Shown here: positions 1 through 57,190 of the stretch, one piece after another
How the letters are laid out: every line of letters begins with the position of its first letter
How positions within the stretch are numbered: position 1 is the stretch's first letter
DNA from: Roseateles sp.
GTDB taxonomy: Bacteria; Pseudomonadota; Gammaproteobacteria; Burkholderiales; Burkholderiaceae_C
DNA: 57,190 bases
Assembly: GCA_044357665.1 (NCBI GenBank)
Contig: JBIKPD010000001.1
Span: 1-57,190, forward strand
Direction of reading: 5' to 3'
The notes under the pieces: model-generated
Told to the model about the DNA's origin: nothing
The model's input: only the letters and a program-made list of their open reading frames with translations
The model's database searches: none
Translations under genes and position numbers: made by a program

Positions 1-36
1 GAATACCAATCCGGCGGCGCCTTGTCATGGGACTGA
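1..36 (+). CDS. nrdB: Ribonucleotide reductase class Ia beta subunit, C-terminal fragment (partial)
   Basis: Frame 1 reads EYQSGGALSWD* (TGA 34-36), which I recognise as a betaproteobacterial NrdB C-terminus; only 11 codons are visible. Confidence 0.7.
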   Translation, partial: EYQSGGALSWD

Positions 37-43
37 CCCCGGA

Positions 44-241
44 CACATGACAAGCCCTGCGGCTTGTCATGTGCCTGGGACAGGCCCGAGCGCTTGCAAG
101 CGCTTGGGCTGACCCCGAAAGTAGGATGGAGTTCGACAAGTCCTGCGGCTTGTCATGTGCCTGGGGCAGGCCCGAGCGCTTGCAAGCGCTTGGGCTGACC
201 CCGAAAGCTGGATGAAGTTCGACATGGCTTGCGCCTTGTCA
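44..241. repeat. 86-bp tandem repeat (~2.3 copies) built from palindromes
   Basis: GACA starts at 49, 135 and 221. Hairpins are CACATGACAAGCC-ctgc-GGCTTGTCATGTG and GCCCGAGCGCTTGCAAGCGCTTGGGC. Units reuse nrdB-end words (GCGSCTTGTCA, CTGACCCCG). Confidence 0.9.
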
Positions 242-564
242 ATTTAACGCCCAACGTAACAGGAATTTTTGCCGAAGTCCTAAATTAGACTGACCAGCGT
301 CTCAGCCCGTGGGATTGCCCGGGGCAAGTCAAAGCGTGATGAAACGCTTCGGCTGAGTTTGTAACACTGCCAGTCGCGGATTTTTGTAAGGTCAAGTTTG
401 GCGAGCACCAGGACCATTTGCTGGAAGGCATTGCTGGTGGCTCGCAACCCGATTCGCCGTAGCAGAGCGCTCCTCCTGGGCGACTTAGAACGGTGAATTG
501 CTGCGCTGCAGCGGCATGTCCGCTTGCGGGCAGTGCTCTTTCCACTTGATCAAGGAGAACTTGA

Positions 565-1230
565 ATGGCAACTGCAACAAAGGCTTCGGCCAAGAAGGCC
601 GCACCCGCGAAAACAGCCGCTCCAGCGAAGAAGGCCGCTGCGCCTGCGAAGGCTGCGGCGCCTGCGAAGAAGGCCGCTGTTCCGGCCAAGAAGGCTGCTG
701 CACCTGCGAAGAAGGCCGCTGCGCCTGCGAAGGCTGCGGCGCCAGCGAAGAAGGCCGCTGCTCCGGCCAAGAAGGCTGCTGCACCTGCCAAGAAGGCTGC
801 CGCACCTGCGAAGAAGGCCGCTGCTCCGGCCAAGAAGGCTGCTGCACCTGCCAAGAAGGCTGCCGCACCTGCGAAGAAGGCCGCTGCTCCGGCCAAGAAG
901 GCTGCCGCACCTGTGAAGAAGGCTGCTGCACCTGCGAAGAAGGCTGCTGCACCTGCGAAGAAGGCTGCTGCACCTGCGAAGAAGGCTGCTGCACCGGCGA
1001 AGAAGGCTGCTGCTCCGGCCAAGAAGGCCGCTGCACCTGCGAAGAAGGCTGCTGCTCCTGCCAAGGCTGCCGCACCGGCAAAGAAGGCCGCTGCTCCTGC
1101 CAAGGCTGCCGCACCTGCAAAGCCTGCAGCCAAGAAGGTCGCCGCCAAGCCAGTTGCTGCGGCACCCTCAGCCAAGACGACTTTGAGCCCGCAAGCGGCT
1201 TGGCCTTTCCCGACTGGCAACAAGCCTTAA
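565..1230 (+). CDS. Histone H1-like Lys/Ala/Pro-rich DNA-binding protein
   Basis: AAGGAG RBS upstream, about 25 AAAPAKK repeats, C-terminal LSPQAAWPFPTGNKP motif typical of this Burkholderiales family. Confidence 0.9.
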   Translation: MATATKASAKKAAPAKTAAPAKKAAAPAKAAAPAKKAAVPAKKAAAPAKKAAAPAKAAAPAKKAAAPAKKAAAPAKKAAAPAKKAAAPAKKAAAPAKKAAAPAKKAAAPAKKAAAPVKKAAAPAKKAAAPAKKAAAPAKKAAAPAKKAAAPAKKAAAPAKKAAAPAKAAAPAKKAAAPAKAAAPAKPAAKKVAAKPVAAAPSAKTTLSPQAAWPFPTGNKP

Positions 1231-1236
1231 GACTTG

Positions 1237-1310
1237 GGCAAGGTGCATTTGAATTGCACCTTGCCAGGTCTACCGGGAACCCAGGGAAGGTCGGGCAAGC
1301 TTGCCCGACC
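1237..1310. terminator. Two hairpins between convergent genes (possible bidirectional terminator or REP-like)
   Basis: GGCAAGGTGCA-N7-TGCACCTTGCC (1237-1265) and perfect palindrome GGTCGGGCAAGCTTGCCCGACC (1289-1310); no clear U-tract. Confidence 0.45.
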
Positions 1311-1374
1311 GTTCGTTCAGGCCTGCTCGCGCAAGGTTTGATATTCGGCTGAACCTTGGGCAGTCCGAAAGACC

Positions 1375-2352
1375 TCAGTGGTTGAAAATTTCAATGCTGT
1401 AGCCGGCAACGCTTTGTTCACCGGTTGATAGCAATTTTTTCAGCGGCAGATCTGCGTTCGCCGCGATGAGGGGTGCTCCGGCATCGAAATCAGCGGGTGC
1501 GAGTATTCGTCTTGCCAGCAACGCACCAGCCTGGTCGGTCAGCGTCAGTTCGATCGATGGCATGGCCACCGCAGTATCTGCCTTGTTATGCAGGGTCAAG
1601 GCGAGCAGATATTGATTGCCGGCTGCAGCTTTGCTGAGTGAACTGCTCTCGACGCTGAGCGCATCAATCCGCCGCCAAGGCTGTAACTCACAAGCGCGTA
1701 CTTCGCACAGGAGCCGCAATGCCTGCCGGGTCGCAGGGTACTTGGCCGCAATGGCATCATGAAAATGATCGACTGCCTGCGCGCAGAGCATCAACAACAG
1801 CAACAAGGCGAGCAGACTCAAGCTGGCTTTCACGCCGGGCTTGCTCCACCGATCGCCCGCCGGTTTCCGCATGAAGCCGGGCAAAGGCTGCAGGTTGTCC
1901 GTATGTACGACGGCCAAAGGGACAGTAGCCGACATGTCGAACTCGATCAGGTCCGCTGCTGGCTCGGCAGCGCTGCTTGTCCTATCAGTCCAATGTGGTT
2001 CTTGACGGGAGTCTGGCTTGACAGAGCGGTCCGCCACCATGAGGTCGGCGGGGGGTGTCGATACGCCGGCAACGATTTCAGCTTTCAGGAGGCTGCTGGA
2101 TTCCGGCGCAAACAGTGGTGGCGGCAACTCGTCAACTGGCTGCGGCTCGACCACCGCGGGAACCAGTATTGCGGTCGGAATGGCTAGTGACCATGCAGGC
2201 GGCGGCTCCCGGTCAGGGTCAAAAAGCTGCTTGCCGGCATCGAATATTTCAGCGCAACGGCCACAGCGCACCCAGCCCTCAGAGACCCGGAGTTGATCCT
2301 GCACCACCCGGAAGATGGTGCCACAGGCAAAACAGCGGGTGGCAAGTCTCAT
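1375..2352 (-). CDS. Zinc-ribbon and DUF3426 domain membrane protein
   Basis: N-terminal CxxC...GWVRCGRC zinc ribbon, one TM segment, C-terminal DUF3426-like domain; usual position after prmA. Start taken at MRLATRC. Confidence 0.85.
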   Translation of the reverse strand: MRLATRCFACGTIFRVVQDQLRVSEGWVRCGRCAEIFDAGKQLFDPDREPPPAWSLAIPTAILVPAVVEPQPVDELPPPLFAPESSSLLKAEIVAGVSTPPADLMVADRSVKPDSRQEPHWTDRTSSAAEPAADLIEFDMSATVPLAVVHTDNLQPLPGFMRKPAGDRWSKPGVKASLSLLALLLLLMLCAQAVDHFHDAIAAKYPATRQALRLLCEVRACELQPWRRIDALSVESSSLSKAAAGNQYLLALTLHNKADTAVAMPSIELTLTDQAGALLARRILAPADFDAGAPLIAANADLPLKKLLSTGEQSVAGYSIEIFNH

Positions 2353-2387
2353 ATCGCGATCATGCCACTGCATGCCGGCAGGTGCAG

Positions 2388-3299
2388 TCAAGCCCGCTGT
2401 GCGGTCATCAAGATCCAGCCCTCTTGCTCGTCGCTGACTGCCAGTTTGACCCAGGGGGCATAGGCCAGTTTTAACTCATCGGCCTGACGCGCCAGAATCC
2501 CGGCCAGAATCAGTTGTCCGCGGGGTGCCATGTGATCACAAAGCAGCGGCGCCAGCAGTTTCAACGGTGAGGCCAGGATATTGGCCAGCACCAGCGGGTA
2601 TTCACCGTTCGCAGCCTCGGGCAAGGCGGCGTGCAGTGACACCTTGTTGGCCAAGGCATTGGCCCGACAAGCCTGGATGGCGGCCGGGTCGATGTCGACT
2701 GCATCGATATTGCTGGCGCCATGCAGTGCAGCGCCGATTGCCAGGATGCCAGAGCCACAGCCATAGTCGAGGACCCGGTTCCAACTGCTGCCAAGCGCCG
2801 CATGCTGCGCGATCCAGCGCAGACACATGCGAGTCGTGGGATGAGTGCCGGTGCCAAAAGCCAGCCCAGGATCCAGGCGCATCACCAGGCGCGCCTGCTC
2901 GGGTGCCTGGTGCCATGAAGGCACGATCCAGAATTCAGGCGTGATGTCGACGGGTGCAAATTGCGATTGGGTCAGACGGACCCAGTCCTGTTCAGGCACG
3001 GGTTGCACCGACTGAACATGCACATCCTCAGCCCAATCCTGGCTCAGGATCAGCGTCGCGCATTCAGTCGCCGCGTTCTCGTCAGGGAATAGTGCGCGAA
3101 CGACCGAGCGTTGCCAGCCGCCGCGTGGTGCCGGCATGCCGGGCTCACCAAATAGCGCTTGTTCAATCGGCGTATCGGCGTCGGCATCTTCGACCGAGAC
3201 TGAAAGCGCTTCGAGTTCCATCAGCGCATCGCTGACGGTCTCGACCACATCCTCACCGCAGATCAGAACCAGTTCATGCAGGGTGCTGGGATTGGTCAA
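2388..3299 (-). CDS. prmA: 50S ribosomal protein L11 methyltransferase
   Basis: [28 protein letters not shown] and ANILA motifs. Start probably the TTG overlapping the accC stop (uncertain). Confidence 0.95.
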
Positions 3300-4645
3300 C
3301 GTTTGTGCTGGCTCATCCAGCCCTCGAGGTAATGAATATTGGTGCCACCCTCGACGAATTTGGCATCGACCATCAGCTCGCGATGCAAGGGGATATTGGT
3401 CAGAATACCTTCGACCACCGTTTCTGAGAGGGCAATGCGCATGCGTGCCAAGGCCTGTTCGCGCGTATCTCCATGGACGATGATCTTGCCGATCATCGAG
3501 TCGTAATGGGGCGGCACGAAGTAGTTGGTATAGACGTGAGAATCGACCCGCACGCCCGGTCCTCCCGGCGCATGCCACATCGTGATGCGGCCCGGCGACG
3601 GCGTGAACTTGTATGGATCCTCGGCGTTGATCCGGCATTCGATCGCATGTCCGCGCAGGCTGATAGCGCGCTGCGTGAATGGCAGCTTCTCGCCAGCTGC
3701 GATCCTGATCTGCATCTGCACGATGTCGATGCCGGTGACCATTTCAGTGACCGGGTGTTCGACCTGCACGCGCGTGTTCATCTCGATGAAATAGAACTCG
3801 CCGTTCTCGAACAGGAACTCGAATGTGCCGGCGCCGCGATAGCCCATCTTGCGGCAAGCCGCCGAGCAGCGGTCGCCGATCTTCTCGATCACGCGCCGCG
3901 CAATACCCGGTGCCGGAGCTTCTTCGAGGATCTTCTGGTGGCGCCGCTGCATCGAGCAGTCGCGCTCACCCAACCAGACCGCATTCTTGTGTTCGTCGGC
4001 CAGCACCTGGATTTCAATATGGCGAGGGTTCTCCAGGAATTTTTCCAGATAGACCTGCGGATTACCGAAAGCCGCTCCGGCTTCAGCGCGCGTGGTCTGT
4101 ACGGCATTGACCAAGGCAGCCTCGGTGTGGACAACCCGCATGCCGCGCCCGCCACCACCGCCAGCGGCCTTGATGATCACCGGATAACCGACCGAGCGGG
4201 CGATCTTGATGATTTCTTTTGGATCCTCAGGCAAGGCGCCTTCAGATCCTGGCACGCAAGGTACGCCGGCGCGGATCATCGCCTGCTTGGCCGACACCTT
4301 GTCACCCATCATCCGGATCGATTCGGGTGTCGGGCCGATAAAGGTAAAGCCGCTGCGCTCGACGCGCTCGGCAAAGTCAGCGTTTTCGCTCAGGAAGCCG
4401 TAGCCGGGATGGATCGCCTCGGCGTCGGTCACCTCGGCAGTCGCGATGATCGCAGGCATGCTCAGATAGCTCTGAGCCGATGCGGCCGGTCCGATGCAGA
4501 CCGCCTCATCGGCCAGCTTCACATACTTGGCATCGCGGTCGGCTTCGGAATAAACCACCACCGACTTGATGCCCATTTCACGACAGGCGCGCTGGATCCG
4601 GAGGGCGATTTCGCCTCGATTAGCAATCAGTATTTTCTTGAACAT
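3296..4645 (-). CDS. accC: Acetyl-CoA carboxylase biotin carboxylase subunit
   Basis: [47 protein letters not shown]; follows accB. Confidence 0.98.
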
Positions 4646-4985
4646 AGATCCTCGGCTCAATCGCCCTTGCGGGCTGCGCCCTGAGGGCAATTTGGCTCCG
4701 CCGCAAGGCTGGAAGCCTTGTCGCCTCGATTAGCAATCAGTATTTTCTTGAACATAGGTCCTCGGCTCAATCGCCCATGCGGGCTGCGCCCGGAGGGCAA
4801 TTTGGCTTCGCCGCAAGGCTGGAAGCCTTGTCGCCTCGATTAGCAATCAGTATTTTCTTGAACATAGGTCCTCGGCTCAATCGCCCATGCGGGCTGCGCC
4901 CGGAGGGCAATTTGGCTTCGCCGCAAGGCTGGAAGCCTTGTCGCCTCGATTAGCAATCAGTATTTTTTTGAACATAGGTACTCGG
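4598..4985 (-). repeat. 110-bp tandem array duplicating the accC 5' end three extra times with hairpin inserts
   Basis: ATG copies at 4645 (live gene), 4755, 4865 and 4975. Unit = 35 nt accC start + 28 nt insert + 13 nt accC continuation + 34 nt linker with GAGGA. Confidence 0.97.
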
Positions 4986-5037
4986 TTCCATCGCCGTCGC
5001 CTGGCTCATCGAGCCAGAGCCGATCCGGTCAATAGGC

Positions 5038-5484
5038 TTACTCGATGATGAAAAGCGGTTGACCGAATTCGACCGGTTGTCCGTTTTCGCAGAAGACGCG
5101 GGTGATGGTGCCGCTCTTGTCGGCGTCGATCTCATTCATGATCTTCATCGCCTCGATGATGCAAATTGCTTCACCTTCCTTGATCTGTTGACCGACTTCG
5201 GCAAAAGGCTTGGCATTTGGATTGGCTGCGCGGTAGAAAGTACCCACCATCGGGGACTTCACCTCATGACCTGGTTCGGCCGCTGGCGTCGCGGAAGGTG
5301 CTTCTGCGACCGGCGCGGCTGCAACTGCTGCAACGGGAGCCGCAGCCATCGGCACTGCCACCTGGCCGAAGCCGACGGGCGACTTGACGATTCTGACCTT
5401 GCCTTCGGCTTCGGTGATTTCAAGTTCGGAAATATTCGACTCGGACACCAGGTCGATCAAGGTTTTCAGCTTGCGCAAATCCAT
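5038..5484 (-). CDS. accB: Biotin carboxyl carrier protein
   Basis: [29 protein letters not shown] biotinylation motif. Confidence 0.98.
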
Positions 5485-5550
5485 TTTTTTCTCCAACGAA
5501 ATTGTTTACATAGATTGGCGGGGCAGCGATGAACGCGCCCTGCCGGCCTG

Positions 5551-6006
5551 TCAAGCAGGCGGTGGTACAGGGTTGCCGAGCTGCTCGATGGCACAAGCCA
5601 AGGCGAGTTGGTAGCCTTGGGCACCGAGTCCGCAAATCACACCAAGGGCGAGTTCGGAGAAAAAGCTGTGGTGGCGAAAAGTTTCGCGTTTGTGGATATT
5701 CGACAGATGAACTTCAATGAAGGGCAGATCGACGGCGGCCAAAGCATCCCGCATTGCAACGCTGGTATGGGTGTATGCGGCCGGGTTGATGATGATGAAG
5801 CGGCAGCCTTCGCGAGCCGCTGTCTGAATCCGGTCGACCAAGGCGCCCTCGTGATTGCTTTGAAAGGATTCAAGCGAAAATCCGGCTTTCGCTGCTATTT
5901 CTGCAAGATTGGCGTCGATCTGCGCCAAAGTTGTCGAGCCGTAGACCGTCGGCTCGCGGCTGCCGAGCAGGTTGAGGTTGGGGCCGTGAAGTACAAGAAT
6001 TTGCAT
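5551..6006 (-). CDS. aroQ: Type II 3-dehydroquinate dehydratase
   Basis: [29 protein letters not shown] motifs. Confidence 0.97.
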
Positions 6007-6120
6007 TTTGAGCTAAAAGAGGCGTCGATGTCGTCTGTAGTTCGAGCCGTAAAAGCGCGATGGCTTGAACTTTACGCTTTTTAGGACCCGATCGATAAAG
6101 ATTGACTCAAATAAATCGAT

Positions 6121-6648
6121 TTATGCCAGACCCGTCGCAAGTTGACGCAATTCGTCAAGGTGGGTGGCTCCCAGCTTGCGCCAGATGACTTCGCCGTTGG
6201 CTCCGAAGGCCACGCTGAAGGGCAAGCCGCCTTGGGTATTGCCGAGCTTGCGGGCCAGGTCCGTGCCTGTCAGGCCAGCCATGCCAATGTCAAATTCGAG
6301 TGGCAGCTTCTGCAAAAATTCACGCACCGGTGTTGGCGAGTCAACCGCCAAGCCCAGAACTTGCCATCCCTGCGCCTTGAACTCCCGCTGGAATTGAGCC
6401 AATTCAGGCAACTCCTGCACGCAAGGTGGACACCAGGTGGCCCAGAAATTCAGCAGCAAGGGCCTGCCTTTCATGCCGGCTGTGACCAACTCGCCTCCCT
6501 CAGGCCGATCAAAACGCGACGACCAGAAGGCTAGGGCTTCGGCTGATAGCGTCGGTTCGGTCTGCTGTCGCCAGGTCAAACCCAGGCCCAAGGCAGCCAA
6601 GCCGGCACCGGTGATCAACCAGTTGCGGCGTCGATTGAGCATCGTCAT
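6121..6648 (-). CDS. TlpA-family thiol:disulfide oxidoreductase
   Basis: LLNFWATWCPPC motif and N-terminal membrane anchor. Confidence 0.92.
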   Translation of the reverse strand: MTMLNRRRNWLITGAGLAALGLGLTWRQQTEPTLSAEALAFWSSRFDRPEGGELVTAGMKGRPLLLNFWATWCPPCVQELPELAQFQREFKAQGWQVLGLAVDSPTPVREFLQKLPLEFDIGMAGLTGTDLARKLGNTQGGLPFSVAFGANGEVIWRKLGATHLDELRQLATGLA

Positions 6649-7250
6649 GTCGTAATCTCCATCAGTTTTCGCAAAGCGGCGAGGTCGCCGCGTTCACTGC
6701 GCCCGTGGGCGTCGGGTTTGAGCGCGCCGCGCAAGTCATCGAAGTCGAGAATGCTCAAGTGAACGGTCACCAGTTCCCCGAGCGTGGGGCAGCGAGTTGC
6801 CAGCGAAAGCACATCGATCTGCCGGTTCCTCGGGCCTGTCATGGCACCGACTTCATAGTCGACGCCCTGATTGATCAGCGCGATCTCAGCCGATTTGCTG
6901 TCGTCGCAATAGAGCTGCAAGTGAATGTTGGACAGCCGCGTGGCCGTCCCGCGCCATACCGCTCCACATAGATGAGGACGGAATTCTTCCAGACGCGCCA
7001 TCCAGATTGCTGCCAGTTCGCGCAGGGCGCTCAGTTCAGCAGGCTGGGTGTCAGCACAGAACAGGGCCAGGTAGTCGCGCACCTCGTCTTCCAGCTGATT
7101 ATTGTCCGGCAGACGGTTGCGACCGCTGCGTTGCAGGCCCAAGGCCTTCAGCGCATGTTGCTTGGCCGGGCCATATTCAAGCCCTTCTTCAACCACCATG
7201 CGGGCGGCAGTGGCGGCAATCTCAGCTGTGATTTGATTCTCGATCGGCAT
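6645..7250 (-). CDS. Conserved hypothetical protein with degenerate nucleotidyltransferase-like motif
   Basis: EIAATAARMVVEEGLEYGPAK N-terminus and PHLCGAVWRGTA...IHLQL; overlaps the tlpA start. Confidence 0.75.
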   Translation of the reverse strand: MPIENQITAEIAATAARMVVEEGLEYGPAKQHALKALGLQRSGRNRLPDNNQLEDEVRDYLALFCADTQPAELSALRELAAIWMARLEEFRPHLCGAVWRGTATRLSNIHLQLYCDDSKSAEIALINQGVDYEVGAMTGPRNRQIDVLSLATRCPTLGELVTVHLSILDFDDLRGALKPDAHGRSERGDLAALRKLMEITT

Positions 7251-7251
7251 A

Positions 7252-8007
7252 TCAGGGGACCTCGACCCCGCCCATGCGCGCTTCGATGGTGGCAGCGCGG
7301 GACAGCAAGTAGGGCGAAGCAGGACGCTTCTCGAAGCGTTTCGGGGCCGGCAACATGACGGCGAGGCGAGCCGCTTGCTCGGCATTGAGTTGCCTTGCGT
7401 CGATGCGGAAATAATGGCGCGCCGCTGCCTGTGCTCCAAACAGGCCCTCGCCCCATTCGACATTGTTCAGGTAGATTTCCAGAATGCGGCGCTTGCTCAG
7501 CGCAGCTTCCAGCATCAGCGTGATGGCGAACTCCTGGGCTTTGCGGGCGAAATTGCGCTCGCCGCTGAGAAACATGTTCTTGGCCAATTGCTGGGTGATG
7601 GTCGAACCCCCAACGACTTTGGCTGCGGGCGGCGGCTTGGCCGCAGCCGCGGGCTTGGCTTGTGAGCGCTTTACCGCCCTTGCGGCTTCACGCTGGTTGC
7701 GCTCCCAGGCCTTCTCCATGGCGTCCCATTCGACGCCGCCATGGTCGACGAAGCCGGCGTCTTCGCTGGCAATGACCGCACGCTTGAGCTGATTGCCGAG
7801 CATTGCGGCATCGACCCATTGCTGACTCCACAGGAGCTGTTGTTTGTCGACAGCCAGGCGCCAGATTTCCGACCGCTGAAAACTGCTCGACTGCGGTGCC
7901 ACCCAGTTCATCAACATGATCCGCAAGCCGAAATAGATCTGCAATGCCAGCAGGCCGATGACAAGCAACAAGCCCAGGCGCAGCAGCGCGGCGGCTGTCC
8001 TCTTCAT
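7252..8007 (-). CDS. mtgA: Monofunctional peptidoglycan transglycosylase
   Basis: [24 protein letters not shown] and ILEIYLN GT51 motifs. Confidence 0.95.
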
Positions 8008-8837
8008 GCCAGTCGCTCGATCAAAGCAGCCAAGACCGGCTTGGTGTCGGGGCGCAATCCGCGCCAGACCTCGAAGGCTTCGGCCGCCTGCTCGACCAGC
8101 ATGCCCAGACCATCGCGCGCTTGCGCGCCGTGGCTGCCTGCCCAGGCCAGGAAATTTGCAGCGGGCGGGCCATACATCATATCCAGCGCCAGCGCACCGG
8201 GTTTGAGTACTTCAGCCGATACCGGCACGCCGGCTCCAGCCAGGCTCGCGCTGGTGCCGTTGAGCAGGATGTCGTAGCTGCGACCGCAATCGGTCAACCC
8301 GCAAGCCAGCAGTTGAACGCCACGGGCTTGCGCCAGTTCCTGGTGCGACTCGACCAGAGCGCGAGCCTTGTCGGGATTGCGGTTGGCCACCGTGATCGCG
8401 GCCGGGTCTGTGCCGATCAGGCTGCCGAGCACGCCGGCTGCGGCGCCGCCAGCGCCGAGCAGCAGGATGCGTTGGCCAGACAGAGGGATTCCGGCATTGC
8501 CTTCGATGTCCCGTACCAACCCGGCGCCATCGGTGTTGTCGCCGAACCAGCCATCCTGATCAAAGCGCAAGGTGTTGACCGCAGCGGCCAGCGCAGCGCG
8601 AGGGCTCAATGTCCGGGCCAGCCGGCAGGCCTCGAACTTGAACGGTACGGTGACATTGCAGCCGCGCCCGCCTGCCGCAGCAAAAGCCTGCACAGTGGCC
8701 GAAAAGCCGTCGAGGGGGCATTGCAGACGCTCGTAGCTGATCAGCTGGCCCGTCTGCCGGGCAAACTGTGCATGGATGAAAGGTGACTGACTGTGCGCGA
8801 CGGGATTGCCGGCAACTGCGTAAATATCAGGTGTCAT
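8004..8837 (-). CDS. aroE: Shikimate dehydrogenase
   Basis: [36 protein letters not shown]. Confidence 0.97.
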
Positions 8838-9688
8838 CGGGGTGCACTCAAACTGGTTTCCAGACCGTCTTCGCGGGTAAAACGAAAGCGCGAGGTGATC
8901 ACCAGCACTTCTGCGCCCTGGCGCATCGCGCTGCTGAATTCACCGAAAGGCGCCGCGGCGAGAACGATAGCGACGGCTCGGCGATCGAGGTTACGGTCGC
9001 CAGAAGGTGCAACGAGGTCGGTTTCTATCACCTGGCCGTGCAGATCGACATGAATATTCATCGTCAGTTCGCCATACAGCTTGCGACCCTCATGTTCGGG
9101 GAAAAAGCGCGTGCCGCGATCTTCGACGCGCCGGCGCAAGTGATCGTAATACTTGGCGTAAACCACTTCGCGCGTGGCCGGGCTGACATAGCGTTTGCGC
9201 GGCCTGGCCGATTCGTCACTGACACGCTTCTCGATTTCGGCGAGCAACTGCACCAGTTGCCGCCGCTGCTCCACTTGCTCGCGCGCAGCCAGCGCACCCT
9301 TGTCGATTTGCGGCCCTGATGGTGTCAACAAGGCCAGTTCGCGCCGCACGACCGCCAGCAGTTGCTGCTGTTCTTCCTTCAGTTGGTCGATCTCGGCTCG
9401 TTGCGACTCAATTGATTCGCCGATCTCCATCAACGGAGATGGCGGCAAGGGCGAGCTTGACCGACCTTTTTCAAGTTCGCCACCGCCGGCCAGATTGGCT
9501 TGCGCAAGCGCCATGGCTTTCGTTGGCAGTTCCTTGCTGCGCGAATTGACCAGCACCACTTCCAGCGATTGCACCTGGAAAACCCGGTTGAAACCTTCCG
9601 GGTCGACCAAGCGCAGCGTCAGCAGTGCTGCATGCAGGCCCAACGACAAGACCAAAGCAATTTGCAGCGATGAAAGCCTGGCCAGCAT
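8834..9688 (-). CDS. TonB C-terminal domain protein
   Basis: N-terminal SLGLH TM helix, coiled region, C-terminal [11 protein letters not shown]...AAPF TonB_C-like fold. Confidence 0.8.
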
Positions 9689-9690
9689 CT

Positions 9691-11745
9691 TCAGCTCGCA
9701 GCGATTACCTCCGGGCTGACAAGGTCATCACCCGGCAAGTCGTCAGATGTCAGGTCAATGGCCAAGGTCAGCGGGCCGCTGCCTGCGGACTCATCGTCGT
9801 CGATGCTGTCGGCCATTTGCGGCGCTTCGTCGAGGCGCTCGATCAGGGACGCATGCAGGTCCAAGGTCATCTCATCGGTACCGGTGATGCGCACGCGCAC
9901 ATGGGTGCCGCGCGGTAGCGCATCGCAGCCTGCGACTTTGAAGACCAGAGGAAGGTCGTCGGCGCGCACCAGGCCATCCTTCATCACGACGGCGTTCATT
10001 TCGGTGATCTGCGTCTGCGTCACATAGCGCAGGGTCCAGAAACGCTCGATGCCGTTCTGGAAACCGTTGTATTCGGCATAAGCCGAGTCAAAACCCGAGA
10101 TGATCGAGAACAGTTGTGCATCTTTGGGCTTGAACGGCGCCACCAGGGCCGCGGTGCGTCCATGCCTGGCGCAGGCAATGATCTGCCATTGATTGACCAG
10201 ATCAACATAGCGGCGCAGCGGCGACGTGGCCCAAGTGTATTGCGCCACACCGAGGCCGGCATGTGGCTGGGCCTTGGTGCCCATACGCACTTTGATGCCC
10301 GGAGCCATGCTGGCCTGGCTGCGATAGATGCCCGGCAGGCCCAACTCGTTCAGCCAGCCGCCCCAGGTCGAGTTGGCCAGAATCATCGCTTCGGCAACGA
10401 TCAGATCAAGCGGTGCACCGCGCTGTCGGGTGCTGATACTGACCAACTCGCTGCCGTCTGGCTCGCCGGGCGAGGCCTCCGGATTGGCGGCGCTCAGGCG
10501 GAAGTTGTAGTCGGGGCGGTTGAAGTTCTCGGGTTTGCCGCGTACGACTTCGCGCTGAGCTTTCAATGACTTGGCAAGCCGGAAGGCGAAAGCCAGTTCA
10601 GGCGCGAATGCATAGTCGGCGGTCGCGTTGCCAGTCAGCGTCGCCTCGGTGATCAAGGCATCGAGCTTGTCATGGCGCAGATTGGCCTTGATCGGCACCA
10701 GTTCGAGCCTTGTCTGGCTGCTCTGGATCGTCATCGTGGCCTCGTCGAGCGTCACATACAGCGATACGGCAGGACAGTTGCGGCCCTCGATCAGCGTGTA
10801 GGCCTGCACCACCTCGTCAGGCAGCATGGTCAGCTTCCAGCCCGGCATATAGACGGTTGAAAGCCGCTCGCGCGCCACCCGATCGATCGCCGAATCGGGC
10901 TGGAATGCCAGGCCGGGTGCGGCGATATGGACACCGAAGACAATGGTGCCGCTGCCCAGGCCTTGCACCGACAGGGCATCGTCGATCTCGGTGGTGGCCG
11001 AATCGTCAATCGAGAAAGCGCCGACCTGCGCCAGCGGCAACTCATCCTTGATCTCGGGCGCGACCAGGGCCGGGAATCCATGGCCGCCGGGGAATTGCTC
11101 GAACAGGAAGCGCTTCCAGTGGAACTGGTAGGCGCTGCTGATGGCACCGGCAGCCTTCAGCAAGTCCAATGGTGCTTTGTGCGAACGCCTTGTCGCTTCG
11201 AGGACGGCCTTGTATTCAGGACCGTTCTTGTCGGGTTTGAAAAGGATTTTGTAGATTTGCTCGCGCACCGGCTCGGGGCAGCTGCCGGCGGCCAACTCGG
11301 TCGCCCATTGTTCGATCTGCAGGCCTTGCAAGCGCTTGCGCTCAAGCCCCAGCAAGGCGGCCTTTACGATTTCTTCGGGCGCCTTCTTGAACATGCCTTT
11401 GCCGGCGCGACGGAAGTAATGCGGCGCGTCGAAAAGCTTGAACAGGGCGGCGGCCTGATGCGCGATGCCGGCCTTGGCGTCGAAATATTCGCGCGCCAGG
11501 TCGGCGAAACCGAAGTCGTTCTCGGGGGCAAATTCCCAGGCCAGGTCGAGGTCGATTTCCTGCGCCAGTCGCTGGGCCTCGGCAATCAGCTCGGCGGGCG
11601 CCGGTTTTTCGAACTTGAGCAGCACATTGGCGGCCTTCACTTTGACGCGTTTGCCCGAATCCAGCTCGATTTGCATCGAGCTATCGGCTTCAGACATCAC
11701 GCGGCCGGCGAGGAATTTTCCGGCATCATCGAACAGAGCAAACAT
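9691..11745 (-). CDS. RNB-domain ribonuclease (RNase II family)
   Basis: SIDDSATTEIDDALS catalytic motif and TSPLRRYVDL. Confidence 0.93.
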   Translation of the reverse strand: MFALFDDAGKFLAGRVMSEADSSMQIELDSGKRVKVKAANVLLKFEKPAPAELIAEAQRLAQEIDLDLAWEFAPENDFGFADLAREYFDAKAGIAHQAAALFKLFDAPHYFRRAGKGMFKKAPEEIVKAALLGLERKRLQGLQIEQWATELAAGSCPEPVREQIYKILFKPDKNGPEYKAVLEATRRSHKAPLDLLKAAGAISSAYQFHWKRFLFEQFPGGHGFPALVAPEIKDELPLAQVGAFSIDDSATTEIDDALSVQGLGSGTIVFGVHIAAPGLAFQPDSAIDRVARERLSTVYMPGWKLTMLPDEVVQAYTLIEGRNCPAVSLYVTLDEATMTIQSSQTRLELVPIKANLRHDKLDALITEATLTGNATADYAFAPELAFAFRLAKSLKAQREVVRGKPENFNRPDYNFRLSAANPEASPGEPDGSELVSISTRQRGAPLDLIVAEAMILANSTWGGWLNELGLPGIYRSQASMAPGIKVRMGTKAQPHAGLGVAQYTWATSPLRRYVDLVNQWQIIACARHGRTAALVAPFKPKDAQLFSIISGFDSAYAEYNGFQNGIERFWTLRYVTQTQITEMNAVVMKDGLVRADDLPLVFKVAGCDALPRGTHVRVRITGTDEMTLDLHASLIERLDEAPQMADSIDDDESAGSGPLTLAIDLTSDDLPGDDLVSPEVIAAS

Positions 11746-11807
11746 ATGGGCGGCATTGTCGCTGATCAGCTGCCTTGACCTGCAAAGCGCAGCGCGGCGG
11801 GCGAGTA

Positions 11808-12599
11808 TCAGCCGGCAACTGCAAGCATCACTGCCGATGACTTGAAGACTGCACTGGCCGACTGGCCGATGCTCAGGGACATCGCTTCGACCGCGTCATT
11901 GGTGACACTGGCGGTGATGACAACGCCGCCTGGCAGCGTCAAGCCGATCAGCGACGAGACGGCGCCCCGCGCGATCCGTGAGATGCTGCCGGCGAGCTGA
12001 TTGCTGGCCGACAGCTTGTAGCCGGCGAAGTCGCCGACCAGCACGATGCTCGAAGCTTTCACCAGAGCGATGGCTTCCTGACCCAATTGCAAGCCGAGTT
12101 GCAGGGCTGCACTGCTGCTCAGCGCCACGGTGATCGCCTGACCGCCGCGCAAGGCGAGCCTGACTTCGGTGGTCACCGGCCCGGACTGGATGGCGGCAAT
12201 GGTTCCGCTGAACTGGTTGCGGGCGCTGGTTTTCATGGCAATTCTCCTCAAGGTTCCGGCCAGGGCCGGTTGTGCATTAATCCAGGCTTCCTGCTGCTGC
12301 AAAAAGTCGGCATGGGCGCGCTGCAACTGCTTCCAGGCATCGAGCAGGGCCTGACCTGCGAGGGTCAACTGGCTGCCCCCGCCGCCCCGGCCGCCGGTGC
12401 TGCGGGTCAACAAGGCCGCATGGGCCAGGTTGGCCGCAGTTTCGAGCAAAAGCCAGGCGCCCTTGTAGCTGTAGCCTGCGGTGCTGGCGGCACGGCTGAT
12501 CGAACCGGTGGCCGCGACCGCTTCGAGCAGCGCAAAGAACCGCGCATCGAGCCGACCGGCCAGACGCAACTCGCCGCTGAGAATTCTCGCCTCAGCCAT
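11808..12599 (-). CDS. modE: Molybdate-responsive regulator (wHTH plus two TOBE domains)
   Basis: GSISRAA...SYKGAW, TGGRGGGGSQLT, KTSARNQ and second SASNQL Mop repeat. Confidence 0.92.
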   Translation of the reverse strand: MAEARILSGELRLAGRLDARFFALLEAVAATGSISRAASTAGYSYKGAWLLLETAANLAHAALLTRSTGGRGGGGSQLTLAGQALLDAWKQLQRAHADFLQQQEAWINAQPALAGTLRRIAMKTSARNQFSGTIAAIQSGPVTTEVRLALRGGQAITVALSSSAALQLGLQLGQEAIALVKASSIVLVGDFAGYKLSASNQLAGSISRIARGAVSSLIGLTLPGGVVITASVTNDAVEAMSLSIGQSASAVFKSSAVMLAVAG

Positions 12600-13371
12600 C
12601 GCTGTCTGGGTCGAGCAATTGGCCGATGCGGCGTGCCAGCGGATGCGGCATTGGGCCGGGCTTGGCGGGACTGAAAAACTCGCTCGCTGCGCCACTGGCC
12701 AGATCGATTTGACGCATGACCTGGCCCTGTTCGATCACCAGCGCCTCGTCGGCCAGCGCCAGCACATCGTCGACATCATGGCTGATCATCACGATCGGGA
12801 TCTGCCACTGTTCGCGCAACTGCTTCAGTTGTTCGCGCATGCCGCGCCGCAGCAGCGGGTTCAAGGCAGCAAAGGGCTCGTCCAAAAGCAGCAATTCGGG
12901 TCTGCAGGCCAGCGCACGGGCCAGCGCAACACGCTGCTGCTGGCCACCTGACAGATCGGCCGGCCTGGCTTCAGCCAATCCCTGCAGATCGAAGCGCTGC
13001 AACAGCGTTGTGACCCAATCCTGGTCTTCGCGGCTCAAGCGCGGTTGGCGCCAACTACCCAGGCCAAAGCCGATGTTGGCGCGTACCGACAGGTGCGGAA
13101 ACAGGGCATAGCTCTGGAATAAATAGCCGATACGGCGCTCAGCAGGTGCCAGGTTGATGCCTTGCTGCGAGTTGAACAGGCTGCGCCCGCCGATGCGCAC
13201 ATGACCGCCGTCGGGGCGCAGCAGGCCGGCCATCGCCTGCAAGGTCAACGATTTGCCGGCGCCTGAGGGCCCGAACAGTGCCAACACCGGCGCAGCCGAG
13301 CTGAAACTCACCCGCAGTTCGAAGCGGCGCTGTTTGTCCCGAAGGCTCAGTTTCAGGTCGACATCGATCAT
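12592..13371 (-). CDS. modC: Molybdate ABC transporter ATPase
   Basis: GPSGAGKS, LSGGQQQRVALARAL, LLLDEPF; start MIDVDL overlaps the modA stop. Confidence 0.9.
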   Translation of the reverse strand: MIDVDLKLSLRDKQRRFELRVSFSSAAPVLALFGPSGAGKSLTLQAMAGLLRPDGGHVRIGGRSLFNSQQGINLAPAERRIGYLFQSYALFPHLSVRANIGFGLGSWRQPRLSREDQDWVTTLLQRFDLQGLAEARPADLSGGQQQRVALARALACRPELLLLDEPFAALNPLLRRGMREQLKQLREQWQIPIVMISHDVDDVLALADEALVIEQGQVMRQIDLASGAASEFFSPAKPGPMPHPLARRIGQLLDPDSDG

Positions 13372-14099
13372 GGTCTGGAAAACCCATGGTTGATCAAGAC
13401 CTGCTGTGCTGCAGTCGACTGCAGATAGTCGACGAATTGCTGCGCCAGCCGCGCTTGCCTCGCCTCGCGGGCGACTGCGACAGGATATTGCGCAGCGCCA
13501 GCGAACTGCTCGACGATGCGCACCTGACCGGCCATCGACAGCGCGTCGCTTCGATAGACGATGCCGGCTTGCACTTCGCCACGCGCGACATGTGAAAGTG
13601 CCTGACGAACATTCCCGGCTTGCACATATTTCGGTAGCAGTTGTTCCCATAGGCCGGCCTTTTCCAGCGTCTGGCGGGCATAGCGGCCGGCCGGTACGCT
13701 GGCCGGGTTGCCGATCGCGATGCGACGAACGTCGTTTCGAGTCAGATCGTTCAGCTGCTGCAACGGCAATCCCCCTTGCGTCGGGACGATCAGTACCAGC
13801 TGGTTGGCGCTGAAGTTGCGCCGGCTGCCGGGAATGATCAGCTGCTGGCGTTGCGCGCTGTCCATGCTCTCCTGGTCGGCGCTGGCGATCAGGTCGACCG
13901 GGGCTCCCTGTGCGAGTTGCTGCACCAGCAATACCGATGCTGCAAAGTTCAGGCGCAGGCGGGTTCCGGGGTGAGCCGCCTCGAAGTTGTGGCTGATCTC
14001 GCGCATCGCATCGCTCAGGCTGGAAGCGGCCGAGATCGTCAACTGCTGCGCATTGACCAGCAAGGGCCAGGTCAGGAACAAGGTCAGGAGCCAGCGCAT
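13368..14099 (-). CDS. modA: Molybdate ABC transporter substrate-binding protein
   Basis: Signal peptide, SAASSL, FAAS, VPAGRYA, NVRQAL, IVYRSDA. Confidence 0.93.
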   Translation of the reverse strand: MRWLLTLFLTWPLLVNAQQLTISAASSLSDAMREISHNFEAAHPGTRLRLNFAASVLLVQQLAQGAPVDLIASADQESMDSAQRQQLIIPGSRRNFSANQLVLIVPTQGGLPLQQLNDLTRNDVRRIAIGNPASVPAGRYARQTLEKAGLWEQLLPKYVQAGNVRQALSHVARGEVQAGIVYRSDALSMAGQVRIVEQFAGAAQYPVAVAREARQARLAQQFVDYLQSTAAQQVLINHGFSRP

Positions 14100-14106
14100 T
14101 GGCAGC

Positions 14107-14781
14107 TCAGGCGCGGCTGAAAAGCCGCCGTGACAAGATCAACACGGCCATCGCGATTGCCGAAGTCAGCAGCACCAGCCACAGAGCGGTGTCATCGTTG
14201 CCGCTTTGAACTGCATCGTAGATCGCCATCGAAGCAGTCTGGGTTTGTTTCGGAATCGAGCCCGCAACCATCAGCGAAGCGCCGAATTCGCCCATCGCCC
14301 GGGCAAAAGCCAGCAGGCCTCCGGCCAAAATGCCGGGCCAGGCCAAGGGCAAGGTGATGCGCAGGAAGACGCCCCAGGGCGTTTGCCGCAGGGTCCGCGC
14401 TGCAGCTTCCAGGGTCGGATCGACCGCGCCAAACGCAGCCCGGGCTGATTGCAGGACCAGCGGCAAGGCCACCAGCGCCGAGGCCAGTACGGCGCCATGC
14501 CAGCTGAAGATGATCGAATAGTCGAAATGATCATGTAGCCAGCCGCCCAGCGCGCTGCGGCGCCCCATCAGCACCAACAGGCCGTAGCCGACGACGGTTG
14601 GTGGCAGGACCAAGGGCAACATGCAGGCCGCCTCGAGCAGGCCAGAACCGGGAAAAGGCCGGCGTGCAAACAGCCAGCCCAACGCCACGCCAGCGACCAA
14701 AGCCAGCAGCGTGGCAACACCGGCCACTTGCAGCGACAGCAACAGCGGAAACCAGTCGAGCGTAGAAAAGGCGCTGAGCAT
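14107..14781 (-). CDS. modB: Molybdate ABC transporter permease
   Basis: LPLVLPPTVVGY, EAAARTL, FARAMGEFGA. Confidence 0.95.
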   Translation of the reverse strand: MLSAFSTLDWFPLLLSLQVAGVATLLALVAGVALGWLFARRPFPGSGLLEAACMLPLVLPPTVVGYGLLVLMGRRSALGGWLHDHFDYSIIFSWHGAVLASALVALPLVLQSARAAFGAVDPTLEAAARTLRQTPWGVFLRITLPLAWPGILAGGLLAFARAMGEFGASLMVAGSIPKQTQTASMAIYDAVQSGNDDTALWLVLLTSAIAMAVLILSRRLFSRA

Positions 14782-14808
14782 TCGTTATGTAATCAGTTAC
14801 ATAACGAT
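14781..14808. promoter_or_regulatory. ModE-binding operator
   Basis: Perfect inverted repeat TCGTTATGTAA-tcag-TTACATAACGA (14782-14807) fitting the ModE consensus ATCGnTATATA-N6-TATATAnCGAT; possible -10 TATGAT on the minus strand at 14812-14807. Confidence 0.88.
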
Positions 14809-14865
14809 CATAGCCTTGTTCAAACCGCAGACTCTTGCCTGGCCTCGTCAGCGCTCGGGCCGGGT

Positions 14866-17448
14866 TTATCCGGCGGTGATTCGCATCGCCAGATGGGCCA
14901 ACGCTTCTTCGACCTGGTCAACCAGTACCAAGCAAAGGTCGCCCGGCTCGAGTCGGGCCAAGGCCATGTCGATGGCGATGAATTCGCCCTGGATTTCAGT
15001 GATGAAACTGGTTCGGCTGGCGCCTTGCAGACCTTCGCGCAACAGCGCCAGCACCTCGCCATCGGCACGCCCGCGCTGGCAGGCATCCTCGAACAGGATC
15101 ACCTCGTCAAACGCCGCGCCGAGCACCTGGGTCTGTTCGATGATGTCGTTGTCACGCCGGTCGCCGGCGCCGCTGATCACCACCGAACGCTTCTTGCCCG
15201 GCAGCGCCTGTACCGCAGCGACCAGCGCGCGCATCGCATCGGCGTTGTGGCCATAGTCGGCAATGACGGTGGCGCCTCGGTAGTCCATCACATTGAAGCG
15301 CCCTGGCGCATTGTCCGCATCGTTGGCAAAGCTGGCCAGACCGCGCCGCACCGTGTCCCAATCCAGCCCGACACCCCAGGCGGCGGCGACAGAAGCCATC
15401 GCGTTCTCGACCTGGAAGCCGATGGCTCCGCCGCGGGTGATCGGAATGTCGCGCAAGGCGATGTTCTCGCGCCAACTGCCCTGTGCTGCGACCAGCATCT
15501 CGCCGTCGATGAAGACACAGCGCTTGCCTTGCGCGCGGTGCGTTGCCATCAGCGGATGGTGCCGGTCAGCGGCAAAAAATATCACCTGGCCCGGACAAGT
15601 CGATGCCATATTGGCGACCACCGGATCCGCAGCGTTGAGCACTGCATAGCCGCCGGGCGCGACGTTCTGCACGATCACGCGCTTGACCAGCGCGAGTTCG
15701 TCCACGGTATTGAGAAAATTCATCCCCAAGTGGTCGCCGGCGCCCAGATTTGTCACCACCGCCACCTGGCAGCGGTCGAATCCGAGGCCTTCACGCAAGA
15801 TGCCGCCGCGAGCGGTCTCGAAGACTGCCGCTTCGACGTCAGGGTGCATCAATACATTGCGCGCGCTCTTCGGGCCCGAGCAGTCACCGCTGTCGGTCTG
15901 GCGCCCGTCAATGGTCACGCCATCGGTATTGGTCATGCCGACCTTCAGTCCGCAGGTCGTGAACAGATGTGCGATCAGGCGCGTCGTTGTCGTCTTGCCG
16001 TTGGTGCCACTGACGGCGACGACCGGGATGCGGCCGTCTTCTTGCTTGTTCGGACCAGCACCATAGAGGTGCGCAATGATGGCTTCCCCGACATTGCGGC
16101 CCTTGCCGTAGGAAGGCGACAGGTGCATGCGCAGACCCGGTGCAGCATTGACTTCGACGATGCCGCCGCTTTGTTCTTCAAGCGGGCGCAGGACGCTTTC
16201 GGTGACGATGTCAACGCCGCAGACATGCAGACCGACGACCTGTGCGGCAGCAATCGCCCTTGCGGCAACTTCTGGATGCACATCGTCGGTGACATCGGTG
16301 GCGGTGCCGCCGGTCGACAAATTGGCGTTGTTGCGCAGGATCACGCGGCGGCCTTTTTCAGGCACCGACTCGGGACTCAGGCCCTGCATTTCCAAGCGGG
16401 CCACCGCGATCTCGTCAAAGCGGATCTTGGTCAGCGAGGTCGCGTGACCATCGCCTCGTTTCGGATCGGCGTTGACCCGATCGACCAATTGCTTGACTTG
16501 ATGCTTGCCATCGCCGATCACATGCGGCGGGTCGCGCCTGGCTGCGGCAACCAGTTTGTCGCCGACCACCAGCAGCCGGTAGTCGCTGCCAGGCAGAAAT
16601 TTCTCCACCATCACATGACCGATTTCTTCGGCGACGCGGTAGGCGGTTTCCATGTCTTCACGCGTGTTGACATTGACGGTCACGCCCTTGCCCTGGTTGC
16701 CGTCCTGCGGTTTGACCACGACCGGCAGGCCGAGTTCTACTGCCACCTGCCAAGCTTCGTCGATGCTGTCGACCGGTTGACCGAGCGGCACCGGCACACC
16801 CGCTGACTGCAGCAGGCGTTTGCTCAAGTCCTTGTCCTGGGCGATCGATTCGGAAACCGCGCTGGTCGCGTCGACCTCGGCCGCCCAGATACGGCGCTGC
16901 TTGGCGCCCCAGCCGAACTGCACCAGGCTACCCTGTGTCAGCCTGCGGTAGGGGACGCCGCGCGCCACCGCGGCATCGACGATCGCGCCGGTGGAAGGCC
17001 CGAGCCGTACATCTTCATCGAGTTCACGCAGTTGCGCCAAGCTGGCATCGGCGTCGAAACTGCCATCGTCGCGCGCCGCCTCAACCAAGCGGCAGGCGGC
17101 CTCGAAGGCAAGCCGGCCGACATCTTCCTCGCTGTACTCGACCACGACCTGGAAACTGCCCGGCTCGCTGGTCACATGGGTGCGACTGAAAGTGACCGGG
17201 CAGCCGGCTTGCGCCTGCAAAGCCAGCGTGGCCTGTTCCAGCACATGGGCCAGGGAAATCAGCGGATGCTGGGTGCTGGCCGGGCGCAAGGCACCGATGC
17301 TGGGGAAAATGGCGCGCAACCTGGCTTCAAAACCCGGTAAATTGGCGATCGACTGCTCGATCTCATTGCAGTGAACAATCGCTTCAATGGCCGTATGCCG
17401 GCTCCACATATTCGGGCCACGCAAGGCCCTTGTGCGAGAAACTTCCAT
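14866..17448 (-). CDS. cphA: Cyanophycin synthetase (full length)
   Basis: RALRGPNMWS, LGPSTGAIV, ATP-grasp VVKPQDGNQGKGV, Mur-like [20 protein letters not shown]. Confidence 0.95.
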   Translation of the reverse strand: MEVSRTRALRGPNMWSRHTAIEAIVHCNEIEQSIANLPGFEARLRAIFPSIGALRPASTQHPLISLAHVLEQATLALQAQAGCPVTFSRTHVTSEPGSFQVVVEYSEEDVGRLAFEAACRLVEAARDDGSFDADASLAQLRELDEDVRLGPSTGAIVDAAVARGVPYRRLTQGSLVQFGWGAKQRRIWAAEVDATSAVSESIAQDKDLSKRLLQSAGVPVPLGQPVDSIDEAWQVAVELGLPVVVKPQDGNQGKGVTVNVNTREDMETAYRVAEEIGHVMVEKFLPGSDYRLLVVGDKLVAAARRDPPHVIGDGKHQVKQLVDRVNADPKRGDGHATSLTKIRFDEIAVARLEMQGLSPESVPEKGRRVILRNNANLSTGGTATDVTDDVHPEVAARAIAAAQVVGLHVCGVDIVTESVLRPLEEQSGGIVEVNAAPGLRMHLSPSYGKGRNVGEAIIAHLYGAGPNKQEDGRIPVVAVSGTNGKTTTTRLIAHLFTTCGLKVGMTNTDGVTIDGRQTDSGDCSGPKSARNVLMHPDVEAAVFETARGGILREGLGFDRCQVAVVTNLGAGDHLGMNFLNTVDELALVKRVIVQNVAPGGYAVLNAADPVVANMASTCPGQVIFFAADRHHPLMATHRAQGKRCVFIDGEMLVAAQGSWRENIALRDIPITRGGAIGFQVENAMASVAAAWGVGLDWDTVRRGLASFANDADNAPGRFNVMDYRGATVIADYGHNADAMRALVAAVQALPGKKRSVVISGAGDRRDNDIIEQTQVLGAAFDEVILFEDACQRGRADGEVLALLREGLQGASRTSFITEIQGEFIAIDMALARLEPGDLCLVLVDQVEEALAHLAMRITAG

Positions 17449-17504
17449 AGGTCAAATTCCGGTTTCGTTCAAGGATTGTTCTGGCTGGGCTGCGTTGCTT
17501 TGAT

Positions 17505-19700
17505 TCAGGCCTTGGTATCACCAGGCAGTGCCGGCACGAAAGTATCCATGCCGGCTGAAATCAGCTCGGGTGAAATATTCAGGGCCCAGGCTGCGGCGAC
17601 CGCCGCCAATACTGTGGAGGCATCGACTTCCGCGCTGATTGTTTTCTTGCTGGCAGCAAAGCGGCGCAGCAAGGCGTCGACATTGGCGCCCGAAGTTTCC
17701 GATTGCCCTTGCGCCAGCACGGCCGCGCCGCGTTGCAAAAAGACCGCCCTCCCGCCCTTGGCCCGATGCTCGGCCATTGCCGGCAACTTGCCGTCGACGG
17801 CATAGAGAATCACTTCGCCATCGCTGAGTTCGGCCATTTCGGGCAGTCTTGGCACCGCCGCGTTGAGTACGGCGACGCCTTCGCCGAGCACGACATCGAT
17901 CTGTGTGCGCAGCACCTTGTAGAGCTGGTCTTCGTTGTGCACATCGAATTCGGCCAGTGATTCAATGCCGTCCAGGTCGGTGACGATGCCGACCAGGCAG
18001 CGGTCATAGGACAGACCATCGCGCAGCACCGAGGCAGCGCTGTTCTCGATCACGACCGCGTCGATGCCTCGGTTGATCAGCAGCCGATGTGCAGCATCCC
18101 AGCGCGCACTGTCCTTGCGTTCGACGCGACGGGTACCCAGGAACAAGCCGTCGCGGCAGGCCAGCCCGACATGGCGGCCGTTCAAATGCAGCAACCAGGC
18201 GACCAGCCGGGAGATCGTCTGTGTGCCGCGCGAGCCGGCCACGCCGATGACCGGAATGCGGCCGTTCTCCTCCTCGGCAAACAAATGGTCAATGATTGCC
18301 TTGCCGACGGGTTGGGGTTTGCCTTCGGCGGGCTTCAAATGCATCAGCAGGCCCGGGCCGGCATTGACTTCGACGACGGCGCCGCCCTGTTCATGCAAGG
18401 GGCGGCTGATGTCCTCGGCCACGACATCGACGCCGGCGATGTCAAGACCGACGACGCGTGCCGCCAAGGCCACCGCATGGGCGACTTCGGGGTGCACTTC
18501 GGCCGTGCAATCGATCGACACATTGCCGTTGCGCTGTATCAGCACGCGGCGACCGGCCGCGGGGATGGCGCTGACGCTCAAGCCCTGGCGTTCCAGGTCA
18601 AGCAGGATGACGCCGTCGCTGGCGGCGTTCAGGCGGTTCAGCGGGAACTCTTCGGTCTGCCCGCGCCGCGGGTCGGAATTGATCTGCAGCTCGACCAGCT
18701 CGAGCACGGTCGACTTGCCGTCGCCGAGCACCCAGGCGACTTCGCCGCGGGCGGCTGCAACGAGTTGCCCGCCGACCACCAGCAAGCGGTGTTCATTGCC
18801 GCGGATATAGCGTTCGACCAGAACTTCGCTGCCATGGCGCTGGGCAACGTCGAAAGCGGCCAATACATCGTCGCGCAGTTTCAGATCCAGCGTCACGCCG
18901 CGGCCATGATTGCCATCGGACGGCTTGACGACCACCGGCAGCCCCAGTTCCTCTGCGGCTTCCCAGGCTTCTTGAGCCGATTTGACTGCACGGCCTTCGG
19001 GCACCGGCACACCGCAGGCTTTCAACAGGGTCTTGGTCAGATCCTTGTCGCCGGCAATGCCTTCGGCGATCGCGCTGGTCATATCGGTCTCTGCCGTCCA
19101 GATGCGGCGCTGGCGCGCACCATGGCCAAGCTGTACCAGATTGCCGTCATTGAGGCGGATATGCGGAATGAGGCGGTCGGTGGCGGCGGCGACGATGGCC
19201 GCTGTCGACGGGCCGAGATAGCAGTCGTCGAGCTTGTCGCGGACCCGGGTGACGGCGGCTTCGACATCGAAGGGCAGGCTGTTGATCGTGGCCATCAACA
19301 AGGCATGACCTTCAGCCAGGGCGCTACGGGCGACCTGTTCGTCACGGGCGCGGAACACCATCCGGTAGACGCCGCGGGTCGAAGTGCTGCGGGTCTGACC
19401 AAACCCGGTTGGCATGCCCGAGAGGTTGAGTAACTCGATGACGACATGCTCGAGTACATGACCGCACCAGGTGCCTTCGACCAAGCGCTGCATGAATCCG
19501 CCGCGCTCGCCCACACCGCAATGGTGCTCACCCAGGGCCGGCAAGGCTTTGGTGATGCGATCAGTGAAACCGTCGAGCAGGTTGGTCGGCAAATCCTCCA
19601 GCTCGCCCAGATCCAGCCAGACCTCCAGCACCGGGCGGTAAGTCCACATATTCGGGCCGCGCAGATAATTGACGCGCAGCAGCTTGATATCGTTTCTCAT
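17505..19700 (-). CDS. cphA: Cyanophycin synthetase paralog with truncated, degenerate Mur-like domain (CphA'-like)
   Basis: YLRGPNMW, LGPSTAAIV, KPSDGNHGRGV; P-loop degenerate (GSRGTQTI) and no DYxHN region; 731 aa. Confidence 0.88.
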   Translation of the reverse strand: MRNDIKLLRVNYLRGPNMWTYRPVLEVWLDLGELEDLPTNLLDGFTDRITKALPALGEHHCGVGERGGFMQRLVEGTWCGHVLEHVVIELLNLSGMPTGFGQTRSTSTRGVYRMVFRARDEQVARSALAEGHALLMATINSLPFDVEAAVTRVRDKLDDCYLGPSTAAIVAAATDRLIPHIRLNDGNLVQLGHGARQRRIWTAETDMTSAIAEGIAGDKDLTKTLLKACGVPVPEGRAVKSAQEAWEAAEELGLPVVVKPSDGNHGRGVTLDLKLRDDVLAAFDVAQRHGSEVLVERYIRGNEHRLLVVGGQLVAAARGEVAWVLGDGKSTVLELVELQINSDPRRGQTEEFPLNRLNAASDGVILLDLERQGLSVSAIPAAGRRVLIQRNGNVSIDCTAEVHPEVAHAVALAARVVGLDIAGVDVVAEDISRPLHEQGGAVVEVNAGPGLLMHLKPAEGKPQPVGKAIIDHLFAEEENGRIPVIGVAGSRGTQTISRLVAWLLHLNGRHVGLACRDGLFLGTRRVERKDSARWDAAHRLLINRGIDAVVIENSAASVLRDGLSYDRCLVGIVTDLDGIESLAEFDVHNEDQLYKVLRTQIDVVLGEGVAVLNAAVPRLPEMAELSDGEVILYAVDGKLPAMAEHRAKGGRAVFLQRGAAVLAQGQSETSGANVDALLRRFAASKKTISAEVDASTVLAAVAAAWALNISPELISAGMDTFVPALPGDTKA

Positions 19701-19968
19701 AGGTAGCTTGCCCGTTCAGGGCCGGACGCATTGACGAGGAATGAGGCAGGGCGTGATTGTGCGCCCAGTTCGGTATCAGTCAGATGGAACAGTATGCCGA
19801 TGGCAAAGCAGCTCATCGGGTGCGACCCGAGCTTACGCAGTCGCAGTATTTTCGCTGGCTGTTTCTGGGACAGTTTGATGAATTGACCGGTCGGTGCACG
19901 GTCTTGAGTGAAAATCGGCCTTCAAACATTGCCAAGGGCCGATCCCGGCCTCCTGGCTGAAAAACATA

Positions 19969-22272
19969 ATGCACGATCATCATCTCGTCGAAACCCCTCA
20001 GCATCCCCAGTTGGCCGAATGCCAAGCGCGCTTGCTTGAAAATGAAAACGTCCTGGCGACGCTTGAGGTTGACCTGGATTCGAAAATGCGCTTCGGGAGC
20101 GACTTGCTGGTCCTGACGAATCGACGCATTCTGGCCTGGAACGGCGATGCAAAGGCCTGGCTTGACTGGTTGTTGCAGCCTGGTTTGAGCCTGAAACAAT
20201 CGGACCATAGCGGGATCGGCAGCCTCGAATTGCTCGACGCCGAACGCCGTTTGGCGCATTGGCGGTTTACGCTGGCGATCAATGTGCGGGCACAGCGCTG
20301 GCTTGAACAGTTCGAGCGCCAGCAAGCGCATCTGGCCGGAAAGACCCTCAACGAGGGCGACGAGGTCTCGCTGTGCCCCGCCTGCCAGGCGCCATTGCCG
20401 CCTGAATCCGAGGTTTGCCCGGTCTGCGCACGCGAACTGCACACGCCGCCATCGACCTGGGTGCTGCTGCGCTTGTGGCGCTTCGCAAGGCCTTATCAAT
20501 GGCAGTTGATACTTGGTTTCGTGCTGACCTTGCTGTCGACTGCCGCGACGCTGGTGCCGCCCTACCTGACCATGCCCCTGATGGACGATGTGCTGATTCC
20601 GTTCCAGAACGGCAAACACATCGACCCCTGGCTGGTGGCGGCTTATCTGGGGGGACTGGCAGGTGCGGCGCTGGTCGCATGGGCGCTGGGCTGGGCAAGA
20701 ACCTATTTGCTGGCCCTGGTCTCGGAGCGTATCGGCGCTGATCTTCGCACCGCGACTTTCGACCACCTGCTGCAACTGTCGCTCGACTATTTCGGCGGCA
20801 AGCGCACCGGTGACCTGATGTCGCGGATCGGTTCGGAGACCGACCGGATCTGCGTCTTTCTGTCGATGCATGCGCTCGACTTTGCCACCGATGTGTTGAT
20901 GATAGGCATGACGGCGGCGATCCTGTTCTCGATCAACCCGATGCTGGCATTGGTTACCTTGACGCCGCTGCCCTTCATTGCCTGGATGATCCATCTGGTG
21001 CGCGACCGCTTGCGTACCGGGTTCGAGCGTATCGACCGGGTCTGGGGCGAAGTCACCAGTGTGCTGGCCGACACGATCCCGGGCATCCGCGTGGTCAAGG
21101 CCTTTGCACAGGAAGCGCGTGAGGCCCAGCGGTTCCGTGAAGCCAATGCCAACAATCTGAAGGTCAATGACAAGCTCAACAAGATCTGGAGCGTCTTCAC
21201 CCCCGCCGTATCGTTGCTGACTGAAATGGGCCTGCTGGTGGTCTGGGCCTTTGGCATCTGGCTGGTTTCCAATCAGCAGATTACTGTGGGCGTGTTGACC
21301 GCCTTCATCGCCTACATCGGCCGCTTTTATGGGCGCATGGATTCGATGAGCCGGATCGTCTCGGTGACGCAAAGAGCGGCTGCCGGCGCCAAACGTATCT
21401 TCGACATCCTCGACCATGTCTCGAACGTGCCCGAGCCGGTCGATCCGGTCAAGCTGGCTGTGGTCAAGGGCGGCATCACGATGCATGACATCGGCTTTCG
21501 CTATGGCAACCGCGCCGTTATCCGCGGGCTTGATCTGGAAATCAAACCCGGCGAGATGATCGGTCTGGTCGGACATTCGGGATCGGGCAAGAGCACGCTG
21601 GTCAATTTGATCTGCCGTTTCTACGACGTGACCGAGGGATCGATCCGGGTAGACGGTGTCGACCTGCGACGCTTTGCCGTGTCGGATTACCGCCGCAATA
21701 TCGGCCTGGTGCTGCAGGAACCGTTCTTGTTCTTCGGCACGATCGCTGAAAACATCGCCTATGGCAAGCCGCAGGCGACGCGTGACGAGGTCGTCGCGGC
21801 CGCGCGTGCCGCCCATGCGCATGAGTTCATCCTGAGGCTGCCGCAAGGCTATGACTCGTTGGTCGGCGAGCGCGGGCAGGGCCTGTCGGGCGGAGAACGC
21901 CAGCGCATTTCGATCGCCCGCGCGCTGCTGATTGACCCGCGCATCCTGATTCTCGATGAGGCGACCTCGTCGGTCGATACCGAAACCGAGACTGAAATCC
22001 AGAAGGCACTCGACAACCTGGTGCTGGGACGCACGACGATCGCGATTGCGCACCGCTTGTCGACGCTGCGAAAAGCCGATCGCCTGGTGGTGATGGACCG
22101 CGGGCAGGTGGTCGAAGTCGGCCCGCATGACGAGTTGATGGCCAAGCAAGGTGCTTACTGGCGGCTTTATGAAGCGCAGGCGCGCCATGTCGATGCTGAC
22201 GCAGATGATGAAGCAGCCGACGATGTCCGCATCATGCCGCCCAATCTTTCCTCCCATACGATCAACGCCTGA
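19969..22272 (+). CDS. Fused ABC exporter (TMD + NBD) with N-terminal extension and CxxC..CxxC motif, cyanophycin-locus associated
   Basis: GHSGSGKS, LSGGERQR, ILDEATS; CPAC...CPVC precedes the TM domain. Confidence 0.92.
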   Translation: MHDHHLVETPQHPQLAECQARLLENENVLATLEVDLDSKMRFGSDLLVLTNRRILAWNGDAKAWLDWLLQPGLSLKQSDHSGIGSLELLDAERRLAHWRFTLAINVRAQRWLEQFERQQAHLAGKTLNEGDEVSLCPACQAPLPPESEVCPVCARELHTPPSTWVLLRLWRFARPYQWQLILGFVLTLLSTAATLVPPYLTMPLMDDVLIPFQNGKHIDPWLVAAYLGGLAGAALVAWALGWARTYLLALVSERIGADLRTATFDHLLQLSLDYFGGKRTGDLMSRIGSETDRICVFLSMHALDFATDVLMIGMTAAILFSINPMLALVTLTPLPFIAWMIHLVRDRLRTGFERIDRVWGEVTSVLADTIPGIRVVKAFAQEAREAQRFREANANNLKVNDKLNKIWSVFTPAVSLLTEMGLLVVWAFGIWLVSNQQITVGVLTAFIAYIGRFYGRMDSMSRIVSVTQRAAAGAKRIFDILDHVSNVPEPVDPVKLAVVKGGITMHDIGFRYGNRAVIRGLDLEIKPGEMIGLVGHSGSGKSTLVNLICRFYDVTEGSIRVDGVDLRRFAVSDYRRNIGLVLQEPFLFFGTIAENIAYGKPQATRDEVVAAARAAHAHEFILRLPQGYDSLVGERGQGLSGGERQRISIARALLIDPRILILDEATSSVDTETETEIQKALDNLVLGRTTIAIAHRLSTLRKADRLVVMDRGQVVEVGPHDELMAKQGAYWRLYEAQARHVDADADDEAADDVRIMPPNLSSHTINA

Positions 22273-22283
22273 GCCTGCCCTTC

Positions 22284-22769
22284 ATGACGCAAACGATGTT
22301 GACGCTGCCATTTCAAGCGCTGTCGCGCGATGCCTTTGGCAATCTCCTGCTGACGGATGCCCAGGGCTTGCTGCATGAGGGCGTGGTGCCGGTGCGCGCA
22401 CATCCGATTTCGGCCCCCGACGAAGGCCTGTCCCTGGTGGGGCAGGATGGTCATGAACTGGCCTGGATTGCGCGCTTGTCGGCGCTGCCATTGCGCGAGC
22501 GCGAATTGCTCGAAACCGAATTGGCCAACCGCGATTTCATGCCGACGATCCGGCGCATCAAGAGCGTTTCAACCTTTTCGACACCGAGTCATTGGACTGT
22601 CGAGACCGACCGCGGTGAGGCGCAGTTCATTCTGCGTACCGAGGAAGACATCCGCAGCCTGGGATCTGGCCGTTTGTTGATTGCCAGCAGCCATGGGCTT
22701 CAATTGCTGGTGGCCGATCGCTTCGCGCTCGACAAATTGTCGAAAAAATTGCTCGAACGGTTCTTGTAA
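22284..22769 (+). CDS. DUF1854-like protein (cyanophycin-locus associated)
   Basis: GVVPVRAHPISAPDEG, FMPTIRRI, WTVETDRG, LDKLSKKLLERFL; follows the ABC gene. Confidence 0.85.
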   Translation: MTQTMLTLPFQALSRDAFGNLLLTDAQGLLHEGVVPVRAHPISAPDEGLSLVGQDGHELAWIARLSALPLRERELLETELANRDFMPTIRRIKSVSTFSTPSHWTVETDRGEAQFILRTEEDIRSLGSGRLLIASSHGLQLLVADRFALDKLSKKLLERFL

Positions 22770-22802
22770 ACCGGTTTCAGGCGCCAACTCGGGCGCGGCG
22801 CG

Positions 22803-23783
22803 TCATTGCGGTTGAAATCCGCTGGCCTTGATGATCCGCGACCAAGTCGCCGTGTAAGCCCGCTCGCGGCTGGCAAGCTGAGCCTGGGTCATGAAGCCAA
22901 CCGACAAGCCCATCGCGGTGAGTCGCTCCTTGACCTCCGGGATGGCGATGACTTTGGCCAGCGCGGCGGAGAAGGGGTCGAGCAGCGCTTTCGACGTCCC
23001 TGCTGGGGCGAAGAAGCCATAGAAAGGCAGTTCCTCGAATCCGGCCAGACCGACCTCGCCCATCGTCGGTACCTCGGGCAAGGTGGCCTGGCGTGACGAG
23101 CCCATCACGGCCACCACGCGCAGCTTGCCGCTGCGGTGGTTTTCGATGAAGTCCGGGATCGAGCCGATGCCGGCGGCAATCTGGTTGCCGAGCATGTCGT
23201 TGATCATCGGCGCGCTGCCGCGGTAGGGCGCTGCGATCAGGTCGATCTGGAACTTCTCGCCCAGCACCTTGACCAGGAATTCAGGCACCGAGGCCGGTGC
23301 GGGGACACCGATCGCACCCTTGCCGCCACCGGCGTTCTTGACCCACGCCACATAGTCCGCCACTGACTTCGCCGGCGTGCCGCTGGAAATCGCCAGCGCA
23401 TTGGCGAAATTGGCGAAGCCCGCCACCGGCATGAAGTCCTTGGCCGTGTCAAAGCCAGGAGCCTTGACGACCAGCGGCAGGATCGAGACCGTGTGGTCAT
23501 GGGTCAGGAAGAAAGTGCTGCCGTCAGGCGCCGCAGCTTTCAAGGCCTGCGCGGCCAGCTGACCCCCAGCACCGGGCTTGTTTTCTACCAGAACCTGCAC
23601 GCCGAGTTCATCCTTCAGGCGATCGGCGAGCAGACGCGCGATCGCATCGGTACCGCCGCCGGCAGGAAAGCCGACCAGCAAGCGGATCGTTTTGCTGCTC
23701 TGCGCCGAGGCAGAAGGGACCAAGGGAGCGCAGGCGACAGCGCCCAGCCATTGCAAGGTGCGGCGGCGGATCATTGATTTCAT
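22803..23783 (-). CDS. Bug/TctC tripartite tricarboxylate transporter substrate-binding protein
   Basis: Tat-like RRRTL leader, VGFPAGGGTDAIAR, VENKPGAGG, PYRGSAP. Confidence 0.93.
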   Translation of the reverse strand: MKSMIRRRTLQWLGAVACAPLVPSASAQSSKTIRLLVGFPAGGGTDAIARLLADRLKDELGVQVLVENKPGAGGQLAAQALKAAAPDGSTFFLTHDHTVSILPLVVKAPGFDTAKDFMPVAGFANFANALAISSGTPAKSVADYVAWVKNAGGGKGAIGVPAPASVPEFLVKVLGEKFQIDLIAAPYRGSAPMINDMLGNQIAAGIGSIPDFIENHRSGKLRVVAVMGSSRQATLPEVPTMGEVGLAGFEELPFYGFFAPAGTSKALLDPFSAALAKVIAIPEVKERLTAMGLSVGFMTQAQLASRERAYTATWSRIIKASGFQPQ

Positions 23784-23893
23784 GGCTTCTCCCGGGGTCG
23801 ATGATGCGGATGAGGCATTGTGAAGCAAATCGAAAACTGCCCGCCAAAGCAGCCAACGCCGTGCCGCCAGCTGCCGAAAAATATCCGGCAGGA

Positions 23894-23915
23894 CTTACGT
23901 TTACGTAAACGTCAA
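23894..23915. promoter_or_regulatory. LiuR (MerR-family) operator upstream of the ivd operon
   Basis: Perfect 16-bp palindrome ACGTTTACGTAAACGT (23897-23912) resembling the TTTACGTwwACGTAAA LiuR motif, ahead of leucine-catabolism genes. Confidence 0.8.
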
Positions 23916-23981
23916 CCGGTAAACTGCAGGGCTGTTGCTGTCAGAAGCCAGCTTCTGACCCCATTCGAATCGGAGACTGCG

Positions 23982-25160
23982 ATGAATCTGCCCGGCCTGA
24001 ATTTTCAACTTGGCGAAGAGGTCGACGCGCTGCGCGACGCAGTACAGCATTTTGCTCAGCAGGAGATCGCGCCGCGCGCGGCCGAGATCGATGCCAGCGA
24101 CCAGTTCCCGATGGACTTGTGGCGCAAGATGGGCGAGCTCGGGGTGCTCGGTATTACCGTGGCCGAGGAATATGGCGGCGCCAATATGGGGTATCTGGCG
24201 CACATGATCGCGATGGAAGAAATCAGCCGAGCTTCGGCTTCGGTCGGCTTGTCCTATGGAGCGCACTCGAACCTCTGCGTCAATCAGCTCAAGCGCAATG
24301 GCAGCGAGGCGCAGAAGCAGAAATACCTGCCCAAGCTGATCAGCGGCGAGCATGTCGGTGCGTTGGCGATGAGCGAGCCGGGTGCTGGCTCCGATGTCAT
24401 CAGCATGAAGTTGAAGGCCGAAGACAAGGGCGGTTATTACCTGCTCAACGGCAGCAAGATGTGGATCACCAACGGGCCTGACGCCGACACGCTGGTGGTC
24501 TATGCCAAGACCGAGCCCGAGCTGGGTGCGCGCGGCGTGACCGCTTTTCTGATCGAAAAGGGCATGGCCGGCTTCAGCGTGGCGCAAAAACTGAACAAGC
24601 TCGGCATGCGCGGATCGCATACCGGCGAGTTGGTGTTCAGCAATGTCGAAGTGCCGGCGGCCAATATCCTCGGCCACTTGAACGGTGGCGCCAAGGTCTT
24701 GATGTCGGGGCTCGACTATGAGCGCGCCGTGCTGGCCGCAGGGCCGATCGGCATCATGCAGTCGGTGATGGACAACGTCGTGCCTTATATCCATGACCGC
24801 AAGCAATTCGGTCGCAGCATCGGCGAATTCCAGCTGATCCAGGGCAAGGTCGCCGACATGTACACGGTGCTGCAAGCCGGCCGGGCCTTTTGTTACACGG
24901 TCGGCAAGAATCTCGATTTGCTGGGCCTGGAACATGTGCGCCAGGTGCGCAAGGATTGCGCCTCGGTGATTCTGTGGTGTGCCGAAAAAGCGACCTGGAT
25001 GGCCGGCGAGGGCGTGCAGATTTTCGGCGGCAATGGCTATATCAACGACTACCCTCTAGGCCGCCTCTGGCGCGACGCCAAACTCTATGAAATCGGGGCG
25101 GGCACCAGTGAAATCAGACGAATGTTGATTGGACGTGAGTTGTTTGCGGAAACGATGTGA
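23982..25160 (+). CDS. ivd: Isovaleryl-CoA dehydrogenase
   Basis: [56 protein letters not shown]; GGAG RBS before MNLPG. Confidence 0.95.
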
Positions 25161-25462
25161 AGCAGGTCGTGAGCTTCGATTCGGTGAAGGCTCATGTCCG
25201 CGTAGCGGACGTGAAGGCGCAATGCGCCGGCCGCAGCCAAATCGGGGCGGGCACGAGTGAAATCCGGCGAATGCTGATTGGGCGTGAGTTGTTTGCGGAG
25301 ACCATGTGAAGCAGGTCGTGAGCCTCGATTCGGTGAAGGCTCATGTCCGCAGGGCGGACGTGAAGGCGCGAAGCGCCGGCCGCAGCCAAATCGGGGCGGG
25401 CACGAGTGAAATCCGGCGAATGCTGATTGGGCGTGAGTTGTTTGCGGAGACCATGTGAAGCA
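25090..25462 (+). repeat. 149-bp tandem array duplicating the ivd 3' end twice, with 78-bp three-hairpin spacers
   Basis: AAATCGGGGCGGGCAC at 25090 (gene), 25239 and 25388; stop codons end at 25160, 25309 and 25458. Confidence 0.97.
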
Positions 25463-25510
25463 AGGGCTGCCGATGGCAATCAAAGGCGATGAACAGCGAC
25501 AATATTCGAC

Positions 25511-26191
25511 ATGAGCATAGAACTTCAAGAGCTGCTTGACAGCAACAAGCAATGGGCCGACGAGACCGAGGTCCGCGAGCCTGGATTCTTTTCGCGCCTG
25601 CTGACCCAGCAGACGCCGCAATACCTCTGGATCGGTTGTGCCGACAGTCGCGTGCCGGCCAATGAACTGGTGAATCTTTTACCGGGCGAGCTATTCGTGC
25701 ATCGCAATGTGGCCAATGTGGTTGTGCATTCGGATTTGAATTGCCTTTCGGTGATGCAATACGCGGTCGACGCCTTGCGGGTCAAGCACATCATCGTCGT
25801 CGGACATTCGGGCTGCGGTGGCGTCAGAGCTGCCTTGCTCGATGTGCGTGTCGGGCTGGCGGACAACTGGCTGCGTCATGTGCAGGATGTGCGCAATCAC
25901 CACCAGGAATGGCTGGACCAACTCGACCTGCAGCAGCGAGTCAATGCGCTGTGCGAATTGAATGTGCTTGAACAGGCCCGCAATGCCTGCCAGACGACAG
26001 TCGTCCAGGATGCCTGGGCACGTGGTCAGGAGGTCGTCGTCCACGGCTGGGTCTACGGGCTGCACAACGGCCTGCTGGAGGATCTGCAGATCACGGCAGC
26101 GGCGTCAGAACAGGTCAACCCGGCGTTTCAGCGGGCCTTGCAAGCAGTCAAGCAGCGCTATGAAGGCCAGCGCTCTAGCAGCCCGTCCTGA
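25511..26191 (+). CDS. can: Beta-class carbonic anhydrase
   Basis: WIGCADSRVP, FVHRNVAN, GHSGCGGV. Confidence 0.95.
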   Translation: MSIELQELLDSNKQWADETEVREPGFFSRLLTQQTPQYLWIGCADSRVPANELVNLLPGELFVHRNVANVVVHSDLNCLSVMQYAVDALRVKHIIVVGHSGCGGVRAALLDVRVGLADNWLRHVQDVRNHHQEWLDQLDLQQRVNALCELNVLEQARNACQTTVVQDAWARGQEVVVHGWVYGLHNGLLEDLQITAAASEQVNPAFQRALQAVKQRYEGQRSSSPS

Positions 26192-26212
26192 ACTGCACGG
26201 GCTTGAGCGTCG

Positions 26213-28027
26213 ATGTTCCCCCAAAAGCTCAACGACCCGCGTGCCTTCCAGATCGCACAGGCGATGCTGGAAGGATTCAACCTCCATTACCGGATCTTTC
26301 GTGAAGCCTCGGCCGCTGCGAAACAGCGTTTCGAGCAGGCCGATTGGCATGGCCAGCAGCGGGCCCAGCGCGAACGTATCGAGTTCTACGACCTGCGCGT
26401 TGATGAGGCTATTGCAGCGCTGGAACTGGCCTTCAAGACCAGCGCCTTGCCGATGGAGGTCTGGCAGCAGGTCAAGCTGCATTTCATCGGCCTGTTGATC
26501 GATCATCATCAACCCGAGTTGGCCGAAACCTTCTTCAATTCAGTCTGCACGCGCATCCTGCATCACGGTTATTTCCACAACGACTTCATCTTCGTGCGAC
26601 CCGCTGTTTCGACCGAATACATCGAAAACGAGGAACCGGCCGCCAAGCCGACCTACCGCGCCTATTACCCGACGCGACAGAACCTGGCTGAAACGCTGCA
26701 GCGCATCATCACCAACTTCCAGCTCGAGGTCGAATTCGAGGACCTGACGCGCGATGCGGGTCTTGTGCTGGCAGCGGTGCAGAAGGAGCTCGGCGATTTT
26801 CGCTGGCGCACCAATTTCCAGATCCAGGTACTCAGCTCGCTTTTTTACCGCAACAAGGGCGCTTACCTGGTCGGAAAAATCATCAACGGCTTTGACGAAA
26901 CGCCATTCGCTCTGCCGATCCTTCACGGAGCGAAAGGGCAGTTGTATATCGACGCCGCGTTGTTCGGTGAGGACGATCTGCTGATGCTGTTCAGCTTTGC
27001 GCGCGCCTATTTCATGGTCGATATGGAAGTGCCCAGCGCCTATGTGCAGTTTCTGCGCTCGATGATGCCGCGCAAGCCGCGCGGCGAAATCTACAGCGCG
27101 ATCGGCCTGCAAAAGCATGGCAAGAATCTTTTCTACCGTGACTTCCTCTATCACCTGCGCCATTCAAGCGACAAGCTGCGCATCGCGCCCGGCATCAAGG
27201 GCATGGTGATGCTGGTGTTCGACCTGCCTTCCTACCCCTTTGTCTTCAAGCTGATCAAGGACTTTTTCCCGCCGCAAAAAGACACCTCGCGCGAGCTGAT
27301 CCAGAGCAAATACCTGCTGGTCAAACAGCATGACCGGGTCGGGCGCATGGCAGACACGCTGGAGTATTCGAACGTTGCCTTTCCGCGTCAACGTTTTGAA
27401 GAGGAATTGATCGCCGAGTTGCGCCATTTCTGCCCGAGCTTGATCGAGGAAAAGGGTGACTACCTGGTGCTGCGCCATGTCTACATCGAGCGCCGCATGG
27501 TGCCGCTGAACATTTACCTGCAGGAAGCCAACCCGGCGCAGATGGAACATGCGGTGATCGAATATGGTAATGCGATCAAGGATCTGGTGGCGGCCAATAT
27601 TTTTCCCGGCGACATGCTCTGGAAGAATTTCGGTGTGACCCGCCACGGCAAGGTCGTTTTCTATGACTACGACGAAATCGAATATCTGACCGATTGCAAT
27701 TTCAGACGCGTGCCCGAGCCTCGGACCGAGGAAGAGGAAATGTCAGGAGAAGTCTGGTACCGGGTCGGCCCGCGCGACATCTTCCCTGAAACCTTCGGAC
27801 CGTTCTTGCTCGGCCATCCGGGCGTGCGTGAACTTTTTATGCGCCACCACGCCGACCTGCTCGATGCCGGCTTCTGGCAGTCATACAAGACGAGCATTCT
27901 GGCCGGCCATGTGCATGATGTTTTCCCCTATGACGAGCACAAACGCTTCAATTCAACCCAGGGCGGCGCGGTCGGCAGCTCGGCGTTGATGGAGTCGACC
28001 CGCCATCTCGATCTGCCGGTTCAATAA
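26213..28027 (+). CDS. aceK: Isocitrate dehydrogenase kinase/phosphatase
   Basis: [49 protein letters not shown]. Confidence 0.97.
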
Positions 28028-28041
28028 GGAGCTCTTCAATC

Positions 28042-29220
28042 ATGTCTGATCCCGTAGTTATCGTTTCTGCCGCACGCACACCGATCGGTGGCCTGCTCGG
28101 CGATTTCGCCAATCTGTCGGCCTGGGAACTGGGTGCTGTGGCGATTCAGGCCGCAGTCCAGCGCGCTGGCATTTCTGCCGATCTGATCGATGAGGCCTTG
28201 ATCGGCAACTGCCTGATGGCGGGTCAGGGTCAGGCGCCAGCACGCCAGGCGGTGCTCAAAGCCGGCCTGCCGCAATCGGTCGGCGCGGTGACGCTGTCGA
28301 AGATGTGCGGCTCCGGCATGCGCGCCGCGATGTTCGCGCATGACGCCTTGAAAGCCGGCAGCGCCGAGATCATGATCGCTGGCGGCATGGAGAGCATGAG
28401 CAATGCGCCGCATTTGATGCATGCGCGCAAAGGCATCAAGTACGGCGCAGCGCAAATGTTCGACCATATGGCGCTTGACGGTCTCGAAGATGCCTATGAG
28501 CGCGGCAAGGCGATGGGTGTCTTCGCCGAGCAATGCGTGGCCCGGTACGGTTTCAGTCGTGCCGCTCAGGATGCCTTCGCCGTGGCATCGACCGAGCGCG
28601 CAAAGCGTGCCAATGAAGATGGCAGTTTTGCCTGGGAAATCGCGCCTGTGACGGTCTCCGGCCGCGGCGGCGACGTCGTCATCAGCCGCGACGAACAACC
28701 GTTCAAGGCCAAGCTCGACAAGATCGCCGGCTTGAGGCCCGCTTTTGTCAAGGACGGCACGATCACCGCAGCGACTTCCTCGTCGATCTCCGATGGCGCT
28801 GCCGCGATGCTGCTGATGCTCGAAAGCCGCGCCGTCAAGCTCGGTCTGCAACCGGTGGCGCGCATCCATGGCCACGCGGTGCATGCGCAGGCGCCCGAAT
28901 GGTTTGCCACCGCGCCAGCCGGCGCGATCACCAAGCTGCTGGCGAAGAATGACTGGGATGTCGGCAGCGTCGACCTCTGGGAAGTCAACGAGGCCTTTGC
29001 CGCCGTCACGATGGCGGCGATGGCCGAGTTCCGGCTGCCGCATGAGAAAGTCAACGTCAACGGCGGCGCAGTGGCGCTCGGCCACCCGATCGGCGCCTCA
29101 GGTGCGCGCATCATCGTCACCCTGATCGGCGCCTTGAAACACCGCGGCCTGAAGCGCGGCGTCGCCTCTCTCTGCATCGGCGGCGGAGAAGCGACTGCAG
29201 TCGGCATCGAGATCCTGTGA
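28042..29220 (+). CDS. Acetyl-CoA C-acyltransferase (thiolase)
   Basis: KMCGSG, NEAFA, GHPIGASGAR, CIGGGE. Confidence 0.95.
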   Translation: MSDPVVIVSAARTPIGGLLGDFANLSAWELGAVAIQAAVQRAGISADLIDEALIGNCLMAGQGQAPARQAVLKAGLPQSVGAVTLSKMCGSGMRAAMFAHDALKAGSAEIMIAGGMESMSNAPHLMHARKGIKYGAAQMFDHMALDGLEDAYERGKAMGVFAEQCVARYGFSRAAQDAFAVASTERAKRANEDGSFAWEIAPVTVSGRGGDVVISRDEQPFKAKLDKIAGLRPAFVKDGTITAATSSSISDGAAAMLLMLESRAVKLGLQPVARIHGHAVHAQAPEWFATAPAGAITKLLAKNDWDVGSVDLWEVNEAFAAVTMAAMAEFRLPHEKVNVNGGAVALGHPIGASGARIIVTLIGALKHRGLKRGVASLCIGGGEATAVGIEIL

Positions 29221-29228
29221 ATCTCGAT

Positions 29229-29320
29229 GCCGCGCAGTCGGGCGGTTGGCAGCGCTGTGGCGCTGGGCCGCGCAGTCGGGCGGTCGGCAGCGCTGTGGCG
29301 CTGGGCCGCGCAGTCGGGCG
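29229..29320. repeat. 38-bp tandem repeat (~2.4 copies) with hairpin
   Basis: GCCGCGCAGTCGGGCG at 29229, 29267 and 29305; hairpin CAGCGC-tgtg-GCGCTG. Confidence 0.9.
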
Positions 29321-29388
29321 CTGCGAACGAATTGTTTTGAAACTCAGTAACCGGCTTGCTGCATGGCGAGCCAAAACCGGGACTTACG

Positions 29389-30522
29389 ATGATCCTCTCA
29401 GAAGAGCACCAAGCCGTTCAGGACGCGATCCGCGCCTATGTCCAGGAACAGATTGCGCCGCAAGCCGCAGCCTGGGACAAGAGCCACCATTTTCCGGCTG
29501 CCGAGCTGAAGGGCCTGGCGGCGTTGGGCTGCTATGGCGTCGCCGTGCCGACCGGCTATGACGGTGCCGGTCTCGATTATCTGGCGCTGAGCATCATCCT
29601 GGAGGAGATCGCCGCCGGCGACGGCGCCACCTCGACGGTGGTCAGCGTCAACAACTGTCCGGTTTGTTCGATCCTGATGGCCTTCGGCAACGAGGACCAA
29701 AAGCAGCAGTTCCTGAAACCGCTGGCGCGCGGCGACATGCTCGGCGCTTTCTGTCTGACCGAGCCCCATGTCGGCTCCGAAGCCGGCGGACTGAAGACGA
29801 CGGCGGTTCGCGATGGCGCTGACTATCTGATCAATGGCGTCAAGCAGTTCATCACCAGCGGCAAGAACGGCGATCTGGCGATCGTCATGGCGGTGACCGA
29901 CAAAGCCGCTGGCAAGAAAGGCATCAGCGCCTTTCTCGTGCCGACGACGACGTCTGGCTACCTGGTCGCGCGGATCGAAGACAAGCTCGGTCAGCATGCC
30001 AGCGACACCGCGCAGATCAACTTTGAAAACTGCCGCGTGCCGGCCGCCAATTTGATCGGCAGCGAAGGTCAGGGCTTGAAGATTGCCTTGTCTGGCCTGG
30101 AGGGCGGGCGCATCGGCATCGCCAGCCAAGCGGTCGGGATGGCGCGAGCGGCATTTGAAGCGGCATTGCAATACAGCAAGGATCGCAGCAGCTTCGGCCA
30201 GCCGATTTTCAAGCACCAGGCGATCCAGTTCAAGCTTGCCGACATGGCCACCCAGATCGAAGCGGCGCGGCAGTTGGTCCACCATGCCGCTTGCCTGAAG
30301 GACGCCGGCCTGCCTTGCCTGAAGGAAGCCGCAATGGCCAAGTTGTTCGCCAGCGAGATGGCCGAAAAAGTCTGTTCAGACGCGATCCAGATCCATGGTG
30401 GCTATGGCTATGTCAGCGACTTCCCCGTCGAGCGAATCTACCGTGATGTGCGCGTCTGCCAGATCTATGAGGGCACGTCCGAGGTGCAGAAGATCCTGAT
30501 CGGGCGCGCTCTGGCAGCTTAG
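29389..30522 (+). CDS. Acyl-CoA dehydrogenase (short/branched chain)
   Basis: [37 protein letters not shown]. Confidence 0.93.
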
Positions 30523-30530
30523 GGATGCCC

Positions 30531-32897
30531 TCAGGCCTGGGCTTTCCAGCGCTTCAGCAGCAGCGCGTTGCTGACCACCGAGACGCTTGAAAATGCCATC
30601 GCCGCACCCGCCAGCACCGGGTTCAACAGGCCCAAAGCGGCCAGCGGTATACCGACGATGTTGTAGGCAAAAGCCCAGAACAGGTTCTGCCTGATCTTGG
30701 CGTAGGTGCGGCGCGAGATTGAAATCGCGTCTGCGACCAGCGCCGGATTGCCGCGCATCAAGGTGATGCCGGCTGCCGCCATCGCGACCTCGGTGCCGCT
30801 GGACATCGCCATGCCGACATCGGCTGCAGCCAGCGCCGGCGCGTCGTTGATGCCATCGCCGACCATCGCAACGCGCCGCCCGCCGGCGCGCAACTCGGCG
30901 ACGATGCGGGCCTTGTCGGCCGGCAGCACTTCGGCATGCAACAAATCGATTCCCAGCGCCTTGGCCACGGCGCCGGCGCTGCCGCGGTTATCGCCGCTGA
31001 GCAACGCTGTCTTGAGGCCCATCCGGTGCAGGCGCTCGATTGCTGCGACTGCAGTCGGTTTGATTGCATCGCCGAAGGCCAGCATGCCGACCAGCCGCGG
31101 TGGGTCCTCGAGCGCGGCCAGCCAGGACAGGCTGCGACCTTCAGCCTGCAATGATCCGGCACGCTGCTGCCAGGCCGACAGGTCGATGCCCTGTTCCTGC
31201 ATCAAGCGGCTGCTGCCCAGCAGCAGATTCAGCGCGCGACCTTCGAAATTGACGTTGGCTGTCAGGCCGCGCCCGGGCAAGGCGCGCAGATCCTGCGTCT
31301 GTAGCGGCTGCAATGAGGCGGCCGCAGCGGCCTGGCTCACCGCATGGGCCAGCGGATGTTCGCTGCCGGCTTGCAGGCTGGCTGCCAGCAGCAAGAGCTC
31401 GGGCGCGCCTTCGCAAGCCACCAACTGCGGCCGGCCTTCGGTCAGCGTGCCGGTCTTGTCAAAGGCCACCAGTTCGATGCCGTGCGCCAGTTCCAGCGCC
31501 TGCGCGTCCCTGATCAGGATGCCGTAGCGCGCGGCCACGCCGGTGCCGGCCATGATGGCGGTCGGCGTCGCCAGCCCGAGCGCGCAGGGGCAGGCGATCA
31601 CCAGCACCGAGACGGCGTTGAGCAACGCATGCTCCCAGTCGCCACCCAGCAGTCCCCAAGCGAGCAGCGTCAGCAGCGCCAAGGCCAGCACCACGGGCAC
31701 GAAGATTGCGCTGACCTGATCGACCAGGCGCTGGATCGGCGCCTTGTGGCCTTGCGCGTCTTCGACCATGCGGGCGATGCGTGCCAGCGTCGATTCAGCC
31801 CCGATTGCCGTGCAACGCAGCTTCAGCAAACCTTCGCCATTGACCGCGCCGCCGGTCACCTGGTCACCCGGCGTCTTGGCGACCGGCAGGCTTTCGCCGG
31901 TGATCAGGGATTCATCGGCCTCGCTGCTGCCTTCGAGCACCTGGCCGTCGACCGGGATGCGCTCACCGGGTCGTACCAGCACCAAGTCGCCGAGCTGCAA
32001 CGCGGCGATCGGCAGCAGCAACTGCTGGCCGTCGCGCAGCACCAGCGCATGATCGGGTTGCAGCGCTTGCAGCGCGCGGATCGCCGCCGTGGTCTGGCGC
32101 TTGGCCCGCGCCTCCAGCCATTTCCCCAGCAGCACCAGGGTGATCACGACCGCTGACGACTCGAAATAAAGCGCCATCGCTTGCGGCCCCTGCATCATCA
32201 GTTGGTAGACCGACAAGCCGAAGGCGGCGCTGGTGCCCAGGGCGACCAGCAGATCCATATTGCCGCTGGCGGCACGCAGCGCGGCCCAGCCGGCCTTGTA
32301 GAAGCGTGCGCCGAGCCAGAACTGCACCGGCAAGGTCAGCGCCAGCTGCCAGTAACCGTTCAGCATCCAATGTTTTCCGGCCAGCATTGCCAGCATCGGC
32401 AGCGCCAAGGGGGCCGATAGCAGCGCCGCGATCAGCACCGGCCAGCCGCTGCTCTGCCAGCTTGGTTTGGCTGGCGCTGCGGCCTCGAGGCTGGCCGGAT
32501 AACCCGCTTTTCCCACTGCAGCGATGAGCAGATCCGGCGCGACATTGGAAAGCACCGTGATGCTCGCCGTCTCCGTCGCCAGATTGACTTCGGCGCTGAG
32601 TACACCGTTGACTTTTTTCAGCGCGCGCTCGACCCGGCTGACGCAGGAGGCGCAAGTCATGTCGCTGATTCGCAGCCGCAGCTTTTGCTGCTTCAACTGG
32701 TAGCCGGCCTTTTCGACCGCAGCCTGCAAGGCCGTGAAGCTCGCCGAGCCCTCGACGCTGGCAACTTCGGTGGCCAGATTGACATCGGCCTGGATCACGC
32801 CCGGCACAGCCAGCAAGCGCTTTTCAACCCGCGCAACGCAAGATGCGCAAGTCATGCCGTCAATCGGCAATTTCCAGTGATTGTTCAGTTGGCTCAT
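30531..32897 (-). CDS. copA: Cu(I)-translocating P1B-type ATPase
   Basis: Two MTCASC HMA domains, [24 protein letters not shown] and MxxSS motifs. Confidence 0.93.
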
Positions 32898-32968
32898 CTG
32901 CCTAGTGTCAACCATCGAGCGACCTGATGCGGTTAAGCTGGCGCAAAGCTGCTCAGGAGCGACAAGCA

Positions 32969-33169
32969 ATGAACGAATTCAAATTCAATCTGCCCGACAT
33001 GACTTGCGGGCATTGCGCCGCAACGGTGACCAAGACGCTGCTCGCGCTCGACTCGGAAGCCCAAGTCCATATCGACCGCCCGGCCCGACAGGTGCAAGTC
33101 AGTACCAGCGCGGAGCGCGAAGCGCTGGTGGCGGCTTTGAGTGAAGAGGGTTTCCCGCCCGCGGATTGA
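32969..33169 (+). CDS. copZ: Heavy-metal-associated chaperone (CopZ-like)
   Basis: MTCGHC motif, 66 aa, divergent from copA, AGGAG upstream. Confidence 0.85.
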
Positions 33170-33202
33170 ACCTCCGGGCCGGTGGCCCGAAGGTTCAAGC
33201 GC

Positions 33203-35344
33203 TCAGGCGCGCGCCAGCGCCCCGCTGTCGATCGGCAAACTCCGCAAGCGCACGCCAGTGGCTGCGAAGATCGCGTTGGTGACGGCCGGCGCGATCGGTG
33301 GTGTGCCGGGCTCGCCGATGCCTCCGGGCGCTTCCAGGCTGGGCAGGATATGTACTTCGACTTTGGGCATCTCGTTCATGCGTACGACCGGGTAGTCGTG
33401 GAAGTTGCCCTGTTCAACGCGGCCATCCTTGTAGCTGACCTTGCCGTAAAGCGCGGCTGACAGGCCGAAACAGATTGCCCCTTCGATCTGGCGCGCGATC
33501 GTCAGCGGGTTGACCGTCATGCCGCAGTCGACCGCGGCGGTGACGCGGTGTACGCGGAGTTTGCCATCCTTGGCGACCGAGACTTCGGCCACCTGGGCGA
33601 CATAGCTGCCGAAACTCTCGGCCACCGCGATGCCGCGCTTGATGCCGGCCGGCAGCGGCTTGCCCCAGCCGGCTTTGGCCGCCGCCGCCACCAGCACCGC
33701 CCGGTGACGCGGTTTCTTGCTCAGCATTGCCAAGCGGAACTGCAGCGGGTCGGCCTTGGCTGCATGGGCCAACTCGTCGATGAAGCTTTCGATGAAGAAG
33801 GTATTTTGCGAGCTGCCGACCGAACGCCAGAACCAGACCTGCGGGCCGGGTTCGGCGCGGCCATAGGCAATGCGCTGATTCGGGATGTCATAGGGATGGT
33901 CGGCCAGACCTTCTACAGCCATCGCGTCAACACCGCTTGCGGGAAGCGCCATGAAGCCGCTGCCAGCCATGATCGACGGGGCAGCCACATTGGCGCTGAG
34001 CAGCGTGGCCTGGCCCTTGGCGTCGAGCGCCGCGTTGAACTGCACCAGCGCTGCCGGGCGGTAATAGCCGGCTGCCATGTCGTCTTCACGGGTGTAGATC
34101 AGCTTGACCGGGCTGCCGCTGAGCTTGGACAGCAGCGTCGCGTCGATCGTGAAGTCAGGCGCAAAGCGACGCCCAAAGCCGCCGCCGAGCAGCATCGTGT
34201 TGACCTTGACCTTGGCCGGCGTGACCTGCGCCACCTGGCTCAGAATGCCTTGCGCCGGACCCTGACTTTGCGTGCCGGCCCAGATCGTCACGTTGTCACC
34301 CTGGACCCAAGCCAGGCAGTTCATCGGTTCCATGCAGGCATGGGCCAGATAGGGCACTTCATAGCTGGCGCTGAGTCGCTGCGCTGCATCGGCCACAGCC
34401 GTCTCACCTTGCTTGAAGGCGATTGCGCCGCTGCTGCCAGCGGCTTGGGTGGCGGCCTCTGTCAGCATCGTGGTGACCTTGGCGCTCGACAGCAAAGCTG
34501 GGCCGAGATCCCATTCCACCGCCAGCGCGTCGCGACCCGTCTTGGCGGCCCAGAAACCATCGGCCAGTACTGCCACGCCGTTCGGAATCGCGATGATTTT
34601 CTGCACGCCCTTGATTGCCCTGGCCGCAGCCTCGTCCATCGACTTGAGCTTGGCCTGGGGCGAAGGCGCGCGCGCCATCACGGCCACCAGCATGCCGTCG
34701 ATACGGGCATCGATGCCGAACATCGCGCTGCCGTTGACCTTGGCCGGAGTGTCCAGACGACGGGTCGGCTTGCCTAGAATCCTGAAGTCCTTCGGTGCCT
34801 TCAGCACCGGCTTGGCCGGCAGCGCCAACTGGCTGGCTGCGGCGACCAGGGCGCCATAGCTGAGCTTTCTGCCATCGGGTGCAATCACCTGGCTGCGCTC
34901 GGTGCGCAGTTGCGCGGCAGGCAGTTGCCATTGGGCAGCGGCAGCGGCGACGAGCATTTCGCGAGCTGCCGCGCCTGCTTCACGCAAGGGTGTCCAGAAG
35001 GCCCTGATGGTGGTGCTGCCGCCGGTCGCCTGCATGCCGAACATCGGGTTGTTATAGGCTGCATCGGCCGGTGCTTGCTCGACCGTGACCAGTTTCCAGT
35101 CGGCATCGAGTTCTTCGGCCACCAGCATCGGCAGCGCCGTCAGCACGCCCTGGCCCATCTCGGCCGACCCACTGATGACTGTGATGCGGTTGTCGGGCGT
35201 GATGCGCAGCCAGGCGTTCGGCGCGAAGGTATTGGTCTGGGCCTGTGCGCGCTTGAGTGACAGCGGCAAGGCAAAGCCGATCAGCAGTGCCGAACCGGCA
35301 CTGGTCTTCAAGAAATTGCGGCGGGTGGCTTGCAAGCTATCCAT
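33203..35344 (-). CDS. Xanthine-dehydrogenase-family molybdopterin subunit (IorB-like), Tat-exported
   Basis: RRNFLK leader, EMGQG, TGGS, HACMEP, LGGGFGRR, GGIGEPG. Confidence 0.92.
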   Translation of the reverse strand: MDSLQATRRNFLKTSAGSALLIGFALPLSLKRAQAQTNTFAPNAWLRITPDNRITVISGSAEMGQGVLTALPMLVAEELDADWKLVTVEQAPADAAYNNPMFGMQATGGSTTIRAFWTPLREAGAAAREMLVAAAAAQWQLPAAQLRTERSQVIAPDGRKLSYGALVAAASQLALPAKPVLKAPKDFRILGKPTRRLDTPAKVNGSAMFGIDARIDGMLVAVMARAPSPQAKLKSMDEAAARAIKGVQKIIAIPNGVAVLADGFWAAKTGRDALAVEWDLGPALLSSAKVTTMLTEAATQAAGSSGAIAFKQGETAVADAAQRLSASYEVPYLAHACMEPMNCLAWVQGDNVTIWAGTQSQGPAQGILSQVAQVTPAKVKVNTMLLGGGFGRRFAPDFTIDATLLSKLSGSPVKLIYTREDDMAAGYYRPAALVQFNAALDAKGQATLLSANVAAPSIMAGSGFMALPASGVDAMAVEGLADHPYDIPNQRIAYGRAEPGPQVWFWRSVGSSQNTFFIESFIDELAHAAKADPLQFRLAMLSKKPRHRAVLVAAAAKAGWGKPLPAGIKRGIAVAESFGSYVAQVAEVSVAKDGKLRVHRVTAAVDCGMTVNPLTIARQIEGAICFGLSAALYGKVSYKDGRVEQGNFHDYPVVRMNEMPKVEVHILPSLEAPGGIGEPGTPPIAPAVTNAIFAATGVRLRSLPIDSGALARA

Positions 35345-35345
35345 C

Positions 35346-35822
<477 letters not shown>

Positions 35823-35972
35823 GGGCTTCCTTGAATGGGGTTGAAAAATTGATGGCTTTTGGCCTTGATTTGGCAAGATCGTAAGTCAGCTGAAATTTTT
35901 TCGCCGTATCTGCTTAGCCATGCGTCGGGTTGGCGGGGGTATTAGATGGCGTTCTGCACTGATAATGTGGCG

Positions 35973-36345
35973 GTGAAGCAAGCCAGACCGCCGCTGGTGC
36001 AAGCATGGAAACATGGCACTGGAGGAAGGTCCGGACTGCATAGAGCGGCGTAGCAGTTAACGGCTGTCCGGCGTGAGCCGAGGATCAGAGCAACAGAGAC
36101 GAGTCGATCGAACGTGCAAGGCGCAAGCTTTGCGGGACTGATGGCGCAGCCACCAGGGTCGGGTGAAACGGGCAATCTCTACGCGCAGCAACACCAAGTA
36201 GGCCAGTATTGATGCGGCTCGCAGAGCTGGCGGGTAGGTGGCACCGAGCCGGGCAGTGATGCCCGGCCAAGAGGAATGGCGGTCACAGGGTTGGCGTCGC
36301 AAGACGCGAGCCCTGCACAGAATCCGGCCTATCGGCTTGCTTCAC
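35973..36345 (+). ncRNA. rnpB: RNase P RNA, class A
   Basis: P1 ends GTGAAGCAAGCC/GGCTTGCTTCAC, GAGGAAGGTCCGG, GGGTGAAACGGG, ACAGAATCCGGCCTAT; GATAAT -10-like box at 35961. Confidence 0.97.
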
Positions 36346-36354
36346 ACTAAATTT

Positions 36355-37326
36355 TCAAGCCATCAGCAAGGCCTCGATCGTCTGCTGCACGGCCAATGCC
36401 TCGGCATAGCCGGGCAGGCAGTGCGGCCGACCTTCGATCAGCGCGACCCATTGGTCCATTTGGTCGGAATGTGCGGCTTGGCGCAGGTCACCGCTGAAGC
36501 CTTCTGGCTTGCTGCCACCGCGCTGCTCGATCTGGCTGAACCATTGGCCCAGTTCGATCTCACCGTTGGCAGCGCGCCACCGCATCAGGTTATGGTCGGC
36601 CAACTCGCCGCCGATCCGGCTTGAAATTTGCACCGTGACAGCGCCGATTTGCAGCAAGGCTTGCAAGTCAGTTTCGGCGCTGTGGCCGTCCGTCGGGTAG
36701 CTGGCCAGGCTGTGTTTTACGACGGCAGGTCCGAGTACGCGCTGCAGCGCGAAGATGAAATGCGACAGCACTTCGCGGGTGAAGCCACCTTCGATGCGCT
36801 CGCTCAGCCAGGCGCCAGCGGCAGCCTGCCAGGGCCTCGGCCAAGCCGCAAACGCCAGTTCCAGGCGGACTTCGCTTAAAGCGCCCAGCGGCAGGTTTGA
36901 GTTGCTGCCAAAAGCCGCTTGTAGTTGTGCTAAGCCCGGTGCCGAGGCCAGCGCGAAGTTGACCGCGGCGCGAAGATTTTCCCGCTCGATACGGGCGATG
37001 CAGGCGCTTGCGGCGACGAAGTCGACGGTCAAGGGTTTTTCGCAGAACACCGCCAAGCCCGCGTCGAATGCGAGCTCCGACAAGGCCATATGTGGTGCTG
37101 GCGGCGTGGCGATATAAAGGCTGTGCAGACCCGCCGTGGCGATTAGGTCGGCAGCGCTGCCGGCAGCGCGCAAGTCCGGCCAGGTTTGCAAGGTCTTCGC
37201 AATCGCGGCCGGATCGGCGTCCCAGACCGCGACAGCCTGCAAGCGTCGATGGGCAGCCAATCTTGCCAGCATGCGCTGACCCATCACGCCCAGACCGACC
37301 ACTCCGACATTCAATTGCTCACCCAT
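36355..37326 (-). CDS. Gfo/Idh/MocA-family oxidoreductase
   Basis: VGVVGLGVMG, YIATPP..H, VFCEKP. Confidence 0.88.
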   Translation of the reverse strand: MGEQLNVGVVGLGVMGQRMLARLAAHRRLQAVAVWDADPAAIAKTLQTWPDLRAAGSAADLIATAGLHSLYIATPPAPHMALSELAFDAGLAVFCEKPLTVDFVAASACIARIERENLRAAVNFALASAPGLAQLQAAFGSNSNLPLGALSEVRLELAFAAWPRPWQAAAGAWLSERIEGGFTREVLSHFIFALQRVLGPAVVKHSLASYPTDGHSAETDLQALLQIGAVTVQISSRIGGELADHNLMRWRAANGEIELGQWFSQIEQRGGSKPEGFSGDLRQAAHSDQMDQWVALIEGRPHCLPGYAEALAVQQTIEALLMA

Positions 37327-37429
37327 GCAGCCCCCGGTTGAAACACGCAGTTTAGGCGCGGCCGCTACACTTTCGCTCGCCCAAGAGGCCCGGCAGCTTC
37401 GCCGGGTGCAGCAGACCCTGATCCCGACG

Positions 37430-38635
37430 ATGAATCCTGAAGCCAGCAAGTTGTGGCGCGCACCGCGCTGGGCCTTGGCCGTTTTGCTGGCCTGTCTGGG
37501 CATGCTGGGGCCTTTTTCGATTGACACTTTTTTGCCAGCTTTTTCCGGCATCGCCGCAGCGCTTGACGCGACGCCGGTGCAGATGCAACAGACGCTGTCG
37601 AGCTATCTGCTCGGCTTTGCGGTGATGAACCTGTTTCACGGGGCGCTGTCCGACAGCTTCGGGCGCCGCCCTGTCGTGCTGTGGGGCATGGCGGCGTTCA
37701 GCCTTGCTTCACTGGGCTGCGCGCTCGCCGGCAGCATCGGTCAACTGGTGTTCTGGCGCACCGTGCAGGGCATGTCGGCAGGGGCGGGCATCGTGGTGTC
37801 GCGCGCCATCATCCGCGACATGTACGACCCCTCTGAAGCGCAGCGGGTGATGTCGCAGGTGACGATTTTCTTCGGTATTGCGCCGGCCGTCGCACCGATG
37901 GTTGGCGGCTTCTTGTTCGTTCATGCCAACTGGCATTCGATCTTCTGGTTCCTGATGCTGGTGGGTATCGCCTTGTTTGTCGCCAACTGGCGGCTGCTGC
38001 CCGAAACCCTGCACAAGGATTCGGTCCAGCCCTTCAATTTGCGCCATTTGATGCGAGGCTACCGCCGCCTGCTCGGCAGCCGCCGTTTCGTCCCCTTGGC
38101 CCTGGCCAGTGGTGTTCCATTCAATGGCCTGTTTCTCTATGTGCTGGCGGCACCGGTCTTTGTCGGCGAACACCTGCAATTGGCGCCGACGCAGTTTTTC
38201 TGGTTTTTCTGCTGTTCGATCAGCGGCATCATGGGTGGCGCCTTTTTGAGCGGTCGCCTGGCCGGCAAAATCAAGCCGAAGCGCCAGATCCGTTATGGCT
38301 TCACCATCATGCTGCTGGTGTCGATCCTGAATGTCGGTTTGAATTATTTGCTGCCGCCAAGCCCGTTCTGGGCCTTGCCGGTGATTTCGGCCTTTGCCTT
38401 CGGCTGGTCACTGATGGTGCCGGTCGTGACGCTGATGGCGCTGGACGAGGCGCCACTGCGGCGCGGCATGGCGTCTTCCTTGCAATCCTGCATTGGCAGC
38501 GCGGCCAATGCCTTTGTTGCCGGCGTGATCGTTCCGTTGGTGATGCATTCGACCCTGGCCTTGGCCTGGACTTCGCTGGGCATGATGTGCATCGGCCTGA
38601 TTGCCTGGCTGTGGGTCAAGCGTGAGATGGCCTAA
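37430..38635 (+). CDS. Bcr/CflA-family multidrug MFS transporter
   Basis: PFSIDTFLPAF, GALSDSFGRRPV, SRAIIRD, about 12 TM segments. Confidence 0.93.
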   Translation: MNPEASKLWRAPRWALAVLLACLGMLGPFSIDTFLPAFSGIAAALDATPVQMQQTLSSYLLGFAVMNLFHGALSDSFGRRPVVLWGMAAFSLASLGCALAGSIGQLVFWRTVQGMSAGAGIVVSRAIIRDMYDPSEAQRVMSQVTIFFGIAPAVAPMVGGFLFVHANWHSIFWFLMLVGIALFVANWRLLPETLHKDSVQPFNLRHLMRGYRRLLGSRRFVPLALASGVPFNGLFLYVLAAPVFVGEHLQLAPTQFFWFFCCSISGIMGGAFLSGRLAGKIKPKRQIRYGFTIMLLVSILNVGLNYLLPPSPFWALPVISAFAFGWSLMVPVVTLMALDEAPLRRGMASSLQSCIGSAANAFVAGVIVPLVMHSTLALAWTSLGMMCIGLIAWLWVKREMA

Positions 38636-38797
38636 GGATGCTCTGCATAACCCCTCACGGCTTGTGCTAATGCGGCCTCGGGCGGTCTGCGGCGTTGCAT
38701 TTATTGCCAATAGCACGCGCTATTGGCTGCAAAATGCGCCTTGCATCTCATCCCGATCCGCACCGCACCCGCTCGCGTTGAGTTATGCAGAGCATCC
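38636..38797. mobile_element. MITE-like element (162 bp) inserted at the MFS stop codon
   Basis: Perfect TIR GGATGCTCTGCATAAC/GTTATGCAGAGCATCC, TAA on both sides (38633-35, 38798-800), central hairpin GCCAATAGC-acgc-GCTATTGGC, no coding capacity. Confidence 0.85.
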
Positions 38798-38983
38798 TAA
38801 GCGGCGAGGTCGATCGACATGAGTTGGCCCGGGCAAGCTCATCTTCCACTTGCAGACCACATTGCAAGTCCTTATTTTAGAACGATATATACCTTCCTCG
38901 ACGCTCGAAGGTATGAATCTAAGTGCTTGATTTCATTGAGTTTCTTGCGATTTTTCTTGACCTGGATCGGTTCCGTGATTAAA

Positions 38984-39018
38984 GTGGTGAAAAGTGCACT
39001 TTAGTGGGTTGTTGTGGC
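38984..39018 (+). promoter_or_regulatory. MraZ-binding direct repeats
   Basis: GTGGT, GTGCA, GTGGG and GTGGC at 38984, 38994, 39004 and 39014 (10-bp period) just upstream of mraZ. Confidence 0.8.
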
Positions 39019-39025
39019 GGAATAT

Positions 39026-39454
39026 GTGTTTCAGGGGGCTTCTGCCTTGGCGATGGATGCCAAGGGGCGTCTGGCCGTTCCGACACGCCACCGTGACCTG
39101 CTGCAGGGCCTGTGCTCAGGGCAATTGACGGTGACCAAGCACCCGGAAGGCTGCTTGATGTTGTTCCCCCGCCCGTCATGGGAAAACTTTCGTGACCGCA
39201 TTGCGGCTTTGCCGATGTCGGCTTCCGGATGGAAGCGGATCTTTCTGGGCAATGCGATCGACGTCGAGATCGACGCTTCAGGTCGCGTCTTGATCGCGCC
39301 CGAATTGCGCAATGCCGCAGGTCTGCAAAAAGACGTGATGCTGCTCGGCATGGGCAGTCATTTCGAGCTCTGGGATGCAGCAGCCTATGCCTTGCATGAG
39401 GCGCAGGTGATGCAGTCCGAGCTGCCTGCGGCTCTCAAGGATTTCAGTTTCTGA
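39026..39454 (+). CDS. mraZ: dcw cluster transcriptional repressor
   Basis: [14 protein letters not shown] and DASGRVLI (two DxxGR repeats); GTG start assumed. Confidence 0.96.
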
Positions 39455-40446
39455 TGGACCTGCCGCCTGCTGTCGCGCCGCAGTTGCTGCACACCACCGT
39501 GCTGCTGGAGGAGGCTGTCGAAGCCTTGCTGACCAGGCCTGATGCGGTCTATGTGGACGGCACCTTCGGCCGTGGCGGGCATTCGCGTTTGTTGCTCGAA
39601 AAAATGGCCCCCGAAGGGCGGTTGGTGGCGATAGACCGCGACCTCGATGCCATCGTTGCGGCCACCGAGGGCGATGCCAAGATCACCGATCCACGGTTTT
39701 CGATTGTCCATTCGCCATTCGCCGAGATGAAGTCCCGCCTGGCCAGGCTTGGCATCAAGCAGGTGCAGGGCGTGTTGCTGGATCTGGGTGTTTCGAGCCC
39801 GCAGATCGACAACCCGGAGCGCGGTTTCAGTTTTCGATTCAGCGCACCGCTGGACATGCGCATGGATCGCAGTCGTGGCGAGAGCGCTGCAGATTTTCTG
39901 GCGCGTGCCGATGAGCGCCAAATTGCCGAGGTGATCAAGGACTATGGAGAAGAACGGTTTGCTGTTCAGATTGCAAAAGCGCTTGTTGCTCGCCGCGCAG
40001 AGGGGAAGCCGGTACGAAGCACGGACGAGCTCTCCGACCTCGTGGCTCGTGCGGTCAAGACCCGGGAGCCGGGCCAGAACCCCGCAACGCGCACATTTCA
40101 AGCTCTTCGGATTCACGTCAATGCCGAACTTGAAGAACTCGAGCAGGGACTGAGCGCCGCATTGAACCTGCTGGCGCCGGGTGGGCGCATGGCGATCATC
40201 AGCTTTCATTCGCTGGAAGACCGCATCGTCAAGACTTTCATCACGGCGCACAGCAAACAGCTGGTCGACCGGCGCGCCTTGTTTGCCGAGCCCAAGCCGC
40301 TGGCGCTGCGCGCTGTGGCGCGAATCAAACCCAGTGACGCCGAGGTACGGGCCAATCCGCGTTCGCGCTCGGCGATTCTGCGTGTGGCCGAGCGCACCGA
40401 AGCGCCGTTGCCGCTCGAGCATCAAAAACGTCGACGGGCGGAATGA
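39454..40446 (+). CDS. rsmH: 16S rRNA m4C1402 methyltransferase
   Basis: [39 protein letters not shown]. Confidence 0.97.
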
Positions 40447-40449
40447 GCG

Positions 40450-40740
40450 ATGGCGCGCCTGAACATGCTGTTGTTGTTCCTCGTGCTGGGCAGCGGACTG
40501 TTGCTGGTCCGCAATGCCTATGAGGCGCGCCGGCTGTTCACCGCGCTCGACCGTGCCCATACCGAGGCGCAGCGCCTGGAGGCAGACAGCCAGCGCTTGC
40601 AAGCCGAACGCCACGCTCAGGCGACCAATATCCGGGTCGAGCAAGTGGCGCGTCAGCGTCTGCAGATGAAAACCATCACACCGGCTCTGCGACAGACTGC
40701 GCAAGACCACGCAGCTTCAGCCCCGGGAGCCAAGCGATGA
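40450..40740 (+). CDS. ftsL: Cell division protein
   Basis: TM plus coiled coil, RVEQVARQRLQM; position between rsmH and ftsI. Confidence 0.92.
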   Translation: MARLNMLLLFLVLGSGLLLVRNAYEARRLFTALDRAHTEAQRLEADSQRLQAERHAQATNIRVEQVARQRLQMKTITPALRQTAQDHAASAPGAKR

Positions 40741-42587
40741 AATGGCTGCGAATCTTCAGCAAGTCGGTGCAAAGGAAGCCAGGCGCCAGACCGGCGACCA
40801 AGGCCGGCAAAGATGGCAGGCATGGCGCCGCGGCGCATGGCACAAGAGGCGTCAGCTATTCCACCAGCCCGCTGCTGGCTTCGAAGACGCCGCCCTGGCG
40901 CTCGCATTTTCTGGTGGCTGTGGTTGGTCTGGCGTTCGCCGGATTGCTCGGTCGCGCGCTCTTTGTCCAGGTGATCGCAACCGACTTTTATCAAAAGCAG
41001 GGCGAGGCCCGCTATGTGCATACGATCGAGCTGCCAGCCAGCCGTGGTCGCATCAACGACCGCAATGGTCAGGTGCTCGCGGCAAGTGTGGCTGTGCCTT
41101 CGATCTGGGCGATCCCCAAGGAAGTCGATACCGACCCCGAAAAACGGCGCGCCCTGGGCAAGATCCTCGGGTGGAGTCCGGCTGAGCTTGAGCATCGGCT
41201 GGACCCGGCGACCAGATTCGCCTGGCTGCGGCGCCAAGCCGATGATGCGACAGCCGCGCAGATCAAGGCCTTGGGGCTCAAAGGCGTGTTCCAGGATCGG
41301 GAATACAAGCGCAAGTATCCGGAAGGCGAGGCCGCCGCCCATGTGGTCGGTTTCACCAATGTCGAAGAGCGAGGCCAGGAAGGCATTGAGCTGGCGTTCC
41401 AGAAAGACCTGCAGGGACGCGGTGGCTCTCGGTCGGTGGTGCGTGACCGCCTGGGCCGGGTCGTCGAGGATGTCGGCGAAGCCGTCCCGGCGATGAATGG
41501 CCAGGACATCGAGCTGTCGGTTGACTCGAAGGTTCAGTTTTTTGCTTATCAACGCATCCGTGATGCGGTGGCTGATCACAAGGCCAAGGCTGGTAGCGTG
41601 GTCGTTCTCGACGTGCAGACCGGTGAAGTCCTGGCACTGGCCAATTACCCAAGCTATGACCCGGGAGACCGCAGGAATCTCAGCGGCGCACAGTTGCGCA
41701 ACCGCGCGCTGACCGACATTTTCGAGCCAGGGTCAACGATGAAGCCATTCATCGTCGGACTGGCGCTCGAGACCGGTCGCGTCACCCCTGAAACGATGAT
41801 CAATACCGCACCGCGCAGCGTGGTCATCAGCGGCTGGTCCCCGACCGATGCGCATCCCCATGGCGATCTCAGCGTGACCCAGGTGATCCAGAAATCGAGC
41901 AACGTCGGCATCGTCAAGATCGCGATGGGCATGCCGGCCCGCGAAATGCACGAGACCTATACGGCCATCGGCCTTGGTCAGCGTCCGCAGATCGACTTTC
42001 CCGGCGCGATCAGCGGCAAGCTGCGGCCCTACAAGAGCTGGCGGCCGATCGAACAGGCGACGATGGCCTTCGGCTACGGCGTGTCGGCCTCCTTGTTCCA
42101 GTTGGCACAAGCCTATACGGTGTTTGCCCGCGACGGCGAAATCATCCCGGTGACGATGATGCGCAAGCCCGCGGGTGAACCGGTTCATGGCATCAAGGTC
42201 TTCTCGCCGAAGACCGCGTTGCAATTGCGTGAAATGCTGCAATTGGCTGCAGGTCCGGGTGGTACCGCGCCGCAAGCGCAGGTCAGCGGCTACAGCGTTG
42301 GCGGCAAATCGGGGACGGCGCGAAAGCAGGAAGGCAAAGGCTATGCCGGCAACAAATATCGGTCCTGGTTCGTTGGCATCGCGCCGATCAACAAGCCGCG
42401 CATCATCGTTGCGGTGATGGTCGACGAGCCGACGACCGGCGGTCACTATGGCGGCGAGGTCGCAGGCCCGGTGTTCAGCCAGGTGGTGGCACAAAGCCTG
42501 CGCCTGCTGGGTGTGCCGCCTGATCTGGATGTCAAGTCGCAAATCGTCGCGAACCAGAAGCTGCAAGCGGTTGAAGAGAGCTTCTGA
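40737..42587 (+). CDS. ftsI: Penicillin-binding protein 3
   Basis: RGRINDRNG, EPGSTMK (SxxK), SSN, KSG. Start uncertain. Confidence 0.96.
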   Translation: MKWLRIFSKSVQRKPGARPATKAGKDGRHGAAAHGTRGVSYSTSPLLASKTPPWRSHFLVAVVGLAFAGLLGRALFVQVIATDFYQKQGEARYVHTIELPASRGRINDRNGQVLAASVAVPSIWAIPKEVDTDPEKRRALGKILGWSPAELEHRLDPATRFAWLRRQADDATAAQIKALGLKGVFQDREYKRKYPEGEAAAHVVGFTNVEERGQEGIELAFQKDLQGRGGSRSVVRDRLGRVVEDVGEAVPAMNGQDIELSVDSKVQFFAYQRIRDAVADHKAKAGSVVVLDVQTGEVLALANYPSYDPGDRRNLSGAQLRNRALTDIFEPGSTMKPFIVGLALETGRVTPETMINTAPRSVVISGWSPTDAHPHGDLSVTQVIQKSSNVGIVKIAMGMPAREMHETYTAIGLGQRPQIDFPGAISGKLRPYKSWRPIEQATMAFGYGVSASLFQLAQAYTVFARDGEIIPVTMMRKPAGEPVHGIKVFSPKTALQLREMLQLAAGPGGTAPQAQVSGYSVGGKSGTARKQEGKGYAGNKYRSWFVGIAPINKPRIIVAVMVDEPTTGGHYGGEVAGPVFSQVVAQSLRLLGVPPDLDVKSQIVANQKLQAVEESF

Positions 42588-42590
42588 GTC

Positions 42591-44087
42591 ATGGCCAACC
42601 GACTCCAATCTCCCGAGGCTGCAGCAGGCTGGTTGCAGCAAAAGGGTTGCGGCCGTTTGCAGACCGACAGTCGCCTGGTCCAGACCGGTGATGCCTTCAT
42701 CGCCTGGCCCGGTCATGTCAGCGACGGCCGCAAGTTCGTGCCTGCAGCCTTGGCCGCGGGCGCTGCGGCCTGCCTGGTCGAAGCCGAGGGGCTTGAAGAA
42801 TTCGGCTTTCCATCTGCACAGGTCGCATCCCTGGTCGGCTTGAAAGCGCAAGCCGGGCGGGTCGCCTCGGCTTATTACGAGATGCCCTCCAAGGCGCTGG
42901 CCGTGCTGGCCGTGACCGGTACCAATGGCAAGACCTCCTGTGCCTGGTGGACCGCGCAGGCCTTGGCGATGTTGGGCCAACGCTGCGGCGTCATCGGCAC
43001 GCTCGGGATTGGCGAGCCGCCAAGCCCGGATCAGCCAGCAAGGCTTGAAGAAACCGGCCTGACCACGCCCGACCCGGTGAAATTGCAATCGGCCTTGCGC
43101 TCGATGGCCGATCAGGGCTTCGAGGCCTGTGCGATCGAAGCCTCGTCGATCGGCCTGACCGAGCAGCGCCTGGCGGGTCTTTCGGTGCGGGTGGCCCTGT
43201 TCACCAACTTCAGTCAAGACCATCTTGACTATCACCAAGGGATGCAAGCCTATTGGTCGGCCAAGCGGCAGCTGTTTGACTTCGACGGGCTGCAAGCTGC
43301 CGTGATCAACCTCGACGACGCCAAGGGCGCCGAGCTGGCGGCGGAACTGGCTGGGCGTCTCGAACTCTGGACCTATGGGCTGGAAGCGCCAGCGCGCTTG
43401 AACGCGCACTCATTGCACTACCGCGCCGGTGGCATGGTTTTCACCTTGCAGGAGCAGGGCGCTTTGCCGGTCTTGATCGAAACCGGCTTGATCGGTGAGT
43501 TCAATGTGGCCAATCTGCTCGCTGTCATCGGGGGCTTGCGTGCGCTAGGGCAAACGCTGGCATCGATCGCGGCGGTGATCGGCCGGGTCACTCCGGTGCC
43601 GGGGCGGATGCAGCGAGTCGGTAACGGCCGGGACCTGCCGCAAGTCGTCGTCGACTATGCCCATACGCCTGACGCGCTTGAAAAAGCGCTGACGGCCTTG
43701 AAACCGCTGACGGCAGCGCGCGGCGGTGATCTGCATTGCCTGTTCGGCTGCGGCGGTAACCGCGACCAGGCCAAGAGGCCGTTGATGGGTGCGATTGCGG
43801 CCCGACTGGCTGACCGGGTCACCCTCACCAGCGACAACCCGCGCCGTGAAGATCCGGCAGCAATCATCACGGCCATTGCTGCCGGCCTGCCTGTTGCATC
43901 GAATTTTTCGGCTGAACCCGATCGGCGCGCTGCGATTTTGCATGCCGTACTTGGCGCCGACCGGCGCGACGTGCTGCTGCTGGCTGGCAAGGGCCATGAG
44001 GATTACCAGGAATCGGCAGGCTTGCGCAGGCATTTTTCCGATCTCGAAGAATCGCGTCAGGCGCTGCTGTCGAGGGCTGGGCTATGA
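42591..44087 (+). CDS. murE: UDP-MurNAc-dipeptide:meso-DAP ligase
   Basis: TGTNGKTS, TTPDP, DYAHTPD, DNPR, AGKGHE. Confidence 0.97.
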   Translation: MANRLQSPEAAAGWLQQKGCGRLQTDSRLVQTGDAFIAWPGHVSDGRKFVPAALAAGAAACLVEAEGLEEFGFPSAQVASLVGLKAQAGRVASAYYEMPSKALAVLAVTGTNGKTSCAWWTAQALAMLGQRCGVIGTLGIGEPPSPDQPARLEETGLTTPDPVKLQSALRSMADQGFEACAIEASSIGLTEQRLAGLSVRVALFTNFSQDHLDYHQGMQAYWSAKRQLFDFDGLQAAVINLDDAKGAELAAELAGRLELWTYGLEAPARLNAHSLHYRAGGMVFTLQEQGALPVLIETGLIGEFNVANLLAVIGGLRALGQTLASIAAVIGRVTPVPGRMQRVGNGRDLPQVVVDYAHTPDALEKALTALKPLTAARGGDLHCLFGCGGNRDQAKRPLMGAIAARLADRVTLTSDNPRREDPAAIITAIAAGLPVASNFSAEPDRRAAILHAVLGADRRDVLLLAGKGHEDYQESAGLRRHFSDLEESRQALLSRAGL

Positions 44088-45499
44088 CGACGATGATGAC
44101 GCTGAAACAAGCTTTTCAATTGCTCTTGCCGACATTGCCGACAGCAACCTTGGTCGGCGCTGGCGACATCGCCATCAACCGAGTGCATAGCGACACGCGC
44201 AGCTTGCAGACTGGCGACTTGTTCGTCGCCTTGCGTGGCGAGCGTTTTGACGCCCATGAGTTTTTGCCCCAGGCGGCCGCAGCCGGGGCAGTCGCTGCGC
44301 TGGCTGAGCATGGTCTTGCCGAGACCGGACTGCCAGGTATTCTGGTGCCCGATGTGAAGGCCGCGTTGGGTCTGCTGGCCGCTGCCTGGCGCCGCCGCTT
44401 CGATCTGCCCCTGATCGCAGTGACCGGCAGCAACGGCAAGACGACGGTGACACAGATGATCGCCAGCATCCTGTGTCAGTGGCAGGGCAGCCATGCGCTG
44501 GCCACGGCAGGCAACTTCAACAACGACATCGGCGTGCCCCTGACCTTGCTGCGTTTGCGGCAGAACGGCGCGCTGCAGCATCGCGTGGCGGTGCTTGAGC
44601 TCGGTATGAACCATCCTGGCGAGATCGCGCCGCTGGCTGCGATGGTGGCGCCGACGGTCGCTTTGGTGAACAACGCGCAGCGCGAACATCAGGAGTTCTT
44701 GCAGACGGTCGAGGCTGCAGCGCGCGAGAACGGTGCAGTGATCGAAGCGCTCGGCCCGCAAGGCGTCGCAGTGTTTCCGGCCGAAGATCCCTGCGCACCG
44801 ATCTGGCAGCAGCTGGCCGGGCCGCGCCGCGCCCTCAGCTTCGCGCTGCAGGGGCCGGCCGACGTGCAAGGCAAGGCAAGTTGGTCAGCAGCCGGCCATT
44901 GGGATCTGCAATTGCAGTCGCCTGCAGGCGCTGCGCGGGTGTTGCTCAAAGTGGCGGGTCAGCACAATGTCCGCAACGCCTTGGCGGCAGCGGCTTGCGC
45001 CATGGCTGTGGGCGCACCGCTGGCTGCGGTCGTCGCGGGCCTTGAGCAGTTCCAGCCGGTCAAGGGCCGCTCGCAACTGCAGACCCTGGTGCGGGATGGT
45101 CAGCCGGTCAGCCTGATCGACGACAGCTACAACGCCAACCCCGACAGTGTCCGCGCCGCGATCGACCTGCTCGCCGGGCTGCCGGGCCGATCCTGGCTGG
45201 TACTCGGTGACATGGGTGAAGTCGGTGACCAGGGGCCGGCATTCCACGCTGAAGTTGGCGCCTATGCGCAAGCGCGTGGACTGGCGGCAATGTGGACCGC
45301 AGGCAGCGCGGCCGCCGATGCCGCCGCGGCTTTCGGCAGCAAGGCCAGACATTTCGAAAATGCCGCCGCGTTGACCGCGGCTTTACCTGATGCGCCGAAG
45401 GTGCGCAATATCTTGATCAAGGGGTCCCGGTTCATGCGCATGGAACAAGTCGTCGCCGCTTTGCAGAACGAGCCGGTCGGAGCACAGCATGCTGCTTAG
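44084..45499 (+). CDS. murF: UDP-MurNAc-tripeptide:D-Ala-D-Ala ligase
   Basis: [30 protein letters not shown]. Confidence 0.97.
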
Positions 45500-46667
45500 C
45501 CTGTCTCAATGGCTGCAGGCCCATTACCCCGAGATGGGCTTTCTGCGGGTCTTCCAGTACATCACCTTCCGTGCGGTGATGGCGGCGATGACCGCCTTGC
45601 TGATCGGCCTGGCTTTCGGACCCTGGGTGATCAGGCGGCTGACCGAAATGAAGATCGGCCAGCCGATTCGTCAATATGGTGTCGAGCAGCATCTGTCCAA
45701 GAGTGGCACGCCGACGATGGGCGGGGTGCTGATCCTGATCGGCATTGGCGTGTCGACCCTGCTCTGGTTCGACTGGAGCAACCGCTTTGTCTGGATCGTG
45801 ATGCTGGTGACGATGGGCTTCGGCGCGATCGGCTGGGTCGACGATTGGCGCAAGGTGGTCGACAAGAATCCTGAAGGCATGCGCAGCCGCGAGAAGTTCT
45901 TCTGGCAGTCCCTGATCGGTCTGATCGCAGCGCTCTACCTGGCCTTCAGCGTCTCGGAGACATCGATCGTTGGTGTTCTGCAGTTGTTCACGCGCTGGGT
46001 CACCAGCGGCTTTTCGACCGACCTGCCACCCAAAGCGGGCCTACTTTTGCCCTTCTTCAAGACGGTCAGCTATCCGCTGGGTGTTTTCGGCTTTATCGCC
46101 TTGTCCTACTTCGTCATCGTCGGAACCAGCAACGCGGTCAACTTCACCGATGGCCTCGATGGCTTGGCGATCATGCCGGTGGTGCTGGTCGGCTCGGCCC
46201 TGGGTCTGTTCGCCTATGTGACCGGCTCGTCGGTGTTCTCCAAATACCTGTTGCTGCCCTATATCCCCGGGGCTGGCGAATTGCTGATTTTCTGCGCGGC
46301 GATGGCCGGAGCCGGCCTGGCATTTCTCTGGTTCAACACCCATCCGGCCCAGGTCTTCATGGGCGATGTCGGCGCGCTGTCGCTCGGCGGCGCCCTCGGC
46401 ACCTTGGCCGTCATCACGCGCCAGGAAATCGTGCTGGGCATCATGGGCGGTGTGTTCGTCGCCGAGGTGATGTCGGTGATCATTCAGGTCAGTTGGTTCA
46501 AGTTCACGAAAAAGAGATACGGCGTTGGCCGCCGCATCTTCAAGATGGCGCCCTTGCACCATCATTTTGAAAAATCAGGCTGGCTGGAATCGCAGGTCGT
46601 CGTGCGCTTCTGGATCATCACGATGCTCCTGTGTCTGGTTGGCCTGGCCAGCTTGAAGCTGCGTTGA
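45489..46667 (+). CDS. mraY: Phospho-MurNAc-pentapeptide transferase
   Basis: [33 protein letters not shown]. Confidence 0.98.
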
Positions 46668-46671
46668 CGGA

Positions 46672-48330
46672 ATGAAGAACCTGCAAGGACTCAAGGTGCT
46701 GGTGCTGGGGTTGGGTGACTCCGGCTTGGCCATGGCTGCCTGGGTCCAGCGCTGTGGCGGGCAAACACGGGTCTGGGACTCGCGCGAGCAACCGCCCCAG
46801 CTCGAGCGCCTTCGCCAGGACCTGCCCGAGGTTGGCTTCTTCAGCGGCTTGCTCGATGCGCAGGCCTTGGACGGGGTGCAATTGCTGCTGAAGAGCCCGG
46901 GCCTGGCCCCGCATGACCTGCGCATCGCAGCCCTGCTTGGCGCGGCCAAGCAGCAGGGCTTGCCGGTGCAGGGGGAACTCGATCTGTTCGCACAGGCGCT
47001 GGCTGAGCTGAAGCAGGAGCGGGGCTATGCGCCGCAAGTTCTGGCGATCACCGGGACCAATGGCAAGACCACGACGACCTGCATGACCGCCTTGCTGGTC
47101 GAACGCGCCGGGCGGCGCGTCGCCATGGCCGGTAATGTCGGGCCCAGCATGTTGACGACGCTGTCTGCGGCGCTCGATCTGGAGCCGCTGGCGGTCGCAG
47201 CCCCTGAGAAGGAGATCGTCGAGGCTGAGTTGACCACGCTCGAGCAGGTCGATGCGATGCTGGACGAAGCACCGCTACCGATCAAGCCGCCACTGCCCAA
47301 AGGGCCTTCGTTCTTGTACCTGCCCGAGGTCTGGGTGCTCGAGCTGTCAAGCTTCCAGCTCGACGGCGTGCAGGGTTTCGAGGCCAGTGCGGCTGCAGTG
47401 TTGAACCTGACCGAGGATCACCTCGACTGGCATGGCGACATGCCGGCCTACATCAAGGCCAAGGCCAGAATTTTTGGTGAACAGGCCATCATCGTGGTCA
47501 ATCGCGACGACCCGAGGGTCGAGGCGCTGGTGCCGGCACCGCTGCTGGTCAAACCCTTGCGCGGTCGCCCCAAGCTGGTGGGCCGGCAGGTGGTTCGATT
47601 CGGGCTCAACAATCCGCAGCATCCGGGTGACTTCGGCTTGGTTCAGGAAGGCGGCATGTCGTGGCTGGTGCGTGCGCGCGAAGCCGATGAGACTTTCAAG
47701 CGCAAACAGGATGAGCCCGAGGACATATCGCTGCAGCGCCTGATGCCGGCTGACGCCTTGCGGGTGCGCGGCCGCCACAACTCGGCCAACGCGCTTGCGG
47801 CGCTGGCATTGGCTACAGCCGCCGGCTGTGCGCTGGCGCCGATGCTGCATGCCTTGCGCGAATACCGGGGCGAACCGCACCGGGTCGAGCATATAGGCAC
47901 GATCAACGGTGTCGATTTCTACGACGACTCCAAGGGCACCAATGTCGGCGCGACCGTCGCTGCGATCAGCGGCCTGGGGCTGGACCGTGCGCCGGCCAGA
48001 CTGCTGTTGATACTCGGCGGCGATGGCAAGGGTCAGGATTTCAGTCCCTTGGCCGATCCAGTGGCTCGCTATGTGCGGGCAGTCGCGTTGATCGGACGCG
48101 ACGCAAAGCAGATCGCCGCGGCGCTGGGCGACAGTCAAGTGCTGCTGGAATTCCTGCCGTCGCTTGAAGCGGCCACCGAATGGTGCGCGACCCAAGCGCA
48201 TAGCGGCGACTCGGTGTTGCTGAGCCCGGCCTGCGCCAGCCTCGACATGTTCCGCAACTATGAACATCGTGCCGAAGTCTTTGTCGCAGCGGTGCAGTCG
48301 CTGGCGCAGGAACAGGGCATCGCCGCATGA
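46672..48330 (+). CDS. murD: UDP-MurNAc-L-Ala:D-Glu ligase
   Basis: [36 protein letters not shown]. Confidence 0.97.
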
Positions 48331-49583
48331 GCGCCATGCTTTCCATCAGGGAGCTGTCCTCGCGTCTGAAAGCGCGCTGGTCAGGTGCTGCTGCGGGAGA
48401 CGTCCCGGTGCGCGATTGGGTCAATGTCGGCGCCGGTCAGCCGACCAAGCTGGCGGGCTATGACCAGACCCTGGTGTGGGTCGTACTCGCCTTGCTGGGC
48501 CTGGGCTTGTTGATGGTCTATTCGGCTTCGATCGCAATGCCCGACAACCCCAAATCCAGCCATTACCTGCCAACCCATTTCCTTTTGCGCCATGTGATGT
48601 CGATCCTGCTGTCGCTGTTGGTCGCGCTGACCGTCATGCAGTTGCCGGTGGCCTATTGGGAACGGGCTGCGCCCTGGTTGTTCGTGGTCTCGCTGGTGCT
48701 GCTGGTGATCGTACTGGTTCCCTTTATCGGCAAAGTCGTCAACGGCGCGCGCCGCTGGTTGCCGCTGGGCTTGATCAACTTCCAGCCTTCCGAGTTGGCC
48801 AAGTTGGCGATCGCGATGTATGCCGCCAGCTATATGGTGCGCAAGATGGAGGCCAGGGAGAACTTCATCCAGGCGGTCTGGCCGATGGCCGCTGCGCTGG
48901 CAGTCGTGGGTGTGCTGTTGCTGGCCGAACCGGATATGGGCGCCTTCATGGTGATCGCGGCGATCGCGATGGGCATTCTCTTTCTCGGCGGTGTCAACGG
49001 ACGCATGATCGCTTTGAGCGTTGCGGTGCTGGTCGGTGCCTTTGTGCTGATGATCACCTTCAGCGACTTCCGCCGTGAACGCATCTTCGCCTACCTGAAT
49101 CCCTGGGACGAAAAATACGCACAGGGCAAGGCCTACCAGTTGACTCATTCATTGATTGCCTTCGGTCGTGGTGAATGGACTGGCCAGGGATTGGGGTCGA
49201 GTGTCGAGAAGCTGCATTACCTGCCCGAAGCGCATACCGATTTCCTGCTCGCCGTGATCGGCGAAGAGCTCGGCTTTATCGGTGTCGCGATCGTCATCTG
49301 CGCCTTTTTCTGGATTTCGCGCCGGCTCTTCCACATCGGCCGCCAGGCAATCGCCTTGGACCGGATTTTCGCCGGCCTGTTTGCGCAGGGCATCGGTATC
49401 TGGATGGGTGGTCAGGCGTTCATCAATATGGGTGTGAATCTCGGCGCGCTGCCGACCAAAGGCCTGACCCTGCCTTTGATGAGCTTTGGCGGCTCGGCCA
49501 TCCTGATGAACTGCGTCGCCCTCGCCATCGTCCTCCGCATTGATATTGAAAACCGCCAACTCATGCGAGGTGGCCGAGCATGA
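48327..49583 (+). CDS. ftsW: Peptidoglycan polymerase (SEDS)
   Basis: [31 protein letters not shown]. Confidence 0.97.
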
Positions 49584-49796
49584 GCGGCTTGCAGCGGAGC
49601 GAAAAGCCGGCAAGGCAGCCCGGGCTGTCTTGCATGGCGGTTTGGGCGCAGCCAAAACAGGCAATTGATGTCCGGTGGCCGAGCATGAGCGGCTTGCAGC
49701 GGAGCGAAAAGCCGGCAAGGCAGCCCGGGCTGTCTTGCATGGCGGTTTGGGCGCAGCCAAAACAGGCAATTGATCCGAGGAGGCCGCGCATGAGCG
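49549..49796 (+). repeat. 105-bp tandem array duplicating the ftsW 3' end twice, with hairpin spacers
   Basis: AAAAC at 49549 (gene), 49654 and 49759; TGA at 49581, 49686 and 49791. Confidence 0.95.
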
Positions 49797-49886
49797 CATT
49801 GCTCCGTAGCCCGCTATGCAGGCCAAAGGCCGGAATGCGGGGGGGACTGCGCGTTGGCGTCGACCGACCCGCATTGCGCTGCGCTG

Positions 49887-49961
49887 CATGCGGGCTACCG
49901 ACATGCGGGCTACCGACATGCGGCCGACCGACATACGGGCGTCCGGTATGTCGGCTACCGC
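49887..49961. repeat. 15-bp minisatellite, 5 progressively diverged copies
   Basis: CATGCGGGCTACCGA-like units at 49887, 49902, 49917, 49932 and 49947. Confidence 0.88.
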
Positions 49962-49980
49962 TGTCCATAGGAGCGCAGGC

Positions 49981-51057
49981 ATGACCCGCCACCTCGTCAT
50001 CATGGCCGCCGGGACTGGCGGTCACATCATTCCGGGTCTGGCCGTCGCCGAGGAAATCGTGCGGCGCGGCTGGACGGTCAGCTGGCTCGGTACCGAACAT
50101 GGCATGGAGAACAAGCTGGTGCCGCCGACTGGACTGCCGCTCGATCGTCTGGCATTTTCCGGCTTGCGCGGCAAGGGTTTCAAGCATGCCTTCCTCGGCC
50201 TCTTCAAGTTGATTCAGGCTTTCGTTCAAAGCCGACAAGTTTTGAGCACGCGCCGCGCCGATGCGGTGTTGGGCATGGGCGGCTATGTCTGTCTGCCCGG
50301 TGGTCTGATGGCCTGGCTGATGCGAAGACCGCTGTTGCTGGTCAACGCCGATGCGGCGATGCTGCTCAGCAACCAGACTTTGAAGCCATTTGCACGCCGC
50401 ATTGCCTTCGGCTTTGATGGCGCGGCTGCGGCCTCGACGCGCAAGGCCGTGGTCACCGGCAATCCGGTGCGCGCCGAGATCGAGGAACTGGCCCCGCCAG
50501 CGCTGCGCTTTGCCGGCCGCAGCGGGCCCTTGAAACTGCTCGTCGTCGGCGGCTCGCTCGGTGCAAGGGTGCTGAATCAGACCTTGCCGCAAGCGCTGGC
50601 TTTATGGCCTCAAGAACAGCGGCCGCTGGTCGTCCATCAGACCGGACAAGCCAATTTCGCTGCAGTGCAAGCGGCCTATAAAGACGCCGGGGTCGAGGGT
50701 GATTTACGGCCCTTCATCGACGATATGGCGTCAGAGCTGGCCGAGGCCGATCTGGTGATTTGTCGGGCCGGCGCGGTGACAGTCAGCGAACTCTGCGCCG
50801 CCGGACTGCCTTCGCTGCTGGTGCCGCTGGTGCTCAGCACCACGTCGCACCAACGCGACAACGCCCGTTTCATGGCCCAGCATGGTGCGGCAGTCGATCT
50901 GCCGCAAGATCAGTTGACAGCCCAGCATCTGCATCAATTGCTCTGCAGCCTTGACCGCGCTGCCTTGTTGAGCATGGCCGAAAAAGCCCGCAGTCTGGCG
51001 CGACCGCGTGCTGCCAGCCGGGTGGCGGATGAGATCGAAGCGATGGTGAAGTCATGA
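49981..51057 (+). CDS. murG: Lipid II GlcNAc transferase
   Basis: [38 protein letters not shown]; AGGAG RBS before ATG 49981. Confidence 0.97.
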
Positions 51058-52475
51058 AACACGCCGTCAAACGGATCCATTTCGTCGGAGTCGGCGGCGC
51101 CGGCATGAGCGGCATTGCTGAAATCCTGCACAACCTCGGCTACCAGGTCTCGGGATCGGATCAGGCCGAAAGTGCAAGCACGCAGCGCCTGGCCGGCCTG
51201 GGCCTGAAGATCGCGATCGGCCATGACGCCGCCCATGTCGTCGGTGCGCAAGCGGTGGTGACTTCGACCGCGGTCAAGGGTGACAACCCGGAGGTGATCG
51301 CGGCGCGAGCCAGGCGTATTCCGGTCGTGCCGCGCGCGGTGATGCTGGCCGAATTGATGCGTCTGAAAAAGGGCATCGCGATTGCCGGCACCCATGGCAA
51401 GACCACGACCACCTCGCTGGTCACTTCGGTGCTGGCCGAGGCCGGTGTCGATCCGACTTTCGTCATCGGCGGCAAGCTGATGCGTGCCGGTGCCAATTCG
51501 GCGCTCGGTTCAGGCGAATACATCGTCGTCGAGGCCGATGAGTCTGACGCGTCCTTCCTGAATTTGCTGCCGATGCTGGCCGTCGTTACCAATATCGACG
51601 CCGACCATATGGAAACCTATGGGCATGACTTCGCGCGCTTGAAAGCGGCTTTTGTCGAATTCCTGCACCGCATGCCCTTTTATGGCGCAGCCGTTTTGTG
51701 CGGCGACGATGCCGGTGTGCGCTCGATCATTCCGCTGCTGTCGCGCCCTGTCATCAGCTATGGCCTGGGTCCGGAAAATCAGGTCCGCGCGGTTGACCTG
51801 CAGGCTCTGCCAGGCGGCCAGATGCGTTTCACCGTGCTGCGCAATTACGGCCAGCCCGAGCAAAAGTTCCCGGAATTGAAAGTGACCTTGAATCTGCCCG
51901 GTGTGCACAATGTGCAGAACGCCTTGGCGGCGATCGCGGTAGCCACCGAGCTTGAGTTGCCCGACGCACCGATCGTCGCCGCGCTGGAGAAGTTCGCCGG
52001 TGTCGGCCGGCGCTTTCAAAGCTTCGGTGATCTGCCCGCAACCGGTGGCGGCAGTTTCACGCTGATCGACGATTACGGCCACCACCCGGTCGAGATGGCC
52101 GCCGTGCTGTCAGCAGCGCGCGGAGCTTTCCCGGGGCGGCGCATTGTGCTGGCTTTTCAACCGCACCGTTACACCCGCACTCGTGACTGTTTCGAGGATT
52201 TTGTCCGCGTCATGTCGACCGCCGACATGGTGTTGCTGACCGAGGTCTACCCCGCCGGCGAGGCCGCGATCGTCGCGGCCGATGGCCGCTCGCTGGTGCG
52301 CGCCTTGCGGGTGGCCGGCTTGGTCGACCCCTTGTTCGTCGATGCCGTGACGGCAATGCCGCAGGCGATCGCCGCGCAGGCGCGCGCCGGCGATATCGTG
52401 ATCGTGATGGGCGCCGGTTCGATCGGTGCCGTGCCGGCGCTGACTGTTCAACTGCTGAAGGAAGTCCAGCCATGA
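51054..52475 (+). CDS. murC: UDP-MurNAc:L-Ala ligase
   Basis: [37 protein letters not shown]. Confidence 0.98.
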
Positions 52476-53455
52476 ACCTGGATTTGTCAATCGATCCGCA
52501 ATCCCTCGGCAAAGTGGCCGTCTTGATGGGTGGCAGTTCGGCCGAGCGCGAGGTCTCGCTACTGTCGGGTGCGGGCGTGCTGCAGGCTTTGCGATCGACC
52601 GGCGTCGACGCGCAGGCTTTCGATCCAGCCTTGCAGCCGCTGCATCTGCTCAAGCAGCAAGGCTTCGACCGCTGTTTCATCGCCTTGCATGGACGGCATG
52701 GCGAGGACGGTACCGTGCAAGGCGCGCTCGAGTTGATGGGCATACCCTATACCGGCTCGGGTGTGATGGCTTCCAGCGTGGCGATCGACAAGATCACCAC
52801 CAAGCGTTTGTGGCGCGCCGATGGCCTCAGCACGCCGCGCTGGTTGAGCCTCGACCGCGACCAGTTGTCCACCGAGCTGGTCGACAGGACGATGGCCGAA
52901 CTGGGTCTGCCTTTGTTCGTCAAGCCGCCGCATGAGGGTTCGAGCATTGGCATCTCCAAGGTGTCGAACCGCAGCGAGATGCAGGCGGCGTTAGCCAGCG
53001 CGGCGCAGTTCGACCGTAGTCTGCTGTGCGAGGAGTTCATCGACGGGCCTGAGTTGACCTGCCCGGTGCTGGGCGAAGGCGCAGATGCCATCGCGCTGCC
53101 GGTCATCCGGATCGAGGCCGCAGGAGGCAACTACGATTACCAGAACAAGTACTTCACCGACACGACGCGTTACCTGATCGGCTCGCTCAGCGAAGAGCAG
53201 GAACTTGCAATCCAGGCCTTGGTGCTGGCGGCTTACCGCTCGCTCGGCTGCCGCGGTTGGGGTCGTGCCGATCTGATGCTGCGCAAGAGCGATGGCAAGC
53301 CATTTTTGCTGGAGATGAATACGTCGCCGGGCATGACTTCGCATTCGCTGGTGCCGATGTCGGCCAAGGCTGCAGGCATCTCCTACGAGCAGCTCTGTCT
53401 GTGGCTGATTGCCCAGGCGAAGCTGGACAGCTTGTCCTCCACCGGTCAGGACTGA
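52472..53455 (+). CDS. ddl: D-alanine--D-alanine ligase
   Basis: [35 protein letters not shown]. Confidence 0.97.
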
Positions 53456-53457
53456 CC

Positions 53458-54288
53458 ATGCCAGCCGCCCCGATCGCCAAACTGCTGCCGCCCGACATCC
53501 GCCTGATGAATGCGGTGTCGGCTTTGCTATTGGCGGGGTTGCTGCTGCTGGCGGCGGGCTTGCTGCTGCGCTGGGTCACGCGCTTGCCGGCATTCGCAAT
53601 CCGCGCGATCGTCGTCGAAGGCGATGTGGCGCGCAATAGCGTCGCTTCGCTGCGGGCCAATGCGCTGCCGAAGCTGTCGGGTTCATTTCTCAGCATGAAT
53701 TTGCAAAACGGTCGGCGCGCCTTTGAGGCGGTTCCCTGGGTGCGCCGCGCGACGCTGCAGCGGGTCTGGCCGAATCGCCTACGGGTCAAGCTCGAAGAGC
53801 ATCAACCGGCCGCTTACTGGGAAGCGGTCGGAGTCAATGCGCAAAGCGGCGCCAGCGCCGAGATGCTGCTGGTGAACAGTTTTGGGGAGCTCTTTCAGGC
53901 CAATCTGGGCGATGTCGAGGATGAGAAGTTGCCGATATTGGCCGGACCGAACGGAAAATCGGCCGCGCTATTGCAGATGTGGAAACGGCTGCAGAGTCTG
54001 GCGGACCCGCTCGAAGAACATATCGACCGTCTCGATCTGTCCGGCCGCGGCTCCTGGCGCTTGACGCTCGAGAATGGCGCGGTGATTGAAATCGGACGCG
54101 GCAGCGATGATGAAGTACTCGCGCGCTTCGGCCAGTTCGTGCGGACGCGAGAGCAAATTACCTCGCGTTATAAAACTCAGGTGTTGTCCGCAGATCTGCG
54201 TCACGGCGACGGGTATGCGGTGCGGTTGCGTGGAATATCGACGACACCGAATCCGGGTAAACCCGGATTGGCTGGCGCAAGAAACTAA
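53458..54288 (+). CDS. ftsQ: Cell division protein
   Basis: TM helix, POTRA-like PWVRRA...WPNRL, DLRH; position in dcw cluster. Confidence 0.93.
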   Translation: MPAAPIAKLLPPDIRLMNAVSALLLAGLLLLAAGLLLRWVTRLPAFAIRAIVVEGDVARNSVASLRANALPKLSGSFLSMNLQNGRRAFEAVPWVRRATLQRVWPNRLRVKLEEHQPAAYWEAVGVNAQSGASAEMLLVNSFGELFQANLGDVEDEKLPILAGPNGKSAALLQMWKRLQSLADPLEEHIDRLDLSGRGSWRLTLENGAVIEIGRGSDDEVLARFGQFVRTREQITSRYKTQVLSADLRHGDGYAVRLRGISTTPNPGKPGLAGARN

Positions 54289-54302
54289 GAAAGAGAAAAA
54301 TC

Positions 54303-55532
54303 ATGGCCAAAGAATACAAGGATCTGGTTGTCGGTCTCGATATTGGCACTGCCAAGATCATGGCTGTGGTCGCCGAGGTTCTGGGCAATGGCGAGTTACG
54401 CATCGCCGGGCTCGGCGTGGCGCAATCAAATGGCCTCAAACGGGGTGTGGTAGTAAATATCGACGCCACCGTGCAATCGATCCAGCAGGCCTTGAAAGAG
54501 GCTGAAATGATGGCCGACTGCAAGATCAGTCGGGTTTTCACGGGTATTACCGGCAGCCATATACGCGGACAGAATTCAACCGGCATGGTGATCGTGCGCG
54601 ACAAGGAGGTCACGCCGGTCGATGTGGCCAGGGTGGTGGAAACCGCCAAGGCAATCAACATCCCTAACGACCAGCGCCTTTTGCTGGTCGAGCCGCAGGA
54701 ATTCGTCATCGACGGCCATGAGGTCAAGGAGCCGATCGGCATGAGCGGCGGCCGACTCGAGGTCAAGGTCCACATCGTCACGGGCGCCCAGAGCGCGGCC
54801 GAGAACATCGTCAAGTGCGTGCGTCGTTGCGGTCTGGAAGTCGATCAATTGGTGCTCAACCCCAGCGCTTCAAGTCTGGCGGTGTTGACCAATGACGAGC
54901 GTGATCTCGGTGTGGCCTTGGTCGACATCGGCGCCGGCACCACCGACGTGGCGATTTTCACCGGTGGATCGATCCGTCATACCGCCGTGATCCCGATCGC
55001 CGGCGACTTGATCACCAGCGACATCGCGATGGCCTTGCGTACGCCGACCAAGGATGCCGAGGAAATCAAGGTTGAACATGGCGTGGCCAAGCAGCTCTTG
55101 GCCGATCCGGCCGATCAGGTCGAAGTGCCGGGTCTGGGCGACAGGGCGCCGCGGATGTTGTCCAAGCAGGCGCTGGCTGGCGTGATCGAGCCACGGGTTG
55201 AGGAAATATTTGCGCTGGTGCACCAGGTCATCAGGGAAAGCGGCTACGAGGAACTGCTCTCCTCGGGGATTGTCCTGACGGGCGGTTCGGCGGTGATGCC
55301 GGGCATGGTCGAGTTGGCTGAGGACATATTTCTCAAACCAGTGCGCCGCGGTAATCCGACTTATGGTGGCGCTTTATCCGACATGGTGGCGAATCCACGC
55401 TCGGCCACTGTGATGGGTTTGCTGGAGGAGGCGAGGCTGTCGCGAACCCGGGGTTTGAAGGCGGCCCAGCAGGCCGGTTCCATGAAAACAATGTTCGGAC
55501 GGGCGAAGGATTGGTTCCTGGGGAATTTTTGA
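54303..55532 (+). CDS. ftsA: Cell division protein
   Basis: GLDIGTAK, DIGAGTTD, VLTGG. Confidence 0.98.
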   Translation: MAKEYKDLVVGLDIGTAKIMAVVAEVLGNGELRIAGLGVAQSNGLKRGVVVNIDATVQSIQQALKEAEMMADCKISRVFTGITGSHIRGQNSTGMVIVRDKEVTPVDVARVVETAKAINIPNDQRLLLVEPQEFVIDGHEVKEPIGMSGGRLEVKVHIVTGAQSAAENIVKCVRRCGLEVDQLVLNPSASSLAVLTNDERDLGVALVDIGAGTTDVAIFTGGSIRHTAVIPIAGDLITSDIAMALRTPTKDAEEIKVEHGVAKQLLADPADQVEVPGLGDRAPRMLSKQALAGVIEPRVEEIFALVHQVIRESGYEELLSSGIVLTGGSAVMPGMVELAEDIFLKPVRRGNPTYGGALSDMVANPRSATVMGLLEEARLSRTRGLKAAQQAGSMKTMFGRAKDWFLGNF

Positions 55533-55632
55533 ATCAAAAAACTCGAAAAAAACAGCAAAAATGCAAAAATAAAATCTGGTTCTATGGTTTTTCAATGGTT
55601 ATTGGCGGCACAATTGCTCAAGGAGAAATTAT

Positions 55633-56853
55633 ATGGCGATCGAAATGATCGAAGAGTTTGACCAAGGTACCCAAATCAAGGTAATCGGGGTTGGTGGCGG
55701 CGGCGGCAATGCAGTTGAGCACATGATTGCTCAAGGTGTGCTGGGTGTGGAATTCATCTGCGCCAATACCGATGCCCAGGCCCTGAACCGCTCTAAAGCG
55801 GATCAACTCCTGCAATTGGGAACTTCGGGCCTGGGTGCCGGCGCCAAACCCGAGATGGGTAAAGAGGCGGCGATTGAAGCTGAGGAACGCATCCGCGAGG
55901 CGATACAGGGCGCGCATATGCTGTTCATCACCGCCGGCATGGGTGGTGGAACCGGCACTGGCGCAGCGCCGGTGATCGCAAGGGTGGCGCGGGAAATGGG
56001 CATCCTGACGGTCGGCGTGGTTACCAAACCATTCGATTTCGAGGGTATTCGACGTTCCAAGGCCGCAGATGCTGGCCTGGCTGAACTCGAGGCCAATGTT
56101 GATTCGCTGATCGTCGTGCTGAATGACAAGTTGCTCGATGTGCTCGGCGACGATGTCACACAAGATCAGGCATTTGCCCATGCGAATGACGTGCTGAAGA
56201 ATGCAGTTGGCGGCATTTCGGACATTATTCATATACCTGGCTTGGTCAACGTCGACTTCGAAGACGTCAAGACCGTGATGAGCGAGCCAGGCAAGGCGAT
56301 GATGGGTACAGCCCAAGCTAGCGGCCCTGATCGCGCCACCAAGGCTGCCGAAGCGGCGGTTGCTTGCCCATTGCTCGAAGGCATCGATTTGTCCGGCGCG
56401 CGCGGCGTGCTGGTGCTGATCGCGGCCAACCGCACGACGTTCAAGCTGAGCGAATCACGCAATGCGATGAACGCGATCAAGCGCTATGCATCTGACGAGG
56501 CCCATATCATCTATGGCACGGCCTATGACGAAAGTCTCGGCGATGCCTTGCGCGTTACGGTGATCGCAACCGGCTTGTCTTCACCGCGAGCGCGGCAGCA
56601 ACCGCCGGTGCTGGTGCAGCAAACCCAGGTTCATCTGCGCACCGGAACCGACAATATGCCGGTTCTGGGTCAGCCCATCGCTTCAGCCGGGCAAGCCGGT
56701 ATGGGCAGCATGGGGGGTAAGGACTATGCCGGGCTGAGCGTGCCAAGCGTCTGGCGACATGGCCGCACTGCTGCAGCCAAGGTTGAAGCCTTGTCTTCGA
56801 ACGGCATGGACGAGATCGAAATACCAGCCTTCTTGCGTAAGCAGGCAGACTGA
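55633..56853 (+). CDS. ftsZ: Cell division GTPase
   Basis: GVGGGGGNAV, GMGGGTGTGAAP, C-terminal IPAFLRKQAD. Confidence 0.99.
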   Translation: MAIEMIEEFDQGTQIKVIGVGGGGGNAVEHMIAQGVLGVEFICANTDAQALNRSKADQLLQLGTSGLGAGAKPEMGKEAAIEAEERIREAIQGAHMLFITAGMGGGTGTGAAPVIARVAREMGILTVGVVTKPFDFEGIRRSKAADAGLAELEANVDSLIVVLNDKLLDVLGDDVTQDQAFAHANDVLKNAVGGISDIIHIPGLVNVDFEDVKTVMSEPGKAMMGTAQASGPDRATKAAEAAVACPLLEGIDLSGARGVLVLIAANRTTFKLSESRNAMNAIKRYASDEAHIIYGTAYDESLGDALRVTVIATGLSSPRARQQPPVLVQQTQVHLRTGTDNMPVLGQPIASAGQAGMGSMGGKDYAGLSVPSVWRHGRTAAAKVEALSSNGMDEIEIPAFLRKQAD

Positions 56854-56882
56854 TGCGCGAGCCCGTTACGGGCTCCGACCAG

Positions 56883-56933
56883 AAGCCCGAAGCGGTGAAG
56901 CCTGTTGCTTGCCGTTCCGGGCTTGTTTTTTTT
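56883..56933 (+). terminator. Putative intrinsic terminator after ftsZ
   Basis: Imperfect stem AAGCCCG...CGGGCTT followed by G and T8; a second hairpin GAGCCCGT-T-ACGGGCTC lies at 56859-56875. Confidence 0.65.
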
Positions 56934-57190
56934 GGGTCTGCGCTGCTCGCCGTTTTGTCTGTTGCGCCGGCTTGGGCGCAAGGGTTTTCGCCATCCTCCG
57001 ATCGTTTGAATAGCTCGGCCGTCGCCTTGGCGTTGCTGGGCCTCTTTGCGCTCGGCTTATGGGCGAGGCAGCGTGCCGAATCGGGTTATCTATTCTTCGC
57101 GCTGGCAACATTGGCAAGCCTGTTGATCGAGCCAGCGGCTTCGGTCGGCTTGTCACCCTGGGCCAGATGGTTCTCTGCCGCGGCAAGTTC

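What the first reader, a model, noticed from the sequence alone, without database searches (positions are those of the whole stretch)
4598..49796. One family of gene-terminus-copying mini-arrays at accC, ivd and ftsW, sharing an end motif and a G^AAA target
Seen in sequence: three unrelated genes each carry a tandem array whose unit is a copy of that gene's terminus plus short GC-rich hairpins. On the coding strand the gene-derived part resumes inside a Glu codon followed by A (accC GGC G^AA ATC; ivd TAT G^AA ATC; ftsW ATT G^AA AAC). It is always preceded by a similar 10-mer: CGGCG(A/G)AGCC|AAAT (accC), GGCCGCAGCC|AAAT (ivd), GGGCGCAGCC|AAAA (ftsW), consensus SGSCGVAGCC|AAA, in the same codon phase (x-R-S-Q in place of E). 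Each insert also has an AAGGC-initiated hairpin upstream of that motif. Independent slippage duplications would not be expected to share an end motif and a target word. Inference: a non-autonomous 105-150 bp element family that inserts repeatedly at gene ends and regenerates the terminus, as integrative elements do with att sites in gene ends. Here it is tiny and carries locus-specific homology, so it could be retargetable (RNA- or ssDNA-guided). No candidate enzyme lies in this window.
Basis: partly seen in the sequence, partly recalled or inferred. Interest (0 to 1): 0.92.

Follow-up and report, generated by a model that had tools for sequence, protein, structure and literature searches.

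The report
Guide-bearing mini-elements that replace gene ends
The three arrays are copies of a family of tiny gene-less DNA elements, common in Burkholderiales, that sit exactly between a G and an A, bring a spare copy of the gene end they interrupt, and carry a stretch complementary to their own insertion site, which likely lets them choose targets by DNA base-pairing with the help of an enzyme not yet found.

Summary
The arrays at accC, ivd and ftsW are real, and relatives have empty sites. They belong to one family. A folded core ending GCC|A occurs in 72 of 300 family and 79 of 400 order genomes (reversed controls 4 and 0). It sits at about 25 gene termini, on either strand, in frame inside genes, in a tRNA, in prophages and inside other repeats. 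In 66 terminus-copying cases the left junction is G|A 57 times and C|A 8 times, so the target is G^A rather than G^AAA. Each unit carries a stretch antisense to the target's right side; at accC it covaries with the host's wobble codons. The terminus copies differ mostly synonymously, so the element brings its own. GNA triloops point to single-stranded DNA. Best reading: a non-autonomous, IS608-like single-strand element with a natural DNA guide. The enzyme was not found: Y1 and integron integrases show no association, and Y2, RT, IS110 and Rep_trans are missing from most element-rich genomes tested. The scan noted this family before on other DNA (e1-10519139, e1-3825294); nine paper searches found no description.

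The parts
4611..4612 (-). accC insertion point G|A in codon 12 (Glu); regenerated target site
   Evidence: empty alleles
4600..4611 (-). host right-hand target sequence read by the accC guide
4612..4721 (-). accC unit nearest the gene: hairpin 1 (4704-4721), GGC-GNA-GCC minihairpin (4694-4703), decoy of the target (4683-4693), GNA hairpin (4671-4681), guide plus GA-GCC (4654-4666), RBS and live start codons 1-11 (4612-4645)
4722..4831 (-). accC unit 2, same parts; its start copy (4722-4755) is displaced
4832..4941 (-). accC unit 3, same parts
4942..4975 (-). outermost displaced accC start
4976..5037 (-). accB-accC spacer, longer than in empty alleles (about 10 nt); possible decayed older unit (inference)
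25089..25090 (+). ivd insertion point G|A (Glu codon)
25090..25238 (+). ivd unit 1: recoded live 3' end (25090-25160), guide (25173-25181), expanded core (25182-25238)
25239..25387 (+). ivd unit 2: displaced 3' end, guide (25322-25330), core (25331-25387)
25388..25458 (+). last displaced ivd 3' end (6 synonymous, 0 non-synonymous codon differences from the live end in the identical middle copy)
49548..49549 (+). ftsW insertion point G|A (Glu codon)
49549..49653 (+). ftsW unit 1: live 3' end (49549-49583), hairpins (one at 49610-49633), guide GGCGGTTT (49636-49643) complementary to the live end, minimal core (49644-49653)
49654..49758 (+). ftsW unit 2 (mosaic end copy, hairpins, guide 49741-49748, core 49749-49758)
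49759..49793 (+). last displaced ftsW 3' end

Best explanation
The arrays are copies of a small gene-less element family that sits exactly between G and A, carries its own copy of the interrupted gene terminus and a stretch antisense to the target, and likely moves as folded single-stranded DNA by an IS608-like cut-and-join reaction supplied in trans. Shown: exact G|A (or C|A) left junction; no target duplication in the simplest modules; an invariant core ending GCC|A; an element-borne terminus; guide-target complementarity with covariation; DNA-type GNA loops. Inferred steps: (1) one strand folds so that the element's 5' end (A-X) pairs with anti-X next to the GGC/GCC stem capped by G.A pairs, bringing both N|A bonds together; (2) a single-strand nuclease/ligase, most likely HUH-type, excises a circle; (3) the target's right side displaces X on the guide and the element is joined in at G|A; (4) at a gene end X is the replacement tail, while at a start (accC) the unit also carries an RBS, a new start and a second guide; (5) the regenerated site allows re-insertion, and unequal recombination can add units; (6) new specificities likely arise by fold-back copying of the target.
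For: Empty accC sites in 17 of 23 genus relatives, filled in 6; ivd empty in 3 and ftsW empty in 1 of 5 relatives. Displaced versus live accC starts: 117 synonymous against 38 non-synonymous codon changes in 42 loci, a few fetched twice. The wobble base just before the cut varies in displaced starts while the new start has GGC G in 27 of 27: an exact junction without shared homology. Core in 72 of 300 family genomes (control 4) and 79 of 400 order genomes (control 0). Left junction G|A 57, C|A 8, A|A 1 of 66, against 6% background each. The guide pairs the left copy over 9.5 nt versus 5.1 nt for the right (longer in 43, equal in 23, shorter in 0). accC guide-host target helix: 96.9% paired, 4 pairs with two-sided changes, whole structure 0 of 500 shuffles; guide-internal decoy: no covariation. 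Hairpin loops in 158 cores: GNA triloop 120 of 246, reverse-strand TNC 2, GNRA 12, UNCG 1. Copies on the template strand (folD in this genome; nuoD, ruvC), in a tRNA gene (L219), in prophage head genes, inside other repeats and without duplication, and in frame in 8 of 10 genes examined. IS200/IS605 elements choose cut sites by DNA guide pairing on single strands, and IS608 is retargetable by extended pairing (PMC8266576, PMC5934647, passages).
Against: No enzyme found. No transposase among 98 neighbouring ORFs; the only mobile-type enzyme was one phage integrase. The single-copy Y1 beside dgt is not associated (42 of 79 versus 142 of 321, p=0.17), and 0 of 5 element-bearing near-complete genomes that lacked this Y1 had any Y1_Tnp match. 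Y2 1 of 5, RT 2 of 5, IS110 1 of 5, Rep_trans 2 of 5. No circle or excised form was seen. In 3'-end units anti-X also pairs with the element's own tail, so only the accC type gives independent evidence of target reading, and pairing in cis after insertion could also produce that covariation. At argF, filled alleles share codons a little upstream of the cut too, which allows spread by homologous recombination. No clear lagging-template bias (15 of 20 regions with slightly negative skew). The highest copy numbers (G049, G319, part of G081) come from hitch-hiking in another repeat.
Confidence: 0.55

Rival explanations
1. No dedicated enzyme: the stable core hairpin provokes replication template-switching that copies the neighbouring gene end and builds the antisense arm; filled alleles then spread by homologous recombination and amplify by unequal crossing-over.
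For: No enzyme association. Several guides are perfect 15-20-nt fold-backs with short loops (L209, L390, L272, L248, L265). The ftsW middle copy is the mosaic that unequal crossing-over would give. argF filled alleles share some upstream codons.
Against: The same core sits at exact G|A joints in unrelated genes, a tRNA, phage genes and other repeats with no duplication. Host-specific wobble bases persist right up to the accC cut. The core is conserved across 79 of 400 genomes.
Confidence: 0.2
2. A tyrosine recombinase that acts on folded single strands (integron integrase or XerC/D, as for CTX phage) integrates the folded unit.
For: The window's genome has an integron integrase on the same contig as the mccA-like array, plus XerC/D-like proteins. 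XerC/D are near-universal (recalled), which would fit the lack of correlation.
Against: IntI is in 14 of 22 element-rich and 14 of 21 element-free genomes. The exchanged bond is G|A, not the AA|C of attC (recalled rule), and the AAC/GTT-like stem in the core varies (TAAC, TCAC, TGAC, TCAT).
Confidence: 0.1
3. The units are RNA-level regulatory cassettes (for accC a relay leader: a short upstream reading frame that unlocks a masked restart), fixed for expression control rather than mobile.
For: The displaced accC start opens a short frame that stops beside the new RBS, and the guide-target helix would enclose the RBS. A metatranscriptome contig spans the accC units (DNA not excluded).
Against: The same core occurs on template strands, at 3' ends, in a tRNA, mid-gene and inside repeats. 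Loops are GNA triloops, not RNA tetraloops. Presence is patchy among close relatives. It may be a side effect that makes accC insertion harmless.
Confidence: 0.08
4. An RNA-guided or retro-mechanism (IS110 bridge RNA, reverse transcriptase) moves the unit through its transcript.
For: Most terminus copies are on the coding strand (48 of 66 at codon phase 1).
Against: Template-strand copies; GNA loops; IS110 in 1 of 5 and RT in 2 of 5 element-rich genomes; no Rfam match above a gathering score in 13 loci.
Confidence: 0.07

Closest known systems
IS200/IS605 single-strand transposons (IS608) and their ORF-less derivatives
   Same: Strand-specific hairpins, no target duplication in the simplest modules, and a cut site chosen by DNA-DNA pairing with an element-borne guide. 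IS608 can be retargeted by engineered extended pairing (PMC5934647, passages).
   Different: No TnpA in or beside any locus and no Y1 association. The guide here is 7-20 nt, naturally variable, and pairs 3' of the cut; the IS608 guide is a fixed tetranucleotide reading the 5' side. These elements carry replacement gene termini.
REP/BIME with TnpA-REP (RAYT)
   Same: Short GC-rich hairpins, tandem clusters, mobilised in trans by a single-strand enzyme (PMC8266576, passages; PMC3333891, listing only).
   Different: No GTAG foot. The junction is G|A or C|A, not C|T. They insert into coding ends, tRNA and mid-gene at specific sites. No RAYT gene is flanked by the core.
Integrative elements that regenerate a gene end (recalled: SXT at prfC, islands at guaA or tRNA)
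   Same: An element-borne, recoded terminus replaces the host's; tandem copies occur.
   Different: 52-175 nt, no integrase, no cargo, and no shared core homology needed at the left junction.
Rickettsia palindromic elements and other MITEs
   Same: About 60-150-nt palindromic units inserted in frame into proteins (PMC10969869, passages).
   Different: No terminal inverted repeats or target duplication of the MITE kind; target-complementary guide and terminus replacement.

Membership tests
IS200/IS605 (non-autonomous) | cognate Y1 TnpA in the element or genome | tested here: not met
   no Y1 among 98 neighbours; no association, p=0.17; no Y1_Tnp in 5 of 5 selected element-bearing genomes
IS200/IS605 (non-autonomous) | no target-site duplication | tested here: met
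   self-contained modules in bioB, an RHS-like gene and other repeats; the terminus copies are element-borne
IS200/IS605 (non-autonomous) | fixed tetra/pentanucleotide target 5' of the cut, read by a fixed guide | tested here: not met
   only the -1 and +1 bases are constant; the guide is variable and pairs 3' of the cut
IS200/IS605 (non-autonomous) | single-stranded circular intermediate; lagging-template preference | tested here: inconclusive
   strand-specific GNA loops; skew test weak and mixed; circles not testable
REP/BIME-RAYT | 5' GTAG/GTGG foot on the hairpin | tested here: not met
   core and alignment lack it
REP/BIME-RAYT | RAYT gene flanked by the repeats | tested here: not met
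   the genome's only Y1 (L191) is not flanked by the core; none in neighbours
Integron cassette (attC) | invariant AAC/GTT core sites and IntI association | tested here: not met
   the stem varies; IntI 14 of 22 versus 14 of 21
Integrase-encoding integrative element | replacement of the gene terminus | tested here: met
Integrase-encoding integrative element | encoded integrase | tested here: not met
   units are too short to encode one; no cargo-bearing unit seen among the fetched loci
TIR-type MITE | terminal inverted repeats and a short target duplication | tested here: not met
   ends are A-X and GCC or GGCG, not inverted repeats of each other; no short duplication
IS91/Y2 rolling-circle | Y2 transposase available | tested here: inconclusive
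   three partial or broken matches in this genome; 1 of 5 element-rich genomes; G|A nicking by rolling-circle enzymes is recalled
IS110/bridge RNA or retroelement | DEDD recombinase or RT available; RNA-type structure | tested here: not met

The most novel reading that the evidence does not exclude
A natural, programmable DNA-guided insertion system. A 22-60-nt folded core recruits a so far unknown (possibly host-encoded) single-strand cut-and-join enzyme, and a self-written 7-20-nt DNA guide sends it to any G^A site, where it can swap in a new gene terminus without a double-strand break.
Probability: 0.4. Interest if true: 0.93.

Novelty: new variant of a known kind. Interest (0 to 1): 0.82.

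Why it matters
It is a widespread (about one in five Burkholderiales genomes by one strict pattern) and apparently undescribed mobile family that rewrites the ends of essential genes, inserts peptides in frame and rides in prophages. If the guide steers insertion, it is the natural counterpart of engineered IS608 retargeting: a gene-less, DNA-programmed, scarless insertion device. Its enzyme can now be fished with short defined oligonucleotides. It also explains spurious short ORFs before accC-type genes and odd peptide inserts in proteins such as BioB and AcrB-type pumps.

Tried and rejected
An ivd junction pattern over 400 order genomes was too unspecific: of 30 loci fetched only the window's was an element; its 3 viral hits were chance. 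The generic TTTSGGCGNAGCCAAAA viral scan gave mostly chance hits, plus some minimal modules in prophage-like contigs. Plasmid BLAST of the ivd core: 1 weak unrelated hit. Rfam on 13 loci: one sub-threshold chance match. Enzyme candidates without support: dgt-linked Y1 (276 of 300 family genomes), Y2, RT, IS110, Rep_trans and IntI. A short-range descriptor scan of this genome was only weakly above its reversed control (16 versus 11) and was used only for leads. The automatic 'self-contained' class was noisy and was not used for the junction count; only inspected examples and one search were used. Replication-strand bias was inconclusive. Laying contigs showed no informative excision joint; contigs cannot show rare forms. 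Decay of a plain long target duplication was rejected by the synonymous bias. Paper searches without a description of this family: (open-licence library only; no supplements read).
Full report
Observation. TRF finds the three arrays, and the sequence shows the motif, the Glu-codon G^A junction and the hairpins as described. The genes score as accC, an acyl-CoA dehydrogenase and ftsW. The 13-nt motif occurs 18 times in the genome against 5.9 expected; 9 of these are in terminus arrays. Contigs from lake metagenome runs of several studies bridge the junctions, and relatives carry the units, so assembly error is excluded.

More sites in this genome. Short-range repeat scans found further terminus copies on contigs C40, C33/C131, C146, C256, C81, C411, C361 and C289. 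I recognised them from their peptides as guaC, an mccA-like carboxylase, dps, metK, glmS, prs, acs and folD; these names are recalled, with metK and glmS supported by Pfam hits on orthologous loci. All have a G|A left junction. The folD unit lies on the template strand, so the element strand need not be the transcribed one.

Empty and filled sites. accC is empty in 17 and filled in 6 of 23 genus relatives fetched, with 1-3 units. Of 5 relatives, ivd is empty in 3 and ftsW in 1. A genome-collection scan gave 63 loci: 35 were accC/pccA-type units, whose titles name Betaproteobacteria or unnamed Proteobacteria, and 28 were other or chance matches. Displaced and live starts differ by 117 synonymous and 38 non-synonymous codon changes over 42 loci, a few fetched twice. 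In single-unit alleles the displaced start keeps the native upstream context, while the live start follows a conserved element RBS. The wobble base before the cut varies in displaced starts, whereas the new start always ends GGC G (27 of 27). The element therefore brings its own terminus and joins exactly at G|A. For 3' ends the live copy is often recoded and shared across genera while the displaced copy is host-like (L216, L223, L256). One ftsW allele shows the opposite bias (L241), and several displaced copies are degraded in their first codons.

One family. The ivd body shares an expanded core, CGGYGMAGGCT-hairpin(s)-GCCGNAGCC|A, with a pccA unit and three other sites in this genome. The minimal form is C/G-GGC-GNA-GCC|A. 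The core pattern matches 72 of 300 family genomes (reversed control 4) and, in a stricter form, 79 of 400 order genomes (control 0). About 2600 metagenome stretches match a looser pattern, of which 66 of 120 inspected had the true stem; 20 of 47 viral hits did too. Targets include argF, metK (two sites), ftsW, ivd, glmS, cysH, dps, accB, nuoD, ruvC, a tRNA gene and phage portal and head genes (names partly recalled). Of 219 distinct core contexts, 66 had a clear terminus duplicate: their left junctions are G|A 57, C|A 8, A|A 1, against 6% background for each dinucleotide. The other 153 were not used for this count.

The guide. Every window unit holds the reverse complement of the target's right side just before the core. 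In the 66 duplicates it pairs the left copy over 9.5 nt and the right over 5.1 nt. In 3'-end units that could be mere pairing with the element's own tail. The accC type is the independent test: across 27 loci the guide pairs the host sequence after the cut in 96.9% of cells, with two-sided changes at the Glu, Ile, Ala and Leu positions (whole structure: 0 of 500 shuffles; slid controls far lower). It shows no covariation with the element's internal decoy. Kinship inflates the shuffle test, and selection for pairing after insertion could also give this pattern. Some pccA units are antisense across the whole junction (L080, L081, L094).

DNA, not RNA. Among 246 hairpin loops in 158 cores, 120 are GNA triloops, 2 their complement, 12 GNRA and 1 UNCG; that GNA loops are DNA-specific stabilisers is established knowledge, recalled. 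The ivd unit folds as DNA into guide-target stem, C.A mismatch, GG/CC stem with a GNA/GNA internal loop and two hairpins (z -2.8; the opposite strand scores -2.6; the accC unit alone is not significant). No Rfam family matches.

Simplest forms. Self-contained modules (A-X-loop-antiX-C-core, down to 22 nt) sit at G|A or C|A with no duplication: in bioB, an RHS-like gene, prophage genes and inside other repeats. Several units are perfect 15-20-nt fold-backs of the target, which suggests how new guides arise (inference). The high counts in G049, G319 and part of G081 are hitch-hiking inside another repeat.

Mechanism. I commit to a non-autonomous single-strand element. The fold juxtaposes the two N|A bonds, a trans-acting cut-and-join enzyme excises and reinserts the unit, and the guide reads the 3' side of the target. 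The exact junction, terminus replacement, complementarity and strand-specific fold are shown; circles, the enzyme and guide-driven choice are inferred. IS200/IS605 elements and REPs use DNA guides on single strands (PMC8266576, passages), and IS608 gains specificity by engineered extended pairing (PMC5934647, passages). Against it: no transposase among 98 neighbours. The dgt-linked Y1, probably of the REP-less subclass 2.1 (PMC6006769, passages; assignment inferred), is in 276 of 300 family genomes but is not associated across the order (42 of 79 versus 142 of 321, p=0.17), and five selected element-bearing genomes lack any Y1_Tnp. Y2, RT, IS110, Rep_trans and IntI are patchy or unassociated. 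At argF, filled alleles are more alike after the cut (0.74) than before (0.61), unlike empty ones (0.60 and 0.58), yet they share some upstream codons and the empties were picked by likeness to a filled allele, so spread by recombination is not excluded. Array growth may be re-insertion (polar decay in L003/L004) or unequal crossing-over (ftsW mosaic).

Known or new. It works like IS608 or REP elements and, in outcome, like integrative elements and Rickettsia palindromic elements (PMC10969869, passages), but it fails a defining test for each. Nine paper searches found no description (open-licence papers only, supplements unread). Two earlier notes of this scan concern the same family on other genomes: e1-10519139 reached the same reading at mraY, and e1-3825294 read the accC unit as a relay leader. 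Neither is independent support. This report adds the cross-target core, the junction statistics, the covariation control, the duplication-free modules and the negative enzyme tests.

Verdict. Real, widespread, apparently undescribed; mechanism likely (0.55), enzyme open; interest 0.82.

Noticed in passing
window 49-241: 86-nt hairpin-rich tandem repeat at the contig start beginning G|ACAAG with an inverted arm; may be another unit of the family or a different repeat; the upstream gene is missing.
   Followed up: no
window 49795-49960: GTAG-type REP cluster between the ftsW array and murG, with 15-nt degenerate repeats; also present in relative G024.
   Followed up: partly
L191 (G000:C61:1-678): Single-copy Y1 HUH gene beside dgt, found in 276 of 300 family genomes: a near-universal domesticated transposase of unknown substrate. 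An inverted-repeat MITE lies between it and dgt here.
   Followed up: partly
G000 C15 and L196 (C131): attC-like repeats and an integron integrase about 3 kb from the mccA-like array.
   Followed up: partly
G049:C1: 16 core matches, nearly all nested in an inverted-repeat MITE, show strong orientation blocks along the chromosome (8 of 9 minus between 0.43 and 1.81 Mb, 7 of 7 plus from 1.92 Mb), suggesting replichore bias of that MITE.
   Followed up: no
L463-L491 (argF empty alleles): About 10 of 28 element-free argF ends carry the element-type codons (GCA, CTT): possible scars of lost elements; the selection of alleles was biased towards them.
   Followed up: partly
G000 C95, C100, C527, C491, C372, C65: Other gene-end or intergenic arrays; C95 and C100 have a guide-core-like hairpin at a gene end next to a different palindromic repeat; C527 and C491 are uncertain members.
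   Followed up: no
L067, L098: A Bacteroidales repeat shares GNAGCCAGATTGCAG with the accC-type core; relation unknown.
   Followed up: no
window 625-1122: 21-nt coding repeat of a histone-like Ala/Lys/Pro-rich protein; ordinary.
   Followed up: no
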